Below are positions 1 to 64,000 of a stretch of DNA of 64,000 bases, piece after piece; within the stretch, counting starts at the first letter, position 1, and every line of letters begins with the position of its first letter. The DNA is from an uncultured Sulfurimonas sp. (lineage in GTDB: Bacteria; Campylobacterota; Campylobacteria; Campylobacterales; Sulfurimonadaceae). Both the position numbers and the translations under genes were made by a program. A model generated the notes under the pieces. That model was not told where the DNA came from and ran no database searches. It saw only the letters and a program-made list of their open reading frames with translations. Location of the stretch: positions 152 through 64,151 of the forward strand of contig CAZJRG010000001.1 in assembly GCA_964548435.1 (NCBI GenBank), given 5' to 3'.

Positions 1-648
1 ACTTTTGTGTAGTTTCAAGTCAGCTATTTTCGAGCAGACTTGCAAGAAAACCTCGTAAGGTACATCATCGCCGCGTTTGAGAAAGTAGATAGCTCGCTGG
101 AGCGATACAAAAGGGTTTGCACTTACCTTACTCAGGTGATTTATGCGTGTATTGATGTAGTTTACAAACTCTATACGCATATCGCAAGCAAGAATGGTGA
201 AGAGTCTTTTTTTTGTGTTGTAGTTACACTCAAACGCGATCTTAGTTGAGTCAAAGTCAAAGCCATCGACAAGCTCACTCAAGCTCGCTCCATCAAAACG
301 CTCTCTGTAGACAAGCTGGTAGAGATCGTTTTTATAGCGGTAAGTGTAGGAGTTGTTCTCATACTCAAAGTAGTCTTGGTTCATGGAGCTGTTGATGAGC
401 TCTCTGTCTGCATTATCTGGAAAAAAAAGATCGAGATCCCTAAAAGTGTCTGCTTTGATGCACGAACCAGCGAGATAAAATTTTATATCCTGCTTTTTGA
501 TATGTTTGACGATTAAACGCTGAAAAAAAACATTGAGTTTGATGGCGATGCTATCGAGGCGATAGTCAAGCAAAGATGCCTGCTCGTAGGAGAGAAGCTC
601 CTCATAATCTTTAAAAAAACTGTAAATCATATCGGCTCCAGATGGCAT
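1..648 (-). CDS. Partial CDS (3' end beyond left window edge): minimal Pol-beta-type nucleotidyltransferase-fold protein, function unknown
   Basis: The minus-strand frame is open from the window edge to ATG at 648 (alternative ATG at 630). It is absent from the ORF track because no stop lies inside the window. My translation: MPSGADMIYSFFKDYEELLSYEQ...KFYLAGSCIKADTFRDLDLFFPDN...LVDGFDFDSTKIAFE...RAIYFLKRGDDVPYEV. G-S-x8-D-x-D plus a later acidic strand (FDFD) is the minimal nucleotidyltransferase signature. Confidence 0.55.
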   Translation of the reverse strand, partial: MPSGADMIYSFFKDYEELLSYEQASLLDYRLDSIAIKLNVFFQRLIVKHIKKQDIKFYLAGSCIKADTFRDLDLFFPDNADRELINSSMNQDYFEYENNSYTYRYKNDLYQLVYRERFDGASLSELVDGFDFDSTKIAFECNYNTKKRLFTILACDMRIEFVNYINTRINHLSKVSANPFVSLQRAIYFLKRGDDVPYEVFLQVCSKIADLKLHKS

Positions 649-804
649 CAAAAATTTTAATAAGCAAAATTATATCCCAAGAAGGTTTCCAAAACGACCA
701 AGTACAAAAAACATACAATTGATTACTTTTTAATCACCATAACTCTTTAATGAAAAGCCGAAATCAGCTATACTTCTGCTAAATAAATTTTTAGGAGATT
801 TTAA

Positions 805-2235
805 ATGGGAAAATTTGTAAACGGTGTTGAAGATTTTTTTACATTTTGTAAAGACAATGATGTCCAATTTGTGGATTTTAGATTTACAGACATTAAAGGA
901 ACATGGCACCATGTAAGCTACAGAATGAGTGCTGTAAACGCAGGATACTTTGAGGGTGGGCTCCCATTTGATGGTTCTTCGATAGATGCTTGGCAGCCAA
1001 TCAACAAGTCAGATATGTTGCTCATCCCAGATGCGGGATCTGCGTTTTTAGATCCTTTCACAGCGGATCCAACCATCATCGTGTTTTGTGATGTTTATGA
1101 CATCTACAAAAAACAAGCCTATGAGAGATGTCCACGTTCAATCGCAAAAGCAGCACTCAAACATGCTGAGTCTTTAGGAATTGCAGACGCTGCATATTTT
1201 GGACCAGAAAATGAGTTTTTTATGTTTGACTCAGTAACTTTTGTTGACAACATGAACGAAGCAGGATACAAAATCGACTCTGAAGAGGGTGGATGGAACT
1301 CAAACAATCCATATCCAAACGGTTTTAACTCAGCACACAGACCAGGAACAAAAGGTGGTTACTTCCCAGTAGCTCCAACTGACAGTGGCGTTGATATTCG
1401 TGCTGAGATGATGCAAGTTTTAGAGCAAGTTGGTCTTGAAGTCGTTCTTGGTCACCACGAAGTTGCTCAAGGGCAACACGAAATCGGTATAGTATTCTCT
1501 GACATCATCGGTGCAGCTGACAATGTTCAAAAGTACAAATATGTTGTAAAAATGGTAGCACACCTCAATGGTAAAACGGCTACATTTATGCCAAAACCAC
1601 TCTTTGGTGACAATGGAAACGGTATGCACGTACACCAGTCTCTATGGAAAGATGGCAAAAACCTCTTCTATAAAGAAGGAAACTATGCAAACATCTCTGA
1701 GATGGGTCTTAACTACATCGGTGGTATCTTTAAACATGCTCGTTCAGTAGCTGCGTTTACAAACCCGACAACAAACTCATACAAAAGATTGCTTCCAGGG
1801 TTTGAGGCACCAAGTGTACTTACATACTCTATGCAAAACCGTTCTGCATCTTGCCGTATCCCTTATGGAGCTGGTGAGAAAGCAACACGTGTTGAGATGC
1901 GCTTCCCAGACTCAACAGCTTGTCCATACCTTGCGTTTGCTGTAATGCTTATGGCAGGTCTTGACGGTATCAAAAACAAAGAGATTCCAATTGGTCCAAT
2001 GGATGAAGACCTTTATGAACTCTCACTTGATGAGATCCGTGAAAAAGGTATTCCACAGATGCCACACACGCTTCGTGGTTCACTCGAAGCGCTTGTACGT
2101 GACTATGCTTATCTTCAGCCTGTATTTACAGATGAGTTCCTTAAAGCGTACAGACACTACAGATTTGAGCGTGATGTATGGCCAGATGAAGGTCGTCCAA
2201 CAGCTTATGAGTTTAAAACAACTTATCAGTGTTAA
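805..2235 (+). CDS. glnA: Glutamine synthetase, type I
   Basis: 476-aa ORF with an N-terminal [15 protein letters not shown] block and catalytic blocks [25 protein letters not shown] and [21 protein letters not shown] lies 7 nt upstream of the ATG. Confidence 0.95.
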
Positions 2236-2245
2236 TCTCTTTTTC

Positions 2246-2263
2246 GTGAGGCTTTTGCCTCAC
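2246..2263 (+). terminator. Hairpin downstream of glnA (GTGAGGC-TTTT-GCCTCAC), possible terminator
   Basis: Perfect 7-bp GC-rich stem with a 4-nt loop, 11 nt after the glnA stop. No clear U-tract follows, so the call is weak. Confidence 0.3.
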
Positions 2264-2401
2264 TACAACCCTCACAAACATCCTCTTTTCTTCTCCTAAA
2301 CGCAGCTCCAAACCAAAAATATAACGGCAAATTCGATATAATTGCGCCACTAATAACAAATGTAAGAGTGTGTTATTAAGTTCAAGTACAAAGGATTCAA
2401 A

Positions 2402-4060
2402 ATGAATCACATTCCAGAAGGAAAATATAGACCCTATCCAAAGATAGATTTGCCAAATAGACAATGGCCAGACAATACAATCACAAAAGCTCCTAAATGG
2501 TGTAGTGTTGACTTACGCGATGGAAACCAAGCGCTTATCAACCCTATGTCTATGGAGAAGAAACTTGAACTCTACACACTCTTACTCAAACTCGGATTTA
2601 AAGAGATAGAGGTGGGATTTCCCTCCGCTTCAAAGGTTGAGTTTGACTTTTTACGCCGTCTTGTCGATGACAATCTCATTCCAGATGATGTCACCATTCA
2701 AGTGCTTGTGCAAGCAAGAGAGCATCTTATAGAGAAGACTTTTGAAGCACTTCGCGGAGTGAAAAAAGCTACCGTGCATCTCTACAACTCAACATCCGTA
2801 GCGCAAAGAAAGATAGTTTTTGCTAAAACGCAAGAGGAGATCATAGCACTCGCGTTAGAGGGTGTTGCACTTGTCAAAAAGTATGAAGCACGCCACGATG
2901 GTGAGATATTTTTAGAGTATTCGCCTGAGAGCTTTACGGGAACAGAGCTAGAGTTTGCCGCTCGCATCTCAAACGCAGTGACTCATGCATGGGGGATTTC
3001 ACCTACAAGAAAGGTTATCATCAATCTTCCTGCAACTGTTGAGATGGCGACACCCAATATCTATGCTGATCAGATAGAGTGGATGTCGCGACACTTAGAG
3101 AACCGTGAAAATGTAATCATCTCTACACATACACACAACGACAGAGGCACATCTATAGCTGCGACTGAACTTGCACTTTTAGCAGGAGCTGACAGAGTTG
3201 AGGGGACGCTTTTAAGTAATGGCGAGCGAACTGGAAATGTAGACATCATTACTCTTGCCTTAAACATGACTACACAGGGTGTAGACTCGAAGCTAAACTT
3301 TACTGATGTCAGCGAAGTTTTAGATGTGGTGGAACGCTGTACAGAGATGCCAACACATCCTCGTCACCCTTATGTGGGAGAGCTTGTCTACACTGCGTTT
3401 TCAGGTTCACACCAAGACGCCATAAACAAAGGGCTTGCATACCAAAAAGCAAAAGAGGATAGTTTCTGGGAGGTTCCATACCTCCCAATAGATCCAAGCG
3501 ACGTAGGGCGTTCCTATGAGAGCATTATACGTATAAACTCGCAGTCTGGAAAAGGTGGAGTAGCCTATATCTTAGAGAAAAACTATGGTTATCAGCTTCC
3601 AAAAGCGATGCACCCAGAGGTTGGACAGATAGTTCAAGCACAAACAGACATTGTCGGACGCGAGCTGAGCAGTGATGAGATTTATACTATTTTTGAAGCA
3701 GCCTATTTTCATCCAAAAGAGCATGTACGTTTTGTAAACGCAATGCTCTCCTCAAAAGATGGAGTCTCTAACTGCACATTGACATATCTTCTTGAAGGTA
3801 AGGAGATAGTAGCCACTGCAAGCGGCAACGGTCCAATAGATGCCTGTAAACATGCACTTATGCAAGACTATAAAAACAGCTTCACTATCAAGTCCTATTC
3901 AGAGCACTCCTGTGGCGACTCTAGTGAAGCAAAAGCTGTGGCTTACATAGAGATAAGCACAAAAGAGACCTACTCGCGTTTTGGTGTAGGTGAAGACAAC
4001 AACATTGCCACCGCTTCCATAAAAGCGATGTTTTGTGCACTTAATCGCACTTTCTCTTAG
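2402..4060 (+). CDS. leuA: 2-isopropylmalate synthase (long LeuA form)
   Basis: 552-aa ORF with N-terminal RPYPKIDLPNRQWPD, the DLRDGNQA substrate motif, the HTHNDRGT metal-binding block and a C-terminal regulatory domain. AAGGA RBS upstream. Confidence 0.93.
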   Translation: MNHIPEGKYRPYPKIDLPNRQWPDNTITKAPKWCSVDLRDGNQALINPMSMEKKLELYTLLLKLGFKEIEVGFPSASKVEFDFLRRLVDDNLIPDDVTIQVLVQAREHLIEKTFEALRGVKKATVHLYNSTSVAQRKIVFAKTQEEIIALALEGVALVKKYEARHDGEIFLEYSPESFTGTELEFAARISNAVTHAWGISPTRKVIINLPATVEMATPNIYADQIEWMSRHLENRENVIISTHTHNDRGTSIAATELALLAGADRVEGTLLSNGERTGNVDIITLALNMTTQGVDSKLNFTDVSEVLDVVERCTEMPTHPRHPYVGELVYTAFSGSHQDAINKGLAYQKAKEDSFWEVPYLPIDPSDVGRSYESIIRINSQSGKGGVAYILEKNYGYQLPKAMHPEVGQIVQAQTDIVGRELSSDEIYTIFEAAYFHPKEHVRFVNAMLSSKDGVSNCTLTYLLEGKEIVATASGNGPIDACKHALMQDYKNSFTIKSYSEHSCGDSSEAKAVAYIEISTKETYSRFGVGEDNNIATASIKAMFCALNRTFS

Positions 4061-4074
4061 AATATTTTTATAAC

Positions 4075-4105
4075 AGAGGCGAAGATAAAACTATCTTCTA
4101 CCTCT
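4075..4105. terminator. Hairpin between convergent leuA and the helicase gene (AGAGGcGAAGATA-aaac-TATCTTCtaCCTCT)
   Basis: 7-bp plus 5-bp interrupted stem in the 30-nt convergent spacer, running into the last codons of the helicase gene. Possible bidirectional terminator. Confidence 0.35.
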
Positions 4106-5389
4106 TGAAGTGCTGGCTTTTGGAGCTGTTCCTTTAGAACTATCTCCTCTTGTTCTAGCAGCAGCCTTCTTATTTGCACCACCACCATGAGCTTTGTTTC
4201 TAGCTCCGCGGTTACCACCCATGTTTATGGGTTCTGCTTTTATTGATGGGTCTGGTTTGAAGCCTTTGAGCCACACTTTTGGAATCTCTTTTTTGATGAG
4301 CTTTTCAATGCCTCTCAAAAACTCATCCTCATCGACACAGACAAGCGAGATAGCCTCTCCCTCATTGCCCGCGCGCCCTGTTCGTCCGATGCGATGGACA
4401 TAATCCTCGCTCACATTTGGAAGATCAAAGTTTACTACATGAGGTAGCTGATCTATGTCGATACCACGAGCTGCTATATCTGTTGCCACAAGCACGCGCA
4501 CACTCCCCGACTTAAAATCTTCAAGTGCCTTCACCCTTGCATTTTGACTCTTGTTACCGTGAATGGCAGTGGCACTTATGCCATCTTTGCTCAGCTGCTC
4601 TGAGAGACGATTTGCTCCATGTTTTGTTCTAGTAAATACTAAAACCTGTTGCCAACTTCCCTCGTTTATGAGATGAGTCAGTAGCTCACGCTTGCGCTCT
4701 TTGTCTACATGGTAGACCGACTGTTTTACTATCTCACTTGAGGTATTTCTTCTTGCTACTTCAATGAGTGCGGGTGAACGCAAAAACTTCTCTGAGAGCT
4801 TCTTTATCTCATCAGAGTATGTCGCCGAGAAGAGTAGCGTTTGACGCTCTTTTGGTAGATGTGAAATCACTTTTTTGATGTCGTTTATAAAACCCATATC
4901 AAGCATTCGATCCGCTTCATCGAGTATGAGAAAATCTACTTTTTTAAGATCGATACTCTTTTGATTGATGTGATCAAGGAGCCGTCCAGGAGTAGCCACA
5001 ACGATGTCGACACCGCGTTTGAGTGCCACTACTTGAGGGTTCATCTTTACACCACCAAAAATGACAGCAGATTTAAAAGGTAGATGCGCTCCATAGAGCC
5101 GCACACTCTCTTCAACCTGCAGGGCAAGCTCACGTGTTGGTGTGAGTATAAGTGCTTGGAGTGTGTGGTGTGTGTTTTTCGTTTTCTCTCTTTTGCGTGA
5201 TAAAAGCTCTAAGAGTGGCAGTGTAAAACCAGCTGTTTTACCAGTTCCTGTTTGTGCTCCAGCTAAAATATCGCGTTTTTCTAAAATGACGGGTATAGCC
5301 TGCGTTTGAATGGGGGTGGGATTCTCATAGCCCTGTTCTTTTATGGCTTTTAAGAGATGGGCATTGAGCCCGAGTGTTGCAAATGACAT
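4091..5389 (-). CDS. DEAD-box ATP-dependent RNA helicase (RhlE/RhpA-like)
   Basis: Ordered motifs: Q motif (GYENPTPIQ), [31 protein letters not shown]. Basic Gly/Arg/Lys-rich C-terminal tail. Start moved from track ATG 5419 to ATG 5389 because AGGA sits 5 nt upstream of the latter. Confidence 0.92.
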
Positions 5390-5446
5390 CTTTTTCCTAA
5401 TATTGGTGTAATCGTTCATAATAGCATAATTTATGGCATTTATCGA

Positions 5447-5452
5447 TATAAT
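5447..5452 (+). promoter_or_regulatory. TATAAT -10 box for the Lys-rich protein gene
   Basis: Exact TATAAT (cgaTATAATt) 28 nt upstream of ATG 5481. It lies inside the track's N-terminal extension (5433-5480), which argues for the shorter start. Confidence 0.35.
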
Positions 5453-5480
5453 TACAAAAAATAATACTTTAGGATTTTGT

Positions 5481-6287
5481 ATGCAAGCAGAGACTCACAG
5501 CATAAAAGCCAACAACCATCGCATCTATCAATCCCCAACAGAGAAAAAAGCAGCCCTGCTCAATCTTCTCATCGAACAAAACGCAGCTTTACATATAGTG
5601 GTAGTTACCTCTAAAGATGCCCCAAGCATCGAAGAAAAAATTGCGAACAAAACCATACGAGTGATTGAAGATAGAGATCTTGTAAATGACAAAACACTCA
5701 GCTGTGAACTTCTCATCAGTTATGATCTACCCATAAAAGCCATAGTCTACATGGCTAGAATTGCCAAAGCAACTCAAAAAGCATTTTTGCTGCTTGATGA
5801 AGAGGAGCAAAAAGAGCTCCATGGCATTGAGATGCTTCTAGGTCGTGCCATTAAACAAGAGCGACTCGAAGGTTTTGAGTATAGCATCGCCCCAAAAATA
5901 AAACCTCTGTCAAATGCTCCAAAACAGCTCTCAAAAGAGCAGATCAAAGGTGAGGCGAAAAAACGTTACGATGCGAAAACACAAGAGAGACCAAAACGAG
6001 AGTTTAAAGAGAAAAAAGAGTTTAAAGAGAAGAAAGAGTTCAAATCAAAAAATGAACCAAACTCCAAAGACGCTAAACCAAAAGATCCTCGTTGGGAGAA
6101 GAAGAAAAAAGCTCCAAATAAATTTTTAGGCAAAGATGAAAATGGAAAAGCCATCTTCTCTGGCAAAGATGGAGCAAGAAATCATCGCTTCGATGGTACT
6201 CCAAAAGAGAAAGTACAAACTCCTCAAAACGCAGGCAGAAAGATAAACATCAAAGAGCTTAAACCAAAAGAACCAAAAGCAGATTAG
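5481..6287 (+). CDS. Stand-alone degenerate helicase C-terminal (RecA2-like) domain protein with Lys-rich repeat tail
   Basis: Residues ...[25 protein letters not shown]...[42 protein letters not shown] follow the DEAD-box C-domain pattern (INYDLP...[14 protein letters not shown]), but motif VI is degenerate (YMARIAKA). The C-terminal ~110 aa are Lys/Glu/Pro-rich with EFKEKK repeats. AGGA lies 7 nt upstream of ATG 5481. Confidence 0.7.
6000..6044 (+). repeat. In-frame 18-bp tandem repeat (2.5 copies) encoding EFKEKK
   Basis: GAGTTTAAAGAGAAAAAA / GAGTTTAAAGAGAAGAAA / GAGTTCAAA... read directly from the sequence. Confidence 0.85.
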
Positions 6288-8284
6288 AAGAGTAGCTCCT
6301 CCTCAGCTGCCTCCATCTGCTCTTCACGCGGAGGCTTAGAGATCTCGCTAAAGAACTCTTTTTTCCCCCCAATTTGTACCTCAACGATCCCCTCAGGCGC
6401 GACAAACTCACGCTGAATCTGCGGATAAAACTTCAAAATATTTTCATAATATCTGGCAAATGCAGGTCCTGCAACGGTAGCCCCAGTTTCGCGTCTATAC
6501 ATCGGAGTGTTGTCATCATTACCAAACCAAACCGCTGTGATGATGGTTGGTGAGTAGCCCACAAACCATCCATCGATGTTGTTGTTGGTCGTTCCTGTTT
6601 TTCCTGCGATCTCTACTCCTTTGACCGCAGCACGTCTTCCCGTTCCTTGATCGACGACATCTTTTAAGATGGTCGTCATGATGTAAGCCTGCGTTGGTAG
6701 ACTCGTCATCTTAGACTCACTCTGACTCTCATAAATCACTCTGCCGTTTTGCTCTATAGAGCTTATGAGATTTGTATGGAGTTGCTGCTCGCCATTGTTG
6801 GAAAAGGAAGTGTAAAACTTCGCAAGTTCCAGCGGTGACATCGACATCGTTCCAAGTGAGATGGAGAGATTGTTTGGAATATCTTCTATGCCAAACTTCT
6901 CAAGCTCACCAATGAGCTGTGAGAGTCCTATGTCATTGACAAGATTTATGGTGGCAAGATTTCGCGAATGCACCAGAGCTTCACGCAGCGAGAGAATGCC
7001 TTTGTAGTTTTTCTCATAGTTCTTTGGCTGCCACTTCTTAGCCTCGCCATCGCTTTGATACTCGTAAGTCTTTGCAATATCGACAAGCTGTGATGCACCC
7101 GAAAAACCAAAGTCAATGGCAACCTGATAGATAAAAGGCTTAAACGCAGAACCAGGCTGGCGTTTTCCCTGTGTTGCACGGTTAAAAGAGCTCTCAGCAT
7201 AATCTACACTCCCAACGAGTGCCAAAATATTTCCCGTGGCAGAATCGAGCGAAACCAAAGCACCGTTTAGTTTGCTCGGGTCGATGTCGTGCGCACTCAA
7301 AAGTGTGGTACTCCTGTGTTTGCCTTCATCTTTTTTATACTGCTCTATGCGTTTGAGCGAGAGATCGTAAGCGTGTTTAAGTGACTCTTGGGCGGCAGTT
7401 TGCAGCTTCATATCTATGGTCGTATGAACCTCATAGCCACCTGTTTTAAAATCCTCAATGCCTAACTCTGCAAATTTACGCATCACCTCGTCAACTACAA
7501 ATGGCGCTTGATTTTGCGTGAGTGTTTCGTTATAGACTTTTGGATTCTCTTTGAGTGCGGCTTCATATGTCGCTTCATCTATCCAACCCAAAACATGCAT
7601 TCTCTCTATAACGCGGTTAGCTCTTCCCATAGATATCTCATAGTTTCTTGTAGGCGCATAGATGCTTGGTGCTTTTGGAAGTCCTACGAGTATGGCTATC
7701 TCTTTGAGTGTCAAGTCGGCTAGCTTTTTGTGAAAATAGCCATCAGCAGCCGTTTGCAACCCATAATAACCATGTCCGTAGTAGATCTCGTTGAAGTAGC
7801 GTTCAAGTATCTGCTCTTTGGTGAGCACCTGTTCTACTTTGATGGCGTAAATCGCCTCTTTTATCTTTCTTGAGAGTTTCTTCTCTCGCGTGAGCAGGAC
7901 ATTTTTAACAAGCTGCTGCGTTATGGTACTTGCTCCCTCGACCGCTTTTCCAGCACGCAACACTTTTATGGCAGCACGAAAAATCGCCTCCACATTGACA
8001 CCAGGGTGTTCAAAAAATGTAGTATCTTCTATGGCTAAAAGTGCTTCGACTGCACGCGGGGGAATCTCCTCAAAAGGGACATAATAACGGTGCGTTTCAT
8101 TAAAAACATTGGCAATCTTGACACCATTTTTGTCGTAAATCTTACTCGTAATTTGCGGCTTATAATCTACAAGAACAGAGAAGTCATAGTTAAACTTAGT
8201 GTAGTAGTAAGCAAAGAGCCCAAAAGGTGCGATAAGCATTGCAAGTAGCAACAATACAAAGAGCGTTTTTATAAATTTTTTCAT
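6284..8284 (-). CDS. mrcA: Penicillin-binding protein 1A (bifunctional glycosyltransferase/transpeptidase)
   Basis: N-terminal TM anchor. GT51 motifs EDTTFFEHPGVN and GASTITQQL. Transpeptidase motifs SAFKP (SxxK), SRN and KTGTT. Confidence 0.92.
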   Translation of the reverse strand: MKKFIKTLFVLLLLAMLIAPFGLFAYYYTKFNYDFSVLVDYKPQITSKIYDKNGVKIANVFNETHRYYVPFEEIPPRAVEALLAIEDTTFFEHPGVNVEAIFRAAIKVLRAGKAVEGASTITQQLVKNVLLTREKKLSRKIKEAIYAIKVEQVLTKEQILERYFNEIYYGHGYYGLQTAADGYFHKKLADLTLKEIAILVGLPKAPSIYAPTRNYEISMGRANRVIERMHVLGWIDEATYEAALKENPKVYNETLTQNQAPFVVDEVMRKFAELGIEDFKTGGYEVHTTIDMKLQTAAQESLKHAYDLSLKRIEQYKKDEGKHRSTTLLSAHDIDPSKLNGALVSLDSATGNILALVGSVDYAESSFNRATQGKRQPGSAFKPFIYQVAIDFGFSGASQLVDIAKTYEYQSDGEAKKWQPKNYEKNYKGILSLREALVHSRNLATINLVNDIGLSQLIGELEKFGIEDIPNNLSISLGTMSMSPLELAKFYTSFSNNGEQQLHTNLISSIEQNGRVIYESQSESKMTSLPTQAYIMTTILKDVVDQGTGRRAAVKGVEIAGKTGTTNNNIDGWFVGYSPTIITAVWFGNDDNTPMYRRETGATVAGPAFARYYENILKFYPQIQREFVAPEGIVEVQIGGKKEFFSEISKPPREEQMEAAEEELLF

Positions 8285-8973
8285 TTTCTAAATGTCCTAT
8301 TGAGGAAATTTGCTTCTATGAGTCTGCGTGTGTACTCCTCTTTTGGAGCTGCGATTATGGCTGCCATAGATCCAGACTCTACTACATTTCCATAACGAAT
8401 TATACAGATATCTTCACATAAATTTGCCGCAGAAGTGATGTCGTGTGTCACAAAAAGCATAGCAAAGCCCTCATCTTTTGAGAGTTTTTTTAAGAGCTCT
8501 ATGATGGTGATACGCATCTGCGGATCGAGTGCAGTGGTGGGCTCATCAAGGAGAAGCAGTTTTGGTCTTGTGCTCAAAGCCATCGCAATCACAACACGCT
8601 GCAACTGTCCTCCAGAGAGCTCTGGAGCGTACCGCTCTAAAAGTGAGGTATCAAGACCCAGTATGCCAAAGAGCTCTTCAATTCGCTCTTGTGAGACAAA
8701 AAACTGTTTTTTGATCTTTGTAAGAGGAGAGAGCGCAGTAAAAGGGTTTTGCGGTACAAACGCGACACTTTTACCCGCTTCTAGAGCAAATGGACTCCCA
8801 AGCTCTAAAGAGACTCCAAGCTGACTTGGCAACATACCTAAAAGTGCTTTGAGCGTAAGACTCTTACCACTGCCACTCTCACCTACAAGTGCTAAAGAGT
8901 TCCTTATCTCCAAGGCTATCTCCACCAAGACTCTCTGCTCATCTTTAATGATGAGTTTTTTAATCTCTATCAT
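8281..8973 (-). CDS. ABC transporter ATP-binding protein (Dpp/Opp/Nik-type), no cognate permease in window
   Basis: Walker A GESGSGKS, signature LSGGQLQRV, Walker B LLLLDEPTTALD, H-loop VTHD. 4-nt overlaps with both neighbours. Confidence 0.85.
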   Translation of the reverse strand: MIEIKKLIIKDEQRVLVEIALEIRNSLALVGESGSGKSLTLKALLGMLPSQLGVSLELGSPFALEAGKSVAFVPQNPFTALSPLTKIKKQFFVSQERIEELFGILGLDTSLLERYAPELSGGQLQRVVIAMALSTRPKLLLLDEPTTALDPQMRITIIELLKKLSKDEGFAMLFVTHDITSAANLCEDICIIRYGNVVESGSMAAIIAAPKEEYTRRLIEANFLNRTFRK

Positions 8974-10064
8974 CTAAGCTCATTTATGGCTTCGCAGAGA
9001 TCTCTAAGTGTCTCTGGTGTCTCACCCAAACGTGCGATGAGACGTATGATTGCACTTGGAACTGTAGGCTGTCTTATAGCACCTACATGCATCCCATTTT
9101 GCAAGAGTTGCGTTTGTATCTCCAAAACCCGTCTATTATCCCCAATATGAATCGGTGCGATGAGACCATCCATCTCTACACCCAAAATCTCCTCAACCAA
9201 CCTCCTGCGTTTTGCTATCTCCTCTTGAAGCATTGAAGCATTTTGCAAAATATACTCAAGTGACTTGTGTGCGGCAAGAGTGTCATACAAAGAGAGCGAT
9301 GTCGCATAGATGATCGGTTTTGCTCGGTTGAGCAGGTACTCTATGATATGTGAAGAGGCAAGAATAAACGCACCAAAACTTCCATAAGCTTTCCCGAGTG
9401 TGCCCATTTTAATATGGTGTGGTTCTACCTTAATACCATAATGATCAAAGATACCCATAAGCCGTCTGCCTACTACACCACTAGAGTGTGCCTCATCGAC
9501 AATCAGTAGTGCGTGTGCCTCTGCAACCACGTCAAAGATCTCTTTTGCACAGAGATCTCCATCCATGGAGTAGATCCCCTCAACTGCGACTATCTTGCGT
9601 TTTGCACTACTCTTTTGCAGCATCAAACGCAGTGACTCTGCATCATTGTGTTTAAAAAAGAGGACATTTTTATGTGCAAGTTGTGAAGCCAAAACCCCTG
9701 ACGCATGGTAGAGTTCATCCATAAAAAGGGTGTCACCTTTACGCACAAGTGCATCTATGAGTGCTATGTTTGCATTAAACCCGCTTCCAAGAACTACACC
9801 ATCCTCAAAGCCATTTGCTTCACAAAGTGCTCGTTCCAAATCATGATGTGCTTGATGGTAGCCGCTCACAAGCATGGAAGCCTTTGAGGCATAGAGATTT
9901 TTACTTAAGAGCTCTTTAGATGCTGCCTCATGTATGCTCTTGTTATGGGCAAGTCCGAGATAATCATTGGATGCAAAGTCATGGAGTCTCTCATCATAGA
10001 GATGGCGCCTTCGATAGCGAGAGGCTTTCTGTAGCGCATCAAGCTCTTTTTGGTAGAAGTTCAT
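8970..10064 (-). CDS. bioF: 8-amino-7-oxononanoate synthase (alpha-oxoamine synthase family)
   Basis: SNDYLGLA, IYSMDGD and GTLGKAYGSFGA (PLP lysine) blocks, 364 aa. A KBL-type paralogue cannot be excluded without a search. Confidence 0.8.
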   Translation of the reverse strand: MNFYQKELDALQKASRYRRRHLYDERLHDFASNDYLGLAHNKSIHEAASKELLSKNLYASKASMLVSGYHQAHHDLERALCEANGFEDGVVLGSGFNANIALIDALVRKGDTLFMDELYHASGVLASQLAHKNVLFFKHNDAESLRLMLQKSSAKRKIVAVEGIYSMDGDLCAKEIFDVVAEAHALLIVDEAHSSGVVGRRLMGIFDHYGIKVEPHHIKMGTLGKAYGSFGAFILASSHIIEYLLNRAKPIIYATSLSLYDTLAAHKSLEYILQNASMLQEEIAKRRRLVEEILGVEMDGLIAPIHIGDNRRVLEIQTQLLQNGMHVGAIRQPTVPSAIIRLIARLGETPETLRDLCEAINELR

Positions 10065-11014
10065 CCAAGGACAACCTTGTTACGTCCCGTCTCTTTTGCC
10101 TTATAAAGCACCGCATCAGCACGTTTGACAAGCATCTTATCTTCATCACCCTTTTCATACTGCACAAGTCCAATACTTACAGTTATAGGGGTGATGCCTT
10201 TGCTTGATTCGACCATCTCTCTGAGTTTTTGTGCCAAAATATATGCTTTATCTTTGGTTGTTAGCGGAAGCAAAATTGCAAACTCTTCACCTCCAATGCG
10301 TGCAAACACATCCCCATCTCTGAGACTGTTTTTAATGAGATTGCTAAAATCAATGAGCACTTTATCTCCTACATCGTGTCCAAATCTATCATTGATTTTT
10401 TTAAAGAAGTCTATATCTAAAAGCATAAGTGAAAAAGGGGTGTTGTAGCGTTCACTCAGCGTTATATGCTCACTGAGTTTTTGATCAAAAAATCTTCTAT
10501 TGCCCACATTTGTGAGTGCGTCATTGAGCGTGAGCAGCATGAGTGCTTTTTTGGCTTTGACCTGCTCTGAGATATCAGTGAGAATCACCGCACTCACACC
10601 TCTTGCAATGTCAATCTCCGAGGCAGAGACCAAAAAGTAGTAGAGCTCGCCCTCTATATTTATTTTTGCTTTGTGTTTTGTATTTTCGTGATTAATGAGA
10701 TACTGCACCCACTGCCCATAATCATCCATAGCCTCTAAATACTCATCCTCTTTTTCAAAAAAGTCACAAATACATCTGTGTTTTTTGGAGAACTCTTCGA
10801 GTGTGGTAAAAGCTCTGAAGTAGCGGAAAAAAGTTCTATTAACCTCTAAAATTCCTTTGGGTCCTATAAGCATGACAATATTTGTCGAGTTGTCTATTAC
10901 TCTTTTGTAGTATTTTTTTTGGTGTGTGTACTCTTTATAGAGCAGATAAAGCACCACAGCTCCAAAAGCAAGTGCTAGAAAAAAGTAAATGTCTATCTCA
11001 AACGCAACTTGCAT
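10061..11014 (-). CDS. Membrane-anchored diguanylate cyclase (PAS-like sensor + GGDEF)
   Basis: N-terminal TM helix. C-terminal GGDEF domain with RIGGEEFAILL, DIDFFKKINDRFGH and an RADAVLYKAK..GRN end. Confidence 0.9.
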   Translation of the reverse strand: MQVAFEIDIYFFLALAFGAVVLYLLYKEYTHQKKYYKRVIDNSTNIVMLIGPKGILEVNRTFFRYFRAFTTLEEFSKKHRCICDFFEKEDEYLEAMDDYGQWVQYLINHENTKHKAKINIEGELYYFLVSASEIDIARGVSAVILTDISEQVKAKKALMLLTLNDALTNVGNRRFFDQKLSEHITLSERYNTPFSLMLLDIDFFKKINDRFGHDVGDKVLIDFSNLIKNSLRDGDVFARIGGEEFAILLPLTTKDKAYILAQKLREMVESSKGITPITVSIGLVQYEKGDEDKMLVKRADAVLYKAKETGRNKVVLG

Positions 11015-11567
11015 CTCTATCCTTTACGAAGTTTTGCAGTACCTCAACACAAAGCCCCATCGCTGTGCTCTCATACCCTCTTACCTCTTTGATATAGGGC
11101 TTACAAAATCCCTCTACCATACATGCACCCGCCTTGCCGCGCCACTCACCACTTGCCAAATAGCACTCTAGATCTTCTAAATCAAATGGATTAAAAATAT
11201 AATCCGTCTGCGAAATATCGACTATTTTTCGATTTTTACTCTCATAAATCATCGCAGTAATGATACTTGTCATACTTGCACTCTGTGTAAGTAAAATATT
11301 ACGAGCATCACTCTCGCTCTTTGCCTTACGCAGTATCTGATTTTGACTACTCACGACTGTATCAGCCACAAGCAGAGGCATATCTTCACAGCCAAACGCA
11401 GCTCTGTTTGCGTTATATTTTCCTAAAGTTGCTTGGTAAACAAAGTTTTTTGCAGATGTGGCAATGATGCTATCCTCATCGAACCCTACACTCTCTTGCA
11501 CAAATGCGATACCTGCATTTTGTAGCAGAAGTGCACGAGTCTCTGAGGCAGAAGCGAGTCGTAACAC
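10998..11567 (-). CDS. maf: Maf-like nucleoside triphosphate pyrophosphatase
   Basis: 189 aa. LASASETRALLL N-terminus and overall Maf-like length and pattern. GTG start. 17-nt overlap with the GGDEF gene. Confidence 0.75.
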   Translation of the reverse strand: MLRLASASETRALLLQNAGIAFVQESVGFDEDSIIATSAKNFVYQATLGKYNANRAAFGCEDMPLLVADTVVSSQNQILRKAKSESDARNILLTQSASMTSIITAMIYESKNRKIVDISQTDYIFNPFDLEDLECYLASGEWRGKAGACMVEGFCKPYIKEVRGYESTAMGLCVEVLQNFVKDRDASCV

Positions 11568-11568
11568 T

Positions 11569-12051
11569 TTAGAGTCCGCTTGAGAGAAGTGATCCCAAAA
11601 AGATGGCTATTGTGCCCAGAATGATATTAAGCGGGACCATATATTTTCCAATCATCTCAAGAGAGAGTTTCGCACCCACCATATCGCCAGCTTCTAAAAA
11701 CTTCACTGCACGGTTGCGTCTGCGTATCATCAAAAAGAGATTGATAGCCATAATGCTCCAGATGGCCTCTTTAGCATGTGCAAGTGGAGCAAACTCACTC
11801 TGTGAAAGTGCATACCCTTTTATCATGATAACCGCCGTCACAAGCAAAATAACAACAAAAGGAACCACAATAGTAAAGAGCCCTTTGAGTGCTAACGCGA
11901 TATGCTCTAAACGCTTCGCAGGAGACTCAATGCGAACAAATGAAGGGTGTGCTGCAAAACGCATTGCGATCATCCCTCCTACCCAAACTACTGCCGAAAA
12001 GACATGAAAAAAGATGATAACACTCTTATACTCTGCAAAAAACTCAGCCAT
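11569..12051 (-). CDS. Integral membrane protein, 4 TM (CopD/HemJ-like topology), function unknown
   Basis: 160 aa with four hydrophobic segments. FFHVFSAVVWVGGMIAM first helix with a conserved-looking His/Trp. Translationally coupled to alaS (TAATG overlap at 12051). Confidence 0.6.
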   Translation of the reverse strand: MAEFFAEYKSVIIFFHVFSAVVWVGGMIAMRFAAHPSFVRIESPAKRLEHIALALKGLFTIVVPFVVILLVTAVIMIKGYALSQSEFAPLAHAKEAIWSIMAINLFLMIRRRNRAVKFLEAGDMVGAKLSLEMIGKYMVPLNIILGTIAIFLGSLLSSGL

Positions 12052-14603
12052 TATGAAAGCACTCCTTTTATGTAACTCAGTGAAGCCTCTAGTGCCTCTG
12101 CAAGTTTTGAGGCATCTTTTCCGCCCGCTTGAGCAAAATCTGGACGCCCGCCACCGCCGCCGCCTAAAATAGGAGCGATATTTTTAATCCACTCACCCGC
12201 TTTGGCGTCTGCATTTTTCACGCCACACGCGATGAGCACCTTATCATCTTTGACTTGAAAAAGCATCGCGCAGAGTTTTTCATTCTCATTTTTGAGTGCA
12301 TCAATTTTCTCTTTGATATCACCCGATGGATACTCTGCTACAACGACACTCACACCCTCAATCACTTGAAGATCTATCTCTACTTTGAGGGACTCTTGCG
12401 CATTTTTAAGTTCAGACTTAAGCTCTGTAATCTGCGTTTTGAGTCTGTGAATCCCCGCTAACACATCAAGGTTTTTCACCTCTGCTTGTGCCTCTTGTAG
12501 CAGTGCTCTTTGCTGCGCAAAATATCTATACGCTGCGTTTCCACACACCGCCTCAATACGTCGCACACCCGCTGAAACGCCAGACTCCTTGGTGATGATA
12601 AATGAGCCGATATTTGCGGTGTTGCTTACATGCACGCCTCCGCAAAACTCTATAGAAGCATCCGCAAAACTTACCACTCTCACCTCATCGCCATACTTCT
12701 CGCCAAACTGACTCTTTGCACCTGATTTTTTAGCATCTTCTATACCAAGCACCTGCGTTTGTGCTGGAATGGAGCGCATAATTTCATTATTGACGCGCTG
12801 CTCTATCTCTTGGAGCTCCTCTTGGCTGAGTGCTTTTGGATGTGAAAAGTCAAAACGCAGTCTTGTTGCTTCATTGAGTGAACCTGCTTGCGAAATATGA
12901 TCGCCTAAAACATCATAAAGCACTGCATGTAAGAGGTGTGTTGCGGAGTGGTGCTTGATGATCTCGCTTCGTGAACTATCGACCTTGGCGTTTACAACTA
13001 TACCTACTCTGAGCTCTTGTATCAGCTCAATCTCAACGAGTGAGAGCCCAAAAAACTTCTTGGTATCGAGCACTTTTGCAAACCCTTCAAGCTCACCACA
13101 GTCACCAGTTTGTCCACCACTTTCGGCATAAAATGGGGTTACATCTAAAAGTGCCCACCCCTTGCTTTCTGCACTCAAAACATCTGCATGCTTAAAAGAT
13201 GCATCTAGGAGTGCTTGTACTTTTGAGCTGTGTTCAACAAAATCATAGCCGACAAATCTGTTCTCGCCAAACTTCTCTAAAAGCTCTTTAAAGTCTCCTG
13301 CGACCGCCTCGTCACCACTCCCTTTCCAAGCTGCTTTTGCTGAGCTTCTCTGCTCTTGCATCAGCTCTTCAAACTTTGCATGATCGAGTGTGATATTGTG
13401 CGATTTGAGCATATCTTCCGTAAGGTCAAGTGGAAACCCAAAAGTATCGTAGAGCTTAAACGCCACCTCTCCGCTAAAGACCTCTTTTGTGCAAGCGAGC
13501 TCCTCTTCAAAAAGAGCAATCCCACGCTCGATCGTTTTGAAAAATCTCGCCTCTTCAAGCTCTATCTGCTCTTTGACCGCATCAGCTTTTGTCTCTAAGT
13601 AGTTGTACTCTTTGCCCATAATGCCTACAACAGTATCGACAAGTTTGAACATAAAAGGCTCACGAAATCCAAGAAGGTATCCATGACGAACTGCACGACG
13701 CAAAATTCTACGAAGCACATAGCCGCGCCCTTCGTTGGAGAAGTTTGTCCCCTGTGCTAAAAGAAAAAGAGCCGTTCTAATGTGGTCGGCGATAACACGA
13801 TAAGAAGCACCACTCGCATAGAGATACTCTTTGCCTATCATCTCTTCGACTTTGCCAATGATTGGCATAAAGAGAGATGAACCGTAGTTTGAGAGGGCTC
13901 CCTCTTTGATAGCGACCACACGCTCTAGCCCCATACCTGTATCTATGGAAGGCTGTGCCAGAGGTATGCGCTCACCCCCTGCCACTTTGACCTCATACTG
14001 CATAAAGACAAGGTTCCAGATCTCTAAAAATCTATCGCCATCGCCACCCATTTTATCTTCAGGACCACTAAAGTGCTCTGCCCCTTGATCATAAAATATC
14101 TCAGAACATGGACCACACGGACCTGTGTCACCCATGGACCAGAAGTTGTCCGCATCACCCAAACGCATGATACGATCAGCGCTTACATGCTTTTTCCAGA
14201 GCTCTTCAGCCTCATCATCACTCTCATGCACCGTGACCCAAAGCTTCTCTTTTGGAAACTTTAAAACCTCTGTGACAAACTCCCAAGCATAGGCAATCGC
14301 CTCCTCTTTAAAATAGTCTCCAAAAGAGAAGTTTCCAAGCATCTCAAAAAATGTATGGTGACGAGCCGTGTGCCCTACATTTTCAAGGTCGTTATGTTTT
14401 CCACCTGCTCTAAGACATGTCTGACAAGAAGTGGCACGTGGATTTGCTGGAGTTGGCACTTCGCCTGTAAAGATGGATTTAAACGGGACCATTCCTGCAT
14501 TATTGAAAAGGAGTGTCGCATCCTCTGGGACTAAAGGAGCTGATGCAACTCTTTGGTGGTTTTTTGACTCGAAAAATTTTAAATATTCTTCTCTGATATC
14601 CAT
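12051..14603 (-). CDS. alaS: Alanine--tRNA ligase
   Basis: [28 protein letters not shown], editing-domain HSATHLLH, and C-terminal DHHA1 with [15 protein letters not shown]. Start set at [11 protein letters not shown] (ATG 14603). The track's 22-codon extension contains the likely -10 box. Confidence 0.95.
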
Positions 14604-14636
14604 AATATTATGCTCTTTATTGTAAAAAATTGCGCG

Positions 14637-14642
14637 ATTATA
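14637..14642 (-). promoter_or_regulatory. TATAAT -10 box (minus strand) for alaS
   Basis: Top strand ATTATA = TATAAT on the minus strand, 33 nt upstream of ATG 14603. Confidence 0.3.
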
Positions 14643-14690
14643 GCGAAAAAATACTTTATCACTTCTCATTTGTTACTAGGAAAATAGAGG

Positions 14691-14696
14691 TATAAT
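14691..14696 (+). promoter_or_regulatory. TATAAT -10 box for tex
   Basis: gagGTATAATtcc, 17 nt upstream of ATG 14714. This implies a very short leader. Confidence 0.3.
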
Positions 14697-14713
14697 TCCC
14701 AAAAAGTAGCCCA

Positions 14714-16810
14714 ATGAACAATCTTATAGCACTTCTCTCACACAAAACGCAGCTCAAAAAAGAGCACATCGTAAACATCTTAAAACTCCTTGATGAGGGT
14801 TCTACCATTCCCTTCATTGCTCGCTATCGCAAAGAGCTCACAGGGGGAGCAGATGATGAAACGCTGCGTGATTTTGAGGAGGTGTATCTCTCTTCGAGGC
14901 GACTTTTGGAGCGAAAAGAGGAGATCTCTCGGCTTATCGCTGAGCGCTCCACTCTCACACCAGAACTCACAAACGCTATAAACGCAGCACAAACCTTGCA
15001 GCTTTTAGAAGACATCTACCGCCCTTTTAAGGAGAAAAAAAACAGCCGCGCAAGCGAGGCAATCTCCAAAGGATTAACACCGCTGGCGGATCTCTTACAA
15101 AAAGCAGAGCTTACAGAAGAGGCATTTTTAATTGAGGCAAAAAAATACCTCTCAAACGCAGTGCCGACTCTTGCCGAGGCAGTGCAAGGCGCGCAAGACA
15201 TCTTGGCAGAACATTATGCCCAAGAGCCTCGTGAGCGCGAAGCGATTCGCAATGCTATGCTTCGTCACGGAGAGCTCACCCTCAAAAAATCAAAAGAGTT
15301 TAAAGAGGGTGGCGTTTACGCGAAGTTTATAGAGAAGAGTGAAAAAGTGGCGTTTATACCCTCACATCGTTACCTTGCCATCATGCGCGGGGTGAGTGAA
15401 AAAGAGCTCAGCGTCAAAATAGTCATAGAGCAAGAGCGCTTTATAGAAAATATACAAAAGTACAAGATTCCCCGCCATGCCAAAAGCTCTTCAAAACTAC
15501 TCTTAGAGGCTTATGTAGATGGACTCAAACGGCTCTTGCTCCCTTCGCTTGAGAGAGAGGTGCATGCCACCTTAAAAGAGCGTGCCGATGCCGAATCCAT
15601 CAACACTTTTGGGAAAAATCTCTCTCAGTTACTCCTCGCACCACCACTTCACAAACGCACCATTTTAGGTGTAGATCCTGCGTTTGTCAGCGGATGCAAG
15701 CTTGCTCTCATAGATGAAAACGGAGCCTATGTGACGCATGACGTCATCTACCCGACTGAACCCAGATGTGATTATGAGGGGGCGAAGAAAAAAGTGCAAA
15801 AACTGCTGCAAAACTACCAGATAAACGCTGTTGCCATCGGCAATGGAACCGCTTCAAGGGAGACCTGTGAGTTTTTTGCACAGCTAAACGCAGAGGGACT
15901 CAAACTCCCCTACACGGTAGTCAGCGAAGCGGGAGCCTCGGTCTATAGTGCTTCTAAAATAGCAAGCGAGGAGTACCCAACGCTTGACGTCACCATCCGC
16001 GGCGCCATCTCCATAGCCCAAAGGCTTCGCGACCCTATGGCAGCCCTTGTAAAAATCGATCCAAAATCTTTGGGCATCGGGCAGTACCAACACGATGTAG
16101 ACCAAAAACTGCTGACAAAAAAACTTGACGACGTCACCACCGACCTTGTCAATCGTGTGGGAGTTGACATCAACTCCGCCTCAGCCTCTCTACTCTCTTA
16201 TGTCGCAGGAGTAAGTAAAAGTGTGGCAAAAAACATCATAGAGTATCGCCAAACGCATGGAGTCTTTACAAGCAAAGCTCAACTCCTTCAAGTCAAAGGT
16301 GTAGGAGCCAAGCTCTATGAGCAAGCCGCGGGATTTATACGCATCAAAGATGCCAAAAATCTCCTTGACAATACCGGAGTGCATCCAGAGAGTTATGAGG
16401 TCGCTACAAAACTTCTGCAATCAGACCTTAACTTAGTAGACATAAAGAGAGATGCGCAAAGATTTGGAGTAGGAGAGGCGACCTTGGGGGACATCATAAA
16501 AGAGCTTCAAAAACCAGGCTTCGACCCTAGAGAGGAGCTTCCAGCTATTCCTTTTAAAGAGGGAGTTTTGAGCATAACTTCACTAGAAATCGGAAGCAGA
16601 GTCTCAGGAGTAGTGCGAAACATTACCGATTTTGGGGCATTTGTAGACATAGGGCTTAAAAATGACGGACTCATTCACATCTCAAAGATGAGCACCAAAC
16701 ACATCAAACACCCGCTTGAAGTGCTGAGTCTTGGAGAGTATCTTCCAAACATAGAGGTCATCGCTATAGAAAAAGAGAAGGGTAAAGTGAGTCTCTCTTT
16801 GCTCTTTTAG
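14714..16810 (+). CDS. tex: Tex-like transcription accessory protein (YqgF/HhH/S1 domains)
   Basis: IPFIARYRKELTGG, YqgF-like ILGVDPAFVSGCKLALIDENG, HhH region, and C-terminal S1 domain GSRVSGVVRNITDFGAFVDIG..GLIHISKMS. Confidence 0.9.
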   Translation: MNNLIALLSHKTQLKKEHIVNILKLLDEGSTIPFIARYRKELTGGADDETLRDFEEVYLSSRRLLERKEEISRLIAERSTLTPELTNAINAAQTLQLLEDIYRPFKEKKNSRASEAISKGLTPLADLLQKAELTEEAFLIEAKKYLSNAVPTLAEAVQGAQDILAEHYAQEPREREAIRNAMLRHGELTLKKSKEFKEGGVYAKFIEKSEKVAFIPSHRYLAIMRGVSEKELSVKIVIEQERFIENIQKYKIPRHAKSSSKLLLEAYVDGLKRLLLPSLEREVHATLKERADAESINTFGKNLSQLLLAPPLHKRTILGVDPAFVSGCKLALIDENGAYVTHDVIYPTEPRCDYEGAKKKVQKLLQNYQINAVAIGNGTASRETCEFFAQLNAEGLKLPYTVVSEAGASVYSASKIASEEYPTLDVTIRGAISIAQRLRDPMAALVKIDPKSLGIGQYQHDVDQKLLTKKLDDVTTDLVNRVGVDINSASASLLSYVAGVSKSVAKNIIEYRQTHGVFTSKAQLLQVKGVGAKLYEQAAGFIRIKDAKNLLDNTGVHPESYEVATKLLQSDLNLVDIKRDAQRFGVGEATLGDIIKELQKPGFDPREELPAIPFKEGVLSITSLEIGSRVSGVVRNITDFGAFVDIGLKNDGLIHISKMSTKHIKHPLEVLSLGEYLPNIEVIAIEKEKGKVSLSLLF

Positions 16811-16837
16811 TATTTAAAAAAGAGAAAAAATTTATTA

Positions 16838-17173
16838 TCAGAGTAAACTATTCTCTTTTAAAATATCTAAAATGACTCTCTCGTCAATATTTTTTAGTTC
16901 ACTCTTTGAATAGATACTCATAAGGTAGAGGTTATTTTCTTTGTCTATAAAATAATAGATGACTCTAAAACCACCGCTTTTTCCAGTTAAATTCGAGCTG
17001 TTTGCGACTCTTATCTTGTAGCATCCATTCCCAAGTTCAATTCCCGATTTTGGGTTTTGATACAACTCATCTTTTAATGATTTAAGATCACTTGGAAGCT
17101 GCTTATATTTTTTAAAAAGCCTCTTAACATCTTTTTCAAAACTTTTAAGTGTCTTAATCTCTAAGTTCATCAA
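16838..17173 (-). CDS. Type II toxin, RelE/ParE superfamily
   Basis: 111 aa. F.KD.KRL....Q...L....L..NP..G..LG.G.YKIRV......GKSGGFRVIYY pattern typical of RelE/HigB-like mRNA interferases. Overlaps the upstream small RHH gene. Confidence 0.8.
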   Translation of the reverse strand: MMNLEIKTLKSFEKDVKRLFKKYKQLPSDLKSLKDELYQNPKSGIELGNGCYKIRVANSSNLTGKSGGFRVIYYFIDKENNLYLMSIYSKSELKNIDERVILDILKENSLL

Positions 17174-17426
17174 TTAACTCATCAAGCGACTTCATAGAAG
17201 CACTATCTTTCTTCTCGAGTGATCTCTTTAACTCCTTAGCCGCAGCATCAAAATCACTGTAAAACAGATTCGCTTTTTGCTCATTCAAGTATGATGTAAT
17301 CGCTTCAATAATGACATCTGTTCGGTTAATCGAAAACTGTTGCGTCAAAGCATCAATCTCTTCAACCAAATATTTTGGTAATCGCAGACCGACTTGTTGC
17401 TTTTCTAATTGAGAAATTGAGTGCAT
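17154..17426 (-). CDS. Ribbon-helix-helix (CopG-like) antitoxin
   Basis: 90 aa. VGLRLPKYLVEEIDALTQQFSINRTDVIIEAITSYL fits a beta-alpha-alpha RHH N-terminus. Acidic C-terminal tail. 20-nt overlap with the toxin gene. Confidence 0.75.
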   Translation of the reverse strand: MHSISQLEKQQVGLRLPKYLVEEIDALTQQFSINRTDVIIEAITSYLNEQKANLFYSDFDAAAKELKRSLEKKDSASMKSLDELIDELRD

Positions 17427-17460
17427 ACCAAACTCCTTGTAAAAATTTGTTTTTCAATTG

Positions 17461-17476
17461 TATATAAAATTATATA
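17461..17476. promoter_or_regulatory. Inverted repeat TATATAA-AA-TTATATA in the toxin-antitoxin promoter region (candidate operator)
   Basis: 7-bp arms, located 35-50 nt upstream of the antitoxin ATG and overlapping TATAAT-like sequence on the minus strand. AT-only, so the evidence is weak. Confidence 0.25.
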
Positions 17477-17504
17477 TCAATATCAAAAAATAGTTGACAA
17501 AAGC

Positions 17505-18920
17505 TTAGCAGAGTATCACACTCTTTATCTCTGTCATCTCTTCAATGGCAAAACGCGGGCCTTCGCGTCCTACACCGCTGAGTTTTACACCCCCATAAGG
17601 CTGAATGTCAAAACGCAGGGTTGGCATATCGTTGATGACTATTCCGCCCGCATCAAGCTCGCTAATGGCACGCTGCGTTAAACGCAGGTCGTTTGTGAAG
17701 AGTGAAAACTGGAGTCCGTAGGGAGAGTTGTTCATGCGCGGCAACGCGTCATCAAAGCTCTCTACTTTTACAAGGCTCACTATCGGGGCAAAAACCTCTT
17801 CGCAGACAATTGCCATATCGTCGGTAACATTTGCCATGACACAGGGGTGAAACATTCTCCCCTCGCGCTTAGGTTCTAAAAGTGCTACAGCCCCCTCTTC
17901 TATGGCAGACTCTACCCACCCCATGGCACGCTCAGCTGCGGCATCATCGATGAGTGGTCCCATGAAAGTATCATCCTCATAGGGTGAGCCGACTTTGAGC
18001 TTACGCGTCTCCTCTGCCATCTTCTGGGCAAATACATCGTAAATCTCTGCGTTGACATAGATGCGTTGTAGCGAGATGCAGACCTGACCGGAGTTTACAA
18101 ATGCACCCAAGGCACAACGAGCCGCAGCAAGGTCTAAATCCGCACTCTTGTCTATGTAGGTCGCTGCGTTTCCGCCAAGCTCAAGGCTCACTTTTTTGAT
18201 GCCAGCACTCTTGGTGATGATCTTTCCAACAGGAACACTTCCCGTAAAAGAGATGACACGGGGAATATCTGAAGTGATAAGCGCACTTCCAACCTCTGCA
18301 TCGCCATAGACAACACTCAGTGCATCTTTGATGGCAAACTCGCTCTCTACAAAAAGCTTCGCAAACTTGTAAGCAGTAAGCGGTGCTTCAGGTGTCGGCT
18401 TGAGCACTACTGCATTTCCTGCGACAAGAGCGGGAGCGAGTTTGTGCGCTATTAAGTTAAGTGGAAAGTTAAAAGGGGTGATGGCAACCACCACACCAGC
18501 AGGCTCACGCATAAAAAACGCCGTCGTCTTTTTGCCACTCGCCATCGCGTCGGTGTTGATGGTCTCGCCATGCATGGTGCGCATCGTCTCAGCCGAGAGT
18601 GTGAGCGTCTCGATACAGCGCTCTACCTCAATGCGTGCATAAGTGATGGGTTTTCCTACCTCATCGGTGAGTGTTTTTGCTATATCTTCTTTGTTTTCTC
18701 GCAGCTTTTTTGCCACATCAAGCATCCATGCGCAGCGCTGAGAGAGGGTAGAAGCTTTTGCTGCTTTAGTGGCGCCTTGAGCGATTTTTAGAGCCTCTTT
18801 TGCATCCTCAGCGGTGCATATTGGAGCAGTTGAGACGACCTCAAGCGAATATGGACTTCTTCTGTGGCTTAGCGCCTCACGACTCTGCTCTTTTGAGCCA
18901 AAAAATATCTTTGCTTGCAT
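17505..18920 (-). CDS. NAD(P)+-dependent aldehyde dehydrogenase
   Basis: 471 aa. FTGSVPVGK, VSLELGGNA and FVNSGQVCISLQRIYV (catalytic Cys) blocks. Substrate not assignable by eye. Confidence 0.9.
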   Translation of the reverse strand: MQAKIFFGSKEQSREALSHRRSPYSLEVVSTAPICTAEDAKEALKIAQGATKAAKASTLSQRCAWMLDVAKKLRENKEDIAKTLTDEVGKPITYARIEVERCIETLTLSAETMRTMHGETINTDAMASGKKTTAFFMREPAGVVVAITPFNFPLNLIAHKLAPALVAGNAVVLKPTPEAPLTAYKFAKLFVESEFAIKDALSVVYGDAEVGSALITSDIPRVISFTGSVPVGKIITKSAGIKKVSLELGGNAATYIDKSADLDLAAARCALGAFVNSGQVCISLQRIYVNAEIYDVFAQKMAEETRKLKVGSPYEDDTFMGPLIDDAAAERAMGWVESAIEEGAVALLEPKREGRMFHPCVMANVTDDMAIVCEEVFAPIVSLVKVESFDDALPRMNNSPYGLQFSLFTNDLRLTQRAISELDAGGIVINDMPTLRFDIQPYGGVKLSGVGREGPRFAIEEMTEIKSVILC

Positions 18921-18947
18921 AGAATTCTCCCTAAAAAATAGCCAAAA

Positions 18948-20690
18948 TTATAGCGTCTCTTCAAAATTTTTGATGTAACGACTCTTTTTTGACTCTTTCA
19001 TACGGGAGTTGTCAGCGATGATAAACCCCTCCACTACTCCATGAAGTTTCTCATTGATACTAAAATCAAAAAAGCGAAACGCCCCCTCTTCGTAGAGCTC
19101 TGCATACTGTTTAAAGAGTGTTGGCACTACACAACCAAGCTCTTTAAGGTAGCGTTTGAGCTCCACAAAACCATCTTTGTAACTCTTATACTTAAAGAGC
19201 TCATCAAACTCTGTTTTATCGTCATAGCTCATATAGTAAGGCTCTTTGGCACTCATCATCTTTGACTCACACGAGAAGTGGTGTGAGTAGAAGTAGACGA
19301 GAGCTGCGACAGCTTTTCTAGGGGTGTCTGCGTTTATGGTGACAATCCCGTAGGTGTAGATGATACGGGGGTTGTTTGCCAAGTAAGCTCCCACACCTTG
19401 CCAGAGATTGTCAAGCGCACGACTTCCCCAGTAACGCGGCTGCACAAAGCTGCGACCAAGCTCGACGGAGTTTTGCGTGTAGGTGGCGAACTCCTCGCTA
19501 AAGTCGCACTGGTTATAGGTGTAGAGCCCCTCCATACCGCGATGCGCAATGATGTCGTTCACCTCACCAATGCGATACGCTCCGACGATCTCGAGCTCAT
19601 CTTCATCCCAGAGCACAAGATGCTTATAGTAGTTGTCATAGAGATCGTTGTCTTTGGCACCACCCGTTCCGCCCCCTATGGCGCGAAAAGAGATCTCGCG
19701 TACACGTCCTAGCTCTTGCATCAAAAATGGAGCATGCTGCGACTCGGCGAGCACTATGAGCTTGCCATCTTGAGTGCGTCCAAGTTTTGTTGCTGCTGCT
19801 ATCTCTTTTTTGAGGAGGATTTTGTTGCTCGCTGGCGTGATGGTCACCTCTGTTTTTAAGAACCCTTTTTGCTGAGTGCCAAGCGTGTAGAGATGTCGAT
19901 AAAAAAGCTCCATGTACTCCTGCAGGGTTCTACGCTCATCACTAAATGCACGCAGCGGAATAACACGCCCGATGTGAAACTTCAAATCCTGGCGTTTTGA
20001 AGCAGTCGCAAACTCGTGTGGCAGCATCATAGCACTCAAACGCAGCGGCAAAAAGAGCGAGAGAAAGTAGAAAAGTTTAGAGTTTCTTGCCTCTATCTTG
20101 ATGGGCAAAATCGGTGCTGTGTTTTTGCGTGCAAAACGCAAGAAGCTAGGCTGCCATGCAAAATCTTTTATACCTCCAAAACGCCATCTACTAACAATTC
20201 CCGCTGGAAAAATGATGATCGCCTCCTCATTTTGCAGTGCAGTGTCGATGGCTTTGAGAGACTTTTTAGTGATAGCGCCCGTGATGTTGTCCACGGGAAT
20301 GATAATCTCACTGGCTTGTGTGACACTCATAAACATCCCATTGACCATCAGTTTTACACGCTTGTCCTCTCTGGCATTTGCGATGAGCTCATAGAGGGCA
20401 AAAGCGTCAGAACCACCTGTAATGTGGTTTGCCACAACGATGAGTCTCCCAGTGGAGGGGATGTTTTTGAGCTCTTTTGGCTTAAGTGTGTAGGTGATGC
20501 CAAGATGCTCGACCATACTCTCGACAAACTCCAAACCACTAAGGTAGTGGTTTTTGGCATAAATCCCATTGTAAAGCTCTTCATGAAAGAGTCCCTTCAT
20601 AAAACGCAGCAGAGGCTCTCTTACAAACGCAGGGGCATAGTGCATAAACCGAGGAAAACGGCTTAAAAATATCTTCTCAATCTCAATCAT
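18948..20690 (-). CDS. Bifunctional acyltransferase, OlsF-like (PlsC-type acyltransferase + OlsB-like N-acyltransferase); putative aminolipid synthase
   Basis: The N-terminal half has GRLIVVANHITGGSDAF (H-x5-D acyltransferase box) and FPAG. The C-terminal half has RVREISFRAIGGGTGGAKDNDLYDNYYKHLVLWDEDELEIVGAYRIG, the OlsB/hemolysin-like GNAT pattern. 580 aa. Confidence 0.7.
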   Translation of the reverse strand: MIEIEKIFLSRFPRFMHYAPAFVREPLLRFMKGLFHEELYNGIYAKNHYLSGLEFVESMVEHLGITYTLKPKELKNIPSTGRLIVVANHITGGSDAFALYELIANAREDKRVKLMVNGMFMSVTQASEIIIPVDNITGAITKKSLKAIDTALQNEEAIIIFPAGIVSRWRFGGIKDFAWQPSFLRFARKNTAPILPIKIEARNSKLFYFLSLFLPLRLSAMMLPHEFATASKRQDLKFHIGRVIPLRAFSDERRTLQEYMELFYRHLYTLGTQQKGFLKTEVTITPASNKILLKKEIAAATKLGRTQDGKLIVLAESQHAPFLMQELGRVREISFRAIGGGTGGAKDNDLYDNYYKHLVLWDEDELEIVGAYRIGEVNDIIAHRGMEGLYTYNQCDFSEEFATYTQNSVELGRSFVQPRYWGSRALDNLWQGVGAYLANNPRIIYTYGIVTINADTPRKAVAALVYFYSHHFSCESKMMSAKEPYYMSYDDKTEFDELFKYKSYKDGFVELKRYLKELGCVVPTLFKQYAELYEEGAFRFFDFSINEKLHGVVEGFIIADNSRMKESKKSRYIKNFEETL

Positions 20691-20705
20691 CTCATAAACT
20701 CCATA

Positions 20706-23000
20706 CTAAATCAGTTTGCTTGGCTCTGCACGATCGATGCGACTAAGCACTGCAGGGAGCAAAAGCAGATCTACTGCAAGTGCTAAAGAGAGTGCTATGG
20801 CACACAAAAGTCCAAAGTGCGCATTGAGCATAAACTGTGAAAACGAAAAAACAAAAAATGCACAGCAGAGGGTGAGAGTGGTAAAGAGCATCGCTCCACC
20901 TCCATAGCGCATCACATACAGAAGCGATGCCTCCACTGATTTTGCCTCTCTCCTTGCCTCTTGATACTTGAGTAAAAAGTGAATGGTATCATCCACCGCA
21001 ATTCCCAAAATAATCGCTCCCGAGATCGCTATGCCTATATCTACACGCATCCCAAGCCACCCCATAACACCAAGCACAAGAAGGATTGGCAAGAGGTTTG
21101 GGATGAGAAAAACAGGAATCATCCGTAGATTTTTAAATACAAACGCCATCACCACACAGATAACTCCCAGAGCAATGAGTGTCGAGTTTACAAGTGTCTC
21201 TGTCACATCTTGCTGCATCTTGGCAAACATGGCACTCTGTCCAGTAACCTCGACGCCATAAGGTGTCTTACTCCACCAGTTTTCTATCCAAGCAATCATC
21301 TCAAGATCTTTAGAGGTATCGCTCACGTTCATCGAGAGCGATATGCGTAGCCTACGCTCGTCTATGTCCATCTTATCATTTATCTCCATGCCTTGTGGAA
21401 GCGAGAGTGAGTAGAGCAGAAGATACTGTGCGATGAGATTTTTATCACTTGGGACACTCTTACTTGATGCAAGAAGCTCGTTAAAACGCTTCACAACATC
21501 TACAAGCGAAGCGGCATGTCTGGCATCATCAAAACGTGCTAAAAACTCCTGCGAAAAACGCTCCACACACTTCATAAACGCAGGCTCTTTGATGCCATCG
21601 TTGTGAAGCGAATCAGCGACCACTTCATAAGTAAGCGGACCTGTGAGCTCCTCTTCTATAAACTGCACACTCTTGACAAACGCTACATCTTCGCGGAAAT
21701 ATCGCACGGCGTTTGAGTCTATCTGCAACTGTGTTATGCCAAGCGCTATGCCAAACGCCATGAGTGAAAAGAGTGCGATAATGCGTCGCTCGTTTGCTAA
21801 GACAAAAGCGACGTATCGCGCAAGAAAACGACCTGTTAAGCCACTGCTTTTTTCTGCTGGGCTTGGTGTGATATTTAGAGCCAAAATGCTTAAAAGTGCT
21901 GGAACAAAAGTGATGGTGAGCACAAACGCAATGATTGCACCCGTAGCCGTAGCGATGCCAAGCGTTGCAACGGGAAGAATGTTTGAGATGCCAAGAGAGG
22001 CAAAGCCTACAGTCGTAGTGAGTGAGGTTAAAAAGAGTGGCAGAAAATTTTTACGCACACTGGAAAAAATAGCCTCTTGACTACTCATGCCACCCCTGCG
22101 CTCGAGGATATAGACCCAGATAAGATGCATCGCATCGGCGATACCAATGGCAATGATAAAGACAGGCATATTTGCGGTGAAGTTGTTAAACTTATACCCA
22201 AACAAAACCTGCAGCGCCATAACGATAGTAAAAGTAAAGATCACCACTAAAAGTGTCATCGACACCGCACTCATACGACGCAGCACAAAGTAAAGAACCG
22301 CCATGGCTATGACAATACTCAAAGGCGTAAATGTACTTACATCGTGGAGTGCAAGCGAGGCAAAAGTCTGGTTGACCACAGGTCCACCCGCAAGATGAAA
22401 AACATACCCACTGGAGTGCTCCTCTTGAAGATAGCCCTCTAATGCTTCTAAGATGGTGCGAGACGCACCTATGGTTCGTCCCCCTTTTGGAGTGATGCGA
22501 GCCACTATCATGGTGGTTTTTGCATCTTCACTGATGATGCGACCTAGAAGCATATCCTCTTGGAGTGCGATGCGTTTTTTCTCGTCAAGCTGCGCCGATG
22601 AGAGTCTGCTTACATCTTCAATGAAACTCTCCACAATGACATCATCTAAAGCACCCGCCTCTACATGCACATACTGATAGTTTGTAATGGAGTCTACCCT
22701 TGCGATATAGGGTGTTTGCCAAAGTTTTTGTGTAAGACGCTCCACTACACCAAGTGCCTTAGGAGTGAAAATCCCCTCTTCATCACGAAAGAGAATGATC
22801 ATGGAGTCATCATTACCAAAACGCTCCTTAAAGAGGTCATAGCGTTTGAGTGTCTGTGACTCGGGTGCAAACCAGATTCTGTACGAACCATCAAACGCAG
22901 CGTCTTTAAGGAGATATGCGCAGACAAACGCGATAAGCGGTGTTGCAACCACGATGAACCAGCGAAACTTTATGAGTAACCCAACAAATCTCTCCATCAA
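20706..23000 (-). CDS. RND-superfamily MMPL/HpnN-like exporter (COG1033 type)
   Basis: 764 aa. Two repeats, each a large soluble loop followed by a ~5-6-helix hydrophobic bundle. GIADAMHLIW and GIAVDDTIHFLLKYQEAR motifs, one after each bundle start. Confidence 0.85.
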   Translation of the reverse strand: MMERFVGLLIKFRWFIVVATPLIAFVCAYLLKDAAFDGSYRIWFAPESQTLKRYDLFKERFGNDDSMIILFRDEEGIFTPKALGVVERLTQKLWQTPYIARVDSITNYQYVHVEAGALDDVIVESFIEDVSRLSSAQLDEKKRIALQEDMLLGRIISEDAKTTMIVARITPKGGRTIGASRTILEALEGYLQEEHSSGYVFHLAGGPVVNQTFASLALHDVSTFTPLSIVIAMAVLYFVLRRMSAVSMTLLVVIFTFTIVMALQVLFGYKFNNFTANMPVFIIAIGIADAMHLIWVYILERRGGMSSQEAIFSSVRKNFLPLFLTSLTTTVGFASLGISNILPVATLGIATATGAIIAFVLTITFVPALLSILALNITPSPAEKSSGLTGRFLARYVAFVLANERRIIALFSLMAFGIALGITQLQIDSNAVRYFREDVAFVKSVQFIEEELTGPLTYEVVADSLHNDGIKEPAFMKCVERFSQEFLARFDDARHAASLVDVVKRFNELLASSKSVPSDKNLIAQYLLLYSLSLPQGMEINDKMDIDERRLRISLSMNVSDTSKDLEMIAWIENWWSKTPYGVEVTGQSAMFAKMQQDVTETLVNSTLIALGVICVVMAFVFKNLRMIPVFLIPNLLPILLVLGVMGWLGMRVDIGIAISGAIILGIAVDDTIHFLLKYQEARREAKSVEASLLYVMRYGGGAMLFTTLTLCCAFFVFSFSQFMLNAHFGLLCAIALSLALAVDLLLLPAVLSRIDRAEPSKLI

Positions 23001-24658
23001 AATGCAGCTCCCAAACGCAGACTTAAACGCTCATGACGCCCCATGAGTCTAAACGCAGTCATCTCGCTTAGAGATGGCTCAATCACTCTGTAGTCAAAAT
23101 CAAGCTTCAAAAAGTCCCAAAATCGTCCGCTATACTCAAGGTAGTAAAGCTCCTCGCCATAAGCCATATCGGCTACCACACCTGCACTCACGCTACTCTC
23201 TTGAGTATCATCGAGATCAAGACGCGCACCCACGAAAAGATCATTCTCAAAGATTTCAAAAAGCTCTATATCACTGCGTTTACTCTTGTCAAAAGTGGTG
23301 TAGCTGTAGTATTCGCCCAGTAAAGAGAGCTCTCCTAAATCAAACACCCTCCCAACACCCTGCTCCACACCAAAACCTATGTGCATGTAGTCTGAGATGA
23401 TTTTATCTTCTAAGACATCGCTGTAGAGTGCTTCGAGTTTATAGAGCGTACTTCCTACTACAAGGGTGTTGTAGGTGCTGATTTTATTTACAAGATAGGC
23501 ATTCTCTTGTGTGATGCTCTGAGTGAGATCACCAAGGAGTGTAGCAGAGTAGTAACGCTGCGAATCGTAGCCGTTTTGAACTATAAAAGCATAATCAAGC
23601 GCGACATCTCCATCTAAGCTTCCCGAGTAGGTGAGATAGAGTGTTGGACGGTATGAACCCGCTTCGCTTAGAAGCTCCTCTTTATAGATGTAAGGAAGTC
23701 CGCCACGCTCTTTTGGAAAGTAGTAGTAGACATAAGGGTATGCCGCCATGGAGCGCTCTTGTTCATAAAACTTTACAATGAAACTGAGTGCTCCACTCTG
23801 TGTAAAGTGGGAGTACGAAGCGTTATAAACGCCAAGCTTATCCATAGAAAAAGGGTCATCTCTGAGCTCTACAGGATTAAACCCATCCGTAATGTTTCGC
23901 GCTTCCAAAGCTCCCCAAAAACGGATGCTTTTACCCACAAGTATCTGATCATTCTCAAAATCATACGCACCATAAAGCTCATCAAGACGCACAAAAGTAC
24001 GCTCATTTTTCTCCTTTGTCGCCACATCGGAGTAGTCAGCTTGTCCTTTGAACTTTGTAGCAAGTGTAAGTGCGTCTCTCTCATAACGCAGACCAAGAGT
24101 GCTCATGGCACTTAAGTTATAGAGATTTTTTTCTTTTGGAGCTTGAAAGTAGTTCTGAGCTACGAGGGCTACCTCCGCACTTACACTTACATCATCTAAA
24201 AAGCTCGACTCTGTTGGCAGTAGTGTTTCACTCTCTTTTTGAGCACTCAAAGGAGTTTGCAAACCATAAGAAGATACTACTTCTTGGACTGTTTTTGCAG
24301 GTTTTATGCTCTTTTTTTGCTTTGGTGGCGCTATCTTTTTTTGTTGATGTTGCACTCTGCTTTTTGGCTTAAAGCGTGTTTTATATGTACTTACAAGTGC
24401 CGCATCTGGATAAAAATAGCTCAGATCCTCATGAGCATTTTTAGCATCTTTATAGTTTTCAAAACAGCCACATCGCACTGCGTTTATCTTACCAAATGAG
24501 ATAAGTTGGCACTGCTTTGGGTAGTCCTGTGCGTCAAAATCATAAGTAGAATTTTTCTTAAAAACAAAACTAGTTAGCTGAACGGAGTAGCAAGTCTGTG
24601 AAGATGAAGCCCAGAGAAAACTGCTACACACAAGCAAAATCAAGAGCTTTAACACCAT
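22997..24658 (-). CDS. Secreted SPOR-like domain fused to a predicted outer-membrane beta-barrel
   Basis: Signal peptide MVLKLLILLVCSSFLWA/SSS. YSVQLTSF...NAVRCGCFENYKDAKNAHEDL..YPDAALVS fits the SPOR pattern. A Lys/Pro-rich linker follows, then ~400 aa of alternating Tyr/Gly-rich strands ending in ...RLSLRLGAAF (C-terminal aromatic). Start moved to ATG 24658 (AGGTG 8 nt upstream). Confidence 0.6.
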   Translation of the reverse strand: MVLKLLILLVCSSFLWASSSQTCYSVQLTSFVFKKNSTYDFDAQDYPKQCQLISFGKINAVRCGCFENYKDAKNAHEDLSYFYPDAALVSTYKTRFKPKSRVQHQQKKIAPPKQKKSIKPAKTVQEVVSSYGLQTPLSAQKESETLLPTESSFLDDVSVSAEVALVAQNYFQAPKEKNLYNLSAMSTLGLRYERDALTLATKFKGQADYSDVATKEKNERTFVRLDELYGAYDFENDQILVGKSIRFWGALEARNITDGFNPVELRDDPFSMDKLGVYNASYSHFTQSGALSFIVKFYEQERSMAAYPYVYYYFPKERGGLPYIYKEELLSEAGSYRPTLYLTYSGSLDGDVALDYAFIVQNGYDSQRYYSATLLGDLTQSITQENAYLVNKISTYNTLVVGSTLYKLEALYSDVLEDKIISDYMHIGFGVEQGVGRVFDLGELSLLGEYYSYTTFDKSKRSDIELFEIFENDLFVGARLDLDDTQESSVSAGVVADMAYGEELYYLEYSGRFWDFLKLDFDYRVIEPSLSEMTAFRLMGRHERLSLRLGAAF

Positions 24659-24769
24659 CGAACACACCTGTATCTATATAATTTTTTTTTATACTAACAC
24701 AGATAAAAATTAAAATGTGATAAAAAAGTAATAAAATTGAAAAAAATTAAAAATGTGTAACCAAAATGT

Positions 24770-25099
24770 TTACAAAGTGATATTTTCAACCATAGTAACA
24801 CTCTGTGGTGTCACTATAAGTGCATCAAAAACAAAAACACCGTCATACCCATTTGCACTCATGTAGATCTGTGCCGTTTTAATGAGACGAGAGAGTTTTT
24901 TTGGGGTGATGTTCTGAATGGCAAGCTCAAAATCCTCCGCACTCTTTACCTCAACAAAATGTAGAGCCTCTTCCTTCGTCGCGATAATATCGATCTCACC
25001 AAAACGCGAGTAGTAATTTCGCTCGACGATACTAAAACCTGCATCATACAAAAAGCGGCTTCCTCTCTCTTCGGCTGCATCTCCCTTGACTCTACTCAT
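24770..25099 (-). CDS. yraN: YraN-family (UPF0102) endonuclease-like protein
   Basis: 109 aa. GDAAEE....FL...GF.IVERNY..RFGEIDIIA....LHFVEVKS pattern. Confidence 0.8.
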   Translation of the reverse strand: MSRVKGDAAEERGSRFLYDAGFSIVERNYYSRFGEIDIIATKEEALHFVEVKSAEDFELAIQNITPKKLSRLIKTAQIYMSANGYDGVFVFDALIVTPQSVTMVENITL

Positions 25100-25153
25100 C
25101 TCATGGACTCTCTTTTTTCAAATGTTCTTATCACAATTTTAACATAAACTTTA

Positions 25154-25421
25154 AGGGCACCTCTAAAAACTCTAAAAGGCTTCAGCTCTTAAGAGTTTTT
25201 CACAATCAAGGCACTCTTTTGAAGCCCTAGCCAAAGCTAAGGCGAGAAAGAGTAACGAAGAGTGTGGATCACTCTTAAGAGCCCTACGGGAGGGTTTAAA
25301 AAAGCGATATGGCTTAAAACTTTTTATCACCGTAGCTTTGGCTACGATTCAAAAAAGATTTTAAACCCTTTCATCTTTTTTAACTCCCTCTGAAGTCAAC
25401 TAGAGTTTTTAGAGGTGCTCT
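25154..25421 (+). other. 268-bp structured element with 21-bp terminal inverted repeats flanked by TA (MITE-like element or structured ncRNA)
   Basis: AGGGCACCTCTAAAAACTCTA (25154-25174) against TAGAGTTTTTAGAGGTGCTCT (25401-25421), 20/21 complementary, with TA on both outer sides (25152-25153 and 25422-25423). Nested internal helices are listed in the findings. The only non-Watson-Crick positions are G-T, i.e. G.U if transcribed from the top strand. A T-run follows the 3' end. Confidence 0.6.
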
Positions 25422-25484
25422 TATTTTTGGAGTTTAAAATGAGTGATATTTTAGCTTAAAAAGTTTCATTTAACCTTGAGTCAA

Positions 25485-25490
25485 TATAAT
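25485..25490 (+). promoter_or_regulatory. TATAAT -10 box for the HDOD gene
   Basis: tcaaTATAATgag, 26 nt upstream of ATG 25517. AAGGGG RBS follows. Confidence 0.3.
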
Positions 25491-25516
25491 GAGACGCAAC
25501 TAAAAAAGGGGTATCT

Positions 25517-26323
25517 ATGAGAGCAGTCGTGCTAGAGCAAATAAAGAGTATAGCACCGCTTCCTGAGTCGGTGATGGAAGTGGAAAAAATCTACAAAGAT
25601 CTTGATGCGGGTGTTGTTGAGATGCAAAACGCCATTCAAAAAGATCCCCTCCTTGTGGCAAATGTACTCAGACTTGCTAACTCTCCCTTTTATGGGCTCA
25701 AGACAAAGGTAAATGATCTTCAAAGAGCTGTGGCGCTTCTAGGAAAAAGTGCTATTCGTACCTTCGTACTCAGTAGTATTATTGACTCACAATTTGAGAT
25801 AGACCTTCTCCCTTATGGGATAACTCCAGCCCAGTTTCGTGATGCTTCGGAGTTGCAGATGGCACTTGCTATAGAGTGGTTCTCTAAAGAAGATAAAGAG
25901 AGCTGCTCCATCGTAGCTCCTGCTGCGTTTTTAGGTGATATTGGAAGAGTGCTCATCGCAAAAACACTCTTAGAGAACTCTCTAGAGTGGGAGTTTGAGG
26001 CACTACTTGCAACAGGCGTGACTCTGGAGGAGGCAGAGTTGCAGCTATGCGGGGTAAGTGCACTTGAGGTGAGTGCGGCACTCTTTGAGCAGTGGGGGCT
26101 CGCACCAGAACTGAGCGCACTCATGCGTGCAACTCTGAGACCAGAAGATGCCAAGCAAGAGCTTCAAAAGATGGCGTTTGCACTCAAAGCAATCTATGCA
26201 GTTGTAAGACCAAACGCAACAATTACCCAAGAGAGTAAAGCAGATGCACTGAGCATACTCAAAAGTGCTTCTCTAGAGACGGCTGCGTTTAGTGCGTCAC
26301 TTGAGAAGTTAGAAGAGGTTTAA
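25517..26323 (+). CDS. HDOD-domain signalling protein
   Basis: 268 aa. LPESVMEVEKIYKD.......MQNAIQKDPLLVANVLRLANSPFYGL...V.DLQRAVALLG is the canonical HDOD N-terminal pattern. Confidence 0.85.
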   Translation: MRAVVLEQIKSIAPLPESVMEVEKIYKDLDAGVVEMQNAIQKDPLLVANVLRLANSPFYGLKTKVNDLQRAVALLGKSAIRTFVLSSIIDSQFEIDLLPYGITPAQFRDASELQMALAIEWFSKEDKESCSIVAPAAFLGDIGRVLIAKTLLENSLEWEFEALLATGVTLEEAELQLCGVSALEVSAALFEQWGLAPELSALMRATLRPEDAKQELQKMAFALKAIYAVVRPNATITQESKADALSILKSASLETAAFSASLEKLEEV

Positions 26324-27633
26324 GACTCTTTTTTGCCAAAAAATTTATAAAAAAAGTTCTCTACTAAACGCACTTTCGTTCTACTGAGTGCTAAAGAGCC
26401 CTGTGGAATCGTTCCACTTGTCAGCGTGGTACCCGCTGCGATCATCACATCATCTTCTATGGTGAGAGGTGCAACGAGTTGGCTGTCGCTTCCGATGAAG
26501 ACATTTTTTCCAATGATTGTTTGGTACTTTTTAATACCGTCATAATTACAGGTAATGACTCCCGCTCCGATGTTGGTACCTTCATCTATCACGGCATCGC
26601 CGATGTAGCTTAAATGACCCGCTTTGACACCTTTGAGGTTTGATTTTTTTACTTCAACAAAGTTCCCTATATGAGTCGCTTCAATGAGACTTTGCGGACG
26701 AATGTGCGCTAGCGGTCCGACATCACTCTCTTTGATAACACTCTCCTCTATGACACTATGAGCTTTAATGTGGGAGTTGATGATATGGGATTTTCCTGTG
26801 ATGCGAGATCCATTTTCAAGAGTGCACTCTCCTTCAAACAAAACGTCTGACTCTATGTAGATGGTCTCTGGAAGTTGCATAGCAACACCCGCTTCCATCC
26901 ATTTTGTTTTGATACGCTTTTGCATAATGCTCTCAGCCTCTGCGAGATCTTTTTTAGAGTTGACTCCTTTGAAGTGCTCCTCATCAACCAAGAGTGGTTC
27001 TATGGAGTGATCATCTTTTTTTGCCATAGCGATGATGTCTGTGAGATAGTATTCCGCTTGCGCATTGGCATTGCTTAGTTGCGGTATGTAGTGCTCTAGA
27101 AGTGCTGTTTTAAAGGCATAGATGCCTGCGTTTACAGTAGTGGTGGCAAGCTCTGCGTTATTTGCATCTTTTTGCTCTACGATGTACTCCACGCTCCCTT
27201 GCTGATTTAATATAACACGACCATATCCGCTAGGATCTTTGAGATCAAAAATAGACATGATTATATCTGCATCACTCTGTAAAAAACCCTCTAAAGAAGC
27301 TGCGGTGATGAGTGGCATATCCCCGTTGAGTACAAGAACTCTTGCATGCTTTGGCTTCACATCACGCAGCGCACCACCTGTTCCTGGGAAGTCTATGGCG
27401 TTTTGTTCTACAAAAGTAATGCCATCAAACTCACGTTGCACACTTGCTACAACAGCCTGTTTTTGGTGTGCTACGACAACACTTACATCGTCACTGAGTT
27501 CAAGCGAAGCACTGATGATATGATGGAGCATCGCCTTTCCACTAATAGTATGAAGCACTTTTGCCTTGTCTGATTTCATACGGCTGCCTTTGCCAGCAGC
27601 TAGAATTACTATGCTTATGTTTTTATCGTTCAT
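26320..27633 (-). CDS. glmU: Bifunctional UDP-N-acetylglucosamine pyrophosphorylase / glucosamine-1-phosphate N-acetyltransferase
   Basis: VILAAGKGSRMKS nucleotidyltransferase motif and a C-terminal left-handed beta-helix of hexapeptide repeats. 437 aa. Confidence 0.93.
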   Translation of the reverse strand: MNDKNISIVILAAGKGSRMKSDKAKVLHTISGKAMLHHIISASLELSDDVSVVVAHQKQAVVASVQREFDGITFVEQNAIDFPGTGGALRDVKPKHARVLVLNGDMPLITAASLEGFLQSDADIIMSIFDLKDPSGYGRVILNQQGSVEYIVEQKDANNAELATTTVNAGIYAFKTALLEHYIPQLSNANAQAEYYLTDIIAMAKKDDHSIEPLLVDEEHFKGVNSKKDLAEAESIMQKRIKTKWMEAGVAMQLPETIYIESDVLFEGECTLENGSRITGKSHIINSHIKAHSVIEESVIKESDVGPLAHIRPQSLIEATHIGNFVEVKKSNLKGVKAGHLSYIGDAVIDEGTNIGAGVITCNYDGIKKYQTIIGKNVFIGSDSQLVAPLTIEDDVMIAAGTTLTSGTIPQGSLALSRTKVRLVENFFYKFFGKKES

Positions 27634-28289
27634 CTGTTTTGCTCCGTAAAAAGTTTATGTTTCATTTTAGAGTAGAGGTAGAGAGTTGAGAGCAACCCTA
27701 CAACGACTCCTGCAAGGACATCGCTTACATAGTGATCATTTGCCAAGACTCTTCCGCTGATTGAGAGGAGGGTAATGAGTATCCAAAGCGGTGCATAACG
27801 CGGAAAAAGAGCCACAAAGTAAGTGCAGACTGCAACACTTGTCGTGGTATGACCTGATGGAAAGCTTGTCACATAAGGGTAGCGCTCAAGAAGAGAGTGC
27901 AGCCAAAATGAGAGACGTTCTAAAAGTGAAAACTCTGGATGCTGTAGGAGTAAAAAACCAAACTGTGTGGCATCTTTTTCAAACTCCCAAGGACGCAGCC
28001 TCGCAAAAGAGATTTTGAGGAGTATGGAGATGAGACCTGCAAAAAGGTTGGCATAGAGCAGAAACAAAAAACGCATCTTGAAGAGTTCGTTTTTTTTCAC
28101 AAAAGTAAAATAGAGTGCTCCAATGATTCCCGCACCGATGTACCACTGCGACTCTCCAAGCAGACTTAATGACTTACCAAGCTCTTTGTAGATACTTTGG
28201 TGCTCTAAAAAATAGCCAAGCACACTTCTATCGACAAAATTGTACGAGAGTAGAATGAGCAGAGCCATTATGAGTAGAAAAACCCTCAT
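27630..28289 (-). CDS. PAP2-family lipid phosphatase (LpxE/LpxF- or undecaprenyl-diphosphatase-like)
   Basis: All three PAP2 motifs are present: KISFARLRP (K-x6-RP), SFPSGHT (PSGH) and SGRVLANDHYVSDVLAG (SR-x5-H-x3-D). 6 predicted TM segments. Confidence 0.85.
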   Translation of the reverse strand: MRVFLLIMALLILLSYNFVDRSVLGYFLEHQSIYKELGKSLSLLGESQWYIGAGIIGALYFTFVKKNELFKMRFLFLLYANLFAGLISILLKISFARLRPWEFEKDATQFGFLLLQHPEFSLLERLSFWLHSLLERYPYVTSFPSGHTTTSVAVCTYFVALFPRYAPLWILITLLSISGRVLANDHYVSDVLAGVVVGLLSTLYLYSKMKHKLFTEQNR

Positions 28290-29725
28290 TTAAGCCCTTG
28301 GTAGTTTGTACATCTGTAGAGAGTAATGTTGCTTTTTTTGTAAAAATTTTCGAGAATATTAAAAGAGTCAAGACGTGAGATTCGATCACACTGCAGATAG
28401 TTTACAAGATCTGTATGCGCAAAAGGAAGATCTACAATGACCAGATTGATCCCTTTTGGTGGTTCACTTTGCCAGATGTCAAACTGATCGCTGCGTTTAT
28501 CGAGAAGGTAGACTTGGCTATTGTAGTGTCGATTTGAAAAGATGGTTCTTGCTGCGAGTGTCCAGTGCGTTATAGCTATCGCTTCTTTGTTTGTGTCGCG
28601 TATCTGAGCATTCGCACGTTTTGCAATGGTGTCAAAGCCATACATGTCTACTTGAAGTGAGCTGTAATCTGGAAGCGGAATAAACTTAGTTGCAGCCTCT
28701 ATATAGATAAACGCTGAGAGCATAATACCAAATCCTATAGAGTAACGCAGGTATTTTGCCCACTTCAAAGAGCGTTCATAGAGGTAGTAAACAGCTAAGG
28801 GAATGAAGATGAGATAGAAGAGTCCACTCCAGTGTGGTAGAGCCCTTTGATAGAGCGAGGAGTAGGTGAAAAAGAGCAGCAGTACACTTCCAAAAAGTCC
28901 CACTAAAAGCAGCATATCATTTTTAGCTACAAAAGCCTTGTAGAGTCCGTAAAACGCTAGGGGCATCAAAAATGGATTGTAAGCTAAAAGCTGTGAACCT
29001 AAAGAGAGCAAGAAGTTTTTGATACTTATACTCTCACTTAAAACCACATGCGCACTCTGGTAACTCAAGCTGATCCAGTCATGATTTATGTTCCAGACGA
29101 TGACAGGTGTGATAAGCAACAAAGCTAGAAAAATGGTGATGAGTGCATTGTAGGAAGCCAAAAGATCAAAACGTTTTTTGATGATGATGTAGAGTAAAAT
29201 CGGAGGAATAAATAAAATTGCAGTGTATTTACTCAGACCTGCCAAACCTAAGAGAAGGCCTAAGAGAATGTAGTTTTTTCTACTTGGATCTTCAACTAAA
29301 CGCAGCAGGCTCCAGATGAGTAAAAAGATGAGTGCAAAAAGGAGAGTGTCTGGAAGCAGCATGAAGAAAAGTGCATTGAAGACAAAAACGCCATGGAGTG
29401 CTAAGACACCTATAAAAGCAAGTTTTGCATCTCGCTCTATGGAGTATAAAAATATGTAAAGAAAAAAAGATGTTACCGCACCTAATAAAATAGCACTCAC
29501 GCGTGCTCCAAAGGGATTCATACCAAAGATAGAGGTAAAAAGAGCATGTACCCACCCAACAAGAGGAGGATGGTCAAAATAGCTAAGATCTAAGTTGAGT
29601 GCATAGAGTAGGTAGTGTGCTTCATCTACACCAAGCCCCATAAAAGGAGCACAAAGCAGTCTCAAAAGTGTGACAAGCGCTACAAAAAGAAGTACGCTTC
29701 TATGTTCTCTATCTAGCAAGTGCAT
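28286..29725 (-). CDS. GT-C fold glycosyltransferase, ArnT/PMT-like (family 39/83), paralogue 1
   Basis: 479 aa, polytopic. First periplasmic loop GLGVDEAHYLLYALNLDLSYFDHPPLVGW carries the DE..Y / YFDHPP signature of ArnT-like enzymes. Confidence 0.8.
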   Translation of the reverse strand: MHLLDREHRSVLLFVALVTLLRLLCAPFMGLGVDEAHYLLYALNLDLSYFDHPPLVGWVHALFTSIFGMNPFGARVSAILLGAVTSFFLYIFLYSIERDAKLAFIGVLALHGVFVFNALFFMLLPDTLLFALIFLLIWSLLRLVEDPSRKNYILLGLLLGLAGLSKYTAILFIPPILLYIIIKKRFDLLASYNALITIFLALLLITPVIVWNINHDWISLSYQSAHVVLSESISIKNFLLSLGSQLLAYNPFLMPLAFYGLYKAFVAKNDMLLLVGLFGSVLLLFFTYSSLYQRALPHWSGLFYLIFIPLAVYYLYERSLKWAKYLRYSIGFGIMLSAFIYIEAATKFIPLPDYSSLQVDMYGFDTIAKRANAQIRDTNKEAIAITHWTLAARTIFSNRHYNSQVYLLDKRSDQFDIWQSEPPKGINLVIVDLPFAHTDLVNYLQCDRISRLDSFNILENFYKKSNITLYRCTNYQGLK

Positions 29726-30932
29726 CGAGTTTTGTCTTCATTGTATTAAATACCCATTCTGGGGTGATGACTTGAATACAGAGATTGTCACTACATGGCG
29801 TTTTACGGTGGTTTGAAGCACTCACACATGGTGAACAGCTCATGCCAGCATAGATCGGGGTTGTTGGACCTAGTGAGCCATAGAGTGCTGGTGTTTCAGG
29901 TCCAAAGATAACAAAGGTGTGCATATCGGTGATGGAGGCAAAGTGCGCAGGTCCTGAGTCGTTTGTGAGCATAAACGCACTCACACTATAGAGTGCTGGA
30001 AGCTGCAAAAATTTTACCGCTCCTGCAAAGTTTATACAACGTGCATCGCTTACATAGTCACACAAGAGTTGTGCTCCTGCTTTCTCATTTGGAGCACCTG
30101 TGAGTAAAACTATCGCGTCTGCATTGTAAGCGAGAATTTTTTTAATCACCTCTGCATAATTCTCTCTATTCCATCTGCGTTGTGGCAAGAGGTCTGATGC
30201 ATTGGAGTTGACTAAAATAACGGGATTTTTTTCTTTGTCAAATCCAGCATAAATGCCACTGATAGTGGAGAGCACTGCTGCTTTTTCCTCATCGCTTATG
30301 ATCGCTTTTGCGATACGAATCTCATCGTCACCGATGATGCGTTTGAGGTATGGCAGCTCTTTTGTCTCACTTAAGAGTGCGTCTACGAGTGCTATAAAAT
30401 TTTTAGCTATATGTTGATGTGCATTGTAAGCGACTTTGTGTGTTAAAAAGTCACCTCTGTAGAGTCCTTCGTTGTGAAATGCATGAAACCCTACACGGTT
30501 GATCGCACCGCTTAAAAGAGTCAAAATCGCAGTAAAACGCGAGAAGAGTTCAAGGTCGATGACTGAGTCAATCTCTTTTTCTCGACACCACTTGTAAAAG
30601 CCCAGTGTAGATCGTGCTAGAGCAAAGAGGCTACTCTCGTCAATCGTGTATATATTTTCCTCTTTTACAGTTCCTAAGAGCTGTAGAGATACCTTGTTTT
30701 TTGAGAAGATGACAAAAAAGAGCTCCCCTTCAATCTTTGAAGCGAGTCTGCGCATGGCAGGATCTACAATGATGGCACTTCCCATCTCAGAGAGTTCAAT
30801 GAGGAGTACATTTTTAGCTCGCAGCTCTTTTGGAGGTAGAAAAAAGTCTACGGTTTTTTTGATGAGTGTGCCTAAAAATGTGAGTGGAACACCTGCATAG
30901 TGGTCTATGTGTCTCATTGTGTCTACATTCAT
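29709..30932 (-). CDS. Glycosyltransferase family 9 (heptosyltransferase-like)
   Basis: 407 aa. LLTGAPNEKA and TNDSGPAHFAS motifs typical of WaaC/WaaF-type GT9 enzymes. 17-nt overlap with the downstream GT-C gene. Confidence 0.8.
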   Translation of the reverse strand: MNVDTMRHIDHYAGVPLTFLGTLIKKTVDFFLPPKELRAKNVLLIELSEMGSAIIVDPAMRRLASKIEGELFFVIFSKNKVSLQLLGTVKEENIYTIDESSLFALARSTLGFYKWCREKEIDSVIDLELFSRFTAILTLLSGAINRVGFHAFHNEGLYRGDFLTHKVAYNAHQHIAKNFIALVDALLSETKELPYLKRIIGDDEIRIAKAIISDEEKAAVLSTISGIYAGFDKEKNPVILVNSNASDLLPQRRWNRENYAEVIKKILAYNADAIVLLTGAPNEKAGAQLLCDYVSDARCINFAGAVKFLQLPALYSVSAFMLTNDSGPAHFASITDMHTFVIFGPETPALYGSLGPTTPIYAGMSCSPCVSASNHRKTPCSDNLCIQVITPEWVFNTMKTKLDALAR

Positions 30933-30963
30933 TGAACTATCCTTTTGTGGTTTGTGTTGTTTA

Positions 30964-31869
30964 TCATGTCGCTTTTTTACTCTTTATCCAGAAGTATGCA
31001 CCAGGGGCAGCACTGATTATGAGGATGAGACCATAGAGTATGCTCATGGCAAGCACTTTTGTCTCATTGGCTCCTACGAGCATAAATATGCCTATGAGTG
31101 CTCCTTCACGAATTCCCCAACCAGCGAGTGAGATTGGAACTATCATGAGTAAAAACACAGGGGGAACCGCTATGAGGAGAATCTGAAAACTTAAGTGTAA
31201 ATCGAGTGCCAAAGAGGCTCCATACATCGTTAAAACTGAAAAAAAGTGCACCACTACTGAGATGAGAATGTGTTTGATCAGTAGTCTGCGCGAAGCATAG
31301 AGCGTGTTGAGTCTGTTTGCTAAACGCACAAAGAGATTGAGAAACTTTATGTGTGTTAAAAAGGTGAGGCGGTGGAGCTGAAAAAGGAGCGCAAAACCCG
31401 CAATTCCAGAGAGAGCGATGGCAATAATGAGCAGTGAAAACTCTTCATCGAAGTGACCAAAAAAGAGTAGTGTTGCTAGAAGATTAAGTACCAAAAGTCC
31501 AACAAGTCCTACAACACGGTCTACAAATACAACATAAAAAGCATCTTTTTTTTCATAGCCTTTACCCGTAAGCTCTAGCATACGCACAGCATCGCCTCCT
31601 ATGCTAGAGGGGAGCACCTGATTAAAAAATGTTCCTTTGAAGTAGACCTGCGTGTAAAATGATAGTTTTTCGGTAAAGACAAGAAGCTGTGAGATTTTAA
31701 ACCATCTATATGCCGCAATGTATGTAGAGGTAAGCTGCATTATGAGAGCAACCAAAATCCATCCGCCGTGAGAGTTGAGCAGCGTTTTTCCAAACTCAAT
31801 AAAATCGATGTTTCTAAATAGAAAATAGAAGATTGCAATAGTAATAAGAAGCTTAATTATGTTTTTCAT
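30964..31869 (-). CDS. UPF0104 / LPG-synthase-TM (flippase-like) membrane protein
   Basis: 301 aa, ~8 TM. N-terminus KLLITIAIFYFLFRNIDFIEFGKTL......WILVALIMQLTSTYIAAYRW matches the TIGR00374/MprF-flippase-like family pattern. Confidence 0.7.
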   Translation of the reverse strand: MKNIIKLLITIAIFYFLFRNIDFIEFGKTLLNSHGGWILVALIMQLTSTYIAAYRWFKISQLLVFTEKLSFYTQVYFKGTFFNQVLPSSIGGDAVRMLELTGKGYEKKDAFYVVFVDRVVGLVGLLVLNLLATLLFFGHFDEEFSLLIIAIALSGIAGFALLFQLHRLTFLTHIKFLNLFVRLANRLNTLYASRRLLIKHILISVVVHFFSVLTMYGASLALDLHLSFQILLIAVPPVFLLMIVPISLAGWGIREGALIGIFMLVGANETKVLAMSILYGLILIISAAPGAYFWIKSKKAT

Positions 31870-31974
31870 GAGCGGGAATTTTATCTAAATAATGATTAAA
31901 CTTTTCAAAAAAAGTAGTATAATTTTCGGCTCAAATCCCAAAGTGGATAGGCACAATTTTACCATGAGACACCA

Positions 31975-32226
31975 ATGAAAATTTCTGATTTACAATTTGA
32001 AATGGAACTTGCTGGCGTTGATAAAGCAGAGATTGCTGAAATCCTTCAACCTTATAACAACAAAACAATCGACCTCACACTTATTGATGATGAACTTGAA
32101 AAACGAGGTTTTCCACGTATCTTCGATATCAACTACAATGTATATGACGATGAGGAAGAGGATGATTGGGATGATGACTACCAAACTATAGAAAAATTCC
32201 CTCACAAAAACCGCTACGACTCTTAA
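31975..32226 (+). CDS. Small highly acidic hypothetical protein (83 aa)
   Basis: ORF with C-terminal YDDEEEDDWDDDYQ. TATAAT at 31918-31923 upstream, but no convincing RBS. Coding status uncertain. Confidence 0.4.
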   Translation: MKISDLQFEMELAGVDKAEIAEILQPYNNKTIDLTLIDDELEKRGFPRIFDINYNVYDDEEEDDWDDDYQTIEKFPHKNRYDS

Positions 32227-32239
32227 AAGAGTCGCTTAC

Positions 32240-33658
32240 TTATCGGCTTTGGAGCTCTTGTAGCGTATAAGCATCTTTGACTCGATATGTGTAAAAGATG
32301 CGTTTATTTGGTATGAGGGTATGCGTGTCGATGAGTGTTACGTTTTTATAGTATTTTTGCAACTCTTTATCTCTTCTATCATTTCGAACAAGAACCAGCC
32401 CATCTTTATGCCACTCTTGGGGCTCTCTCCACATATCATATTGCGAATATCTACTATCTATGGCTACATCTGTTTTTGGGTGGTCTGGTGCATAGTAATT
32501 GATGTAGGCGGCTATGGTAAGATGGTCTCCATAAAGAGTGTCTCCTGCTTCTCTATGCGATAAAAATCGCTCTACAATCCTATCACTCGCATACATACGT
32601 TCTTGAACCTTGTCTAAGAAAAAGAGCATCGCCACTCTTCCAATAAGCGTAAAAAGAAGTGCTACTATGAGTCCTATCTTGAAAAGTTTTTGAAGTTCAT
32701 ACTTGGAGATGATGTACGCGACAAATATAACGCCACTGACATACGCCGGAGCGGTATAGTTGAGACCAAGGTTTTTAAAGAGTGCCTTGTAGAGAAAAAA
32801 ACCGAGTGTAAACGCAGTCACAATGGTAAAAAAGAGAATCTTTTCATTTTGAAACGCCAGACGCTCTTTAAAGAGAGCGAAAAATAAAATAGCCCCAAAA
32901 ACAGGCGAGAAGAGTAAAAACTGTCCGCCAAAAAACTCCAGAAATGCATGAAGATTTATAGAAAATGTTTGTGATGAACCATGTGCAAGTTGAAATAAAA
33001 AGCTAATCCACTCATGTTGATAGTTCCAGTAGAGCATTGGGGTGATGACAAAAAACGCAGTTACGATAGCGATGTAAGGGTGAGGTTTAAAAAAGAGGCT
33101 GCGTCTTTTGAGTAAAACAAATATGAGTAGTGCAACTCCAAGTAAGAGAGCAGAGTATTTGCTCACCATCGCAAGCCCCATGAAAAGACCCATGAAAAAA
33201 AAGTCTAAGAGCTTCTCTTCTTCAAAAAATGCTTTAAATGCAAAGTAGAGTGTAAGTGTCCAAAAAAGAAGTAACGGCGAGTCGGGAGTAGTGATAATGT
33301 AACCAGCATGAACTAAAATAAGGCTCATAAAGATGAGCAGTGCATTAAGTGCCGCTTTAGCATCGGCTACTTTTTGAGTGAGTTTGAAGATAAGATATGC
33401 GGTGATACTCATAGAAAAAACATTCACCAGACGAACTCCCCATTCCGATTCGCTAATAAAGTTTGTAAGGGCAATCATATAAGCTATCATAGGAGCATGA
33501 TCGTAGTAACCGCTTTGGAGATTGTGACTCCACATCCAGTAGTAAGCCTCATCTCCATGAAGTGGCAAAAAGGCATTGTAGAGAGTCGAAAAGATGGCTA
33601 CGAAAACTATGATGAGTTTGGCACTTTTTTCTGGGTTGGCGTAGAGTTTTTCAAACAT
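32240..33658 (-). CDS. GT-C fold glycosyltransferase, ArnT/PMT-like (family 39/83), paralogue 2
   Basis: 472 aa, polytopic. LHGDEAYYWMWSHNLQSGYYDHAPMIAY loop signature parallel to paralogue 1. Confidence 0.8.
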   Translation of the reverse strand: MFEKLYANPEKSAKLIIVFVAIFSTLYNAFLPLHGDEAYYWMWSHNLQSGYYDHAPMIAYMIALTNFISESEWGVRLVNVFSMSITAYLIFKLTQKVADAKAALNALLIFMSLILVHAGYIITTPDSPLLLFWTLTLYFAFKAFFEEEKLLDFFFMGLFMGLAMVSKYSALLLGVALLIFVLLKRRSLFFKPHPYIAIVTAFFVITPMLYWNYQHEWISFLFQLAHGSSQTFSINLHAFLEFFGGQFLLFSPVFGAILFFALFKERLAFQNEKILFFTIVTAFTLGFFLYKALFKNLGLNYTAPAYVSGVIFVAYIISKYELQKLFKIGLIVALLFTLIGRVAMLFFLDKVQERMYASDRIVERFLSHREAGDTLYGDHLTIAAYINYYAPDHPKTDVAIDSRYSQYDMWREPQEWHKDGLVLVRNDRRDKELQKYYKNVTLIDTHTLIPNKRIFYTYRVKDAYTLQELQSR

Positions 33659-33772
33659 GCTTCTTCTCGTATAGTGAAATAAAATTTTCGCAATTGTACA
33701 GAAGTAAGGCTGCGTTTATGGCATGAGTGATTATAATTGCAACAAATTTTTAAGAAGTGAAGATACTCCATA

Positions 33773-35281
33773 ATGAAAAATATCCTTATTACGTCTCTGC
33801 TTTTGTGGATGCTTAACCTCACATTTTTTGCCTCACTTCTTGGTGTCTATGACTCTTGGTATCATGTTGCGTTTGAGTCTATTGCTTACCTTATAGTCAT
33901 ACTTTTTTTAGTAACACTCACTGCGTTTATGCGCTCTCTTTACATATTTTTTATCAATTTTTATTTTATTGTCTCTATCTTTGCAGTCTATTTTATTGCA
34001 ACTATGGGTATAGAACTCGATGGGCAGATGCTCAACAATATTCTCTCAACGGATACTGCAGAGACATTTGAACTGCTTAATGCAAGCTTTGTTTTGTATC
34101 TTTTGTCCGCTTCTCTTGCTCTGGTGCTTCTTAACAAAAAACTTATTTGGAGCTACAAAAGAGTTCCCACAAAACGCTACTTTGCAGCTATTGTTTTGCT
34201 TCTGGTCATTGCACTTGGATTTTTTAAAATTGATAGGGACTTTATAGATAGGTTTAGTGCGAGCGATACACCAAAAGTAGCACCACTTTTTTTGATACCT
34301 TCACTCAGTGAGTATGTCATACTTCGAGAGCGACTCCAAAAAATAGAGAAAAAAAATATCTCCAATGAGTTCATATTAGAGGATAAATATGAACCTCTCT
34401 TGATCGTATTTGTTCTTGGAGAGAGTGCCAGAGGTGATAGATTTTCCATAAATGGCTATACAAAAGAGACATCTAAAGAGCTTCAAAATGTCAAAAATCT
34501 CATCTCATTTAAAGGGGCGACATCGTGTCACACCTCTACACTCAACTCTATTCCATGTTTGATGACTCGTGTATTGGAGCGTGATTATGAGATTACTATC
34601 ACTGAGAGCAGTTTTGTAGAGATTCTTAAGGATTTGGGCTTTGATACATACTGGTTTTCAAAACACTCTGTACAAAAGCGTGTCGATACATTTTGTAAAG
34701 AGGCGCAAGTGTGTAAGTACTTCTCTAAAACCCCCTTTGACATGGAGTTACTTGAGCCTATCGTAGAGTTGCAAACGCTACAAAAACCAACACTTGTCGT
34801 CTTGCATATGTTAGGGAGTCACCTCGATTACAATGCACGTGTACCCCAAGAGTTTCAAAAATTTTCTCCACTCTGTCTTGGAAATGTCTCAGGATGCTCC
34901 CAAGAGAGCTTAAATAATAGCTATGACAACACCATACTCTACACAGACCATTTTTTAGCAACACTCATTAAAGAGCTTCAAGATAAAAACGCGATGCTTC
35001 TCTACACATCTGATCATGGTGAGAGTCTAGGTGAGGGGAGTGTGATGGCGAGATATGGTCACGCGACACCGCCAAGCATAGCACCTTTAGAGCAGAGAAA
35101 TGTCCCCTTTATGCTTTGGTTTTCAGACAAGTTTATAGCATCGCATAAAGATCTTAACATCTCAAAAATTGCCACCACTACTGGTGTCTCTCATGATAAT
35201 GTTTTTGAGACGATCCTTGGAGCTGCGGGTGTTGCACAAAAAAACAAGAAAAAGTTTGAGCACGATCTGCTACATCACTAA
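33773..35281 (+). CDS. Phosphoethanolamine transferase (EptA/EptC family)
   Basis: 5 N-terminal TM helices plus a sulfatase-type domain: VLGESARGDRFSINGY, HMLGSHLDYNARVP, YTSDHGESLGE. Confidence 0.88.
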   Translation: MKNILITSLLLWMLNLTFFASLLGVYDSWYHVAFESIAYLIVILFLVTLTAFMRSLYIFFINFYFIVSIFAVYFIATMGIELDGQMLNNILSTDTAETFELLNASFVLYLLSASLALVLLNKKLIWSYKRVPTKRYFAAIVLLLVIALGFFKIDRDFIDRFSASDTPKVAPLFLIPSLSEYVILRERLQKIEKKNISNEFILEDKYEPLLIVFVLGESARGDRFSINGYTKETSKELQNVKNLISFKGATSCHTSTLNSIPCLMTRVLERDYEITITESSFVEILKDLGFDTYWFSKHSVQKRVDTFCKEAQVCKYFSKTPFDMELLEPIVELQTLQKPTLVVLHMLGSHLDYNARVPQEFQKFSPLCLGNVSGCSQESLNNSYDNTILYTDHFLATLIKELQDKNAMLLYTSDHGESLGEGSVMARYGHATPPSIAPLEQRNVPFMLWFSDKFIASHKDLNISKIATTTGVSHDNVFETILGAAGVAQKNKKKFEHDLLHH

Positions 35282-35356
35282 AAGCGACCTCTAAAGTCGA
35301 GCTAAATAACTTTTGTGGTATTATCATACGATTTTAACTTTTTACAAGGTTTCTAA

Positions 35357-36121
35357 ATGGATTTAGGTACGGTTATTGGTTTAGTTCTCATTATAGTGCT
35401 TCTCTTGGGAGCTATGGCGATGGGTGTTGGTGTAGGACCATATGTAGATATTCCTTCGGTTTTAATCGTTGTGGGTGGAAGTATTGGCGCTCTCATGATC
35501 TCTTTTAAACCAAGCCAAATGAAAAAGTTTACAAAAGTGTTTGCAAAAGCGATCAAGCCTGGAGAAGAGGATGTGCAAGCGCTTATCAAAAAACTTGTTG
35601 AGTTTGCTACCAAAGCCAGAAAAGATGGAATTTTGGCACTCGAGAGTGAAGTAAATAACGAACCAAATTTATTTCTTAGAAAAGGTTTGTCGATGGCAAT
35701 CGATGGAAGTGAACCTGATACTATTCGTGAACTTTTAGAGATAGATATGGAGCAGACAAGCTCGCGTCACAAGATCAATGCATCTATTTTCAATCAGTGG
35801 GCAGGACTTGCAGGAGCTATGGGGATGGTTGGAACGCTCATAGGTCTCGTTGCGATGCTTTTGAACATGGCTGACCCCTCGGCAATTGGACCATCGATGG
35901 CAGTTGCACTCCTTACAACTATGTATGGTGCTATCATCGGAAATGTCTTTGGAACACCAATTTATACCATTCTTTCGATTCGAAATGACGAAGAGACTGT
36001 TGTAAAAGAGATGATTATCTCAGGTATCATGTCTATTCAAGCTGGGGATGCACCCCGCGTTTTAGAGGCAAAGCTTCTTGCCTATCTTGCACCTGCTGAT
36101 CGCGTTAGTCAGTTTGATTAA
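35357..36121 (+). CDS. motA: Flagellar stator protein MotA/PomA
   Basis: 254 aa, 4 TM. C-terminal channel helices WAGLAGAMGMVGTLIGLVAML and ALLTTMYGAIIGN (MotA/TolQ/ExbB signature). Followed by motB and fliP. Confidence 0.88.
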   Translation: MDLGTVIGLVLIIVLLLGAMAMGVGVGPYVDIPSVLIVVGGSIGALMISFKPSQMKKFTKVFAKAIKPGEEDVQALIKKLVEFATKARKDGILALESEVNNEPNLFLRKGLSMAIDGSEPDTIRELLEIDMEQTSSRHKINASIFNQWAGLAGAMGMVGTLIGLVAMLLNMADPSAIGPSMAVALLTTMYGAIIGNVFGTPIYTILSIRNDEETVVKEMIISGIMSIQAGDAPRVLEAKLLAYLAPADRVSQFD

Positions 36122-36131
36122 GAGTAGATAG

Positions 36132-36905
36132 ATGGCGAAAAATAAATGTCCCGAGTGCCCTGAGTGTTTGCCAGCTTGGCTCGCTGCGTTTGGGGACTTG
36201 ATGTCACTGCTGCTCTGTTTTTTCGTTCTACTCCTCTCAATGTCGAGCATGGATGCAAAAAAGGTCTCTGAGGCTATTGGTTCACTCTCTGGGGCGATGA
36301 GTGTTTTAGAGGGTGGAACAAAGACGGAGATCTCAAAACGCCGTATACAAGAGTCTACACCTATAGAGTCTCAAGATGAGACTGCAGAGATGGTCAACCG
36401 TGTCCAACAAGCCGCGGGTGACGCCAATGAGATGATGGAGCAGACAAAGGGAACAACCATCTCCGTAGAGGAGGCGCAAGAGGGGTTTGTCATAAAACTT
36501 CCAGCAGCACTTCTCTTCAAGCCTGGAAGTGCAGAGATAGAGAATGAGGATGCACTCCTCTTTTTAAAACGTATAGCCCTTATCATAGAAGAGTTGCCAA
36601 ATGAGATGCAAGTAAGTGTTCAAGGCCATACTGACAACTCTGCTCCAGCTAAAGAGAGCCCTTTTAAAAACAACTGGGAGCTCTCAAGCGCTCGTGCCAT
36701 CTCTGTACTTCAGGAGTTACTCGTTGATGGTGTCGCTCCTGAGCGCATTAGTGCAGCAGGTTTTGCTGAGTTTGCACCAGTCGCCACAAATGCTACAAAA
36801 TCTGGAAGAGAAAAAAACAGACGTGTTGAGTTGCATTTTTATGGCAAAAAAAATGATAAAAATGTAACTCCTGAGTCTATTCTCGATAAGCAAGCGGCGA
36901 AGTGA
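36132..36905 (+). CDS. motB: Flagellar stator protein MotB (OmpA-like peptidoglycan-binding C-terminus)
   Basis: WLAAFGDLMSLLLCFFVLLLSMS with the conserved TM Asp. C-terminal GHTDN...NWELSSARA...NRRVEL OmpA-like motifs. Confidence 0.88.
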   Translation: MAKNKCPECPECLPAWLAAFGDLMSLLLCFFVLLLSMSSMDAKKVSEAIGSLSGAMSVLEGGTKTEISKRRIQESTPIESQDETAEMVNRVQQAAGDANEMMEQTKGTTISVEEAQEGFVIKLPAALLFKPGSAEIENEDALLFLKRIALIIEELPNEMQVSVQGHTDNSAPAKESPFKNNWELSSARAISVLQELLVDGVAPERISAAGFAEFAPVATNATKSGREKNRRVELHFYGKKNDKNVTPESILDKQAAK

Positions 36906-37642
36906 TGTTGCGTTTTCTTGTTCTCTTTTTAGGGCTTGCATCACTCCTTTTTGGGGCTGAAAGTGTCACCGTTCCTACAGTAAATTTTGAGCTCTCAGCT
37001 CCAGAGACTCCGCAGCAGCTTGTCTCCTCACTCAATGTTTTAGTCATTCTTACTCTTTTAGTTTTGGCACCATCTATGGTGCTCGTCATGACTACTTTTA
37101 CACGCTTTGTTATTGTATTTGGATTTTTACGTCAAGCGCTTGGAACACAACAAGTACCTCCAACACAGTTACTTGTCATGCTTGCGATGATTCTTACTTT
37201 TTTCGTGATGGAACCCATTGGTACAGAGTCTTACGAAAAAGGGATCAAACCCTACATAGAGGAGAAAATAGGGTACGAAGAGGCTTTTAACGAAGCGACA
37301 CTCCCCTTTAAAAACTTTATGATTCGCAATACGCGAGAGAAAGATCTTGCGCTCTTTTTTAGAATTCGTAAGATGGAAAATCCAAAAACCGTAGCAGATG
37401 TTCCACTCTCTGTCGTCATTCCTGCGTTTGTGATTAGCGAGCTTAAAACTGCGTTTGAGATAGGTTTTTTACTCTTCCTGCCATTTTTGGTTATAGACAT
37501 GGTTGTTGCCTCCATACTTATGTCTATGGGTATGATGATGCTTCCACCTGTTATGATCTCATTGCCCTTTAAGATACTCATTTTTGTTCTCATAGATGGT
37601 TGGAACCTGCTCATTGGAAATCTTGTGGCAAGTATAAAATAG
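36902..37642 (+). CDS. fliP: Flagellar type III export apparatus protein FliP
   Basis: Signal peptide, then LLVLAPSMVLVMTTFTRFVIVFGFLRQALGTQQVPP and the C-terminal ISELKTAFEIGF..FLPFLVIDMVVASILMSMGMMMLPP. Confidence 0.93.
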   Translation: MMLRFLVLFLGLASLLFGAESVTVPTVNFELSAPETPQQLVSSLNVLVILTLLVLAPSMVLVMTTFTRFVIVFGFLRQALGTQQVPPTQLLVMLAMILTFFVMEPIGTESYEKGIKPYIEEKIGYEEAFNEATLPFKNFMIRNTREKDLALFFRIRKMENPKTVADVPLSVVIPAFVISELKTAFEIGFLLFLPFLVIDMVVASILMSMGMMMLPPVMISLPFKILIFVLIDGWNLLIGNLVASIK

Positions 37643-37651
37643 GAGTGCAAT

Positions 37652-38764
37652 TTGGAGTGTAAACATTTTGGCTCATGCGGTGCTTGCAGCGTTTATGAGT
37701 CTGGCTATGAGGGACAATTGGCTCAAAAAGTAGCCATCAATAAAGAGCGTTTTAAGCGGTTTTACAAAGGTGAAATGAGGCTTTTTGTTTCGCCACAAGA
37801 GCACTATAGATCAAGAGCAGAGTTCAAAATCTGGCATCTTGATGGAAAGATATACTATGCGATGAATCATCAAAATAAAAAAGATGTCGTGTTTATAGAG
37901 GAGTGTCCTCAGGTGAACACTCACATAGAGGCACTTATGCCAAAACTCTTAAACGCCATAGATGAGAACAATATGGCGTTTAAGCTCTTTGGTGCTGATT
38001 TTTTAAGCTCGAGTGATGGTGAGATCGTGGTCTCACTACTGTATCATAGAGCTCTTGATGAGGAGTGGAAGAGTAAAGCAGCAGTGCTAGCGGAAACTCT
38101 TGGTATCTCAATCATTGGACGCTCACGAGGACAAAAAGTGATTATTGGTGATGATTTTGTCATCGAGAAACTCATTATAGACGAAGAGCTCTACAGGTTT
38201 GTGCATATTGAAAATAGCTTTACACAGCCAAACGCGACTGTCAATGCCTCTATGATTTCTTGGGCTAGAGAGATGTTTAAACTCTCTAACGGCGATCTTT
38301 TAGAGCTCTATTGCGGTGCTGGAAATTTTACAATTCCATTAGCAAAGCTTTTTCCTAGAGTTCTTGCTACAGAAATCTCAAAATCTTCCATAAATGCAGC
38401 AAAGCAAAATATGGCTAAAAATGGAGTTGAGAACATTGCGTTTGTACGTATGAGTGTTGAGGAGTTTGTAGCAGCACTTGATGGTGTAAGAGAGTTTAGA
38501 CGAATGAAAGAGATCGATATAGAGAGTTACAATATCCAGAGCATCTTTGTAGATCCTCCTCGAAGTGGTATGGATGAGCAATCAGCCCGTTTTTGCACAC
38601 GCTATGAGAATATTTTGTATATCTCATGCAATCCAGAAACATTAGCCCGTGACTTAGAGATACTTACCCAGACACACGAGGTAAGCAATATGGCACTCTT
38701 CGATCAGTTTCCATATACACATCATGTAGAAATGGGTGTAAAACTTACTAAAAAGAGAAGTTAA
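37652..38764 (+). CDS. trmA: SAM-dependent RNA (uracil-5)-methyltransferase, TrmA/RlmD family
   Basis: TTG start. SFTQPN, LELYCGAGNFT and VDPPRSG motifs. The N-terminus carries C-x5-C-x2-C (CKHFGSCGAC) plus a later Cys (EECP), like the Fe-S cluster of RumA-type enzymes, but no TRAM domain. Confidence 0.78.
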   Translation: MECKHFGSCGACSVYESGYEGQLAQKVAINKERFKRFYKGEMRLFVSPQEHYRSRAEFKIWHLDGKIYYAMNHQNKKDVVFIEECPQVNTHIEALMPKLLNAIDENNMAFKLFGADFLSSSDGEIVVSLLYHRALDEEWKSKAAVLAETLGISIIGRSRGQKVIIGDDFVIEKLIIDEELYRFVHIENSFTQPNATVNASMISWAREMFKLSNGDLLELYCGAGNFTIPLAKLFPRVLATEISKSSINAAKQNMAKNGVENIAFVRMSVEEFVAALDGVREFRRMKEIDIESYNIQSIFVDPPRSGMDEQSARFCTRYENILYISCNPETLARDLEILTQTHEVSNMALFDQFPYTHHVEMGVKLTKKRS

Positions 38765-38767
38765 ACG

Positions 38768-40174
38768 ATGAAAAAGATATTGATCATTAGTGATGGAAGT
38801 GTTGGTGAACACTTCATTCAAAGAGTCAATGAGACCTATACAAGTGAAAATATCTACTATGTTGTTGAGGCAAAAGAGAAAAAGTATGCCGACATAAACC
38901 CTGCACGATTTAAATTTTACTCTTTTGATTCGACTAGTTTTTATAAACTTGTAAATCTTTTGAAGATGGAGTTTGTTCAAGTTTTTATTATCATGGATAA
39001 TCAAAGTGATGTAGAAAACACCATTAAAAATATTCGTACTATCAAGAAACAACTCCGCATAATAGTGCTCAATCAGTGGCAGATGAGCAGCGATGACCCC
39101 AATGTTGTACTGGTCAATACAAATGAGATACTCGCATCGCGTTTTATAGACTACCTCCCAAATGTTCCTGTGGTAGCACAAAATGTCGGCTTAGGCGAGG
39201 GTGAAATCATGGAGGTTTTAGTCCCATTTGGAAGCTCGTTTGTCTACAAGCACATCGGTGTTATCGAGCAAAAAAATTGGCGCATTGTTGCTATATACAG
39301 AAACAGAAAACTTCTCATGCCTTCACGCAGACGTATGATACAGCCAAATGACCTTTTGATACTTATTGGCGATCCTGATGTTTTAAAGTCGGTTTATCGA
39401 GCTATCAAACGTGAACTAGGGCAGTTTCCTGAACCTTTTGGTACAAATTTACTCTTATATATCGATATGAATATCATTCCTCACAGACTCATAGAAGAGG
39501 TGATTCGTCGAGCGGTTTTTATCTACAAGAAGTTTAAATACGAACTCATAATTAGAGTCATCAACCCTTCAAATATAGAGATTTTACAATATATTAAAAG
39601 TTTTAGAGATCTTAAAATTAGAGTGAATATCGAATATGATGCAGTGAATCATGAGCAGAAGTTTCACAATGATATTAAAACATATCACATAGGTTTGGTG
39701 ATAGTTCCTAAAGAGATGTTTGCAGAGGAGCATGTAAGAAAAATGCTTTATGATGTCCATGTTCCTGTTATGAAGCTCTCGCATAAACGCTTCTCAACAC
39801 TCAAAGATGCCGCAGTTATTCTCTCAGACAATCGTGATTTGGAAAAGGTCTCAAGTACCATATTTGACATCTCTGAACAGCTTGGATTTAACCTAGAACT
39901 CTACAATTATCTCAATGAAAGTCAAGTCGAAAAAGAGGCAGTAATTGAGCACTACTACAACCTCTCAAGTATCTTCTCAAAGTCGATAAAACTCTTTAAA
40001 GAGAGTGAAAATCCAATACGTGTGCTTAAACAAAAAGAGAATTTTATACAGCTCTTGCCTTTTACCCAAAAAGTGAGTGCCAAGAGAATCTACTCGCTCT
40101 TCTCAACAGACAGTGAAAAACTTTCGCATAAACTGGATGATTTTCACCAAGTTTTTATTCCGCTTCAGCTCTAA
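38768..40174 (+). CDS. RCK_C (TrkA-C) domain protein with degenerate Rossmann-like N-terminus, function unknown
   Basis: 468 aa. KILIISDGSVGEHF (degenerate GxGxxG). EVLVPFGSSFVYKHIGVIEQKNWRIVAIYRNRKLLMPSRRRMIQPNDLLILIGDPDVLKSV fits TrkA-C. The C-terminal half is unassigned. Confidence 0.6.
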   Translation: MKKILIISDGSVGEHFIQRVNETYTSENIYYVVEAKEKKYADINPARFKFYSFDSTSFYKLVNLLKMEFVQVFIIMDNQSDVENTIKNIRTIKKQLRIIVLNQWQMSSDDPNVVLVNTNEILASRFIDYLPNVPVVAQNVGLGEGEIMEVLVPFGSSFVYKHIGVIEQKNWRIVAIYRNRKLLMPSRRRMIQPNDLLILIGDPDVLKSVYRAIKRELGQFPEPFGTNLLLYIDMNIIPHRLIEEVIRRAVFIYKKFKYELIIRVINPSNIEILQYIKSFRDLKIRVNIEYDAVNHEQKFHNDIKTYHIGLVIVPKEMFAEEHVRKMLYDVHVPVMKLSHKRFSTLKDAAVILSDNRDLEKVSSTIFDISEQLGFNLELYNYLNESQVEKEAVIEHYYNLSSIFSKSIKLFKESENPIRVLKQKENFIQLLPFTQKVSAKRIYSLFSTDSEKLSHKLDDFHQVFIPLQL

Positions 40175-40245
40175 ATTTTGGCTACTTTAGCCATTATTTA
40201 GCAAAAAAGAAGTAATATCCAAAACATATAAAATTTGGATACATC

Positions 40246-41295
40246 ATGCAAATACATATCCCGCTTCAAAAAACTATTGATAACTCATATAACATTACTA
40301 TCGATGCTCTGCCATCGCTTCATTTTGACACAAAAGTGGCGATCATTACAAACCCTAAAGTGGCAGGATTGCATCTTGCTTATCTGCTGAGTAAGCTCAG
40401 TGCAAAAGAGATCTACATCATCACTGTTCCAGATGGTGAAGCGTACAAAAACCAAGCCTCTGTTGAGTTGATTTTAGAGTCTCTTTTCAATCATAAATTC
40501 AACAGAAACTCTCTGCTTATAGCGTTTGGGGGCGGTGTTATTGGAGATATGTGCGGTTATGTAGCAAGTATCTACGAACGAGGTATAGATTTTATTCAGA
40601 TTCCAACGACACTGCTTTCACAGGTTGATGCCAGTGTAGGTGGAAAAACAGGTATGAATAACCATTTTGGTAAAAATCTTATAGGAGCTTTTTATCAACC
40701 AAAAGCAGTCTACATTGATCCTCACTTTTTAACCACACTTCCAAAACGGGAGTTTGGCGCTGGGGTCGCTGAAATAGTAAAAATGGCTGTAACCTTTAAC
40801 GACACCTTTTTTAGCTTTTTAGAGAGTGCAGATTTGAGTGATAATCTTACTCTTCAAGAGGCGATTAAAGAGGCAGTAGCGACTAAAGCACGTGTTGTGT
40901 CAGAGGATGAAAAAGAGCGAGGCATTCGTGCTGCACTCAACTATGGACACACTTTTGCACATGTAATCGAAAATGAGACAGCATATAAACGCTATCTACA
41001 CGGTGAGGCTGTTGCCATAGGTATGGTTATGGCAAACAGACTTGCACTCTCTTTGGGACTCATGACACAAGAGCAAACGCAGCGAGTTCAGCACCTACTT
41101 GAGAAGTATGCACTCCCAACACACTATGAAGTCAAAGATGCAAAAAGTTTTTATGAGGCCTTTTTTTTAGATAAAAAGAGCTCAGACACAAACATCACTT
41201 TCATTCTTCCAAAAGGTCTTGGAGATGTGGTTATGCCGCATGATCTCTCAAAAGAGCTCCTAATTGAGGTACTCAACTCTTTTGGAGCAAAATGA
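40246..41295 (+). CDS. aroB: 3-dehydroquinate synthase
   Basis: GGGVIGDMCGYVASIYERGIDFIQIPTTLLSQVDASVGGKTGMN and the HGEAVAIGM metal-binding block. Confidence 0.93.
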   Translation: MQIHIPLQKTIDNSYNITIDALPSLHFDTKVAIITNPKVAGLHLAYLLSKLSAKEIYIITVPDGEAYKNQASVELILESLFNHKFNRNSLLIAFGGGVIGDMCGYVASIYERGIDFIQIPTTLLSQVDASVGGKTGMNNHFGKNLIGAFYQPKAVYIDPHFLTTLPKREFGAGVAEIVKMAVTFNDTFFSFLESADLSDNLTLQEAIKEAVATKARVVSEDEKERGIRAALNYGHTFAHVIENETAYKRYLHGEAVAIGMVMANRLALSLGLMTQEQTQRVQHLLEKYALPTHYEVKDAKSFYEAFFLDKKSSDTNITFILPKGLGDVVMPHDLSKELLIEVLNSFGAK

Positions 41296-42935
41296 TGTTT
41301 ATTAAGATTTTTGCATTTGCACTTATTTGGTCCACTGCGTTTGCATCGACTGTTGATCAAAATCTCTCTAAACTTGAGCAAAATAGTACGCTCGAGCAGG
41401 CACAAGAGAAGCAAACACAGCTGCAACATCAAACGCAGTCACTTCAAAACTCGCTTGGTGTTTTAGAGAGGGAGATCGATTCTAATAGCGTTTGGATGAA
41501 AAGCTATGCTTCATACTTGACATCGTTGGAGATCAAAAATTCGCTAGAGAAGATTAAAAATCGTATAGATTATCTTGCAAAATATGGCAAAACGCAGAGT
41601 GACACTGACGAACTCAATGCGCTTATCTCTAAGGAGAACATACTTACACTGCAGGTGCAAAAGCTCAAAGGTGAGAGTGATGCACCATTTTCAAACCTCA
41701 TTACACCTCCAGTGCTTCATGAAAACATCGAAATCTCAAATCCTTTTGACATTTTTACAGGTTTTTCGCTTATCAAAACGCTCAATGAAAACTTTTCAGA
41801 CTACCAAAAGAAAAAAGAGAGTCTTACTCGAGTGGTATTACTACTCAAAAAAGAGCACCAGATCTATACAGAGCTGTATGACTTAGATAAAAATGAGACC
41901 ACACAACTCAAGCTCCAAGAGAAAAAAACGCAGCTTGAACGCTTTGAGACTGCACTCGATACGATGAGCGTCACTCTTAACATCTATCAACAGCGTTTAG
42001 AGATACTAGAGACAAATATCAACAAAGAGATTCAAACGCAGCTCTATAGATTTGCTAAAATCGTTACCGTTATTGTTGTTGTATTTCTCTTCTTTTTTCT
42101 GCTCAAGTTAGTCATTAAAAAGTACATTACAGACAATAAACGCTTCTATATGGCAAATAAAATCATCACTTTTTTAAATTTTATTTTAGTCATTTTGATA
42201 CTCTTTTTTAACTACATTGAAAACGCAGGTTATCTTGTAACCATTTTAGGATTTGCATCGGCGGGTATCGCCATTGCGATGAAAGATTGGTTTATGAGTA
42301 TTTTGGGTTGGCTTGTCATCGTTGTTGGTGGAAGCATAAATGTCGGTGACAGAATCCGTGTAGATATGGATGGGATCAAGTATGTCGGAGATGTTATGGA
42401 TATCTCACTGCTTCGCATGACACTTCTTGAAGATGTGACACTTACATCAGTTTTAGACAACCGTCGTGCAGGTAGGATTATCTTTATTCCAAACAACTAT
42501 GTCTTTACTCGAATGATCTCCAACTACACCCACAACTCCTTAAAAACGGTTTGGGATGGTATTGCCATCACTATCACTTTTGACTCAAATCACAAAAAAG
42601 CGATGCACATCACTCGCGAGATAGCCAAAAAGTTCTCTAAAGGCTACACCGACATCACTCGAAAACAGCTCAACAAACTTAGACAACACTACAGCCTTAA
42701 AAATACAAATGTCGAGCCAAGAGTCCATGCGCTCATCATAGAGAATGGTTTGAGCATCGAGACTTGGTATCTCACAAATGCCTATGCAACCCTCACGCTT
42801 CGAACAGTCATCTCCACAGAGATCATTGATGCGTTTAATCAAGAAGATGATATCACCATAGCCTACCCAACACAAAAGCTCAATATCTCTATGAAAAAAC
42901 AAGAGACAAGCGCCCACCAACACGAGATAGTTTAG
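41292..42935 (+). CDS. Mechanosensitive channel, MscS family, with N-terminal periplasmic coiled-coil extension
   Basis: Signal sequence, ~230 aa Gln/Leu/Glu-rich region, TM helices, then the MscS core GFASAGIAIAMKDWFMSILGWLVIVVGGSINVGDRIRV...YVGDVMDISLLRMTLLE. Confidence 0.85.
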   Translation: MMFIKIFAFALIWSTAFASTVDQNLSKLEQNSTLEQAQEKQTQLQHQTQSLQNSLGVLEREIDSNSVWMKSYASYLTSLEIKNSLEKIKNRIDYLAKYGKTQSDTDELNALISKENILTLQVQKLKGESDAPFSNLITPPVLHENIEISNPFDIFTGFSLIKTLNENFSDYQKKKESLTRVVLLLKKEHQIYTELYDLDKNETTQLKLQEKKTQLERFETALDTMSVTLNIYQQRLEILETNINKEIQTQLYRFAKIVTVIVVVFLFFFLLKLVIKKYITDNKRFYMANKIITFLNFILVILILFFNYIENAGYLVTILGFASAGIAIAMKDWFMSILGWLVIVVGGSINVGDRIRVDMDGIKYVGDVMDISLLRMTLLEDVTLTSVLDNRRAGRIIFIPNNYVFTRMISNYTHNSLKTVWDGIAITITFDSNHKKAMHITREIAKKFSKGYTDITRKQLNKLRQHYSLKNTNVEPRVHALIIENGLSIETWYLTNAYATLTLRTVISTEIIDAFNQEDDITIAYPTQKLNISMKKQETSAHQHEIV

Positions 42936-44186
42936 ATGAAAAAAAAAGTATATTTTAAAACCTTTGGATGTCGAACAAATCTTTACGACTCGCAAGTGAT
43001 GATGAGCTCGCTTCAAGAGTATGAGATTACCGACAATGAGAGTGAGGCTGATGCCATCGTCATTAACTCATGCACTGTTACAAATGGAGCTGACTCTCAC
43101 GTTCGCAGCTACATCTCAAGCGTAGAAAAAGAGGGGAGTGGGGCAAAGATTTTTCTCACAGGCTGTGGAGCTCACACTAAGGGCGAGTCTCTCTTAAAAG
43201 ATGGTCGTGTGCATGGCGTTTTTGGTCAGAGTGAAAAGCAAAAGATAGATACTTTGCTTAAAAAAGAGCAGCCATTTTACGATCCAGGAGATCTCAATCA
43301 TATCGATGATATGGTAGTAGATGAGTTCGTCGGCAAGAGCAGGGCATTTATCAAGATTCAAGAGGGGTGTAATTTTCGCTGCTCTTATTGCATTATTCCT
43401 TATGTACGTGGTGATGCAAGAAGTATGGATGAGTCAAGAATTTTAGAGCAGGTGAGCCGTTTGGCACTCAACGGTTTTGGGGAGTTTATCTTAACAGGAA
43501 CAAATGTTGGCTCTTATGGACAAGACAAACGCAGTTCTCTAGCTGAACTAATGAAAAAGATGTCTCAGATTCGCGGTGTACGCCGAATTCGCTTAGGAAG
43601 TGTTGAGCCTATTCAGATTAGTGATGCGTTTAAAGAGATACTGGGTGAACCTTGGTTAGAGCGACATATGCACATCGCCTTGCAGCACACATCTCCTGAG
43701 ATGCTTAAACGAATGAACAGAAGAAATGTCTACAGACAAGATAGAGAGTTATTTGAGTTTTTGGCCGACAAAGGTTTTGCTATTGGCACTGATTTTATCA
43801 CGGGGCATCCTGGAGAGAGCGACTCACTCTGGCATGAAGCTATGCAAAATGCAGCAGCACTCCCTTTGACGCACTTGCATGCGTTTACATACTCCAAACG
43901 CGATGGAACTCCCTCTGCTACTATGAAGCCAGAGGTAAATGGTAGTATTGCAAAAGAGAGACTTCACGAAATAGAGAGTCTCGTCAATGAAAAAAATCTT
44001 CAATTTAGACAAAATGTAAAAGCTCCTTTGGATGTCTTGATAGAGTCATACAAAGATGGCGTTTATCATGGTCTTGATCAATACTTCAATAAAATCATTG
44101 TCTCCTCACAAGAAGATTTGGTGGGTAACTGGATCACTGTAGAAAAATATGACGTTAAAGGAGATGCTAACTATGCCAGCATCTAA
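42936..44186 (+). CDS. mtaB: Radical-SAM methylthiotransferase, MtaB/MiaB-like
   Basis: UPF0004 N-domain KTFGCRTNLYDS...NSCTVT and the radical SAM box EGCNFRCSYCIIPYVRG. 416 aa. Confidence 0.85.
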   Translation: MKKKVYFKTFGCRTNLYDSQVMMSSLQEYEITDNESEADAIVINSCTVTNGADSHVRSYISSVEKEGSGAKIFLTGCGAHTKGESLLKDGRVHGVFGQSEKQKIDTLLKKEQPFYDPGDLNHIDDMVVDEFVGKSRAFIKIQEGCNFRCSYCIIPYVRGDARSMDESRILEQVSRLALNGFGEFILTGTNVGSYGQDKRSSLAELMKKMSQIRGVRRIRLGSVEPIQISDAFKEILGEPWLERHMHIALQHTSPEMLKRMNRRNVYRQDRELFEFLADKGFAIGTDFITGHPGESDSLWHEAMQNAAALPLTHLHAFTYSKRDGTPSATMKPEVNGSIAKERLHEIESLVNEKNLQFRQNVKAPLDVLIESYKDGVYHGLDQYFNKIIVSSQEDLVGNWITVEKYDVKGDANYASI

Positions 44187-45825
44187 AAAAACACGTATTG
44201 CGCTCTATCTCTCTGCGTTTATAACTATTGGACTTATTCTTTTTGCCATATTTCGCGACAACACTGAGCCCATAACGCTCAAAGATGCGAAAAAACTTCT
44301 ACAGTCACATGCTGTAAGCAAGGTGATTGTTACAAAAGAGTATGTCTACCTTCAAACGCAGGAGCACTACTACCGCATAGCCTCTTCACAGGTGACACCA
44401 GCACTCTTTGTAGAGTACAAGGTAGAGGTGGGCAGTGAGTCAAATCCCCTCGTGTATCTTCTCTTCTTTATCATTTTATTGGGGGGTGCATCTATTGGAT
44501 TTCGATTTTGGCAGAAGCGTTCAGGGTTTACACTTGCAGAGTATGGCAAAAATAGATCCGTCCAATCTACTCCAACAGACTCCTTTGCTAACACCATTGA
44601 ACCTACAAAAAGTGATGTGAGCTTTGATGATATTGGAGGTATTAGCGATGTCAAGATGGAGCTTGAAGAGATCATAGACTTTATGCGAAATCCTAAACGC
44701 TACAAGAGTTTTGGAGCCAGACTTCCAAGAGGTGTTTTACTTGTAGGACCTCCAGGTGTTGGAAAGACCATGATAGCCAAAGCAGTTGCACATGCAGCTG
44801 GAGTGCCGTTTTATTATCAAAGTGGAGCTTCATTTGTTCAGATCTATGTCGGAATGGGTGCAAAACGAGTTCATGAGCTCTTTGCAGCTGCGAAAAAAAA
44901 TGCTCCCGCTATCGTTTTTATAGATGAGATAGATGCAGTAGGGAAAAAACGCGAGGGATTACGTAATGATGAACGTGAAGCAACACTCAACCAGCTCCTC
45001 ACCGAGATGGATGGTTTTGAAGGTTCGAGTAGTGTCATAGTTATCGCTGCTACAAACAAGATTGATGTACTCGATGCTGCACTTTTACGTGCTGGACGTT
45101 TCGATCGACGCATTTTTGTTGAACTCCCGACTAAACGCGAACGAGCCTCTATCTTAAATAAATATCTTTCGCATGTTCCACATTCTGTAGATGTTGAGCT
45201 TATCGCAAATATGACCATAGGTTTTAATGGAGCCGCATTGGCAGCACTTGTAAATGAGGCTGCGCTGCTCTCTTTGCGTCAAAATAACTCTGAAGTGACT
45301 TTTGAGCACTTTGAAGCGGTAAAAGACAAAGTGATGTTTGGCAAGAAAAAGATTAAGATCTTAGGAGAGAAACAAAAAGCACACCGCATTACTTACCAAG
45401 CAGGTAAAGCAGTAGTTGCGGCTTACTATAACCTACCATTTGAGAAACTTTTACTCTCAAACGAACACCTTACACCTCTGGTTGAAGAGCCTCTGATGAA
45501 ACAAGAGCTTGAGTTTAGAGCCAAGATGCATCTTGCTGGAATGGCAGCCTCTCATATTCGATATGCTCAGCATTCAAGTAGTGTCAAAAGTGATCTTGAA
45601 AGTGCAAAAGAGATAGTCCATCTTATGTGTCAAGAGTATGGTATGGGTGCATCCATTCTACCTTCAGAGGACGAAGAGGAGATTATGCTGCAGCGTTTTT
45701 ATGAGGAGTGTACTATTTTACTTAGCTCATTAGTAGAGATAATGGACTCTGTTGAGCAGATACTTTTGGAGCGAGAAAGTATTACAAAATATGAAGTGGT
45801 AGAGCTTTTAGATGCGATTTCTTAG
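44173..45825 (+). CDS. FtsH paralogue: membrane AAA+ ATPase with a degenerate (zinc-site-less) M41 protease domain
   Basis: Two TM helices. Walker A GPPGVGKT, Walker B IVFIDEIDAVG, SRH ATNKIDVLDAALLRAGRFDRR. At the position of HEAGHA the sequence reads YQAGKA. Start set at ATG 44173 (MPASKK...). Confidence 0.85.
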   Translation: MPASKKTRIALYLSAFITIGLILFAIFRDNTEPITLKDAKKLLQSHAVSKVIVTKEYVYLQTQEHYYRIASSQVTPALFVEYKVEVGSESNPLVYLLFFIILLGGASIGFRFWQKRSGFTLAEYGKNRSVQSTPTDSFANTIEPTKSDVSFDDIGGISDVKMELEEIIDFMRNPKRYKSFGARLPRGVLLVGPPGVGKTMIAKAVAHAAGVPFYYQSGASFVQIYVGMGAKRVHELFAAAKKNAPAIVFIDEIDAVGKKREGLRNDEREATLNQLLTEMDGFEGSSSVIVIAATNKIDVLDAALLRAGRFDRRIFVELPTKRERASILNKYLSHVPHSVDVELIANMTIGFNGAALAALVNEAALLSLRQNNSEVTFEHFEAVKDKVMFGKKKIKILGEKQKAHRITYQAGKAVVAAYYNLPFEKLLLSNEHLTPLVEEPLMKQELEFRAKMHLAGMAASHIRYAQHSSSVKSDLESAKEIVHLMCQEYGMGASILPSEDEEEIMLQRFYEECTILLSSLVEIMDSVEQILLERESITKYEVVELLDAIS

Positions 45826-46333
45826 TGGTTTTTCCCTACAAGATGTTGTTCTTTTTTTCGACTCCCTGATTGATCAAAGCGACTTTAGTCTGTGTGGTTT
45901 TAGTTATGGAGCCATAGGGGCGCTCAAAGAGGCACTCCAAAGAGTGCAAAACTCAAAGCGACTAGATAGACTTCAGCTCTTTTCACCTGCTTTTTTTCAG
46001 ACAAAAGGTGCTGCGTTTAAACGTCTGCAACTGAGGGCATATGTCAAAGATGAAAGAGCATATCTTCAGCAGTTTATCTGCAATGCATTTTCCCCATATA
46101 CCCCCAAACATACTCTGCACAAACCGAGCAGTTTGAGTGAACTTCAGGAGCTACTCGATTATGTCTGGAGTGATGAAGAGCTCTCATTGCTTCAAAAAAA
46201 AGGGGTGAAAATCGAGGTCTATTTAGGGGGCGAAGATGCCATTATAGAGTCTGATATGGCAAGGGATTTTTTTATAAAGTATGCCACTGTTACGATTTTT
46301 AAAGATGCAAATCACTTCTTGCAAACATGCTAA
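45812..46333 (+). CDS. Small alpha/beta-hydrolase, BioV/BioG-like candidate pimeloyl-ACP methyl ester esterase
   Basis: 173 aa. Nucleophile elbow CGFSYGA (G-x-S-x-G), later GGEDAII and DANHF as candidate Asp/His. Overlaps the ftsH-paralogue stop by 14 nt. Confidence 0.5.
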   Translation: MRFLSGFSLQDVVLFFDSLIDQSDFSLCGFSYGAIGALKEALQRVQNSKRLDRLQLFSPAFFQTKGAAFKRLQLRAYVKDERAYLQQFICNAFSPYTPKHTLHKPSSLSELQELLDYVWSDEELSLLQKKGVKIEVYLGGEDAIIESDMARDFFIKYATVTIFKDANHFLQTC

Positions 46334-46355
46334 AAAATAGAAAAAAGGAGATGAG

Positions 46356-46889
46356 ATGAGTGAAATTAAAATAGGTGTAATCACTGCAAGTGATAGAGCG
46401 AGTCAAGGTATTTATGAGGATATTTCAGGGGTTGCGATTCAGGAGACTATGCAGGAGTATCTGAAGTCTGCGTTTGAGATCGTCTATAGATGCATACCAG
46501 ATGAACAAGAGGTCATCGAAGCTACTATGAGAGAGCTCTGTGATGAGGAGGGGTGTTGTTTAGTGGTGACAACAGGTGGAACAGGTCCCGCACTTCGTGA
46601 TGTTACCCCAGAAGCTACGCACAATGTCTGTGAGAAGATGATGCCAGGATTTGGTGAGTTGATGCGTCAGGTGAGTCTGCAGTATGTACCGACTGCTATT
46701 CTCTCTCGTCAAACTGCTGGCATTCGAGGAAAATCACTCATAATTAATCTTCCAGGCAAACCAAAGTCTATTCGTGAGTGTTTAGATGCTGTATTTCCTG
46801 CGGTACCTTACTGCATAGATCTTATCGAGGGACCTTACATAGAGACAAATGAAGCAGTGATAAAAGCTTTTCGTCCTAAAGCAAAGTAA
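46356..46889 (+). CDS. mogA: Molybdopterin adenylyltransferase MogA-type protein
   Basis: 177 aa. VVTTGGTGPALRDVTPEAT and PGKPKS motifs of the MoaB/MogA family. Confidence 0.88.
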   Translation: MSEIKIGVITASDRASQGIYEDISGVAIQETMQEYLKSAFEIVYRCIPDEQEVIEATMRELCDEEGCCLVVTTGGTGPALRDVTPEATHNVCEKMMPGFGELMRQVSLQYVPTAILSRQTAGIRGKSLIINLPGKPKSIRECLDAVFPAVPYCIDLIEGPYIETNEAVIKAFRPKAK

Positions 46890-47958
46890 AAAGAGTTTCA
46901 AACACCACTTTACCGTTGAGAATGAGTAATAGTTTGTGCTCACCAGGGTAATAGTTGCGTGTTGTAATAGGTCGAAATGAGTATCTTTTGCTAAAGCTTC
47001 GCTCCTCTGTTTTGTAGTTGGCTTCTGCAATTTTGAAGACTTTAGTGTAGTGAGATCCATTTTGGCGCAGAAAAGAGATGCCATACTCAAGTCGCACAAA
47101 ACCCAAGTGAATATCACTTTGAAGCTTGAAACCAAACTCTAAAAAACCATCTGAGTCGACTTCATCTGTATGGTAAAAGTTCTTTATCTCGATATGGGTT
47201 GCCTCTTCGAGATTAAAGAGTTTTAAAGCCTCTTGATCTCCTCTTTTAAGAAGTGTTCTGCAAGCATGTTTAAGCATCTGTAGAGACTCTTTTGAGTTGC
47301 CTAGCCAAGAGTTTGTGATCTTCTTTGTTATATGAGGATGATCTTTTGAGATATCATTGAGTGAGTTGGCAACACTTTTTCGTACATAGGCACTCTCATC
47401 ATTTTTAAGAAGTTCTAAAATGTCCAATATCGGAGTGGGATCTCTCTTAAATGACTCTAGAGCTTTTCCCCATGGTAATCGAGGACGAGATCCCTCACTC
47501 GCTAAACGCCGTATGTGTTCATTGGAAGATTTTGCCCACTCTTTCATAGATGCAAGCGTTTGTGACTCATGAGCGATGAGAAACTCTCGTACAGCAAACT
47601 CACTTGAAGAGTTTATGGTAAACGCGGTAAGTGCATCCATGCTGATTTCAAAATGACTCAAGCCAAACAACCCTACATATTCACTAAAAAGCATATTTTC
47701 AAGTGAGTATGCATAGTTTAGCTTTGTAAACGCAGCTTTGAGTATTGTGATGTTTTGCGCATACTCTGGTGTCAAAAAATCATTCAAAAGAGTAGCAATA
47801 TGTTGCATACGTGCTTTAAGAGCACGCTCTTGCCAAAACTCATCAAAGAGTCTCTCTTTAAACGCTGCTCCATCAAATGCTGCATATACCTGAGTGATCG
47901 TATCACAAAGCAGTGAAATGTAGATCTTTGAGTAGAGCTCTTTAAGTTGTTGTGCCAT
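46876..47958 (-). CDS. DNA alkylation repair protein (AlkD-like HEAT-repeat family)
   Basis: 360 aa. NEHIRRLASEGSRPRLPWGKAL....DESAYVRKSVANSLNDISKDHP pattern. Converges on mogA with a 14-nt overlap. Confidence 0.78.
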   Translation of the reverse strand: MAQQLKELYSKIYISLLCDTITQVYAAFDGAAFKERLFDEFWQERALKARMQHIATLLNDFLTPEYAQNITILKAAFTKLNYAYSLENMLFSEYVGLFGLSHFEISMDALTAFTINSSSEFAVREFLIAHESQTLASMKEWAKSSNEHIRRLASEGSRPRLPWGKALESFKRDPTPILDILELLKNDESAYVRKSVANSLNDISKDHPHITKKITNSWLGNSKESLQMLKHACRTLLKRGDQEALKLFNLEEATHIEIKNFYHTDEVDSDGFLEFGFKLQSDIHLGFVRLEYGISFLRQNGSHYTKVFKIAEANYKTEERSFSKRYSFRPITTRNYYPGEHKLLLILNGKVVFETLFTLL

Positions 47959-47963
47959 TGTTG

Positions 47964-48581
47964 TTAGAGTCCTTCTAGTAAAATTGTCCAGAGACGATTC
48001 ACCTCTTTATCACTCAAAAAGAGGGTAGATCTGTTTTCATAAAGCTCTTGAAGTCCTCTCTTGTCAATTGGGAGTGTGTGTGCACATTCGTAATGGGTTG
48101 GTAAAAATGCACGGATTAAAGAGATGCTTTCATCTATTTTATGCGAACATAAAAAACAGACAAACTCTTTGTGAAGTCGACCTTCGTGTTCAAGCAGTTT
48201 AACATAAGACTCTATAGCTACTCGTTTTGGATTTTGCTTATTCCACTCTTGAGCTGCGTTTTCCAAAAGTTGGAAATAGAAATCTCCCAAATTTTGAGCA
48301 TCTTTGAGATGTGCAAAAAAAAGTCCACTAAAACTCTGCCAAAGAGAGAGAAGTTCATAGTTGTTAATCCATTTAAATCCGATATGAATTACATCTTTGA
48401 GACGTTTAATAGTAGATTTTGCTGAAGGTTCTACTTCAAAATCTATCTTAAAACCGATGTTAATTGTGGAGTGACGAGCACCGTAAAATCTATAAAGGGT
48501 ATAAAGTTGACCACTGCTTAAAATAGTGACAATTAGATCCTCTTCTTTTGCTCGATTTAGGTTTATAATATAGCCTTGCAT
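47964..48581 (-). CDS. recO: Divergent recombination mediator RecO (epsilonproteobacterial type)
   Basis: 205 aa. N-terminal OB-like MQGYIINLNRAKEEDLIVTILSSGQLYTLYRFYGAR and C-terminal Cys/His cluster CFLCSHKI....HYEC. Confidence 0.6.
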   Translation of the reverse strand: MQGYIINLNRAKEEDLIVTILSSGQLYTLYRFYGARHSTINIGFKIDFEVEPSAKSTIKRLKDVIHIGFKWINNYELLSLWQSFSGLFFAHLKDAQNLGDFYFQLLENAAQEWNKQNPKRVAIESYVKLLEHEGRLHKEFVCFLCSHKIDESISLIRAFLPTHYECAHTLPIDKRGLQELYENRSTLFLSDKEVNRLWTILLEGL

Positions 48582-48669
48582 AGGGGTAATTATAGCGAGT
48601 TTAACCTTGTTTTAATGCTTTTTTAGTTACCCTTTTACTTAAAAACAAGATATAGAAAAAATAAGTATC

Positions 48670-48675
48670 TATAAT
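48670..48675 (+). promoter_or_regulatory. TATAAT -10 box for gltB
   Basis: atcTATAATaat, 17 nt upstream of ATG 48693, followed by an AAGGAA RBS. Confidence 0.3.
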
Positions 48676-48692
48676 AATTTAGAAGGAACACC

Positions 48693-51600
48693 ATGGGATG
48701 TAATTTAGATTTATTAACTTCTTTTAAAGATAATTGTGGATTTGGACTACTTGCTTCAATAGACAATAAGCCAACACATAAAAACTTAGAAGATGCGATC
48801 ACTGCGTTATCAAGAATGATGCATAGAGGAGCTATCGCCGCAGATGGTAAAACGGGTGACGGCTCAGGTTTGTTACTCTCCATGCCGAAATCCTTTTTTG
48901 AAAAAGAGCTTGCTAACAAAGGTATCGATCTTCCTGAGCAGTATGCAGTCGCAATGGTTTTTTCAACAAATGAGAGCGACTTTGATGTTATTCAAGAGAT
49001 ATGCTCCCAAAATGACCTTAAAATTATCTATACAAGAGAAGTTCCTACAGATAAGGATGCTTTAGGTGTGCAAGCACTTTCAATGTTGCCAAACATAAAA
49101 CAGCTTTTTGTTGTTCCAGTTTCACCTATTGCAACTGAGAGACTCGATGCACTCGTATATCTCTCCCGTAAGGAGATCGAGTCAAAATTAAAATCTGACA
49201 ACACATTTTACATTCCATCATTCTCAACGAGTGTAGTCTCTTATAAGGGACTTGTTATGCCTACACACATTAAGCAGTTTTACAAGGACTTGGCATCTGA
49301 AGACTTTAAAATCTCTTTTTGTCTTTTTCATCAAAGATTTTCAACAAACACACTTCCACAGTGGAAACTTGCGCAACCTTTTAGAATGATAGCTCACAAT
49401 GGTGAGATAAACTCTGTAACTGCTAATCGTCTCAATGTAAAAGCGAAGATGGCAGGAGCGAAATCAGGAATCTTTAGTGACGAAGAGATGAGTAAGCTCA
49501 TGGATGTTATTCAAGATGGTATGAGCGACTCGGCAAGTCTTGATAACTTTATGGAGTTTTTACAGATAAATGGTGTGGACTTCTTTAAAGCTGCTCGCTC
49601 TTTGATCCCAGCACCATGGCACAACGATCATGCTATGGATTCAAAACTAAGAGCATTTTATGAGTATGCAAGTACATGTTTTGAGCCATGGGATGGACCA
49701 GCTGCTGTAAGTATGACAAATGGTAGATACATTGGTTGTGTCATTGATAGAAATGGTCTTAGACCAGCAAAATATATTCGTACAACAGATAATAGAATGC
49801 TTATCTCTTCAGAGTATGGTGTTTTAGAGCTTCCAGAAGAGGAGATAGCTGAAAGAGGGCGACTCCAATCAGGTGAGATGATAGGTATCGACCTTAAGTA
49901 TGGAAAAGTCCTTAAAAACAGAGATATCAACGACCATCTCAAATCAATGCATAACTATGATAAATGGCTCTCTGAAAATATGCTCTATCTTCAAGAGCAT
50001 GCCATAACCGCAGAGGTTGAGAAGTGTAGATTTTCTAAGTCTGAGATGGAAGCAAAACAGAGATATTTCAACTATACTCAAGAGGTGACAAAGCAGGTCA
50101 TTTTTCCTATGCTCAAAGAGGGGAAAGAGACAACAGGTTCTATGGGAGACGATACGCCACTTGCTGCGTTTTCAAAAGAGCAAAGAAATTTTACTGACTT
50201 CTTTAAGCAAAAATTTGCACAAGTTACTAACCCTCCAATCGATCCTATTCGTGAAAAGATAGTAATGAGTTTAAATACCGGTTTTGGTGAAATCAGAAAT
50301 ATACTTGTAGATGATCCAGAGCATGCAAAAAGACTTAAGACAGTTTTGCCAATCATGTCTGCAGAGAAATTTTCTATTTTAAAAGAGTTTGGTGATGCAT
50401 CCTCTTCTAAGTATGATCCTTCATATAAGTATGGTCAATATTCAACCGCATACAAAGATGATCTTAAGTCTTCTCTACAAAAACTCATTGAGAAGGTTGT
50501 TGTCGATGTCAGAGAGAATGGTGTTCGAACAATTATATTTGATGATAGGGAACTTGATGAAAATCATAAAGTAATTCCTATGTTGATGGTCATAGGTGCC
50601 GCGAGCCAAAAACTTCTTGATGAAAATCTTAGACATCTTGTGAGTATGGTAGCAGTAACAGGAGAAGTTTTTGATCCACACTCGGCTGCTTGTATGATAG
50701 GTTATGGTGCAGCAGCAATTTTCCCTTACCTGCTTTACTATGTAGTAGAGCAGTTAGCAGAGGGTACTGAATATGCTGAAGATATGGCGTTTAACTTAAG
50801 AAGACTGAGACGTGCCATGGGTGCTGGTGTTTCAAAAGTTATGTCTAAAATGGGTATCTCTACACTCGCATCATATAGAAATTCCAGACTATTTGACATC
50901 ATTGGTTTAAGTGATGAGATTGTCCATGACTGTTTTGCAGGAAGCAGATCGCTTCTCTCTGGACTCTCTTACCAAGATATTGAAGAGAGACTGGGCATTA
51001 ACCATGCAAGAGCCTATACTACTGCATTTGAGGGAAGCGATAAAGCACTTTATAAAGGTGGTTTTTACAAGTACAAAAAAGATGAAGAGTATCATGATAT
51101 GTCTAAGCCTATGATAGGGCTGATTCAAGATGCCGCAACGACAGGCTCAAAAGAGGATTGGAATAGACTTAAAGATGCTGTAAATACAAGAGATAAAAAG
51201 TTTATTAGAGATTTCTTTGAACTCAAAAGCGACAGAGGGCCTATCTCTATTGATGAAGTAGAACCGCTTTCTGCTATTTTTAAACGTTTCTCTACGGCTG
51301 CTATGTCTATGGGTTCAATCTCTCAAGAGGCTCACGAAACACTTGCTGCAGCTATGAATAAAATTGGAGCGAAATCTAACTCTGGAGAGGGTGGTGAAGC
51401 AACTGAACGTCTTAAAAGTGATAGAAACTCTAAGATTAAACAGGTTGCTTCTGGACGATTTGGTGTAACTCCTGAATATTTACAATCTGCAGAAGAACTC
51501 CAAATCAAAGTAGCGCAAGGTGCAAAACCAGGAGAGGGGGGACAACTTCCAGGTTCAAAAGTCTCTCCACTTATTGCAACTCTTAGATACACAAAGCCAG

Positions 51601-53126
51601 GTGTGACTCTTATATCGCCACCACCGCACCATGATATCTACTCCATAGAGGATTTAGCACAACTCATATTTGACCTTAAGCAGGCAAATCCAAGAGCAAA
51701 AGTGGCTGTAAAACTTGTATCTTCTGCAGGTGTTGGTACGATCGCTTCTGGTGTGGCAAAGGCTTATGCTGATAAAATCATTATTTCAGGTGGTGATGGT
51801 GGAACAGGTGCAGCACCAATAGGCTCTATACGTTTCGCGGGTAATCCATGGGAACTAGGACTCATAGAAGCTCATAACTCTCTAAAAGTAAACAACCTCA
51901 GAGGTCAAGTAACTCTAGAAACAGATGGTGGTTTAAAAACTGGTTTAGATGTTGTCAAAGCAGCAATTATGGGAGCTGAAGAGTATGCGTTTGGAACAGG
52001 TGCACTCGTTATTGTAGGGTGTATTATGCTGCGTATCTGCCATCTAAACACTTGTGCTGTGGGTGTTGCAACTCAAGATGAAAAACTTCGTGCAAAATTC
52101 AATGGAAATGTTGAAAAAGTAGTCAATTACTTTACACTTCTTGGAGAAGATGTAAGAGAGATTCTTGCAGCATTAGGCTACAAATCACTTGAAGAGATAA
52201 TTGGTCAAAATCATCTTCTTAAAGTTATTGATGATGAGTTTGCGAAGAAGTTCGATTTTGAATCACTACTCTATAAGATCGATGGCATAAACACATGCCA
52301 AGTACCTTTTAATGAACCATACGATCAAAATGAGTATGAAAAAGCTATCATAGAGGAGCTTTTACCAACCATAGAAGATCCAAGCAAGCCTATAGTTCTT
52401 GAAAAAGAGATCTCAAATCTCAACAGAAGCTTTGGTGCAAGAATCTCTGGTGAGATTGCTAAACGCTATGGAAACGCAGGTCTTCCTGATGGTACTATTA
52501 CACTTAATATGAAAGGTGTTGCTGGACAGTCTCTTGGAGCATTTATGTCTAAAGGGATTAACATTAATCTCTATGGTGCAGCCAATGATTATATTGGTAA
52601 GGGTATGAATGGTGGAAGTATTGTCATTACTGCTGAAAAAAGTGGTCAAGAGTTTGCACTTGGAGGAAACACTTGTCTTTATGGTGCAACAGGTGGACGA
52701 CTCTATATAAATGGTCAAGTAGGGGAGCGTTTTGCTGTAAGAAACTCTGGTGCAATAACAATTGTTGAAGGTACTGGTGATCATCCATGTGAGTATATGA
52801 CAGGTGGAACTGTAGTAATCTTAGGAAAAACAGGTGATAACTTTGGAGCTGGTATGACGGGTGGAAAAGCATTTGTTTATGATGAAGATAGAACATTTTA
52901 TGAAAAAATTAATATTGAACTCGTGGAAGCTATCAGGCTAGATAATGATGAGTTTGATGCAGATATGTTTGAGTTGAAAAATTTACTTAAAGATTTTGTT
53001 GCAAAAACTGGAAGTCAAAAAGCACAAGACATCTTACATAGCTTCAGAAGTGAGGTAAGAAAAATTTGGATGATCATTCCAAGAGGTGCAAGACCTACTC
53101 TTGAAGCGAGCAAAAGAGGAGAGTAA
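48693..53126 (+). CDS. gltB: Glutamate synthase large subunit
   Basis: 1477 aa. Ntn-amidotransferase Cys after a short propeptide (KDNCGFGLLA), FMN/synthase-domain blocks (SNSGEGGE, ISPPPHHDIYSIEDLAQLI, GGTGAAP) and a C-terminal GXGXG beta-helix domain. No small-subunit gene follows. Confidence 0.95.
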   Translation: MGCNLDLLTSFKDNCGFGLLASIDNKPTHKNLEDAITALSRMMHRGAIAADGKTGDGSGLLLSMPKSFFEKELANKGIDLPEQYAVAMVFSTNESDFDVIQEICSQNDLKIIYTREVPTDKDALGVQALSMLPNIKQLFVVPVSPIATERLDALVYLSRKEIESKLKSDNTFYIPSFSTSVVSYKGLVMPTHIKQFYKDLASEDFKISFCLFHQRFSTNTLPQWKLAQPFRMIAHNGEINSVTANRLNVKAKMAGAKSGIFSDEEMSKLMDVIQDGMSDSASLDNFMEFLQINGVDFFKAARSLIPAPWHNDHAMDSKLRAFYEYASTCFEPWDGPAAVSMTNGRYIGCVIDRNGLRPAKYIRTTDNRMLISSEYGVLELPEEEIAERGRLQSGEMIGIDLKYGKVLKNRDINDHLKSMHNYDKWLSENMLYLQEHAITAEVEKCRFSKSEMEAKQRYFNYTQEVTKQVIFPMLKEGKETTGSMGDDTPLAAFSKEQRNFTDFFKQKFAQVTNPPIDPIREKIVMSLNTGFGEIRNILVDDPEHAKRLKTVLPIMSAEKFSILKEFGDASSSKYDPSYKYGQYSTAYKDDLKSSLQKLIEKVVVDVRENGVRTIIFDDRELDENHKVIPMLMVIGAASQKLLDENLRHLVSMVAVTGEVFDPHSAACMIGYGAAAIFPYLLYYVVEQLAEGTEYAEDMAFNLRRLRRAMGAGVSKVMSKMGISTLASYRNSRLFDIIGLSDEIVHDCFAGSRSLLSGLSYQDIEERLGINHARAYTTAFEGSDKALYKGGFYKYKKDEEYHDMSKPMIGLIQDAATTGSKEDWNRLKDAVNTRDKKFIRDFFELKSDRGPISIDEVEPLSAIFKRFSTAAMSMGSISQEAHETLAAAMNKIGAKSNSGEGGEATERLKSDRNSKIKQVASGRFGVTPEYLQSAEELQIKVAQGAKPGEGGQLPGSKVSPLIATLRYTKPGVTLISPPPHHDIYSIEDLAQLIFDLKQANPRAKVAVKLVSSAGVGTIASGVAKAYADKIIISGGDGGTGAAPIGSIRFAGNPWELGLIEAHNSLKVNNLRGQVTLETDGGLKTGLDVVKAAIMGAEEYAFGTGALVIVGCIMLRICHLNTCAVGVATQDEKLRAKFNGNVEKVVNYFTLLGEDVREILAALGYKSLEEIIGQNHLLKVIDDEFAKKFDFESLLYKIDGINTCQVPFNEPYDQNEYEKAIIEELLPTIEDPSKPIVLEKEISNLNRSFGARISGEIAKRYGNAGLPDGTITLNMKGVAGQSLGAFMSKGININLYGAANDYIGKGMNGGSIVITAEKSGQEFALGGNTCLYGATGGRLYINGQVGERFAVRNSGAITIVEGTGDHPCEYMTGGTVVILGKTGDNFGAGMTGGKAFVYDEDRTFYEKINIELVEAIRLDNDEFDADMFELKNLLKDFVAKTGSQKAQDILHSFRSEVRKIWMIIPRGARPTLEASKRGE

Positions 53127-53218
53127 AACCTCTCGTTTTGCCATTTTTTGTATGTCTCAATATTATAATAGCAATGATATTTCCTTTTGTAAGCAGATAA
53201 GCACTCTAAGCATTGTTT

Positions 53219-53227
53219 TGCTATAAT
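53219..53227 (+). promoter_or_regulatory. Extended -10 promoter (TGcTATAAT) for accD
   Basis: Exact TGnTATAAT, 33 nt upstream of the proposed TTG start. It lies inside the track's extended ORF. Confidence 0.4.
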
Positions 53228-53260
53228 CCTCACCTATTTATCAAACATAAGGATTTTTTT

Positions 53261-54103
53261 TTGAACCTACTCAATCTTTTTCATAAAACCTTTGACAATA
53301 AACAGCCAGTAAAAGCCGAGGCTTCTTCACACTGGATAAAATGTACCTCATGTCACTCTACAATGTACTATAAAGAGGTTGAAAATCAGAATTATGTCTG
53401 TCCAAAATGCGGGTTTCATATTCGTATTGGAGTTAAAGAGAGAATTGCACTTTTAGCTGATGAGGGAACTTTTATAGAGCATGATGCATCTTTGGCACCC
53501 GTAGATCCTCTTAAGTTTGTTGATTCAAAATCGTATGTAAAGCGCATAGAAGAGGGTTTTGCTAAAACAGGGAGAAAATCTTCAGTCGTAGCTGGTAGCT
53601 GTAAAATGAATGGAGTTAGTGCACAAGTCGTTATTTTTGATTTTGCTTTTTTAGGTGGTTCACTTGGTTCTGTAGAGGGTGAAAAGATTGTAAGAGCTGT
53701 TAATCGTGCTATTGAAAATAGAGAAGGGCTTGTTATACTCTCCGCTTCAGGCGGTGCACGTATGCAAGAGTCGACATTTTCTCTTTTACAGATGAGTAAA
53801 ACTTCTGCTGCGTTGGCACAACTTGCAAAACACAAACTTCCTTACATCTCCGTATTGACAGACCCTACAATGGGTGGCGTTTCTGCCTCTTTTGCTACAC
53901 TTGGAGATATTATCATCGCTGAGCCTGGGGCACTTGTAGGTTTTGCTGGTGCGCGTGTTATCGAACAAACGATAGGTTCTGCTCTACCTGATGGTTTTCA
54001 AAGGGCAGAATTTTTACTTGAAAAAGGTTCAATAGATATGATAGTGAACCGAAATGAGCTTAAAAAGACTCTCGCAGATCTTTTAGTGATGTTTAAAGTT
54101 TAG
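53261..54103 (+). CDS. accD: Acetyl-CoA carboxylase carboxyltransferase beta subunit
   Basis: Zinc ribbon CTSCHSTMYYKEVENQNYVCPKCG, then the carboxyltransferase core FLGGSLGSVEGEKI...SGGARMQE. Start proposed at TTG 53261 (AAGGA 8 nt upstream). The track ORF starts at 53213. Confidence 0.9.
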   Translation: MNLLNLFHKTFDNKQPVKAEASSHWIKCTSCHSTMYYKEVENQNYVCPKCGFHIRIGVKERIALLADEGTFIEHDASLAPVDPLKFVDSKSYVKRIEEGFAKTGRKSSVVAGSCKMNGVSAQVVIFDFAFLGGSLGSVEGEKIVRAVNRAIENREGLVILSASGGARMQESTFSLLQMSKTSAALAQLAKHKLPYISVLTDPTMGGVSASFATLGDIIIAEPGALVGFAGARVIEQTIGSALPDGFQRAEFLLEKGSIDMIVNRNELKKTLADLLVMFKV

Positions 54104-54104
54104 T

Positions 54105-54665
54105 ATGAGACTTTATGCTTTATGTGATCAGGATATGCTCGATGCAAGAGGGATCACCATAGAGGAGTTTGTGTCAAAGTCAAAACTTCATGATGCTCAA
54201 ATTATTCAATATCGAAATAAAAATGGAGATGTTGCTTTCATAAAACAGCAGCTTATTAATATTAGAAAAATATATGATGGTTTTTTAATCATTAATGATA
54301 AGTATGAACTTGTAGAGTTTTGTGATGGTGTTCATGTCGGTCAAGAAGATATCTTAAAAATAGATGATGATAAATCAAAAGCTGTGAAAATTTTACGTGC
54401 CGTTATAGGAAGCGATAAAATTCTAGGTATTTCAACACACAACAGAACTGAGGTTTTAGAGGCAAATCTTATGGATTTAAACTATATAGGGCTTGGTGCT
54501 TACAGAGCAACTACTACAAAACAAGATGTCAAGAGTTTTTTAGGTGATTCACTCGATGAAATTGCTTCAGAATCAAAACATTATGTAGCAGCAATAGGTG
54601 GCGTTAAACTTACAGATAGATTCAAAAATGTTACATATCATGTTGTTGGAAGCGGACTTTTATAG
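54105..54665 (+). CDS. thiE: Thiamine-phosphate synthase
   Basis: 186 aa. [50 protein letters not shown] and VAAIGGV blocks. Confidence 0.8.
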
Positions 54666-55123
54666 TGAATATTGAGCTTATAAGCATCGCAAAAAAAGAG
54701 AAAACACTTTATGATCCACTCTATAAAGAACTTATTAAAATGATCTCAAAGTATGCTAACTTTCAAGATACTGAGCTCTTTCCTAAAGAGATCGCAAAAG
54801 CGCACTCTATCTCTCCAGAAGCTTCCAAATTAGCCTATACAAAGATTTTAGAGCCATACATTGCCAAGGATTATTCTATTGTACTGCATCCAGATGGAAA
54901 AATAATCGATAGTTATGAGTTTAGTAAGCTTTTAAGTGATAAAATGTCGGTCAAGTTTTTTATAGGCGGAGCTTATGGCTTTCATGAAGATTTCACTAAA
55001 AAAAGTGATGTTCTTTTGAGTTTGGGAAAAATTACAATGAGTCATAAAATTGCCAAAGCTGTCTTGCTTGAGCAGATTTATAGAGGTTTTTCTATTTTAA
55101 ATAATCATCCATATCACAAATAA
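54665..55123 (+). CDS. rlmH: 23S rRNA (pseudouridine1915-N3)-methyltransferase
   Basis: 152 aa SPOUT protein. [13 protein letters not shown]....[38 protein letters not shown] start overlapping the thiE stop. Confidence 0.88.
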
Positions 55124-55131
55124 AAGGAAAA

Positions 55132-55488
55132 GTGTCAGTGCAAACAAGCGAGTTAAATTATTTTAAAGATATCTTATTAAGTAGAAAAAAGCAAATCATA
55201 AAAAATATAGACGGTGTAAATAATGAGCTTAGTCAACTCAGTGGTCTTGAGCTAAATGATGAAGGTGACCATGCTTCAGCAAATAGTAATTCAATGGTTG
55301 AAAGTGCCATTGTTCAGCAACAGGCTAAAGAGCTGGCTGAGATAGAAATAGCACTTGGCAAGATCGCTCATGGTGGTTATGGCGTTTGTGATATGTGTGA
55401 AGATGACATAGGTTTTCAGAGGTTAAAAGTAAAACCGCATGCCACTTACTGTATAGATTGCAGAGAAATAGTAGAAAAAACAAAATAA
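55132..55488 (+). CDS. DksA/TraR-family C4 zinc-finger protein
   Basis: 118 aa. Coiled-coil N-terminus and CDMCEDDIGFQRLKVKPHATYCIDC. GTG start with an AAGGA RBS. Confidence 0.8.
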   Translation: MSVQTSELNYFKDILLSRKKQIIKNIDGVNNELSQLSGLELNDEGDHASANSNSMVESAIVQQQAKELAEIEIALGKIAHGGYGVCDMCEDDIGFQRLKVKPHATYCIDCREIVEKTK

Positions 55489-55501
55489 AGGATCTTAAAA
55501 G

Positions 55502-56533
55502 ATGTATATGAAGCGATACACAGTCGGCGCACTTCTATTTATGGTTTTGGTTGGTGGTTATGTCTTTGCATATATCACACAAGAGACAATGAGCTTAGAG
55601 TTCTTTGGTGTTTTGTCTCCTCAACTTTCAATAGCTCTTTGGATTGTGATACCACTATTTGTTTTATACGTCGCAACGATTCTACATATTTCATTTCACT
55701 CATTTTTAAGCAGTTTGAAACTTCGAAAATATGAAAAAGATTTTCAAAACATTATAGATGCTATTGCTGATGCATATATGGGGAAAAAAGATAAAGTTTA
55801 TACTTTCAAAACAGAACGCTATAAACTTATGGGTGCTTTACTAGAAAATACACACCTTCTACCATCAACAAATCTTGAGATAAAAACAAGTAGTGAAAAA
55901 CTCAATACTATTTTTGCACTTCTTAAAAAGATTCATGCAGGCGAGGTTGTAGATCTTAAAAAATATGCTCTGAAAATGGATAATGAATTAGTGATTCAAA
56001 ATGAGCGAAATAGATATAAAAAGGGTGACATTACATCTGAAGAGGTTTTGGCAAACTCTACGAAATATGCAGAAATTTTTTGCAAAGAGGTTTATGTGAA
56101 CTTTGTTCAAAAAGCACCTTTGCATGCTATTGAAAAGTATAAAATGTATCTCACAAAAGAGTCGCTCTACGCCATTTTAGCGCGTGTAAATGCAGATAAT
56201 TACACACTTGAAATTCCAAACGCCACTATCATGTCTTTTTTAGAGAAGCTTGAATTGACACGTGAGGATTACATTAAACTTTCAACAGTATTGGCTGAAG
56301 GTGGTATGATTCCTGAACAACGTATCAAACTTTTTGAGATGCTCTCTGATGAGAATGATGAAATCATGGATGCATATCTTTATACGCTTTTTGATCTTGA
56401 GATGCTCTCTCCAGCCAATGCAATTTTAGATAATTCTCAACCAAGCGAGTATCAAAACTTTAAAGCATATCGTGCACTTAAAGAGAATAATCACAATTTC
56501 AACATCTCTCTATTTGTGCGACCTTCATGCTAA
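55502..56533 (+). CDS. Membrane protein with LapA-like two-TM N-terminus and helical cytoplasmic domain, function unknown
   Basis: 343 aa. Two N-terminal hydrophobic helices (VGALLFMVLVGGYVFAYI; LSIALWIVIPLFVLYVATIL) followed by a helix-rich soluble part. Confidence 0.55.
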   Translation: MYMKRYTVGALLFMVLVGGYVFAYITQETMSLEFFGVLSPQLSIALWIVIPLFVLYVATILHISFHSFLSSLKLRKYEKDFQNIIDAIADAYMGKKDKVYTFKTERYKLMGALLENTHLLPSTNLEIKTSSEKLNTIFALLKKIHAGEVVDLKKYALKMDNELVIQNERNRYKKGDITSEEVLANSTKYAEIFCKEVYVNFVQKAPLHAIEKYKMYLTKESLYAILARVNADNYTLEIPNATIMSFLEKLELTREDYIKLSTVLAEGGMIPEQRIKLFEMLSDENDEIMDAYLYTLFDLEMLSPANAILDNSQPSEYQNFKAYRALKENNHNFNISLFVRPSC

Positions 56534-57480
56534 AAAATCTCTCTTTTGACAACCCGCTTTATGTCCTTGCGCCTCTTGCTGGATATACAGATCTTCCCTT
56601 TAGAAGTGTTGTCAAAAAGTTTGGAGCAGACCTCACTGTAAGTGAGATGCTTAGTTCAAATGCGCTCGCATTTGGTTCTGAAAAAACACTTCACATGATA
56701 GAAAAATCACCACTTGAAGATCCCTACTCTGTTCAGATAGCTGGAGCGGAAGTGGGTGTTGTTCGTGATGCAGTAGAGGTTCTTAATGCTCAAGAGGGAA
56801 TAGATATCATCGATTTGAATTGTGGTTGTCCTGTGCCAAAAATTGTAGGACATGGAAGCGGAAGTTCACTGCTTCTAAACCTACCTCTAATGGGAGAGAT
56901 AATCAAAACAATTAAAGAGACCTCAAATAAACAACTCACAAGTGTTAAAGTGCGTTTAGGCTTTGAAGAAAAAAACCATATAGATATTGCAAAAATGGTT
57001 GAAGACAGTGGAGCTGATTTTATTGCAGTACACGGAAGAACAAGAGTTGGTAAGTTTAAATCTGCGGTTGATTACGATGCAATAAAAGAGATTAAAAACG
57101 CAGTCTCTATTCCTGTCATAGCAAATGGTGATATTGACACATACGAAAAAGCGAAGTGGGTTTTGGAGTATACTGGAGCTGATGGCATTATGATCGGTCG
57201 AGGTGCAGTTGGAGCTCCTTGGATTTTTCATCAGTTGCGCACAGGAAGTTCACACATAGATCAATCTGTGAAGCATGAGATTATTATGGAGCACTATGAC
57301 AAAATGATAGAGTTTTATGGTGATCATGGTGCTGTAATGTTTCGAAAGCATACCCATACATATTGTAAAGGTTTTAGGGGTGCATCAAAACTAAGAAATG
57401 ATGTAAACAATATAACTGATCCAAGAGAATACCGCGCACTTCTTGATGATTTTTTTAAAAATGCTGAGTTAACTCTTTAA
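56527..57480 (+). CDS. dusB: tRNA-dihydrouridine synthase
   Basis: APLAGYTDLPFRSVVKKFGADLTVSEM, DLNCGCP, VKVRLG and HGRTR motifs. Confidence 0.9.
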   Translation: MLKNLSFDNPLYVLAPLAGYTDLPFRSVVKKFGADLTVSEMLSSNALAFGSEKTLHMIEKSPLEDPYSVQIAGAEVGVVRDAVEVLNAQEGIDIIDLNCGCPVPKIVGHGSGSSLLLNLPLMGEIIKTIKETSNKQLTSVKVRLGFEEKNHIDIAKMVEDSGADFIAVHGRTRVGKFKSAVDYDAIKEIKNAVSIPVIANGDIDTYEKAKWVLEYTGADGIMIGRGAVGAPWIFHQLRTGSSHIDQSVKHEIIMEHYDKMIEFYGDHGAVMFRKHTHTYCKGFRGASKLRNDVNNITDPREYRALLDDFFKNAELTL

Positions 57481-58625
57481 TGATTCCTATTAGCAAATCG
57501 ATTCGAGAACTGAGCCGTGATGATATAGGTGACAACCTTTTTTATTATGATTACAACACAAAACATCTTCTCTCTTTAATCCGTAAAGGATTCGCTCTTG
57601 ATGATCCATCTTACCTTAGCTCTTATCGTTCATTTGAGGGGGAGGTCTATGAGAATTTTTTATATGAAAAACTGCTGCGTTATGCAGAGGAAAATAGTGA
57701 TATCGTAAAATTTATTCTCAAAGGTTTCCATCAAAATCGTCATAAAGCCTATGCAAATACACTCTCCATAAGTGAAAAAGAGCAGATTGTTTATCGTACT
57801 AAGAGTAGAGAGATTAGCGAGTTTGATGCAATGTTTGTGACAAAACACAATGAACTCTATTTTGTTGAAATGACACTTGTCAAATCTGTTTTAAAGTTAC
57901 GTCGAAGACTTCGTAAGAAAAAAGCACTCTTAGAGATTATATTTCCAAACTACACAATTAAATCTTTGATCATCTTAAATGAGGGAGCCATAGGTACAAA
58001 ACAGTTCCCATCCTATTGTGATGTCTGGTTTACAAAAGAGTTTTCCGCACAAGATGTATTGGATTTTATTGTAGCAAAAGAGAAGCGACAGTTGCTTCCA
58101 AGAGAGAAAATAAAATCTTCAAAGATGATCGAAGCGCATACTATGAAACTTCATCCATTTAGATACTACAACACTATGAGTTGGATTACCAAAACACTCA
58201 GGGCACATAAAAAACATATTTTAGATATGAACTTTTTGATGAATGAAAAGGTACAGAGATATCAAGATCTTTATAATAAATTTTATATAGGATATATAGA
58301 GCTTCGATACTTAAGAAAACTGTTACAGATTCCTAATGAATTTAAAGATGATCAAAAAGTAATTGTTGCTATTGAAAAAAAGCATTCAGATGAGATCGTG
58401 TTGACATACTACATACAAACGGGTAGAAAAAATCTCTATCTTTATAGTTTTGATGAGGAAGAGAAGCTGACTCGTGAGAAGAAAGATCCTTATGGTATAA
58501 CTGTGACAGAGGTGTTTCACATCACAAAACAGATGGATGAGAGCTACCTTCTAGATGTCGCAAATCTCACAACCATCAAAAAACTGCTCAAAGAGCGCTA
58601 TGAAGCAGATCAATCACAGAGCTAA
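57480..58625 (+). CDS. Hypothetical protein with NERD/PD-(D/E)xK-like N-terminal region
   Basis: 381 aa. FEGEVYENFLYEKLL....SREISEFDAMFVTKHNELYFVEMTLVKS resembles the G.GE...L / EID...vi..viEvK layout of NERD-type nuclease folds, but lacks the canonical Lys (E-M-T). TAATG coupling to dusB. Confidence 0.55.
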   Translation: MIPISKSIRELSRDDIGDNLFYYDYNTKHLLSLIRKGFALDDPSYLSSYRSFEGEVYENFLYEKLLRYAEENSDIVKFILKGFHQNRHKAYANTLSISEKEQIVYRTKSREISEFDAMFVTKHNELYFVEMTLVKSVLKLRRRLRKKKALLEIIFPNYTIKSLIILNEGAIGTKQFPSYCDVWFTKEFSAQDVLDFIVAKEKRQLLPREKIKSSKMIEAHTMKLHPFRYYNTMSWITKTLRAHKKHILDMNFLMNEKVQRYQDLYNKFYIGYIELRYLRKLLQIPNEFKDDQKVIVAIEKKHSDEIVLTYYIQTGRKNLYLYSFDEEEKLTREKKDPYGITVTEVFHITKQMDESYLLDVANLTTIKKLLKERYEADQSQS

Positions 58626-58643
58626 ACCAAGCTTCTCTCTTCT

Positions 58644-59570
58644 TTAAAGATCCTCTCCGTACGCTATAGAGGCTGCGCGCTCTTTGTATGCTTGAAGTGG
58701 TTCTTTTTTACTAAGTGCAGTGTGTTCTCCCAGAAATTCTTCAAGTTGTTCATGGCGTTTTTGAAGTATATCTTGAAACTCTTCTTGCGTTTTAGGTCTG
58801 TTTTCTAAAAATTTGTCCAATAAAATATTGCTTTTACCCATGAGTACAAGATAGCTATGTGGTCCAAAATCAAGCATTACGACACTTGTGTCTTGTGAGA
58901 GTGCTTTTTGAAAACGTATGGATACTTGATGCGTTTCGTCACTCATGAACTCTTTAAGCGGGCTTTGCACCTCTTCTTGAGCTGCTCTTGTATTTTGAAA
59001 CTCATCCATTTTAAAAAGCCATGGATTTGGAGCTTTTGATTTTGGACTAGATACCATTTTTCTTTTAAGATAGAAAAGAGTAAATATAGCGAGTAGTAAA
59101 AAACCTACCACAATGTAGTAGCTTGTAGAGAGTGCATCTTCTTGTTTAGTAGGTAAGTTAGACAAGAGATTGTTTTCTTCACCCTCTTCAACACTCATAT
59201 CAGCTGATGTTTGTGATTGCGCCTTAAAACGCAATCGGAGTCCATAACCATCTGTGGTTCTTGATGCAACGAGTGCTATGTTTGTTGTGGCAGTTGCGAT
59301 TATCTGTGTGTGATCTGCAAGCGGTGTGATAGAGAGTGATTGCAAAAATGGGGAGTTTACTTTTTTCATTTTAGGTGAAGTGATACTTGCACCCTCTAGT
59401 TTAATGATGATTTTAGACTTTGCACCAGTTTGTGTGATCTTGCCGCTATAGGGTGTGTCAAAAGTGATCATAATGTCGGCTCTATCAGTTCTATCATAAA
59501 TGTTGTAGCTGAGAATTTTTGATGCGAAAAGTGAAAGCGGGAGTAATAAGCTAATAAAAAGAATTTTCAT
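58644..59570 (-). CDS. fliO: Long-form FliO-like flagellar export protein (periplasmic domain + TM + cytoplasmic domain)
   Basis: Signal peptide MKILFISLLLPLSLFA, a ~150-aa beta-rich periplasmic domain, TM YYIVVGFLLLAIFTLFYL and a ~130-aa cytoplasmic tail. Immediately downstream of fliN with no spacer, as for the long FliO described in Helicobacter pylori. Confidence 0.6.
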   Translation of the reverse strand: MKILFISLLLPLSLFASKILSYNIYDRTDRADIMITFDTPYSGKITQTGAKSKIIIKLEGASITSPKMKKVNSPFLQSLSITPLADHTQIIATATTNIALVASRTTDGYGLRLRFKAQSQTSADMSVEEGEENNLLSNLPTKQEDALSTSYYIVVGFLLLAIFTLFYLKRKMVSSPKSKAPNPWLFKMDEFQNTRAAQEEVQSPLKEFMSDETHQVSIRFQKALSQDTSVVMLDFGPHSYLVLMGKSNILLDKFLENRPKTQEEFQDILQKRHEQLEEFLGEHTALSKKEPLQAYKERAASIAYGEDL

Positions 59571-59912
59571 CTATAGTCTCTCTTTGGAAAGGTGATATAA
59601 AACTGCACTAGAATCAAGGACTTCGTTGATACGGATGGCAAGATTTTTCTCATACACCATTACCTCGCCCTTACCTAAGATACGTCCGTTTACATAGGAT
59701 TCTACTGATTCACCAGCTGGTTTTTTCAAGTCTATGATTGAACCTTTTTCAAGTTTTAGAATCTCGCGAAGCGTAAGCTGCGTTTCACCTAGGTCTGCGA
59801 CAAACTCGACTTCCATATCAAGAATTCCAGAGTAGTCCATCCATGAAAGCTCTTTATCGGCGTCAAAAGGCTTTTCGTTTTTAGAGTAGCTAAAGTGTTT
59901 TGGCTTAGGCAT
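59571..59912 (-). CDS. fliN: Flagellar motor switch protein FliN
   Basis: 113 aa. SpoA domain LTLREILKLEKGSIIDLKKPAGESVESYVNGRILGKGEVMVYEKNLAIRINEV. Confidence 0.9.
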   Translation of the reverse strand: MPKPKHFSYSKNEKPFDADKELSWMDYSGILDMEVEFVADLGETQLTLREILKLEKGSIIDLKKPAGESVESYVNGRILGKGEVMVYEKNLAIRINEVLDSSAVLYHLSKERL

Positions 59913-60333
59913 TGAGTTCCTTAATAGCTATAGAGAGTATATTTTCTTCAACAAAAATGGTCGTTGCATCATCATACTCAAGATCAAAAACTTCAAACTT
60001 TTCAAAGCAGGGTGTGCCTATAGTGAAAGGGTTTTTATCTTCCTCTTGCGCAATGACTTTTGCACTTCCAACGATAAGATTTGTCATCTCAAGCACCATA
60101 TCTTGAAGTGTCTCATCGTCGCTCTCATCCTCTTCTAAGAGAATCTTTGAAACTTCTTGAACAAATCCACTACTTGCTGCGATATAGACTCTATAAGCTT
60201 TTGTATCTTGTGCGTTTACATCGATGTAAGCAATAAGTGTTCTCGTTTTGGTAAGACCCTCTTGAACTCTATGAGGTTTGCGTATTTGATGAATACAAAA
60301 ATTCTCAGATGCCTTTTCAATATCTTTTAACAT
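59905..60333 (-). CDS. CheX/CheC-like CheY-P phosphatase family protein
   Basis: 142 aa with one exact copy of the phosphatase motif D/S-x3-E-x2-N-x22-P: D-MVL-E-MT-N-(LIVGSAKVIAQEEDKNPFTIGT)-P. 8-nt overlap with fliN. Confidence 0.7.
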   Translation of the reverse strand: MLKDIEKASENFCIHQIRKPHRVQEGLTKTRTLIAYIDVNAQDTKAYRVYIAASSGFVQEVSKILLEEDESDDETLQDMVLEMTNLIVGSAKVIAQEEDKNPFTIGTPCFEKFEVFDLEYDDATTIFVEENILSIAIKELNA

Positions 60334-60360
60334 GCCAACCCTTTTGTTGAATAATCAAAG

Positions 60361-60366
60361 ATTATA
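60361..60366 (-). promoter_or_regulatory. TATAAT -10 box (minus strand) for the cheX-fliN-fliO operon
   Basis: Top strand ATTATA, 27 nt upstream of ATG 60333. AAGGG RBS. Confidence 0.3.
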
Positions 60367-60399
60367 CGTAAAGCATTCTCAAATCAAAATTAAATGCTG

Positions 60400-60408
60400 T
60401 GCTATAAT
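60400..60408 (+). promoter_or_regulatory. Extended -10 promoter (TGcTATAAT) for the TauE/SafE gene
   Basis: Exact TGnTATAAT, 24 nt upstream of ATG 60433. Confidence 0.4.
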
Positions 60409-60432
60409 TTCACAAAAATTTGATGGATATGC

Positions 60433-61164
60433 ATGATAGAACTCCTTGGTGTCGGTATTGTAGTGGGTGCTCTGTCTGGTTTTTTCGGAATTGGTGGAGG
60501 AACTGTCTTGGTTCCCATTTTACTCCTCTTGGGGTATGATACCAAGGTTGCCATAGGCATCTCTGTCATCCAGATGGTGTTTGGTTCTATCTTTGGGAGT
60601 TATCTCAATCAGAAAAAAGGAACACTCGACACATCCATGGTGCTCTATATAGGTGCTGGCGGGTTTATGGGTGGTTTGATGAGTGGCTACATGAGTGCAC
60701 TCTTTTCAAATCAAACGCTTGAGCTTATCTTTTTTGCTTTTGCTGTTTTCGCGCTTGCGAGACTCTTTATGAAAACGCAGGAACATCAAGAGGAGCGCCA
60801 AGTCCATAAACTACTTCTCTTTGGTATAGGTGTGCCACTTGGAGCACTGAGTATGGTGATAGGTGTTGGAGGGAGTATTTTACTCGTACCTATCTTGGTC
60901 GGTTTTTTGCATGTACCACTCAAAAAAGCGATCTCGGCAGGACTCTTTTTTGTGGTTTTTTCTTCCATTTCTGGGCTTATATCTCATTATCTCCATGGCG
61001 TTTTAGAGATAAAGAGCGGTGTCATCATTGGTATTGCATCACTTTTAGGCGTCTATGTGGGCATAATCTTAAAAGACATTGTTGGAGCGAGGTTACAAAA
61101 AAATCTTCTTGTAGCTTTTTACCTCCTTATAGTAATATATTTGGCTAAAAGAGTATTTTTATAA
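60433..61164 (+). CDS. TauE/SafE-family (DUF81) anion exporter membrane protein
   Basis: 243 aa, ~7-8 TM. Duplicated GFFGIGGGTVLVPILLLLG / GVGGSILLVPILVGFL motif. Confidence 0.85.
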   Translation: MIELLGVGIVVGALSGFFGIGGGTVLVPILLLLGYDTKVAIGISVIQMVFGSIFGSYLNQKKGTLDTSMVLYIGAGGFMGGLMSGYMSALFSNQTLELIFFAFAVFALARLFMKTQEHQEERQVHKLLLFGIGVPLGALSMVIGVGGSILLVPILVGFLHVPLKKAISAGLFFVVFSSISGLISHYLHGVLEIKSGVIIGIASLLGVYVGIILKDIVGARLQKNLLVAFYLLIVIYLAKRVFL

Positions 61165-61176
61165 CAAAGGCAAAAC

Positions 61177-64000
61177 TTGAACACTAAAGAGCAAATTACA
61201 ATTATTGGTGCACGTGAGAATAATCTAAAAAATATAAACTTGACAATTCCAAAAAATCAGCTTGTCGTTATGACGGGACTTAGTGGAAGTGGAAAATCAA
61301 CTCTCGCGTTTGACACTCTCTACGCAGAGGGACAACGCCGTTACATGGAGTCGCTCTCTTCATACGCAAGACAGTTTCTTGATCGTGTGGGTAAACCCGA
61401 TGTCGATAAAATAGAAGGGCTCACCCCTGCCATCGCCATAGATCAAAAAACTACATCTAAAAATCCACGTTCAACTGTTGGAACCATTACTGAAATATAT
61501 GATTATCTTCGACTTTTGTATGCTCGCGTTGGGGTGCAACACTGTCATAAATGCAACAAGGTCATCTCTCAAATGTCCGCAGCAGATATCATCGCAGAGG
61601 TGGCAAAGCTTCCAGAGGGTGCCAAGCTTGTTTTGCTCGCACCACTTGTAAAAGAGAACAAAGGAAGCTATGCCGATCTACTCGAATCACTGGTACACAA
61701 AGGGTATGTCAGAGCTATGATAGATGGCGTTATGGTGCGTTTAGATGAGGAGATAGAGCTCTCAAAGAGTAAAAAACACACCATAAAAGTGGTCATAGAC
61801 AGAGTAGTCGTAAGCTTTGAAAACAAAGAGCGCATCGCCGCAGATGTGGAAAAAGCACTCAAAGAGTCCTATGGTGAACTAGAGATCGAGATACTCAACC
61901 ACGAAGAGCTTGGATGCAAGCCGCATATGCACTACTCGGAGCACAATGCCTGTTTTGATTGTAAGATAAGTTTTGATCCGCTTGAACCACTCTCATTCTC
62001 TTTTAACTCGCCAAAGGGAGCTTGTCCTGAGTGCGACGGTCTGGGGCTGCGTTATGCACTCGATCAAGAGAAGATCATCGATGGTGATTTGAGTATCGAA
62101 AAAGGGGCGGTGAAGATAGTCTATGGCTTCAATAAAGGCTACTATTTTACATTTTTAAAAGCCTTTTGTGAACACAACAAAATAGACATAAAAGTTCCAT
62201 ACTCAGAGCTTGAAGAGTATCAGAAAAAAGCGATTCTTCATGGAAATATTGATGAAGTGGAGTTTTTATGGAAAAACCATAAAGTCAAACGCCTCTTTCC
62301 TGGAATTATCCGTATAGCTTATGATATGTTCAAAGATGAAAAAGAGCTCTCTGACTATATGAGCGAAAAAAAGTGCAGCGTTTGTAACTCCTATCGTCTT
62401 AAACGCGAGTCCTTGGCTGTGAGAGTTTCTGATCGTGGTATTGCAGATATACTCGATATGCCAATCAACAAAACATACGAGTGGTTTGCGACTAAAGAGA
62501 ATTTTGATTATCTTAATGCGCAATCGACACAAATAGCCGCACCCATACTAAATGAAATTCGTGAGCGTCTCTACTTCTTGTACGATGTAGGTTTAGGTTA
62601 CATCACTTTAGGTCGTGATGCCAGAACCATCAGTGGAGGCGAAGCACAGCGCATCCGCATTGCTTCTCAGATTGGAAGCGGACTTACGGGGGTGATGTAT
62701 GTTCTTGATGAGCCAAGTATCGGTCTTCACGAGCGTGACACACTCAAACTCATACGAACACTCAGAAGCCTTCAAGAAAAAAGCAACAGCGTCATTGTGG
62801 TGGAGCATGACAAAGAGACCATCGAAAACGCTGACTTCATCGTGGACATTGGAAGTGGGGCTGGAAAGTTTGGTGGTGAAGTTGTCTTTAGTGGTACCTT
62901 AAGCGAGCTTAAAAAAGCAAAAACACTTACGGCTGACTACCTCTATGGACGAAAAAAGATAGAGTATTTTTATCGCCGTCCACAGGAAAAATTTATAGAG
63001 ATTAAAAATGTGACATTAAATAATATCAATAATTTGAGTGTGCAGATTCCTCTTAATAATTTTGTATGTATAACAGGAGTGAGTGGAAGTGGAAAGAGTT
63101 CGCTTATGTTGCAAACACTACTTCCAACGGCTAGAGAACTTCTCAATAACGCGAGAAAAGTCAACAAAGTCGCAGGCGTAGAGATAAATGGTTTAGAGCA
63201 TGTAGATAAGGTAATCTATCTTGACCAAAGCCCAATAGGGAGAACCCCGCGTTCAAACCCTGCTACTTACACAGGTGTAATGGATGAGATAAGAAATCTT
63301 TTTGAGCAGACCAAAGAGTCGCAGATACGCGGTTATACAAGCTCGCGTTTTAGCTTCAACGTCAAAGGTGGGCGCTGCGAGAAGTGTCAAGGCGAGGGCG
63401 AAATAAAGATAGAGATGCACTTCTTGCCAGACATCATGGTCAAGTGCGACTCCTGTCACGGCACGCGCTATAACCTCCAAACGCTAGAGGTGCTCTACAA
63501 AGGCAAAAACATCTCTGACGTTTTAAATATGTCGGTAGATGAAGCTTATGAGTTTTTCGCGCCAATTCCAAAAATAAACCTAAAGCTCAAAACGCTAGTA
63601 GACGTAGGACTTGGCTACATCACGCTTGGTCAAAACGCGGTCACGCTCTCAGGCGGAGAAGCGCAGCGCATCAAGCTCGCCAAAGAGCTGAGCCGCAAAG
63701 ACACGGGACAAACGCTCTACATACTCGACGAGCCAACCACGGGTCTGCATTTTGCCGACGTGGACAGACTCACTGGCGTTTTACACAAGTTTGTTGAACT
63801 TGGAAACTCCATGCTCATCATAGAACACAATCTCGACATGATAAAAAATGCCGACTGGATCGTAGACATGGGACCAGAAGGCGGCAGCGGCGGCGGACTC
63901 GTCATCGCCGAGGGTTCCCCTGAAACAGTAGCGGCAGAGTATGAAAAAACAGGCTCTCATACGGGCGAGTATCTTAGAAAAGAGTTGGCGCTGCATAAAT
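61177..64000 (+). CDS. uvrA: Excinuclease ABC subunit A (3' end just beyond window)
   Basis: TTG start 61177 (AAGG 6 nt upstream). LNTKEQITIIGARENNLKNINLTIPKNQLVVMTGLSGSGKSTLAFDTLYAEGQRRYMESLSSYARQFL. Zinc-finger CxxC pairs and the second ABC module (LSGGEAQRIKLAKEL, LYILDEPTTGLH). The frame stays open to position 64000 (...EYLRKELALHK), so it is absent from the ORF track. Confidence 0.95.
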   Translation, partial: MNTKEQITIIGARENNLKNINLTIPKNQLVVMTGLSGSGKSTLAFDTLYAEGQRRYMESLSSYARQFLDRVGKPDVDKIEGLTPAIAIDQKTTSKNPRSTVGTITEIYDYLRLLYARVGVQHCHKCNKVISQMSAADIIAEVAKLPEGAKLVLLAPLVKENKGSYADLLESLVHKGYVRAMIDGVMVRLDEEIELSKSKKHTIKVVIDRVVVSFENKERIAADVEKALKESYGELEIEILNHEELGCKPHMHYSEHNACFDCKISFDPLEPLSFSFNSPKGACPECDGLGLRYALDQEKIIDGDLSIEKGAVKIVYGFNKGYYFTFLKAFCEHNKIDIKVPYSELEEYQKKAILHGNIDEVEFLWKNHKVKRLFPGIIRIAYDMFKDEKELSDYMSEKKCSVCNSYRLKRESLAVRVSDRGIADILDMPINKTYEWFATKENFDYLNAQSTQIAAPILNEIRERLYFLYDVGLGYITLGRDARTISGGEAQRIRIASQIGSGLTGVMYVLDEPSIGLHERDTLKLIRTLRSLQEKSNSVIVVEHDKETIENADFIVDIGSGAGKFGGEVVFSGTLSELKKAKTLTADYLYGRKKIEYFYRRPQEKFIEIKNVTLNNINNLSVQIPLNNFVCITGVSGSGKSSLMLQTLLPTARELLNNARKVNKVAGVEINGLEHVDKVIYLDQSPIGRTPRSNPATYTGVMDEIRNLFEQTKESQIRGYTSSRFSFNVKGGRCEKCQGEGEIKIEMHFLPDIMVKCDSCHGTRYNLQTLEVLYKGKNISDVLNMSVDEAYEFFAPIPKINLKLKTLVDVGLGYITLGQNAVTLSGGEAQRIKLAKELSRKDTGQTLYILDEPTTGLHFADVDRLTGVLHKFVELGNSMLIIEHNLDMIKNADWIVDMGPEGGSGGGLVIAEGSPETVAAEYEKTGSHTGEYLRKELALHK

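Follow-up and report, generated by a model that had tools for sequence, protein, structure and literature searches.

A hyper-abundant, orientation-independent octamer in a Sulfurimonas-like chromosome and its likeness to DNA-uptake words

What holds a single eight-nucleotide word at about one copy per kilobase along a bacterial chromosome? The window analysed here (64 kb in all) is a run of housekeeping genes on a Sulfurimonas-like chromosome (phylum Campylobacterota), and its top-ranking 8-mer is AAACGCAG/CTGCGTTT. An exact count gave 66 copies, 37 as AAACGCAG and 29 as CTGCGTTT, a density of ∼1 per kb with both strands counted; this recount agreed with every coordinate of the initial annotation and revealed no overlooked copy. 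Dinucleotide-preserving shuffles gave an expectation of 2.43 ± 1.59 copies, with a largest value of 7, so that the claimed hyper-abundance is borne out (66 versus 2.4). The Markov expectations for orders 0 to 3 are 1.7, 2.4, 2.4 and 6.9. The maximal-order Markov expectation is 67, a figure that is uninformative because the 7-mers and 6-mers from which it is built are mostly motif copies themselves (the motif accounts for 66 of the 78 occurrences of AACGCAG and 66 of the 102 of AAACGCA).

The excess is independent of codon and codon-pair usage. Within ORFs 64 copies are observed, compared with 2.6 ± 1.7 expected from a codon-order shuffle, 6.2 ± 2.4 from a synonymous-codon shuffle and 21.4 ± 4.0 (maximum 36 in 300 shuffles) from an Euler shuffle that preserves codon pairs. 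Codon or codon-pair usage as the cause was rejected on the last two of these figures. The initial annotation had named the codon-pair-preserving null beforehand as one under which the enrichment might vanish; the enrichment survives it.

The copies lie throughout the window. The ORF at 805-2235(+) holds 936..943(+), 1040..1047(-) and 1751..1758(-), and is followed by an intergenic copy at 2298..2305(+). Further copies are found at 2971..2978(+) and 3393..3400(-) in ORF 2402-4060(+), 5300..5307(-) in 4091-5419(-), 5579..5586(+) and 6227..6234(+) in 5433-6287(+), 7142..7149(+) in 6284-8284(-), 9205..9212(-) and 9625..9632(+) in 8970-10064(-), and 11394..11401(+) in 10998-11567(-). The alaS ORF (12051-14669, -) carries 12432..12439(-), 12533..12540(-), 12753..12760(-) and 12853..12860(+), and ORF 14714-16810(+) carries 14745..14752(+), 14980..14987(+), 15154..15161(+), 15678..15685(-) and 15886..15893(+). 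In ORF 17505-18920(-) there are copies at 17611..17618(+), 17680..17687(+) and 18164..18171(-); the second of these forms, with an inverted one-off copy, the sequence CTGCGTTAAACGCAG (17673..17687), which had been described as a 15-nt palindrome and proves to be a near-palindrome that is not a terminator. Next are 19328..19335(-), 20038..20045(+), 20602..20609(+) and 20625..20632(+) in ORF 18948-20690(-), 21576..21583(+) and 22893..22900(+) in 20706-23000(-), and 23013..23020(+), 23051..23058(+), 23274..23281(-) and 24478..24485(-) in 22997-24667(-). These are followed by 25923..25930(-) and 26283..26290(-) in 25517-26323(+), 27126..27133(-) in 26320-27633(-), 28491..28498(-) and 29298..29305(+) in 28286-29725(-), and 32810..32817(+) and 33053..33060(+) in 32240-33658(-). 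The second intergenic copy, at 33710..33717(-), precedes 33921..33928(-) in ORF 33773-35281(+), 36184..36191(-) in 36132-36905(+), 37422..37429(-) and 37449..37456(-) in 36902-37642(+), and 41075..41082(+) in 40246-41295(+). ORF 41292-42935(+) contains 41335..41342(-), 41431..41438(+), 41590..41597(+), 41926..41933(+), 42034..42041(+) and 42221..42228(+). The remainder are 43527..43534(+) in 42936-44186(+), 44213..44220(-) and 44354..44361(+) in 44149-45825(+), 46011..46018(-) in 45812-46333(+), 46468..46475(-) in 46356-46889(+), 47728..47735(+) in 46876-47958(-), 48254..48261(-) in the recO-like ORF 47964-48581(-), 50164..50171(-) and 52472..52479(+) in 48693-53126(+), 57096..57103(+) in 56527-57480(+), 59778..59785(-) in 59571-59912(-) and 60773..60780(+) in 60433-61164(+).

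Inside ORFs the word is symmetric with respect to strand and spread over frames: 32 copies are sense and 32 antisense, and five of the six frames are used. The coding-only comparison word CAAAAGAG is sense in 37 of 44 cases, with 31 in a single frame. The frames assigned in the initial annotation are correct, namely Asn-Ala (AAC GCA G) at 936, 2971, 14980 and 52472, Thr-Gln (ACG CAG) at 14745, 41431, 41590, 41926, 42034 and 44354, Lys-Arg (AAA CGC AG) at 43527 and, for the complement, x-Ala-Phe (nCT GCG TTT) at 1040, 1751, 25923, 36184 and 37422, as is the placing of the copies at 2298 and 33710 between genes. Only these two of the 66 copies lie outside ORFs, and no association with terminators or inverted pairs was found among the 66. 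Forward and reverse copies are balanced in the window (37 and 29) and in every motif-bearing locus from relatives (for example 16 and 18 in L026, and 6 and 7 in L009). The orientation independence that had been claimed, and that a strand skew would have contradicted, thus holds: neither the window nor any motif-bearing locus of a relative showed a skew (samples of 20-64 kb).

The distribution had also been called patchy, which the spacing does not support. Gap lengths are compatible with an exponential distribution (CV 1.03, KS p = 0.81), as expected of Poisson spacing, and a largest gap of at least 4624 nt arises in 40% of random placements. The word is sharply bounded, 8 nt in length with a strict AACGC centre: the flanks hold no information beyond the eight positions, and enrichment of one-off variants is confined to positions 1, 7 and 8, most of those with a change at positions 2-6 staying close to background.

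For comparison, 80 alaS loci were taken from further members of the genus Sulfurimonas. Of the 80 species sampled, 11 have the word at hyper-abundant levels (0.4-1.5 per kb), and the DNA of these 11 is just 68-75% identical to the window. The pooled density is 0.82 per kb over the 12 motif-bearing sources and 0.023 over 49 orthologous loci from species without the word, a 36-fold difference. The invariant AlaS peptide RLRFDF is spelled with CTG CGT TTT, the codons that make the copy at 12853..12860, in 5/11 motif-bearing species and in 3/50 others (p = 0.003). The proposed check for synonymous origin in relatives was thus positive for some copies, which come from synonymous codons in invariant peptides. 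At two further alaS copies the window has residues of its own (E to Q, and S-N to T-Q); overall, window-specificity is no more frequent among motif codons (6/52) than among the rest (379/4027, p = 0.63).

Other Sulfurimonas species bear AAACGCCA, CTCACGCA or CCACATGCC instead of AAACGCAG, with TACATGTAG and AGATGCWA as weaker species words. Strand-balanced words elsewhere include AAACGCCA (11 observed versus 0.9 under the null), CTCACGCA (12 versus 0.6-1.1) and CACATGCC (16 versus 1.1). In the window, AAACGCCA is a secondary word. It occurs at 7158..7165(-) in ORF 6284-8284(-), 12575..12582(+), 12986..12993(-) and 13458..13465(+) in 12051-14669(-), 15310..15317(-) and 15348..15355(-) in 14714-16810(+), 19990..19997(-) and 20179..20186(+) in 18948-20690(-), 21141..21148(+) and 21753..21760(+) in 20706-23000(-), 23827..23834(+) in 22997-24667(-), 25627..25634(+) and 26172..26179(-) in 25517-26323(+), 27396..27403(-) in 26320-27633(-), 29386..29393(+) in 28286-29725(-), 29796..29803(-) in 29709-30932(-) and 32852..32859(+) in 32240-33658(-). 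Further along it is found at 37951..37958(+) and 37974..37981(-) in 37652-38764(+), 43214..43221(-) and 44057..44064(-) in 42936-44186(+), 50785..50792(-) in 48693-53126(+), 53875..53882(-) in 53213-54103(+), 55380..55387(-) in 55132-55488(+), 56218..56225(+) in 55502-56533(+), 58753..58760(-) in 58644-59570(-), 60996..61003(-) in 60433-61164(+) and 63774..63781(-) in a uvrA-like ORF, recognized from a reading of its translation, that runs past the window end.

The best explanation is that a drive acting on the DNA, and not coding needs, holds AAACGCAG at ∼1 copy per kb. Ranked first, as a tentative choice with somewhat less than an even chance of being right, is an uptake-type self-recognition word maintained by molecular drive. 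A protein probably reads AAACGCAG, in either orientation, as a 'self' word of this Sulfurimonas lineage; we infer that this reader is part of the uptake machinery, and the drive would be biased uptake plus recombination, as has been proposed for DUS and USS. The machinery of natural transformation would favour fragments bearing the word, bare or methylated, and homologous recombination of these fragments would spread new copies faster than mutation erases them. Copies would therefore settle where the protein permits, chiefly in the frames xxA-AAC-GCA-G and xAA-ACG-CAG and, on the other strand, xCT-GCG-TTT.

The Poisson spacing, the lack of concentration at terminators or inverted pairs and the ordinary window-specificity of the motif codons were counted against uptake. 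So was the gene content: no competence, pilin or DNA-methyltransferase gene is recognizable among the 53 ORFs of the window (48 of the 52 complete ORFs scanned). A methyltransferase-linked repair drive of the HIP1 type, ranked second and on balance unlikely, would maintain the word with the same signature. In the AlaS tree the same few words reappear in separate clades, interleaved with different words, a scatter that a slowly drifting receptor explains no better than does horizontal exchange of a specificity module, for instance a methyltransferase. Some other species have palindromic words of the restriction-site type (AGATCT, TACATGTA), and these resemble HIP more than DUS.

The uptake reading can be set beside the systems already described. 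To our knowledge, DNA-uptake 'self' signals have so far been recognized in two bacterial families only, and we found no published report of the present word. The initial annotation had likened it to DUS and USS, a reading that is supported in part. Every sequence-level property agrees with this, and the comparison of species adds to the case; the window offers no competence or methyltransferase gene in its support, and the signature is also compatible with a HIP1-like drive. DUS and USS concentrate in terminators and inverted pairs, whereas AAACGCAG does not, and it differs from the Neisseria DUS in having no CTG-core word and in placing all but 2 of its 66 copies within ORFs. In C. jejuni, of the same phylum, DNA is discriminated at uptake by a short methylated motif (PMC10046745), RAATTY, an example of an uptake word in methylated form. 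In density and frame behaviour AAACGCAG matches the published descriptions of DUS and USS (bioRxiv 10.1101/2025.10.24.684340), and its pattern is the genomic signature of these uptake sequences and likewise of the cyanobacterial HIP1.

The initial annotation had placed AAACGCAG at 37 positions on the top strand and its reverse complement, CTGCGTTT, at 29; a k-mer census found all of these positions to be exact and none to have been overlooked. With 66 copies, AAACGCAG is the most frequent 8-mer of the window (G+C content 41.1%), ranking above A-rich coding words. Its density of 1.03 per kb is 27-fold higher than in dinucleotide-preserving shuffles, which gave 2.43 ± 1.59 copies and never more than 7, and 10-fold higher than under a synonymous-codon null; Markov models of order 0 to 3 predict 1.7 to 6.9 copies. 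A maximal-order Markov model predicts 67, matching the 66 observed, and taken at face value this agreement would favour the word being a by-product of coding, i.e. of preferred codons, codon pairs, recurrent peptides (Asn-Ala, Thr-Gln, Ala-Phe) or composition. The model was discarded as circular because 66 of each of its sub-words (AAACGCA 102, AACGCAG 78, AACGCA 118) are the motif copies themselves, which largely make up the counts.

The coding nulls were run on 52 long non-overlapping ORFs, which cover 91.5% of the window and hold all but two of the 66 copies. A synonymous-codon shuffle gene by gene, with proteins and per-gene codon usage kept, gives 6.2 ± 2.4 copies (a 10-fold excess, z = 24), and shuffling the order of the codons gives 2.6 ± 1.7. 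A Wilson-type Euler shuffle that preserves codon pairs gives 21.4 ± 4.0 and at most 36 copies in 300 shuffles, a lenient null, as it also preserves the pairs that the motif itself supplies. In the initial annotation, an enrichment that vanishes once codon pairs are preserved was to count against the uptake reading; with 64 copies against 21.4 ± 4.0, it does not vanish. Two further points could be claimed for coding, namely a weak positive correlation with local GC (rho 0.51, p = 0.04) and the unequal use of reading frames: 24 copies lie in antisense frame 1, 16 in sense frame 2, 12 in sense frame 1 and none in antisense frame 2, the only empty frame of the six and the one that requires Cys-Val. 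Against this, both the Euler and the synonymous null already hold the codons of the motif, and the ORF copies are divided equally between sense (32) and antisense (32), unlike those of the coding word CAAAAGAG, used as an internal control. The latter, which ranks second among the G/C-containing 8-mers with 45 copies in the window and is common across most of L001–L080 (alaS-centred loci of other Sulfurimonas species), is in the sense orientation in 37 of 44 cases, 31 of them in the single frame xCA-AAA-GAG (Lys-Glu). The orthologous genes of congeners that lack the motif are moreover 36-fold poorer in the word. Coding does not account for the excess of AAACGCAG, and as an explanation we regard it as very improbable.

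The frame assignments made previously, and the count of two intergenic copies, stand as they were given. Neither intergenic copy is within a hairpin, and 97% of the copies are coding. The near-palindrome CTGCGTTAAACGCAG at 17673–17687 is present as described; it is the only close inverted pair of the word and lies within an ORF. The densest cluster in the window, seven copies in 1.6 kb, is in an MscS-like channel gene (41292–42935, plus strand), four of them in the frame AA-ACG-CAG (Thr-Gln) in its Gln/Lys/Thr-rich, coiled-coil-like N-terminal half. The description of the distribution as patchy was not borne out. The spacing is that of a Poisson process (CV 1.03, KS p = 0.81), the largest gap is ordinary (P = 0.40), and the motif-poor stretches hold core genes (accD, thiE, rlmH and uvrA) rather than islands, so that patchiness or island depletion was ruled out as a signal.

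The genes of the window are ordinary chromosomal housekeeping genes: glnA, leuA, rhlE, a class A PBP gene, bioF, maf, alaS, a tex-like gene, glmU, motAB, fliP, a trmA-like gene, aroB, gltB, accD, thiE, rlmH, dksA, a dusB-like gene, fliN, recO and uvrA. No tRNA or Rfam RNA was found in the window. The sole module of a mobile type is a RelE/ParE-like toxin with an RHH antitoxin (16838–17426, minus strand), located between housekeeping genes; it has no copy of the word, and at 589 bp is too short for this to be interpreted. The best relatives of AlaS are in Sulfurimonas genomes and MAGs (75–84% amino-acid identity), and the DNA identity of the window to all relatives is 68–75%; the source is therefore a Sulfurimonas-like species (Sulfurimonadaceae, Campylobacterota) without a close relative in the collection.

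Alignment of the 66 copies shows zero information beyond the eight positions, which is why AAACGCAG is not a repeat element. The word itself is 50% GC, with an A-rich 5' half, and is not a palindrome. To see which positions are held strictly, one-off variants were counted in the 12 pooled motif-bearing sources (the window and 11 relatives) and compared with those in 49 motif-free congeneric loci. Variants at position 8 are enriched 3.0–8.2-fold over the motif-free species and those at position 7 1.7–4.4-fold; at position 1, C and T are enriched 2.2–2.7-fold and G stands at 0.5, while at positions 2–6 the ratios are mostly about 1 (range 0.3–2.2). The AACGC centre is thus strict and the ends are softer.

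The idea that the word belongs to the remains of a REP/MITE-like dispersed repeat or mobile element has in its favour the high copy number, together with the fact that one Sulfurimonas locus (L012) does bear a longer dispersed repeat around AGTTAC. The absence of information in the flanks and the fact that all but two of the 66 copies sit in housekeeping ORFs and occupy several frames contradict such an origin, as do viral contigs with a two-copy pattern, which among the matches listed hold the word only in single-orientation tandem arrays. We consider it barely credible; this reading and that of a coding or compositional artefact are essentially excluded. The repeat in L012 (13.7 kb) has a consensus of about AGAtACAGTTACAAaTGT, with 11 core sites summed over the two strands and conservation over at least 18 nt; it is a genuine repeat element, which the 8-mer words are not. 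The viral arrays are those of the IMG/VR contigs L102, L116, L128, L193 and L166, with periods of about 17–21 or 63 nt; they are iteron-like or coding repeats unrelated to the dispersed genomic word, and the scan, which sought two nearby copies, has no bearing on depletion of the word in phages.

The hexamer AAACGC occurs 199 times in the window (3.1 per kb), followed by AG in 66 cases, CA in 28, GA in 16, TA in 15 and AA in 14. The second of these octamers, AAACGCCA, has 28 sites (7158, 12575, 12986, 13458, 15310, 15348 and onwards to 63774) that are balanced between the strands (11/17), and is itself enriched 7-fold over the synonymous-shuffle null (27 against 3.7, z = 14). Its presence beside AAACGCAG reflects either two coexisting 'dialects' or the relic of a word switch. 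A uvrA-like ORF that continues past the end of the window (61165–64000, plus strand) contains AAACGC 12 times, followed by various suffixes (GCGAG, GCTAG and others), and zero exact copies of AAACGCAG.

The comparison set comprised 80 alaS-centred loci, one per species, with a total length of about 1.3 Mb. AAACGCAG is the top or a near-top word in 11 of these relatives (L026, L032, L009, L010, L042, L041, L014, L023, L027, L013 and L045), at 0.4–1.5 per kb; L026 has 34 copies in 22.6 kb. The excess over the synonymous-shuffle null was reproduced in L026 (32 against 2.7), L032 (14 against 0.85), L009 (13 against 0.9) and L014 (8 against 0.8), and the frame preferences of the window recur in L026, L009 and L032. 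Pooled densities are 0.82 per kb in the motif-bearing sources and 0.023 per kb in the motif-free species, a 36-fold difference between loci whose orthologous proteins are broadly similar (mean residue identity 0.75).

Other species have other words. In L001, the locus of the closest AlaS relative of the window, the dominant word is AAACGCCA (11 against 0.9 under the synonymous-shuffle null), and L033 and L057 have CTCACGCA(A/G) (12 against 0.6–1.1). L080, L078 and L018 have the word (T)CCACATGCC, with CACATGCC found 16, 10 and 9 times against 1.1, 0.6 and 0.75, respectively; CCACATGC, which overlaps CACATGCC, is found 8 times against 1.2 in L038 and at 0.76 per kb in L015. Weaker candidates are T-TACATGTA-G, AGATGCWA and AGATCT; AGATCT, AGATGCWA and ACATGTAG are just moderately above the null. 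Two observations may represent more species-specific words at lower certainty: L072 (22.5 kb) has 38 copies of AGATCT, a BglII-type palindrome, against 13 from codon shuffles, and L022 and L020 have CTACATCC(CA) (10 against 0.9). In a family-wise scan of the top word of each of the 60 loci of at least 10 kb, the background scores form a continuum of about 6–17, with coding-type words at its top, above which there are eight clear outliers with scores of at least 18, all from four strand-balanced words. Two candidates were rejected as self words because they are coding words, explained by codon and peptide usage, and are strand-biased: TCATGACA in L073, L076 and L058 (11 against 7.7) and ATGATGCA in L006 (14 against 6.8). 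The hyper-abundant-word phenomenon is real and is not limited to the genome of the window.

Several of the words (AAACGCAG, AAACGCCA, TCACGCAG, AGATGCW and CACATGCC) have an A-Y-G-C centre in common, and L042 holds both AAACGCAG and TCACGCAG; these two facts are suggestive of 'dialects', short of proof. In a neighbour-joining tree of AlaS, which as a single gene does not suffice to establish the species tree, AAACGCAG is spread over at least four separate clades and intermixed with species of other words, a pattern that looks more like a small repertoire being re-used or exchanged than like slow vertical drift. Recent gene flow between the species that share the motif was rejected, with DNA identities of 68–75% and near-identical tracts absent. 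Two side observations were made on the same loci. In MAG STC_53, which of all the relatives has the most AAACGCAG, the alaS homologue (L026:10001–12613) has two in-frame stops, for which a faulty assembly, a pseudogene and recoding are the possible explanations. RAATTY, a motif of C. jejuni, occurs at about 0.8–1.2 per kb in L001, L006, L023, L022 and L026 and at 3.5–4 per kb in L063, L067, L078 and L080, and this several-fold variation among L001–L080 is a hint that the palindrome is avoided or retained in a species-specific way.

A codon alignment of alaS from 62 species shows how individual copies arise. The window and seven other species spell the invariant peptide RLRFDF as AGA CTG CGT TTT, a form with the word inside it, and most species use CTT AGA TTT or similar; the motif-forming spelling is present in 5 of 11 motif-bearing and 3 of 50 other species (p = 0.003). 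At two other copies in alaS, the window has AAA/CAA-ACG-CAG where its relatives have AAA-ACA-GAA (E to Q) in one case and AAA-TCA-AAT (S-N to T-Q) in the other, so some copies coincide with amino-acid replacements. For the 16 copies with enough orthologues, conservation was 0.748 at the motif codons and 0.748 at other codons, and window-specific residues showed no significant enrichment at motif codons (6/52 against 379/4027). As synonymous sites are saturated and the word persists at mostly different positions, the copies must be continuously gained and lost under a standing drive or selection.

The orientation of the copies bears on whether AAACGCAG is a site for recombination or chromosome maintenance, such as a Chi-like regulator of AddAB, an FtsK-orienting KOPS or a frequent binding site for a nucleoid or segregation protein. 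Such a role would fit an 8-mer that is in excess among core housekeeping genes; Chi sites are words of 5–8 nt with an abundance comparable to that of AAACGCAG. A preprint moreover suggests a partly Chi-like action of HIP1, the cyanobacterial octamer (10.1101/2024.09.10.611283). Chi and KOPS are, however, defined by strong co-orientation with replication, and the forward/reverse count of AAACGCAG in the window is 37/29. The GC skew switches sign near 26 kb, with a cumulative minimum at 24–28 kb, and the count is 22/14 to the left of the switch and 15/15 to the right. The relatives are equally balanced (L026 16/18, L009 6/7, L039 16/13, L080 10/7 and, for its own word, L033 7/6), each locus of 8–23 kb probably lying inside one replichore. 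No orientation bias was detected in the window, on either side of the switch or in about 30 motif–locus combinations; the strand skew that the initial annotation had looked to as the mark of a Chi/KOPS-type role is thus missing from the window and from the loci of its motif-bearing relatives. The recognition of Chi is also conserved over whole families, whereas AAACGCAG changes between congeneric species. Because of the lack of skew and this variability, Chi/KOPS-like roles are disfavoured, and we judge them quite unlikely. Around the switch, gene orientation is mostly minus at 4–33.6 kb and mostly plus at 33.8–58.6 kb, and no cluster of DnaA-box-like 9-mers was found in the AT-rich spacers 25100–25516 or 31870–32239; the change in skew and gene orientation at 24000–34000 is either an origin or merely an effect of gene orientation.

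A more serious contender is a process inside the cell. AAACGCAG, or its AACGC centre, would be the target of a resident, probably orphan, DNA methyltransferase with no role in uptake, and methylation-dependent mismatch repair or repair of the very-short-patch type would turn near-cognate into cognate sites; different methyltransferases in different species would yield different words. Cyanobacteria present the same pattern of one hyper-abundant octamer per genome (Elhai; PMC4390886), for which a methylation-dependent repair drive has been proposed, and in some lineages alternate HIP words each have a cognate methyltransferase (PMC4390886). The deviations from AAACGCAG are concentrated at positions 1, 7 and 8, species placed near each other can differ in their word while one word can turn up in separate clades, and classic palindromes of the restriction type (AGATCT, ACATGT and GATGC, the reverse complement of GCATC) lie within several of the other words. 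Several observations weigh on the other side. AAACGCAG is asymmetric and the HIPs are palindromic. The very-short-patch model predicts a selective depletion of C-to-T and G-to-A neighbours, which is not observed: the ratios to the motif-free species are 1.2 for AAATGCAG, 0.8 for AAACGTAG, 2.2 for AAACACAG and 8.2 for AAACGCAA. The excess, at 10- to 36-fold, is very large; known repair-driven biases are few-fold. The window, probably a small part of the chromosome, contains no recognisable gene for a DNA methyltransferase and no Vsr-like or ctsM-like gene within its 64 kb, a point of little weight. On balance, we think it rather unlikely that methylation and repair alone maintain the word.

The reading that we place first, tentatively and at something short of an even call, is that of an uptake-type self-recognition word: biased uptake of word-bearing fragments, followed by recombination, would maintain AAACGCAG. 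It is ranked first because the genomic signature matches that of DUS and USS, the uptake sequences of Neisseriaceae and Pasteurellaceae, and because uptake has a precedent in C. jejuni, in the same phylum, where a short methylated motif, RAATTY (CtsM), decides what is self DNA at uptake (PMC10046745). The uptake and methylation models overlap if uptake reads a methylated word. No competence or pilin gene is recognisable within the 64 kb of the window. A wider proposal, possible in our view and advanced with more reserve, is that Sulfurimonas has an uptake or self-recognition system with a small repertoire of words of 8–10 nt (AAACGCAG, AAACGCCA, CTCACGCA, CCACATGCC, TACATGTAG and others as candidates) that are swapped among species, probably via a horizontally exchanged specificity module. 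We found no report of these words, or of uptake sequences in Sulfurimonas or Campylobacterota, in the open-access literature, and according to a paper from 2022, nothing is known of competence among vent Campylobacterota. On the methylomes of Sulfurimonas, the literature yielded nothing relevant except the m5C motifs of S. denitrificans (CGCG, CCNGG, GATC and CCGG), which are unrelated to the words described here.

No sequence footprint shows as clearly as genome-wide self words that a mechanism is biasing a bacterium's choice of the DNA it retains. Uptake sequences have been proven by experiment in just two families of host-associated Proteobacteria, and what a third example, HIP1, does is still debated. 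The present find takes genome-wide self words into another phylum and into a genus of ecological dominance. If the wider proposal is true, Sulfurimonas would be the first genus beyond Neisseriaceae and Pasteurellaceae, and the first free-living chemolithoautotroph, with such a system, and the words would set barriers and channels of gene flow in a genus that is among the most abundant at marine and subsurface redox interfaces. The footprint would predict natural transformability and discrimination of self DNA in uncultured or hard-to-grow vent and sediment bacteria, and an explicit 8-mer for inclusion in DNA constructs could make the genetics of vent Campylobacterota practical. The dozens of independent word switches within the genus offer a natural experiment in which the receptor or methyltransferase could be found by gene–word association; they could also test drive against selection and identify the reader protein. 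In Sulfurimonas metagenomes, the word is a marker for the binning of contigs and the spotting of foreign DNA.

Among known systems, Chi (RecBCD/AddAB) and KOPS (FtsK) resemble AAACGCAG in being short words that are over-represented in core genes and serve as sites for a DNA-processing protein, but they are strongly co-oriented with replication and conserved across families, whereas AAACGCAG is strand-balanced wherever tested and varies between species. Methylated RAATTY is found in the same phylum and illustrates how the exchange of one methyltransferase for another could alter the word; it is, however, a degenerate palindromic 6-mer that is frequent in AT-rich DNA and acts through methylation, with no excess reported, whereas AAACGCAG is a specific 8-mer enriched 10–36-fold. 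With HIP1 (GCGATCGC), AAACGCAG has in common the octamer length, a density of about one per kb or more regardless of frame, alternate words by lineage and deviants biased to the outer positions, as described for the one-nucleotide deviants of HIP (PMC4390886); in other Sulfurimonas species the likeness extends to palindromic words (AGATCT and TACATGTA). Methylated HIP1 has possible links to transformation efficiency (10.1101/2024.09.10.611283). The HIPs differ in being GC-rich palindromes tied to identified orphan methyltransferases, while AAACGCAG is asymmetric and A-rich, with Poisson rather than quasi-periodic spacing. We know of no methyltransferase for AAACGCAG.

The DUS of Neisseriaceae (GCCGTCTGAA and its dialects, read by the minor pilin ComP) is, like AAACGCAG, hyper-abundant, asymmetric and independent of orientation, with related or different words ('dialects') in related species, and its observed-to-expected ratios of 10–60 compare with 27-fold (dinucleotide null) and 10-fold (synonymous null) for AAACGCAG. 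It differs in its length of 10–12 nt and its CTG core, AAACGCAG being an 8-mer with an AACGC centre that cannot be aligned to the DUS dialects compared, and in being concentrated as inverted pairs in intergenic terminators, where AAACGCAG is 97% coding; the Sulfurimonas words, moreover, do not follow the tree, each turning up again in clades apart from one another. To our knowledge, Campylobacterota have no ComP-type receptor. The USS of Pasteurellaceae has a 9-nt core (AAGTGCGGT / ACAAGCGGT) with AT-rich flanks and belongs to another phylum, whereas AAACGCAG is unrelated in sequence, has 8 nt without information in its flanks and lacks the fraction located in terminators or inverted pairs. 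The likeness lies in the density of about one copy per kb in both orientations, in the mostly intragenic placement in several frames with a bias to those that encode tolerated peptides (here 64 of 66 copies and five of six frames), in a strict centre with softer ends, in a word that varies with lineage and in an origin by point substitutions, including synonymous ones (here the spelling of RLRFDF and the alaS replacements). The DUS/USS-type interpretation of the initial annotation is thus partly supported: the signature (density, strand and frame symmetry, codon independence, a strict centre and alternatives between species) is there, and uptake is its putative function. AAACGCAG is outside the DUS, USS and HIP1 families by sequence and defining features, yet it behaves like them.

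Follow-up and report, generated by a model that had tools for sequence, protein, structure and literature searches.

The window analysed here, a stretch of 64,000 nt from an uncultured Sulfurimonas sp., carries three tightly packed genes on its minus strand that encode an outer-membrane barrel protein, an RND pump and a two-domain acyltransferase designated OlsF1. All three open reading frames (22997-24667/24658, 20706-23000 and 18948-20690) were present as the first-pass annotation had described them. A fourth gene, encoding an aldehyde dehydrogenase, lies 27 nt downstream of OlsF1. The features of the locus are as follows.

22997-24658, minus strand: outer-membrane protein with signal peptide, SPOR-like domain, disordered linker and barrel; 553 aa from ATG 24658
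24374-24601, minus strand: SPOR-like N-terminal domain, residues about 20-95, with four invariant Cys (fold match)
24215-24361, minus strand: low-complexity Lys/Pro/Gln-rich linker, residues about 100-148 (pLDDT <50 over 100-148)
23000-24211, minus strand: outer-membrane beta-barrel of the 18-strand class, residues about 150-553 (structure matches)
20706-22997, minus strand: HAE3/MMPL-type RND inner-membrane transporter, 763 aa from ATG 22997 (Pfam MMPL, TIGR00921)
18948-20690, minus strand: OlsF1, putative bifunctional O-/N-acyltransferase (NF052615 match)
19884-20627, minus strand: PlsC-type O-acyltransferase domain of OlsF1, residues 22-269 (PF19576, 78 bits; PF01553, 37 bits)
18969-19835, minus strand: OlsB/GlsB-like N-acyltransferase domain of OlsF1, residues 286-574 (PF13444, 77 bits; GlsB model, 183 bits)
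17505-18920, minus strand: aldehyde dehydrogenase (PF00171, 479 bits), preceded by a 27-nt spacer with AGGGAG

The barrel and pump genes overlap at the junction GCATTTTGATGGAG. The overlap had been given as 4 nt, from a TTG start at 23000, but it is probably only 1 nt (TGATG), because homologues align from residue 2 and thus favour ATG 22997 as the pump start. For the barrel gene, GTG 24667 is an alternative start, and AGGTG precedes ATG 24658. The spacer between the pump and OlsF1 genes was 15 nt as reported and contains GGAG 8 nt upstream of the ATG. No terminator was found between OlsF1 and the aldehyde dehydrogenase gene, which has an AGGGAG Shine-Dalgarno sequence and is probably co-transcribed with the operon. 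This gene occupies the same place in the two closest relatives, SWCD01011597.1 (88% identity) and L110 (87%), and is absent at the remaining OlsF1 loci; in this sublineage the transcription unit probably ends with it. Directly upstream of the barrel gene in the window is a UPF0102/YraN gene. A promoter and terminator scan gave the same counts as shuffled sequence and was therefore uninformative on the operon limits.

The two-domain OlsF architecture proposed for the acyltransferase was borne out, as were the motifs quoted for it, with VVANHITGGSDAF in the N-terminal half and FRAIGGGTGGAKDNDLYDNYYKHLVLWDEDELEIVGAYRIG in the C-terminal half. OlsF1 scored 621.8 bits against the OlsF equivalog NF052615, marginally above the cut-off of 620, in a match spanning residues 1-574 of 580. 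The PlsC-type domain precedes the OlsB-like domain, as in the OlsF proteins of Serratia proteamaculans, Vibrio cholerae (VC0489 and VCA0646) and Flavobacterium johnsoniae. The ANHITGGSD and IFPAG segments align with the two validated V. cholerae proteins, with which OlsF1 has the NH..G..D, FPAG, VGAYR and ELGRS motifs in common, and its C-terminal domain retains most residues that are invariant in known OlsF proteins. A sequence search of the PDB with OlsF1 returned no match.

The same genome carries a second olsF copy on contig C45, here OlsF2, which scored 789 bits against NF052615 and is 41% identical to OlsF1. A long stem leads to the OlsF1 sequences, which are monophyletic (SH-aLRT 100), and sequence comparison marks OlsF1 as a diverged paralogue of the OlsF of the family (Sulfurimonadaceae). 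It differs from known OlsF proteins in barely passing the cut-off, in its long branch and in a substitution (E340G) at the Glu of the FRxVGEG motif, which is invariant in 14 OlsF2 and the two V. cholerae proteins but replaced by Gly in each of the six OlsF1 sequences. Further departures are S453N, D546N, F549L and D554E. The catalytic motifs are intact in the six OlsF1 sequences that are full-length. Unlike known OlsF proteins, OlsF1 has a degenerate GGDEF tail in four relatives, and in genome G006 its gene contains an in-frame TAG beside an intact barrel and pump. Two OlsF paralogues within one genome have been validated experimentally in V. cholerae (PMC12186959).

The pump matched the Pfam MMPL model with 133 bits (cut-off 20.5), and its best NCBIfam match was TIGR00921 (HAE3) with 212 bits, under the cut-off of 351.9. 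Its hydropathy profile (TM1, a loop of ~190 aa, TM2-6, TM7, a loop of ~177 aa, TM8-12) agrees with the MMPL assignment of the first-pass annotation in giving about 12 predicted TM segments and two loops of ~180 aa, and the invariant charged residues are intact; 198 of the 211 columns invariant in 31 orthologues are retained, including D289/H292 and D670/D671/H674. The HpnN type suggested for the pump did not hold, since it scored 73 bits against NF052374 (cut-off 1100) and 113 against TIGR03480 (cut-off 752), and HpnN membership was ruled out on these scores. The best PDB sequence matches were MmpL4 and MmpL5, with weak similarity to 6wu0 and 5khn (HpnN; E 1e-9 to 2e-8). Pumps linked to OlsF1 form an exclusive clade (SH-aLRT 100). 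The pump of the window has a branch length of 1.35 against a median of 0.19.

The barrel protein had no family match in family-model searches, and 55 of 101 family genomes encode homologues of it. Its AlphaFold model (mean pLDDT 80) carries an 18-strand-type barrel, in agreement with the earlier proposal of an outer-membrane barrel. VIA-align placed it closest to OccAB3 (Z 24.3), OccD2 (23.8), Campylobacter jejuni MOMP (23.6) and AlgE (22.7), and Foldseek agreed on these relatives. Pfam gave no DUF1302 match to the barrel even at E 10, and hhalign against the DUF1302 alignment gave a probability of 94.8% (E 5e-8) over 235 columns that include the G.xI.FWG...ITD..NP motif; the barrel thus appears to be a remote DUF1302 relative. 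The N-terminal domain, modelled as a beta-alpha-beta-beta-alpha-beta fold (pLDDT 80), had been annotated as SPOR. The fold suggests a SPOR-like nature, as SPOR domains account for four of only five PDB matches with Z of at least 5 (CwlC 6.3, DedD 5.8, RlpA 5.3 and DamX 5.1), with 66-78 residues aligned and Z scores of 5.1-6.3 that can mean a common fold only. Pfam, however, calls no SPOR domain (PF05036) in the protein at E up to 10, and the only match in that check was a weak one to CsiV (E 0.025). Among the 40 loci examined, the SPOR-like domain is confined to those linked to OlsF1, and a barrel bearing it never occurs without OlsF1. We also noted many long, SPOR-bearing barrel homologues in metagenomes.

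OlsF1 occurs in 7 of 101 family genomes, which span two genera, and on one metagenome contig; it always lies behind the pump and is always accompanied by the SPOR-bearing barrel. The order barrel > pump > OlsF1 is constant in all of them while flanking genes vary, and identities across the linked loci are 41-52% for the barrel, 54-66% for the pump and 59-80% for OlsF1. The linkage is therefore not a peculiarity of one strain. It fits a single origin, and since the linked loci would then stem from one evolutionary event, co-occurrence counts among them are not independent. A metagenome scan with OlsF1 retrieved 46 OlsF2-type loci, none with a pump, barrel or LolA-like gene nearby, and two OlsF1-type loci, so that it adds one independent OlsF1 locus and is no survey. 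No OlsF-pump fusion was found among proteins of 1016-2900 aa, a search that is itself weak evidence.

The barrel and pump belong to a broader, generic module that comprises a LolA-like carrier, a DUF1302-like barrel and an RND pump. A divergent TetR gene often accompanies it (21 loci), which suggests xenobiotic-type regulation. About 45 of 101 Sulfurimonadaceae genomes have this module, which also extends to two further families of the Campylobacterales. The LolA-like gene (PF17131, 210 bits), a component overlooked in the first-pass annotation, lies immediately upstream at 35 of the 40 related loci and is adjacent in six of the eight OlsF1-linked loci. It is absent from the 64-kb window and is found in this genome on a separate contig from the OlsF1 locus (C47:8611-9357), with 59% identity to a Sulfurimonas autotrophica-like orthologue. 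The suggestion that the exporter is dedicated to aminolipid is made doubtful by this distribution, as the barrel-pump pair is widespread, usually with the LolA-like gene and without OlsF: in 33 of 40 loci the core module lacks a neighbouring OlsF gene. It is weakened further by 10 genomes that have the module and in which no OlsF was found (e.g. G024, G039, G013 and G072, 99-100% complete), and by OlsF2, the main OlsF of the family (75 of 100 genomes), which adjoins pst-phoU-phoR in this genus, occurs without the module in many genomes and was never linked to it in those examined.

Parallels to the module are the HAE3 exporter AmeABCD of Castellaniella defragrans (PMC6394551) and a Pseudomonas DUF1302/DUF1329/BNR/RND co-fitness set (10.1101/2020.07.04.188060), both of which likewise combine an HAE3-type pump, a LolA-superfamily protein and a DUF1302-type barrel. 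Compared with these, the barrel here is shorter, only remotely DUF1302-like and equipped with a SPOR-like domain, the LolA-like protein of the module is of the PF17131 type and about 250 aa long, and a lipid synthase is attached to the locus. No counterpart of AmeC, a Ycf48/BNR-like protein, was seen in the loci examined. HpnN, a hopanoid transporter, is, like the pump, of the HAE3 branch of the RND superfamily and moves envelope lipid outward, and it functions without periplasmic or outer-membrane partners (PMC6394551). Mycobacterial MmpL loci follow the same logic as the OlsF1 locus, with an RND-superfamily lipid exporter gene beside the gene for the enzyme that makes its cargo. MmpL proteins, in contrast, are of a different subfamily with distant similarity to the pump in the TM domain only, and the system here is diderm, with a barrel and a LolA-like carrier. 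In V. cholerae, an operon of four genes ends with the gene for the second OlsF, VCA0646 (PMC12186959; 10.1101/2024.09.23.614608). We retrieved this operon via a published primer sequence and ruled it out as a parallel: its partners are YHS-domain, TANGO2-like and DinB-like proteins and include no RND set, whereas OlsF1 is operon-linked to an RND exporter.

We consider the OlsF1-linked operon a real but unproven candidate route for an aminolipid to the cell surface. Of the original synthase-exporter-barrel interpretation, the architecture and the linkage stand, but the HpnN type does not and a dedicated exporter is doubtful. In its place we propose, with a probability of about 0.45, that within one Sulfurimonadaceae clade a generic hydrophobe exporter (HAE3 RND pump, LolA-like periplasmic carrier and DUF1302-like outer-membrane barrel) has been co-opted to export the lipid made by OlsF1. 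Working at the inner face of the inner membrane, OlsF1 would use a 3-hydroxy fatty acid to N-acylate an amino acid, followed by an O-acylation step. Ornithine and lysine are candidates for the amino acid, and loss of the otherwise invariant Glu makes a different one conceivable. The proton-driven, co-translated pump would pick the lipid up at the outer leaflet of the inner membrane, the LolA-like protein would ferry it over the periplasm, and the barrel, held to peptidoglycan via its SPOR-like domain, would insert it in the outer membrane or release it. What the data show is gene content, domain identities and a conserved linkage of single origin; the transport steps, substrate and head group we infer. 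In favour of recruitment for export we counted the tight junctions (1-4 nt overlap; 15-nt spacer with GGAG), the gene order kept despite variable flanks and diverged proteins, the absence of OlsF1 away from the pump and, in the 40 loci examined, of the SPOR-bearing barrel without OlsF1, the separate pump and OlsF1 clades, the retained OlsF1 motifs and pump charged residues, the presence of the LolA-like orthologue, the likeness to AmeABCD, the enrichment of ornithine lipids in outer membranes (PMC12971839) and the lack of any exporter in the reviews searched. Against it we counted the module without OlsF, OlsF2 without the module, the TetR neighbours, the single origin, the G006 stop and the fusions not found. 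As the module is widespread without OlsF and OlsF2 is unlinked, the link to a substrate is one that we infer from gene order in a single clade. It is also possible, though doubtful, that OlsF1 makes a different aminolipid from OlsF2, the housekeeping enzyme for ornithine lipid that is linked to the phosphate regulon. Its head-group pocket would then be altered by loss of an invariant Glu and an Asp, and in relatives a degenerate GGDEF receptor domain, as part of the OlsF1 protein, would gate the machine.

The main rival to recruitment for export is a co-regulated stress module without a substrate link, in which the exporter would handle some other hydrophobe, as is presumably the case in the many genomes without OlsF1, and OlsF1 would only remodel membranes under the same conditions, its phosphate-free or charge-neutral lipid hardening the envelope. 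The predominance of the core module without OlsF, its presence in genomes with no detected OlsF and the adjoining TetR genes in 21 loci all point this way, as do the efflux of monoterpenes and Nile Red by AmeABCD (PMC6394551), the repeated link of ornithine lipids to stress resistance (PMC12971839) and the induction of the second V. cholerae OlsF by a separate stress (PMC12186959). We nevertheless regard it as somewhat unlikely, as OlsF1 is never apart from the pump, the linked pumps are a clade of their own, the SPOR-like domain on the barrel arose together with the linkage, and spacing in the style of translational coupling exceeds what a shared promoter needs.

Two further explanations concern the fate of the lipid and the meaning of the adjacency itself. 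Sulfurimonas-type bacteria oxidise sulfur, and in a host of this kind the OlsF1 product or its mono-acylated intermediate might, instead of entering the outer membrane, leave the cell by way of the barrel and serve as a signal or as a surfactant that, for example, wets hydrophobic elemental sulfur. Such secretion would suit a barrel that belongs with AlgE, Occ and MOMP in the 18-strand channel class, and the loss of the invariant Glu and Asp throughout the OlsF1 clade, which hints at an altered product; HAE3/DUF1302 systems are also thought to expel substrates outside (PMC6394551). We think it improbable, however, as it is purely conjectural, the literature searched holds no secreted aminolipid from this group, and the SPOR-like tether and LolA-like carrier are equally compatible with membrane insertion. 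Lastly, a duplicated olsF could have landed behind the pump once and been inherited or transferred along, and may be decaying. The single origin, the lower score of OlsF1 (621.8 bits versus 789 for OlsF2), the stop codon in G006, the lost or degenerate GGDEF tail and the long branch of the window's pump speak for such a passenger. It is nonetheless very unlikely in our judgement, given that the linkage survives about 40% protein divergence with scrambled flanks, gene spacing is still tight and the catalytic motifs are intact in 6/6 full-length OlsF1.

Ornithine and related aminolipids are abundant in the outer membranes of many diderm bacteria. The two aminolipid reviews searched (2024, 2026) are silent on transport or export, in line with the first-pass annotation, and no aminolipid exporter was described in the literature searched. 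If recruitment for export is correct, a synthase joined to a full envelope-spanning set would offer a concrete handle on how these lipids are exported. The OlsF1 lipid would then also be the first natural cargo assigned to exporters of the LolA-like/DUF1302-like/HAE3 class, which is widespread and has few characterised members, known only by efflux or fitness phenotypes. Because the same genomes carry the unlinked OlsF2 as an internal control, the OlsF1 case is a clean one for experiments. Its value is limited in that the linkage is a single-origin, lineage-specific add-on to an exporter that clearly has other or broader jobs elsewhere, and in that all of the transport is proposed from gene content and order.

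We also observed a divergent barrel-pump pair in G063 that is followed by an ACP/fatty-acyl-AMP-ligase/PlsC protein. This second coupling to a lipid acyltransferase was set aside as a one-off, since of the nine orthologues inspected in other genomes none has the pump close by. On its contig C55, the genome of the window also has a more canonical RND > LolA_like > DUF1302 set.

The first-pass annotation had described three minus-strand ORFs, encoding an outer-membrane barrel, an RND pump and an OlsF-like acyltransferase, as a candidate dedicated aminolipid export route. With small corrections the ORFs are present as described, whereas the interpretation is supported in part.

22997-24658 (-): barrel protein
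20706-23000 (-): MMPL/HAE3-type RND transporter (pump), 764 aa; Pfam MMPL, TIGR00921
18948-20690 (-): OlsF-type acyltransferase (here OlsF1), 580 aa; PF19576, PF01553, PF13444, NCBI OlsF equivalog

The barrel and pump genes meet at TTTTGATGG, and the pump probably starts at ATG 22997 since its homologues align from residue 2. GGAG lies in the 15-nt spacer ahead of the acyltransferase gene, and 27 nt past that gene there is an aldehyde dehydrogenase gene with AGGGAG in the spacer. The gene 5′ of the barrel encodes UPF0102/YraN; a gene for a LolA-like carrier is not part of the operon. Directly past the aldehyde dehydrogenase gene lies a toxin-antitoxin pair (16838-17426) already noted in the first-pass annotation, a position occupied by a dCache-GGDEF gene in the closest metagenome relative, which suggests local rearrangement.

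Named homologues come from Sulfurimonas. We surveyed 40 loci around barrel homologues in 101 sampled Sulfurimonadaceae genomes. Barrel and pump genes adjoined in essentially all sufficiently long loci, a protein of approximately 250 aa identified as LolA_like (PF17131, 210 bits) was encoded ahead of the barrel in 35, and a TetR gene lay divergently upstream in 21, suggesting efflux-type control of the module. The TetR gene and the ordered LolA-like, barrel and pump genes were also found, without OlsF, in two other Campylobacterales families, and the conserved unit is therefore a three-part envelope exporter, of the same kind as AmeABCD of Castellaniella (PMC6394551) and a Pseudomonas co-fitness group (10.1101/2020.07.04.188060). 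OlsF stood directly behind the pump in only seven of the 101 genomes (four of the window's genus, its own included, and three of another genus), and metagenome contig SWCD01011597.1 has the window's order of YraN, barrel, pump, OlsF and aldehyde dehydrogenase; the linkage is thus not unique to one strain. The linkage is real, but the module mostly occurs without OlsF, which makes a dedicated route doubtful. In ten genomes with the module OlsF gave no match, and several of these ten (G024, G039, G013 and G072) are 99-100% complete. Many genomes carry OlsF2, the widespread OlsF of the family, without the module, and the 46 OlsF2-type metagenome loci all lacked a neighbouring pump, barrel or LolA-like gene. 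Long fused forms of OlsF and pump were not found.

Two possible parallels were rejected. In V. cholerae, vca0646-0649 do not make up an RND set; vca0647-0649 (L064:5580-7325, ATCC 14035), which lie upstream of the species' second OlsF gene, are termed of ‘unknown function’ (10.1101/2024.09.23.614608) and encode YHS-domain, TANGO2-like and weakly DinB-like proteins. The other candidate, a second coupling of pump and acyltransferase, proved to be a one-off, with a pump near none of the nine orthologues examined elsewhere.

L051:88-6994 (G063 contig C61): divergent barrel-pump pair, then, after 35 nt, a 949-aa ACP/fatty-acyl-AMP-ligase/PlsC-acyltransferase protein

The barrel protein had no Pfam or NCBIfam match. 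In its AlphaFold model, built from 40 homologues (mean pLDDT 80), a signal peptide is followed by a small beta-alpha-beta-beta-alpha-beta domain (residues ~20-95) and, beyond a disordered linker at 100-148, by a large barrel (150-553). The best structural matches of the barrel were 18-strand barrels (OccAB3, Z 24.3; OccD2, 23.8; C. jejuni MOMP, 23.6; AlgE, 22.7), and a profile-profile match to an alignment of the genus's own DUF1302 proteins (94.8% probability, E 5e-8, 235 columns) makes it a probable remote DUF1302 relative. When folded alone, the N-terminal domain matched just five PDB structures at a Z of 5 or higher, four of them SPOR domains (CwlC, 6.3; DedD, 5.8; RlpA, 5.3; DamX, 5.1), so that a SPOR-like assignment from the model is reasonable but not proven. 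Among the loci examined, those linked to OlsF are exactly those whose barrel bears this extension, and many metagenomic barrel homologues are also SPOR-bearing.

The pump scored 133 bits against Pfam MMPL and 212 bits against TIGR00921, under the cut-off of the latter; it had been called HpnN-type, a label we drop because HpnN models match it far under their cut-offs. Its hydropathy profile is that of an RND protein, with 12 TM segments and two loops of ~180 aa. Though long-branched (1.35 against a median of 0.19 in the pump tree), the window pump looks intact at the sequence level, with 198 of 211 columns invariant across 31 orthologues retained, including D289/H292 and D670/D671/H674.

OlsF1 has the predicted two-domain architecture, with a PlsC-type O-acyltransferase (PF19576, PF01553) at the N-terminus and an OlsB-like N-acyltransferase (PF13444) at the C-terminus. 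It scores 621.8 bits against the NCBI OlsF equivalog, barely above the 620 cut-off, and retains the motifs that OlsF1 has in common with both experimentally validated V. cholerae OlsF enzymes (PMC12186959). All six OlsF1 sequences carry E340G, S453N, D546N, F549L and D554E at positions invariant in 14 OlsF2 and two V. cholerae OlsF proteins. E340G replaces Glu by Gly in the FRxVGEG motif, and the loss of two acidic residues could bear on head-group choice. In four relatives, OlsF1 ends in a GGDEF domain that is missing from the window copy.

GGDEF-tailed OlsF1 orthologues, 710-750 aa:
L021:12131-14263 (+)
L029:642-2894 (-)
corresponding genes of L022 and L023

The GGDEF motif itself is replaced by YDTQKL, WSDMSF, YSDKEF or WNKKQF, and the degenerate tail could be a receptor or regulatory domain fused to the lipid synthase. 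The OlsF1 gene of a further genome (G006:C77:41623-43278, L024) contains one in-frame TAG beside intact barrel and pump genes; either the gene is a pseudogene or the stop is an error of sequencing.

Every OlsF1-linked genome also holds an OlsF2, 38-45% identical, which was found in 75 of 100 family genomes.

Contig C45, L003:8811-10529 (+): OlsF2 of the window genome, 41% identical to OlsF1; 789 bits to the OlsF model

This gene has pstB, phoU and a PhoR-like kinase gene upstream and an EAL-CBS-GGDEF gene downstream; the pst-pho neighbourhood, a classical phosphate-starvation setting for ornithine lipid, recurs in three other genomes of the window's genus. OlsF1 sequences form one long-stemmed clade nested within the OlsF2 diversity of the family, and OlsF-linked pumps form a single clade (SH-aLRT 100). 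Both trees fit a within-family duplication with later divergence and joint spread as one unit.

Weighing the points on either side, we give a probability of about 0.45 to recruitment of a generic exporter for the OlsF1 lipid, and rate the alternatives lower. Recruitment is favoured by the tight packing and by a gene order kept over ~40% protein divergence while the flanks are scrambled; a meaningless adjacency is very improbable. OlsF1 was never found away from the pump, the barrel innovation arose with the linkage, and the module spans the envelope. Furthermore, outer membranes are enriched in ornithine lipids (PMC12971839), and neither that review nor a 2024 ISME J review mentions any aminolipid transport step. 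A variant in which the lipid is secreted seems improbable. Against recruitment stand the many modules without OlsF, the separation of OlsF2 from module genes, the interrupted G006 gene and the single origin of the linkage, by which the perfect co-occurrence counts as one event. The TetR neighbours weaken it too by suggesting efflux-type control. Co-regulation without a substrate link, the main rival, is less probable than recruitment. The parts are of known kinds, and none of the literature searched describes their combination. We see the operon as a good lead that can be tested, not as an established aminolipid route, and it leaves unexplained how the family's main ornithine lipid, like aminolipids generally, reaches the outer membrane.

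Elsewhere in the window genome we identified a LolA-like orthologue and a second, more canonical exporter set.

Contig C47, L062:8611-9357 (-): LolA-like orthologue, sharing 59% identity with the S. autotrophica-like copy
Contig C47, L062:9371-11701 (-): dCache-GGDEF-EAL gene, with the LolA-like gene 13 nt behind
Contig C55, L005:38-2149, L005:2151-2933 and L081:1207-2646: HAE3 RND, LolA_like and DUF1302 barrel genes, in that order

At the locus of the closest metagenome relative no LolA-like gene lies within 10 kb. Contig C47 ends 230 nt upstream of the dCache-GGDEF-EAL gene, and as the genome holds approximately 36 GGDEF-domain genes, the chance that the LolA-like gene adjoins one by coincidence is not negligible.
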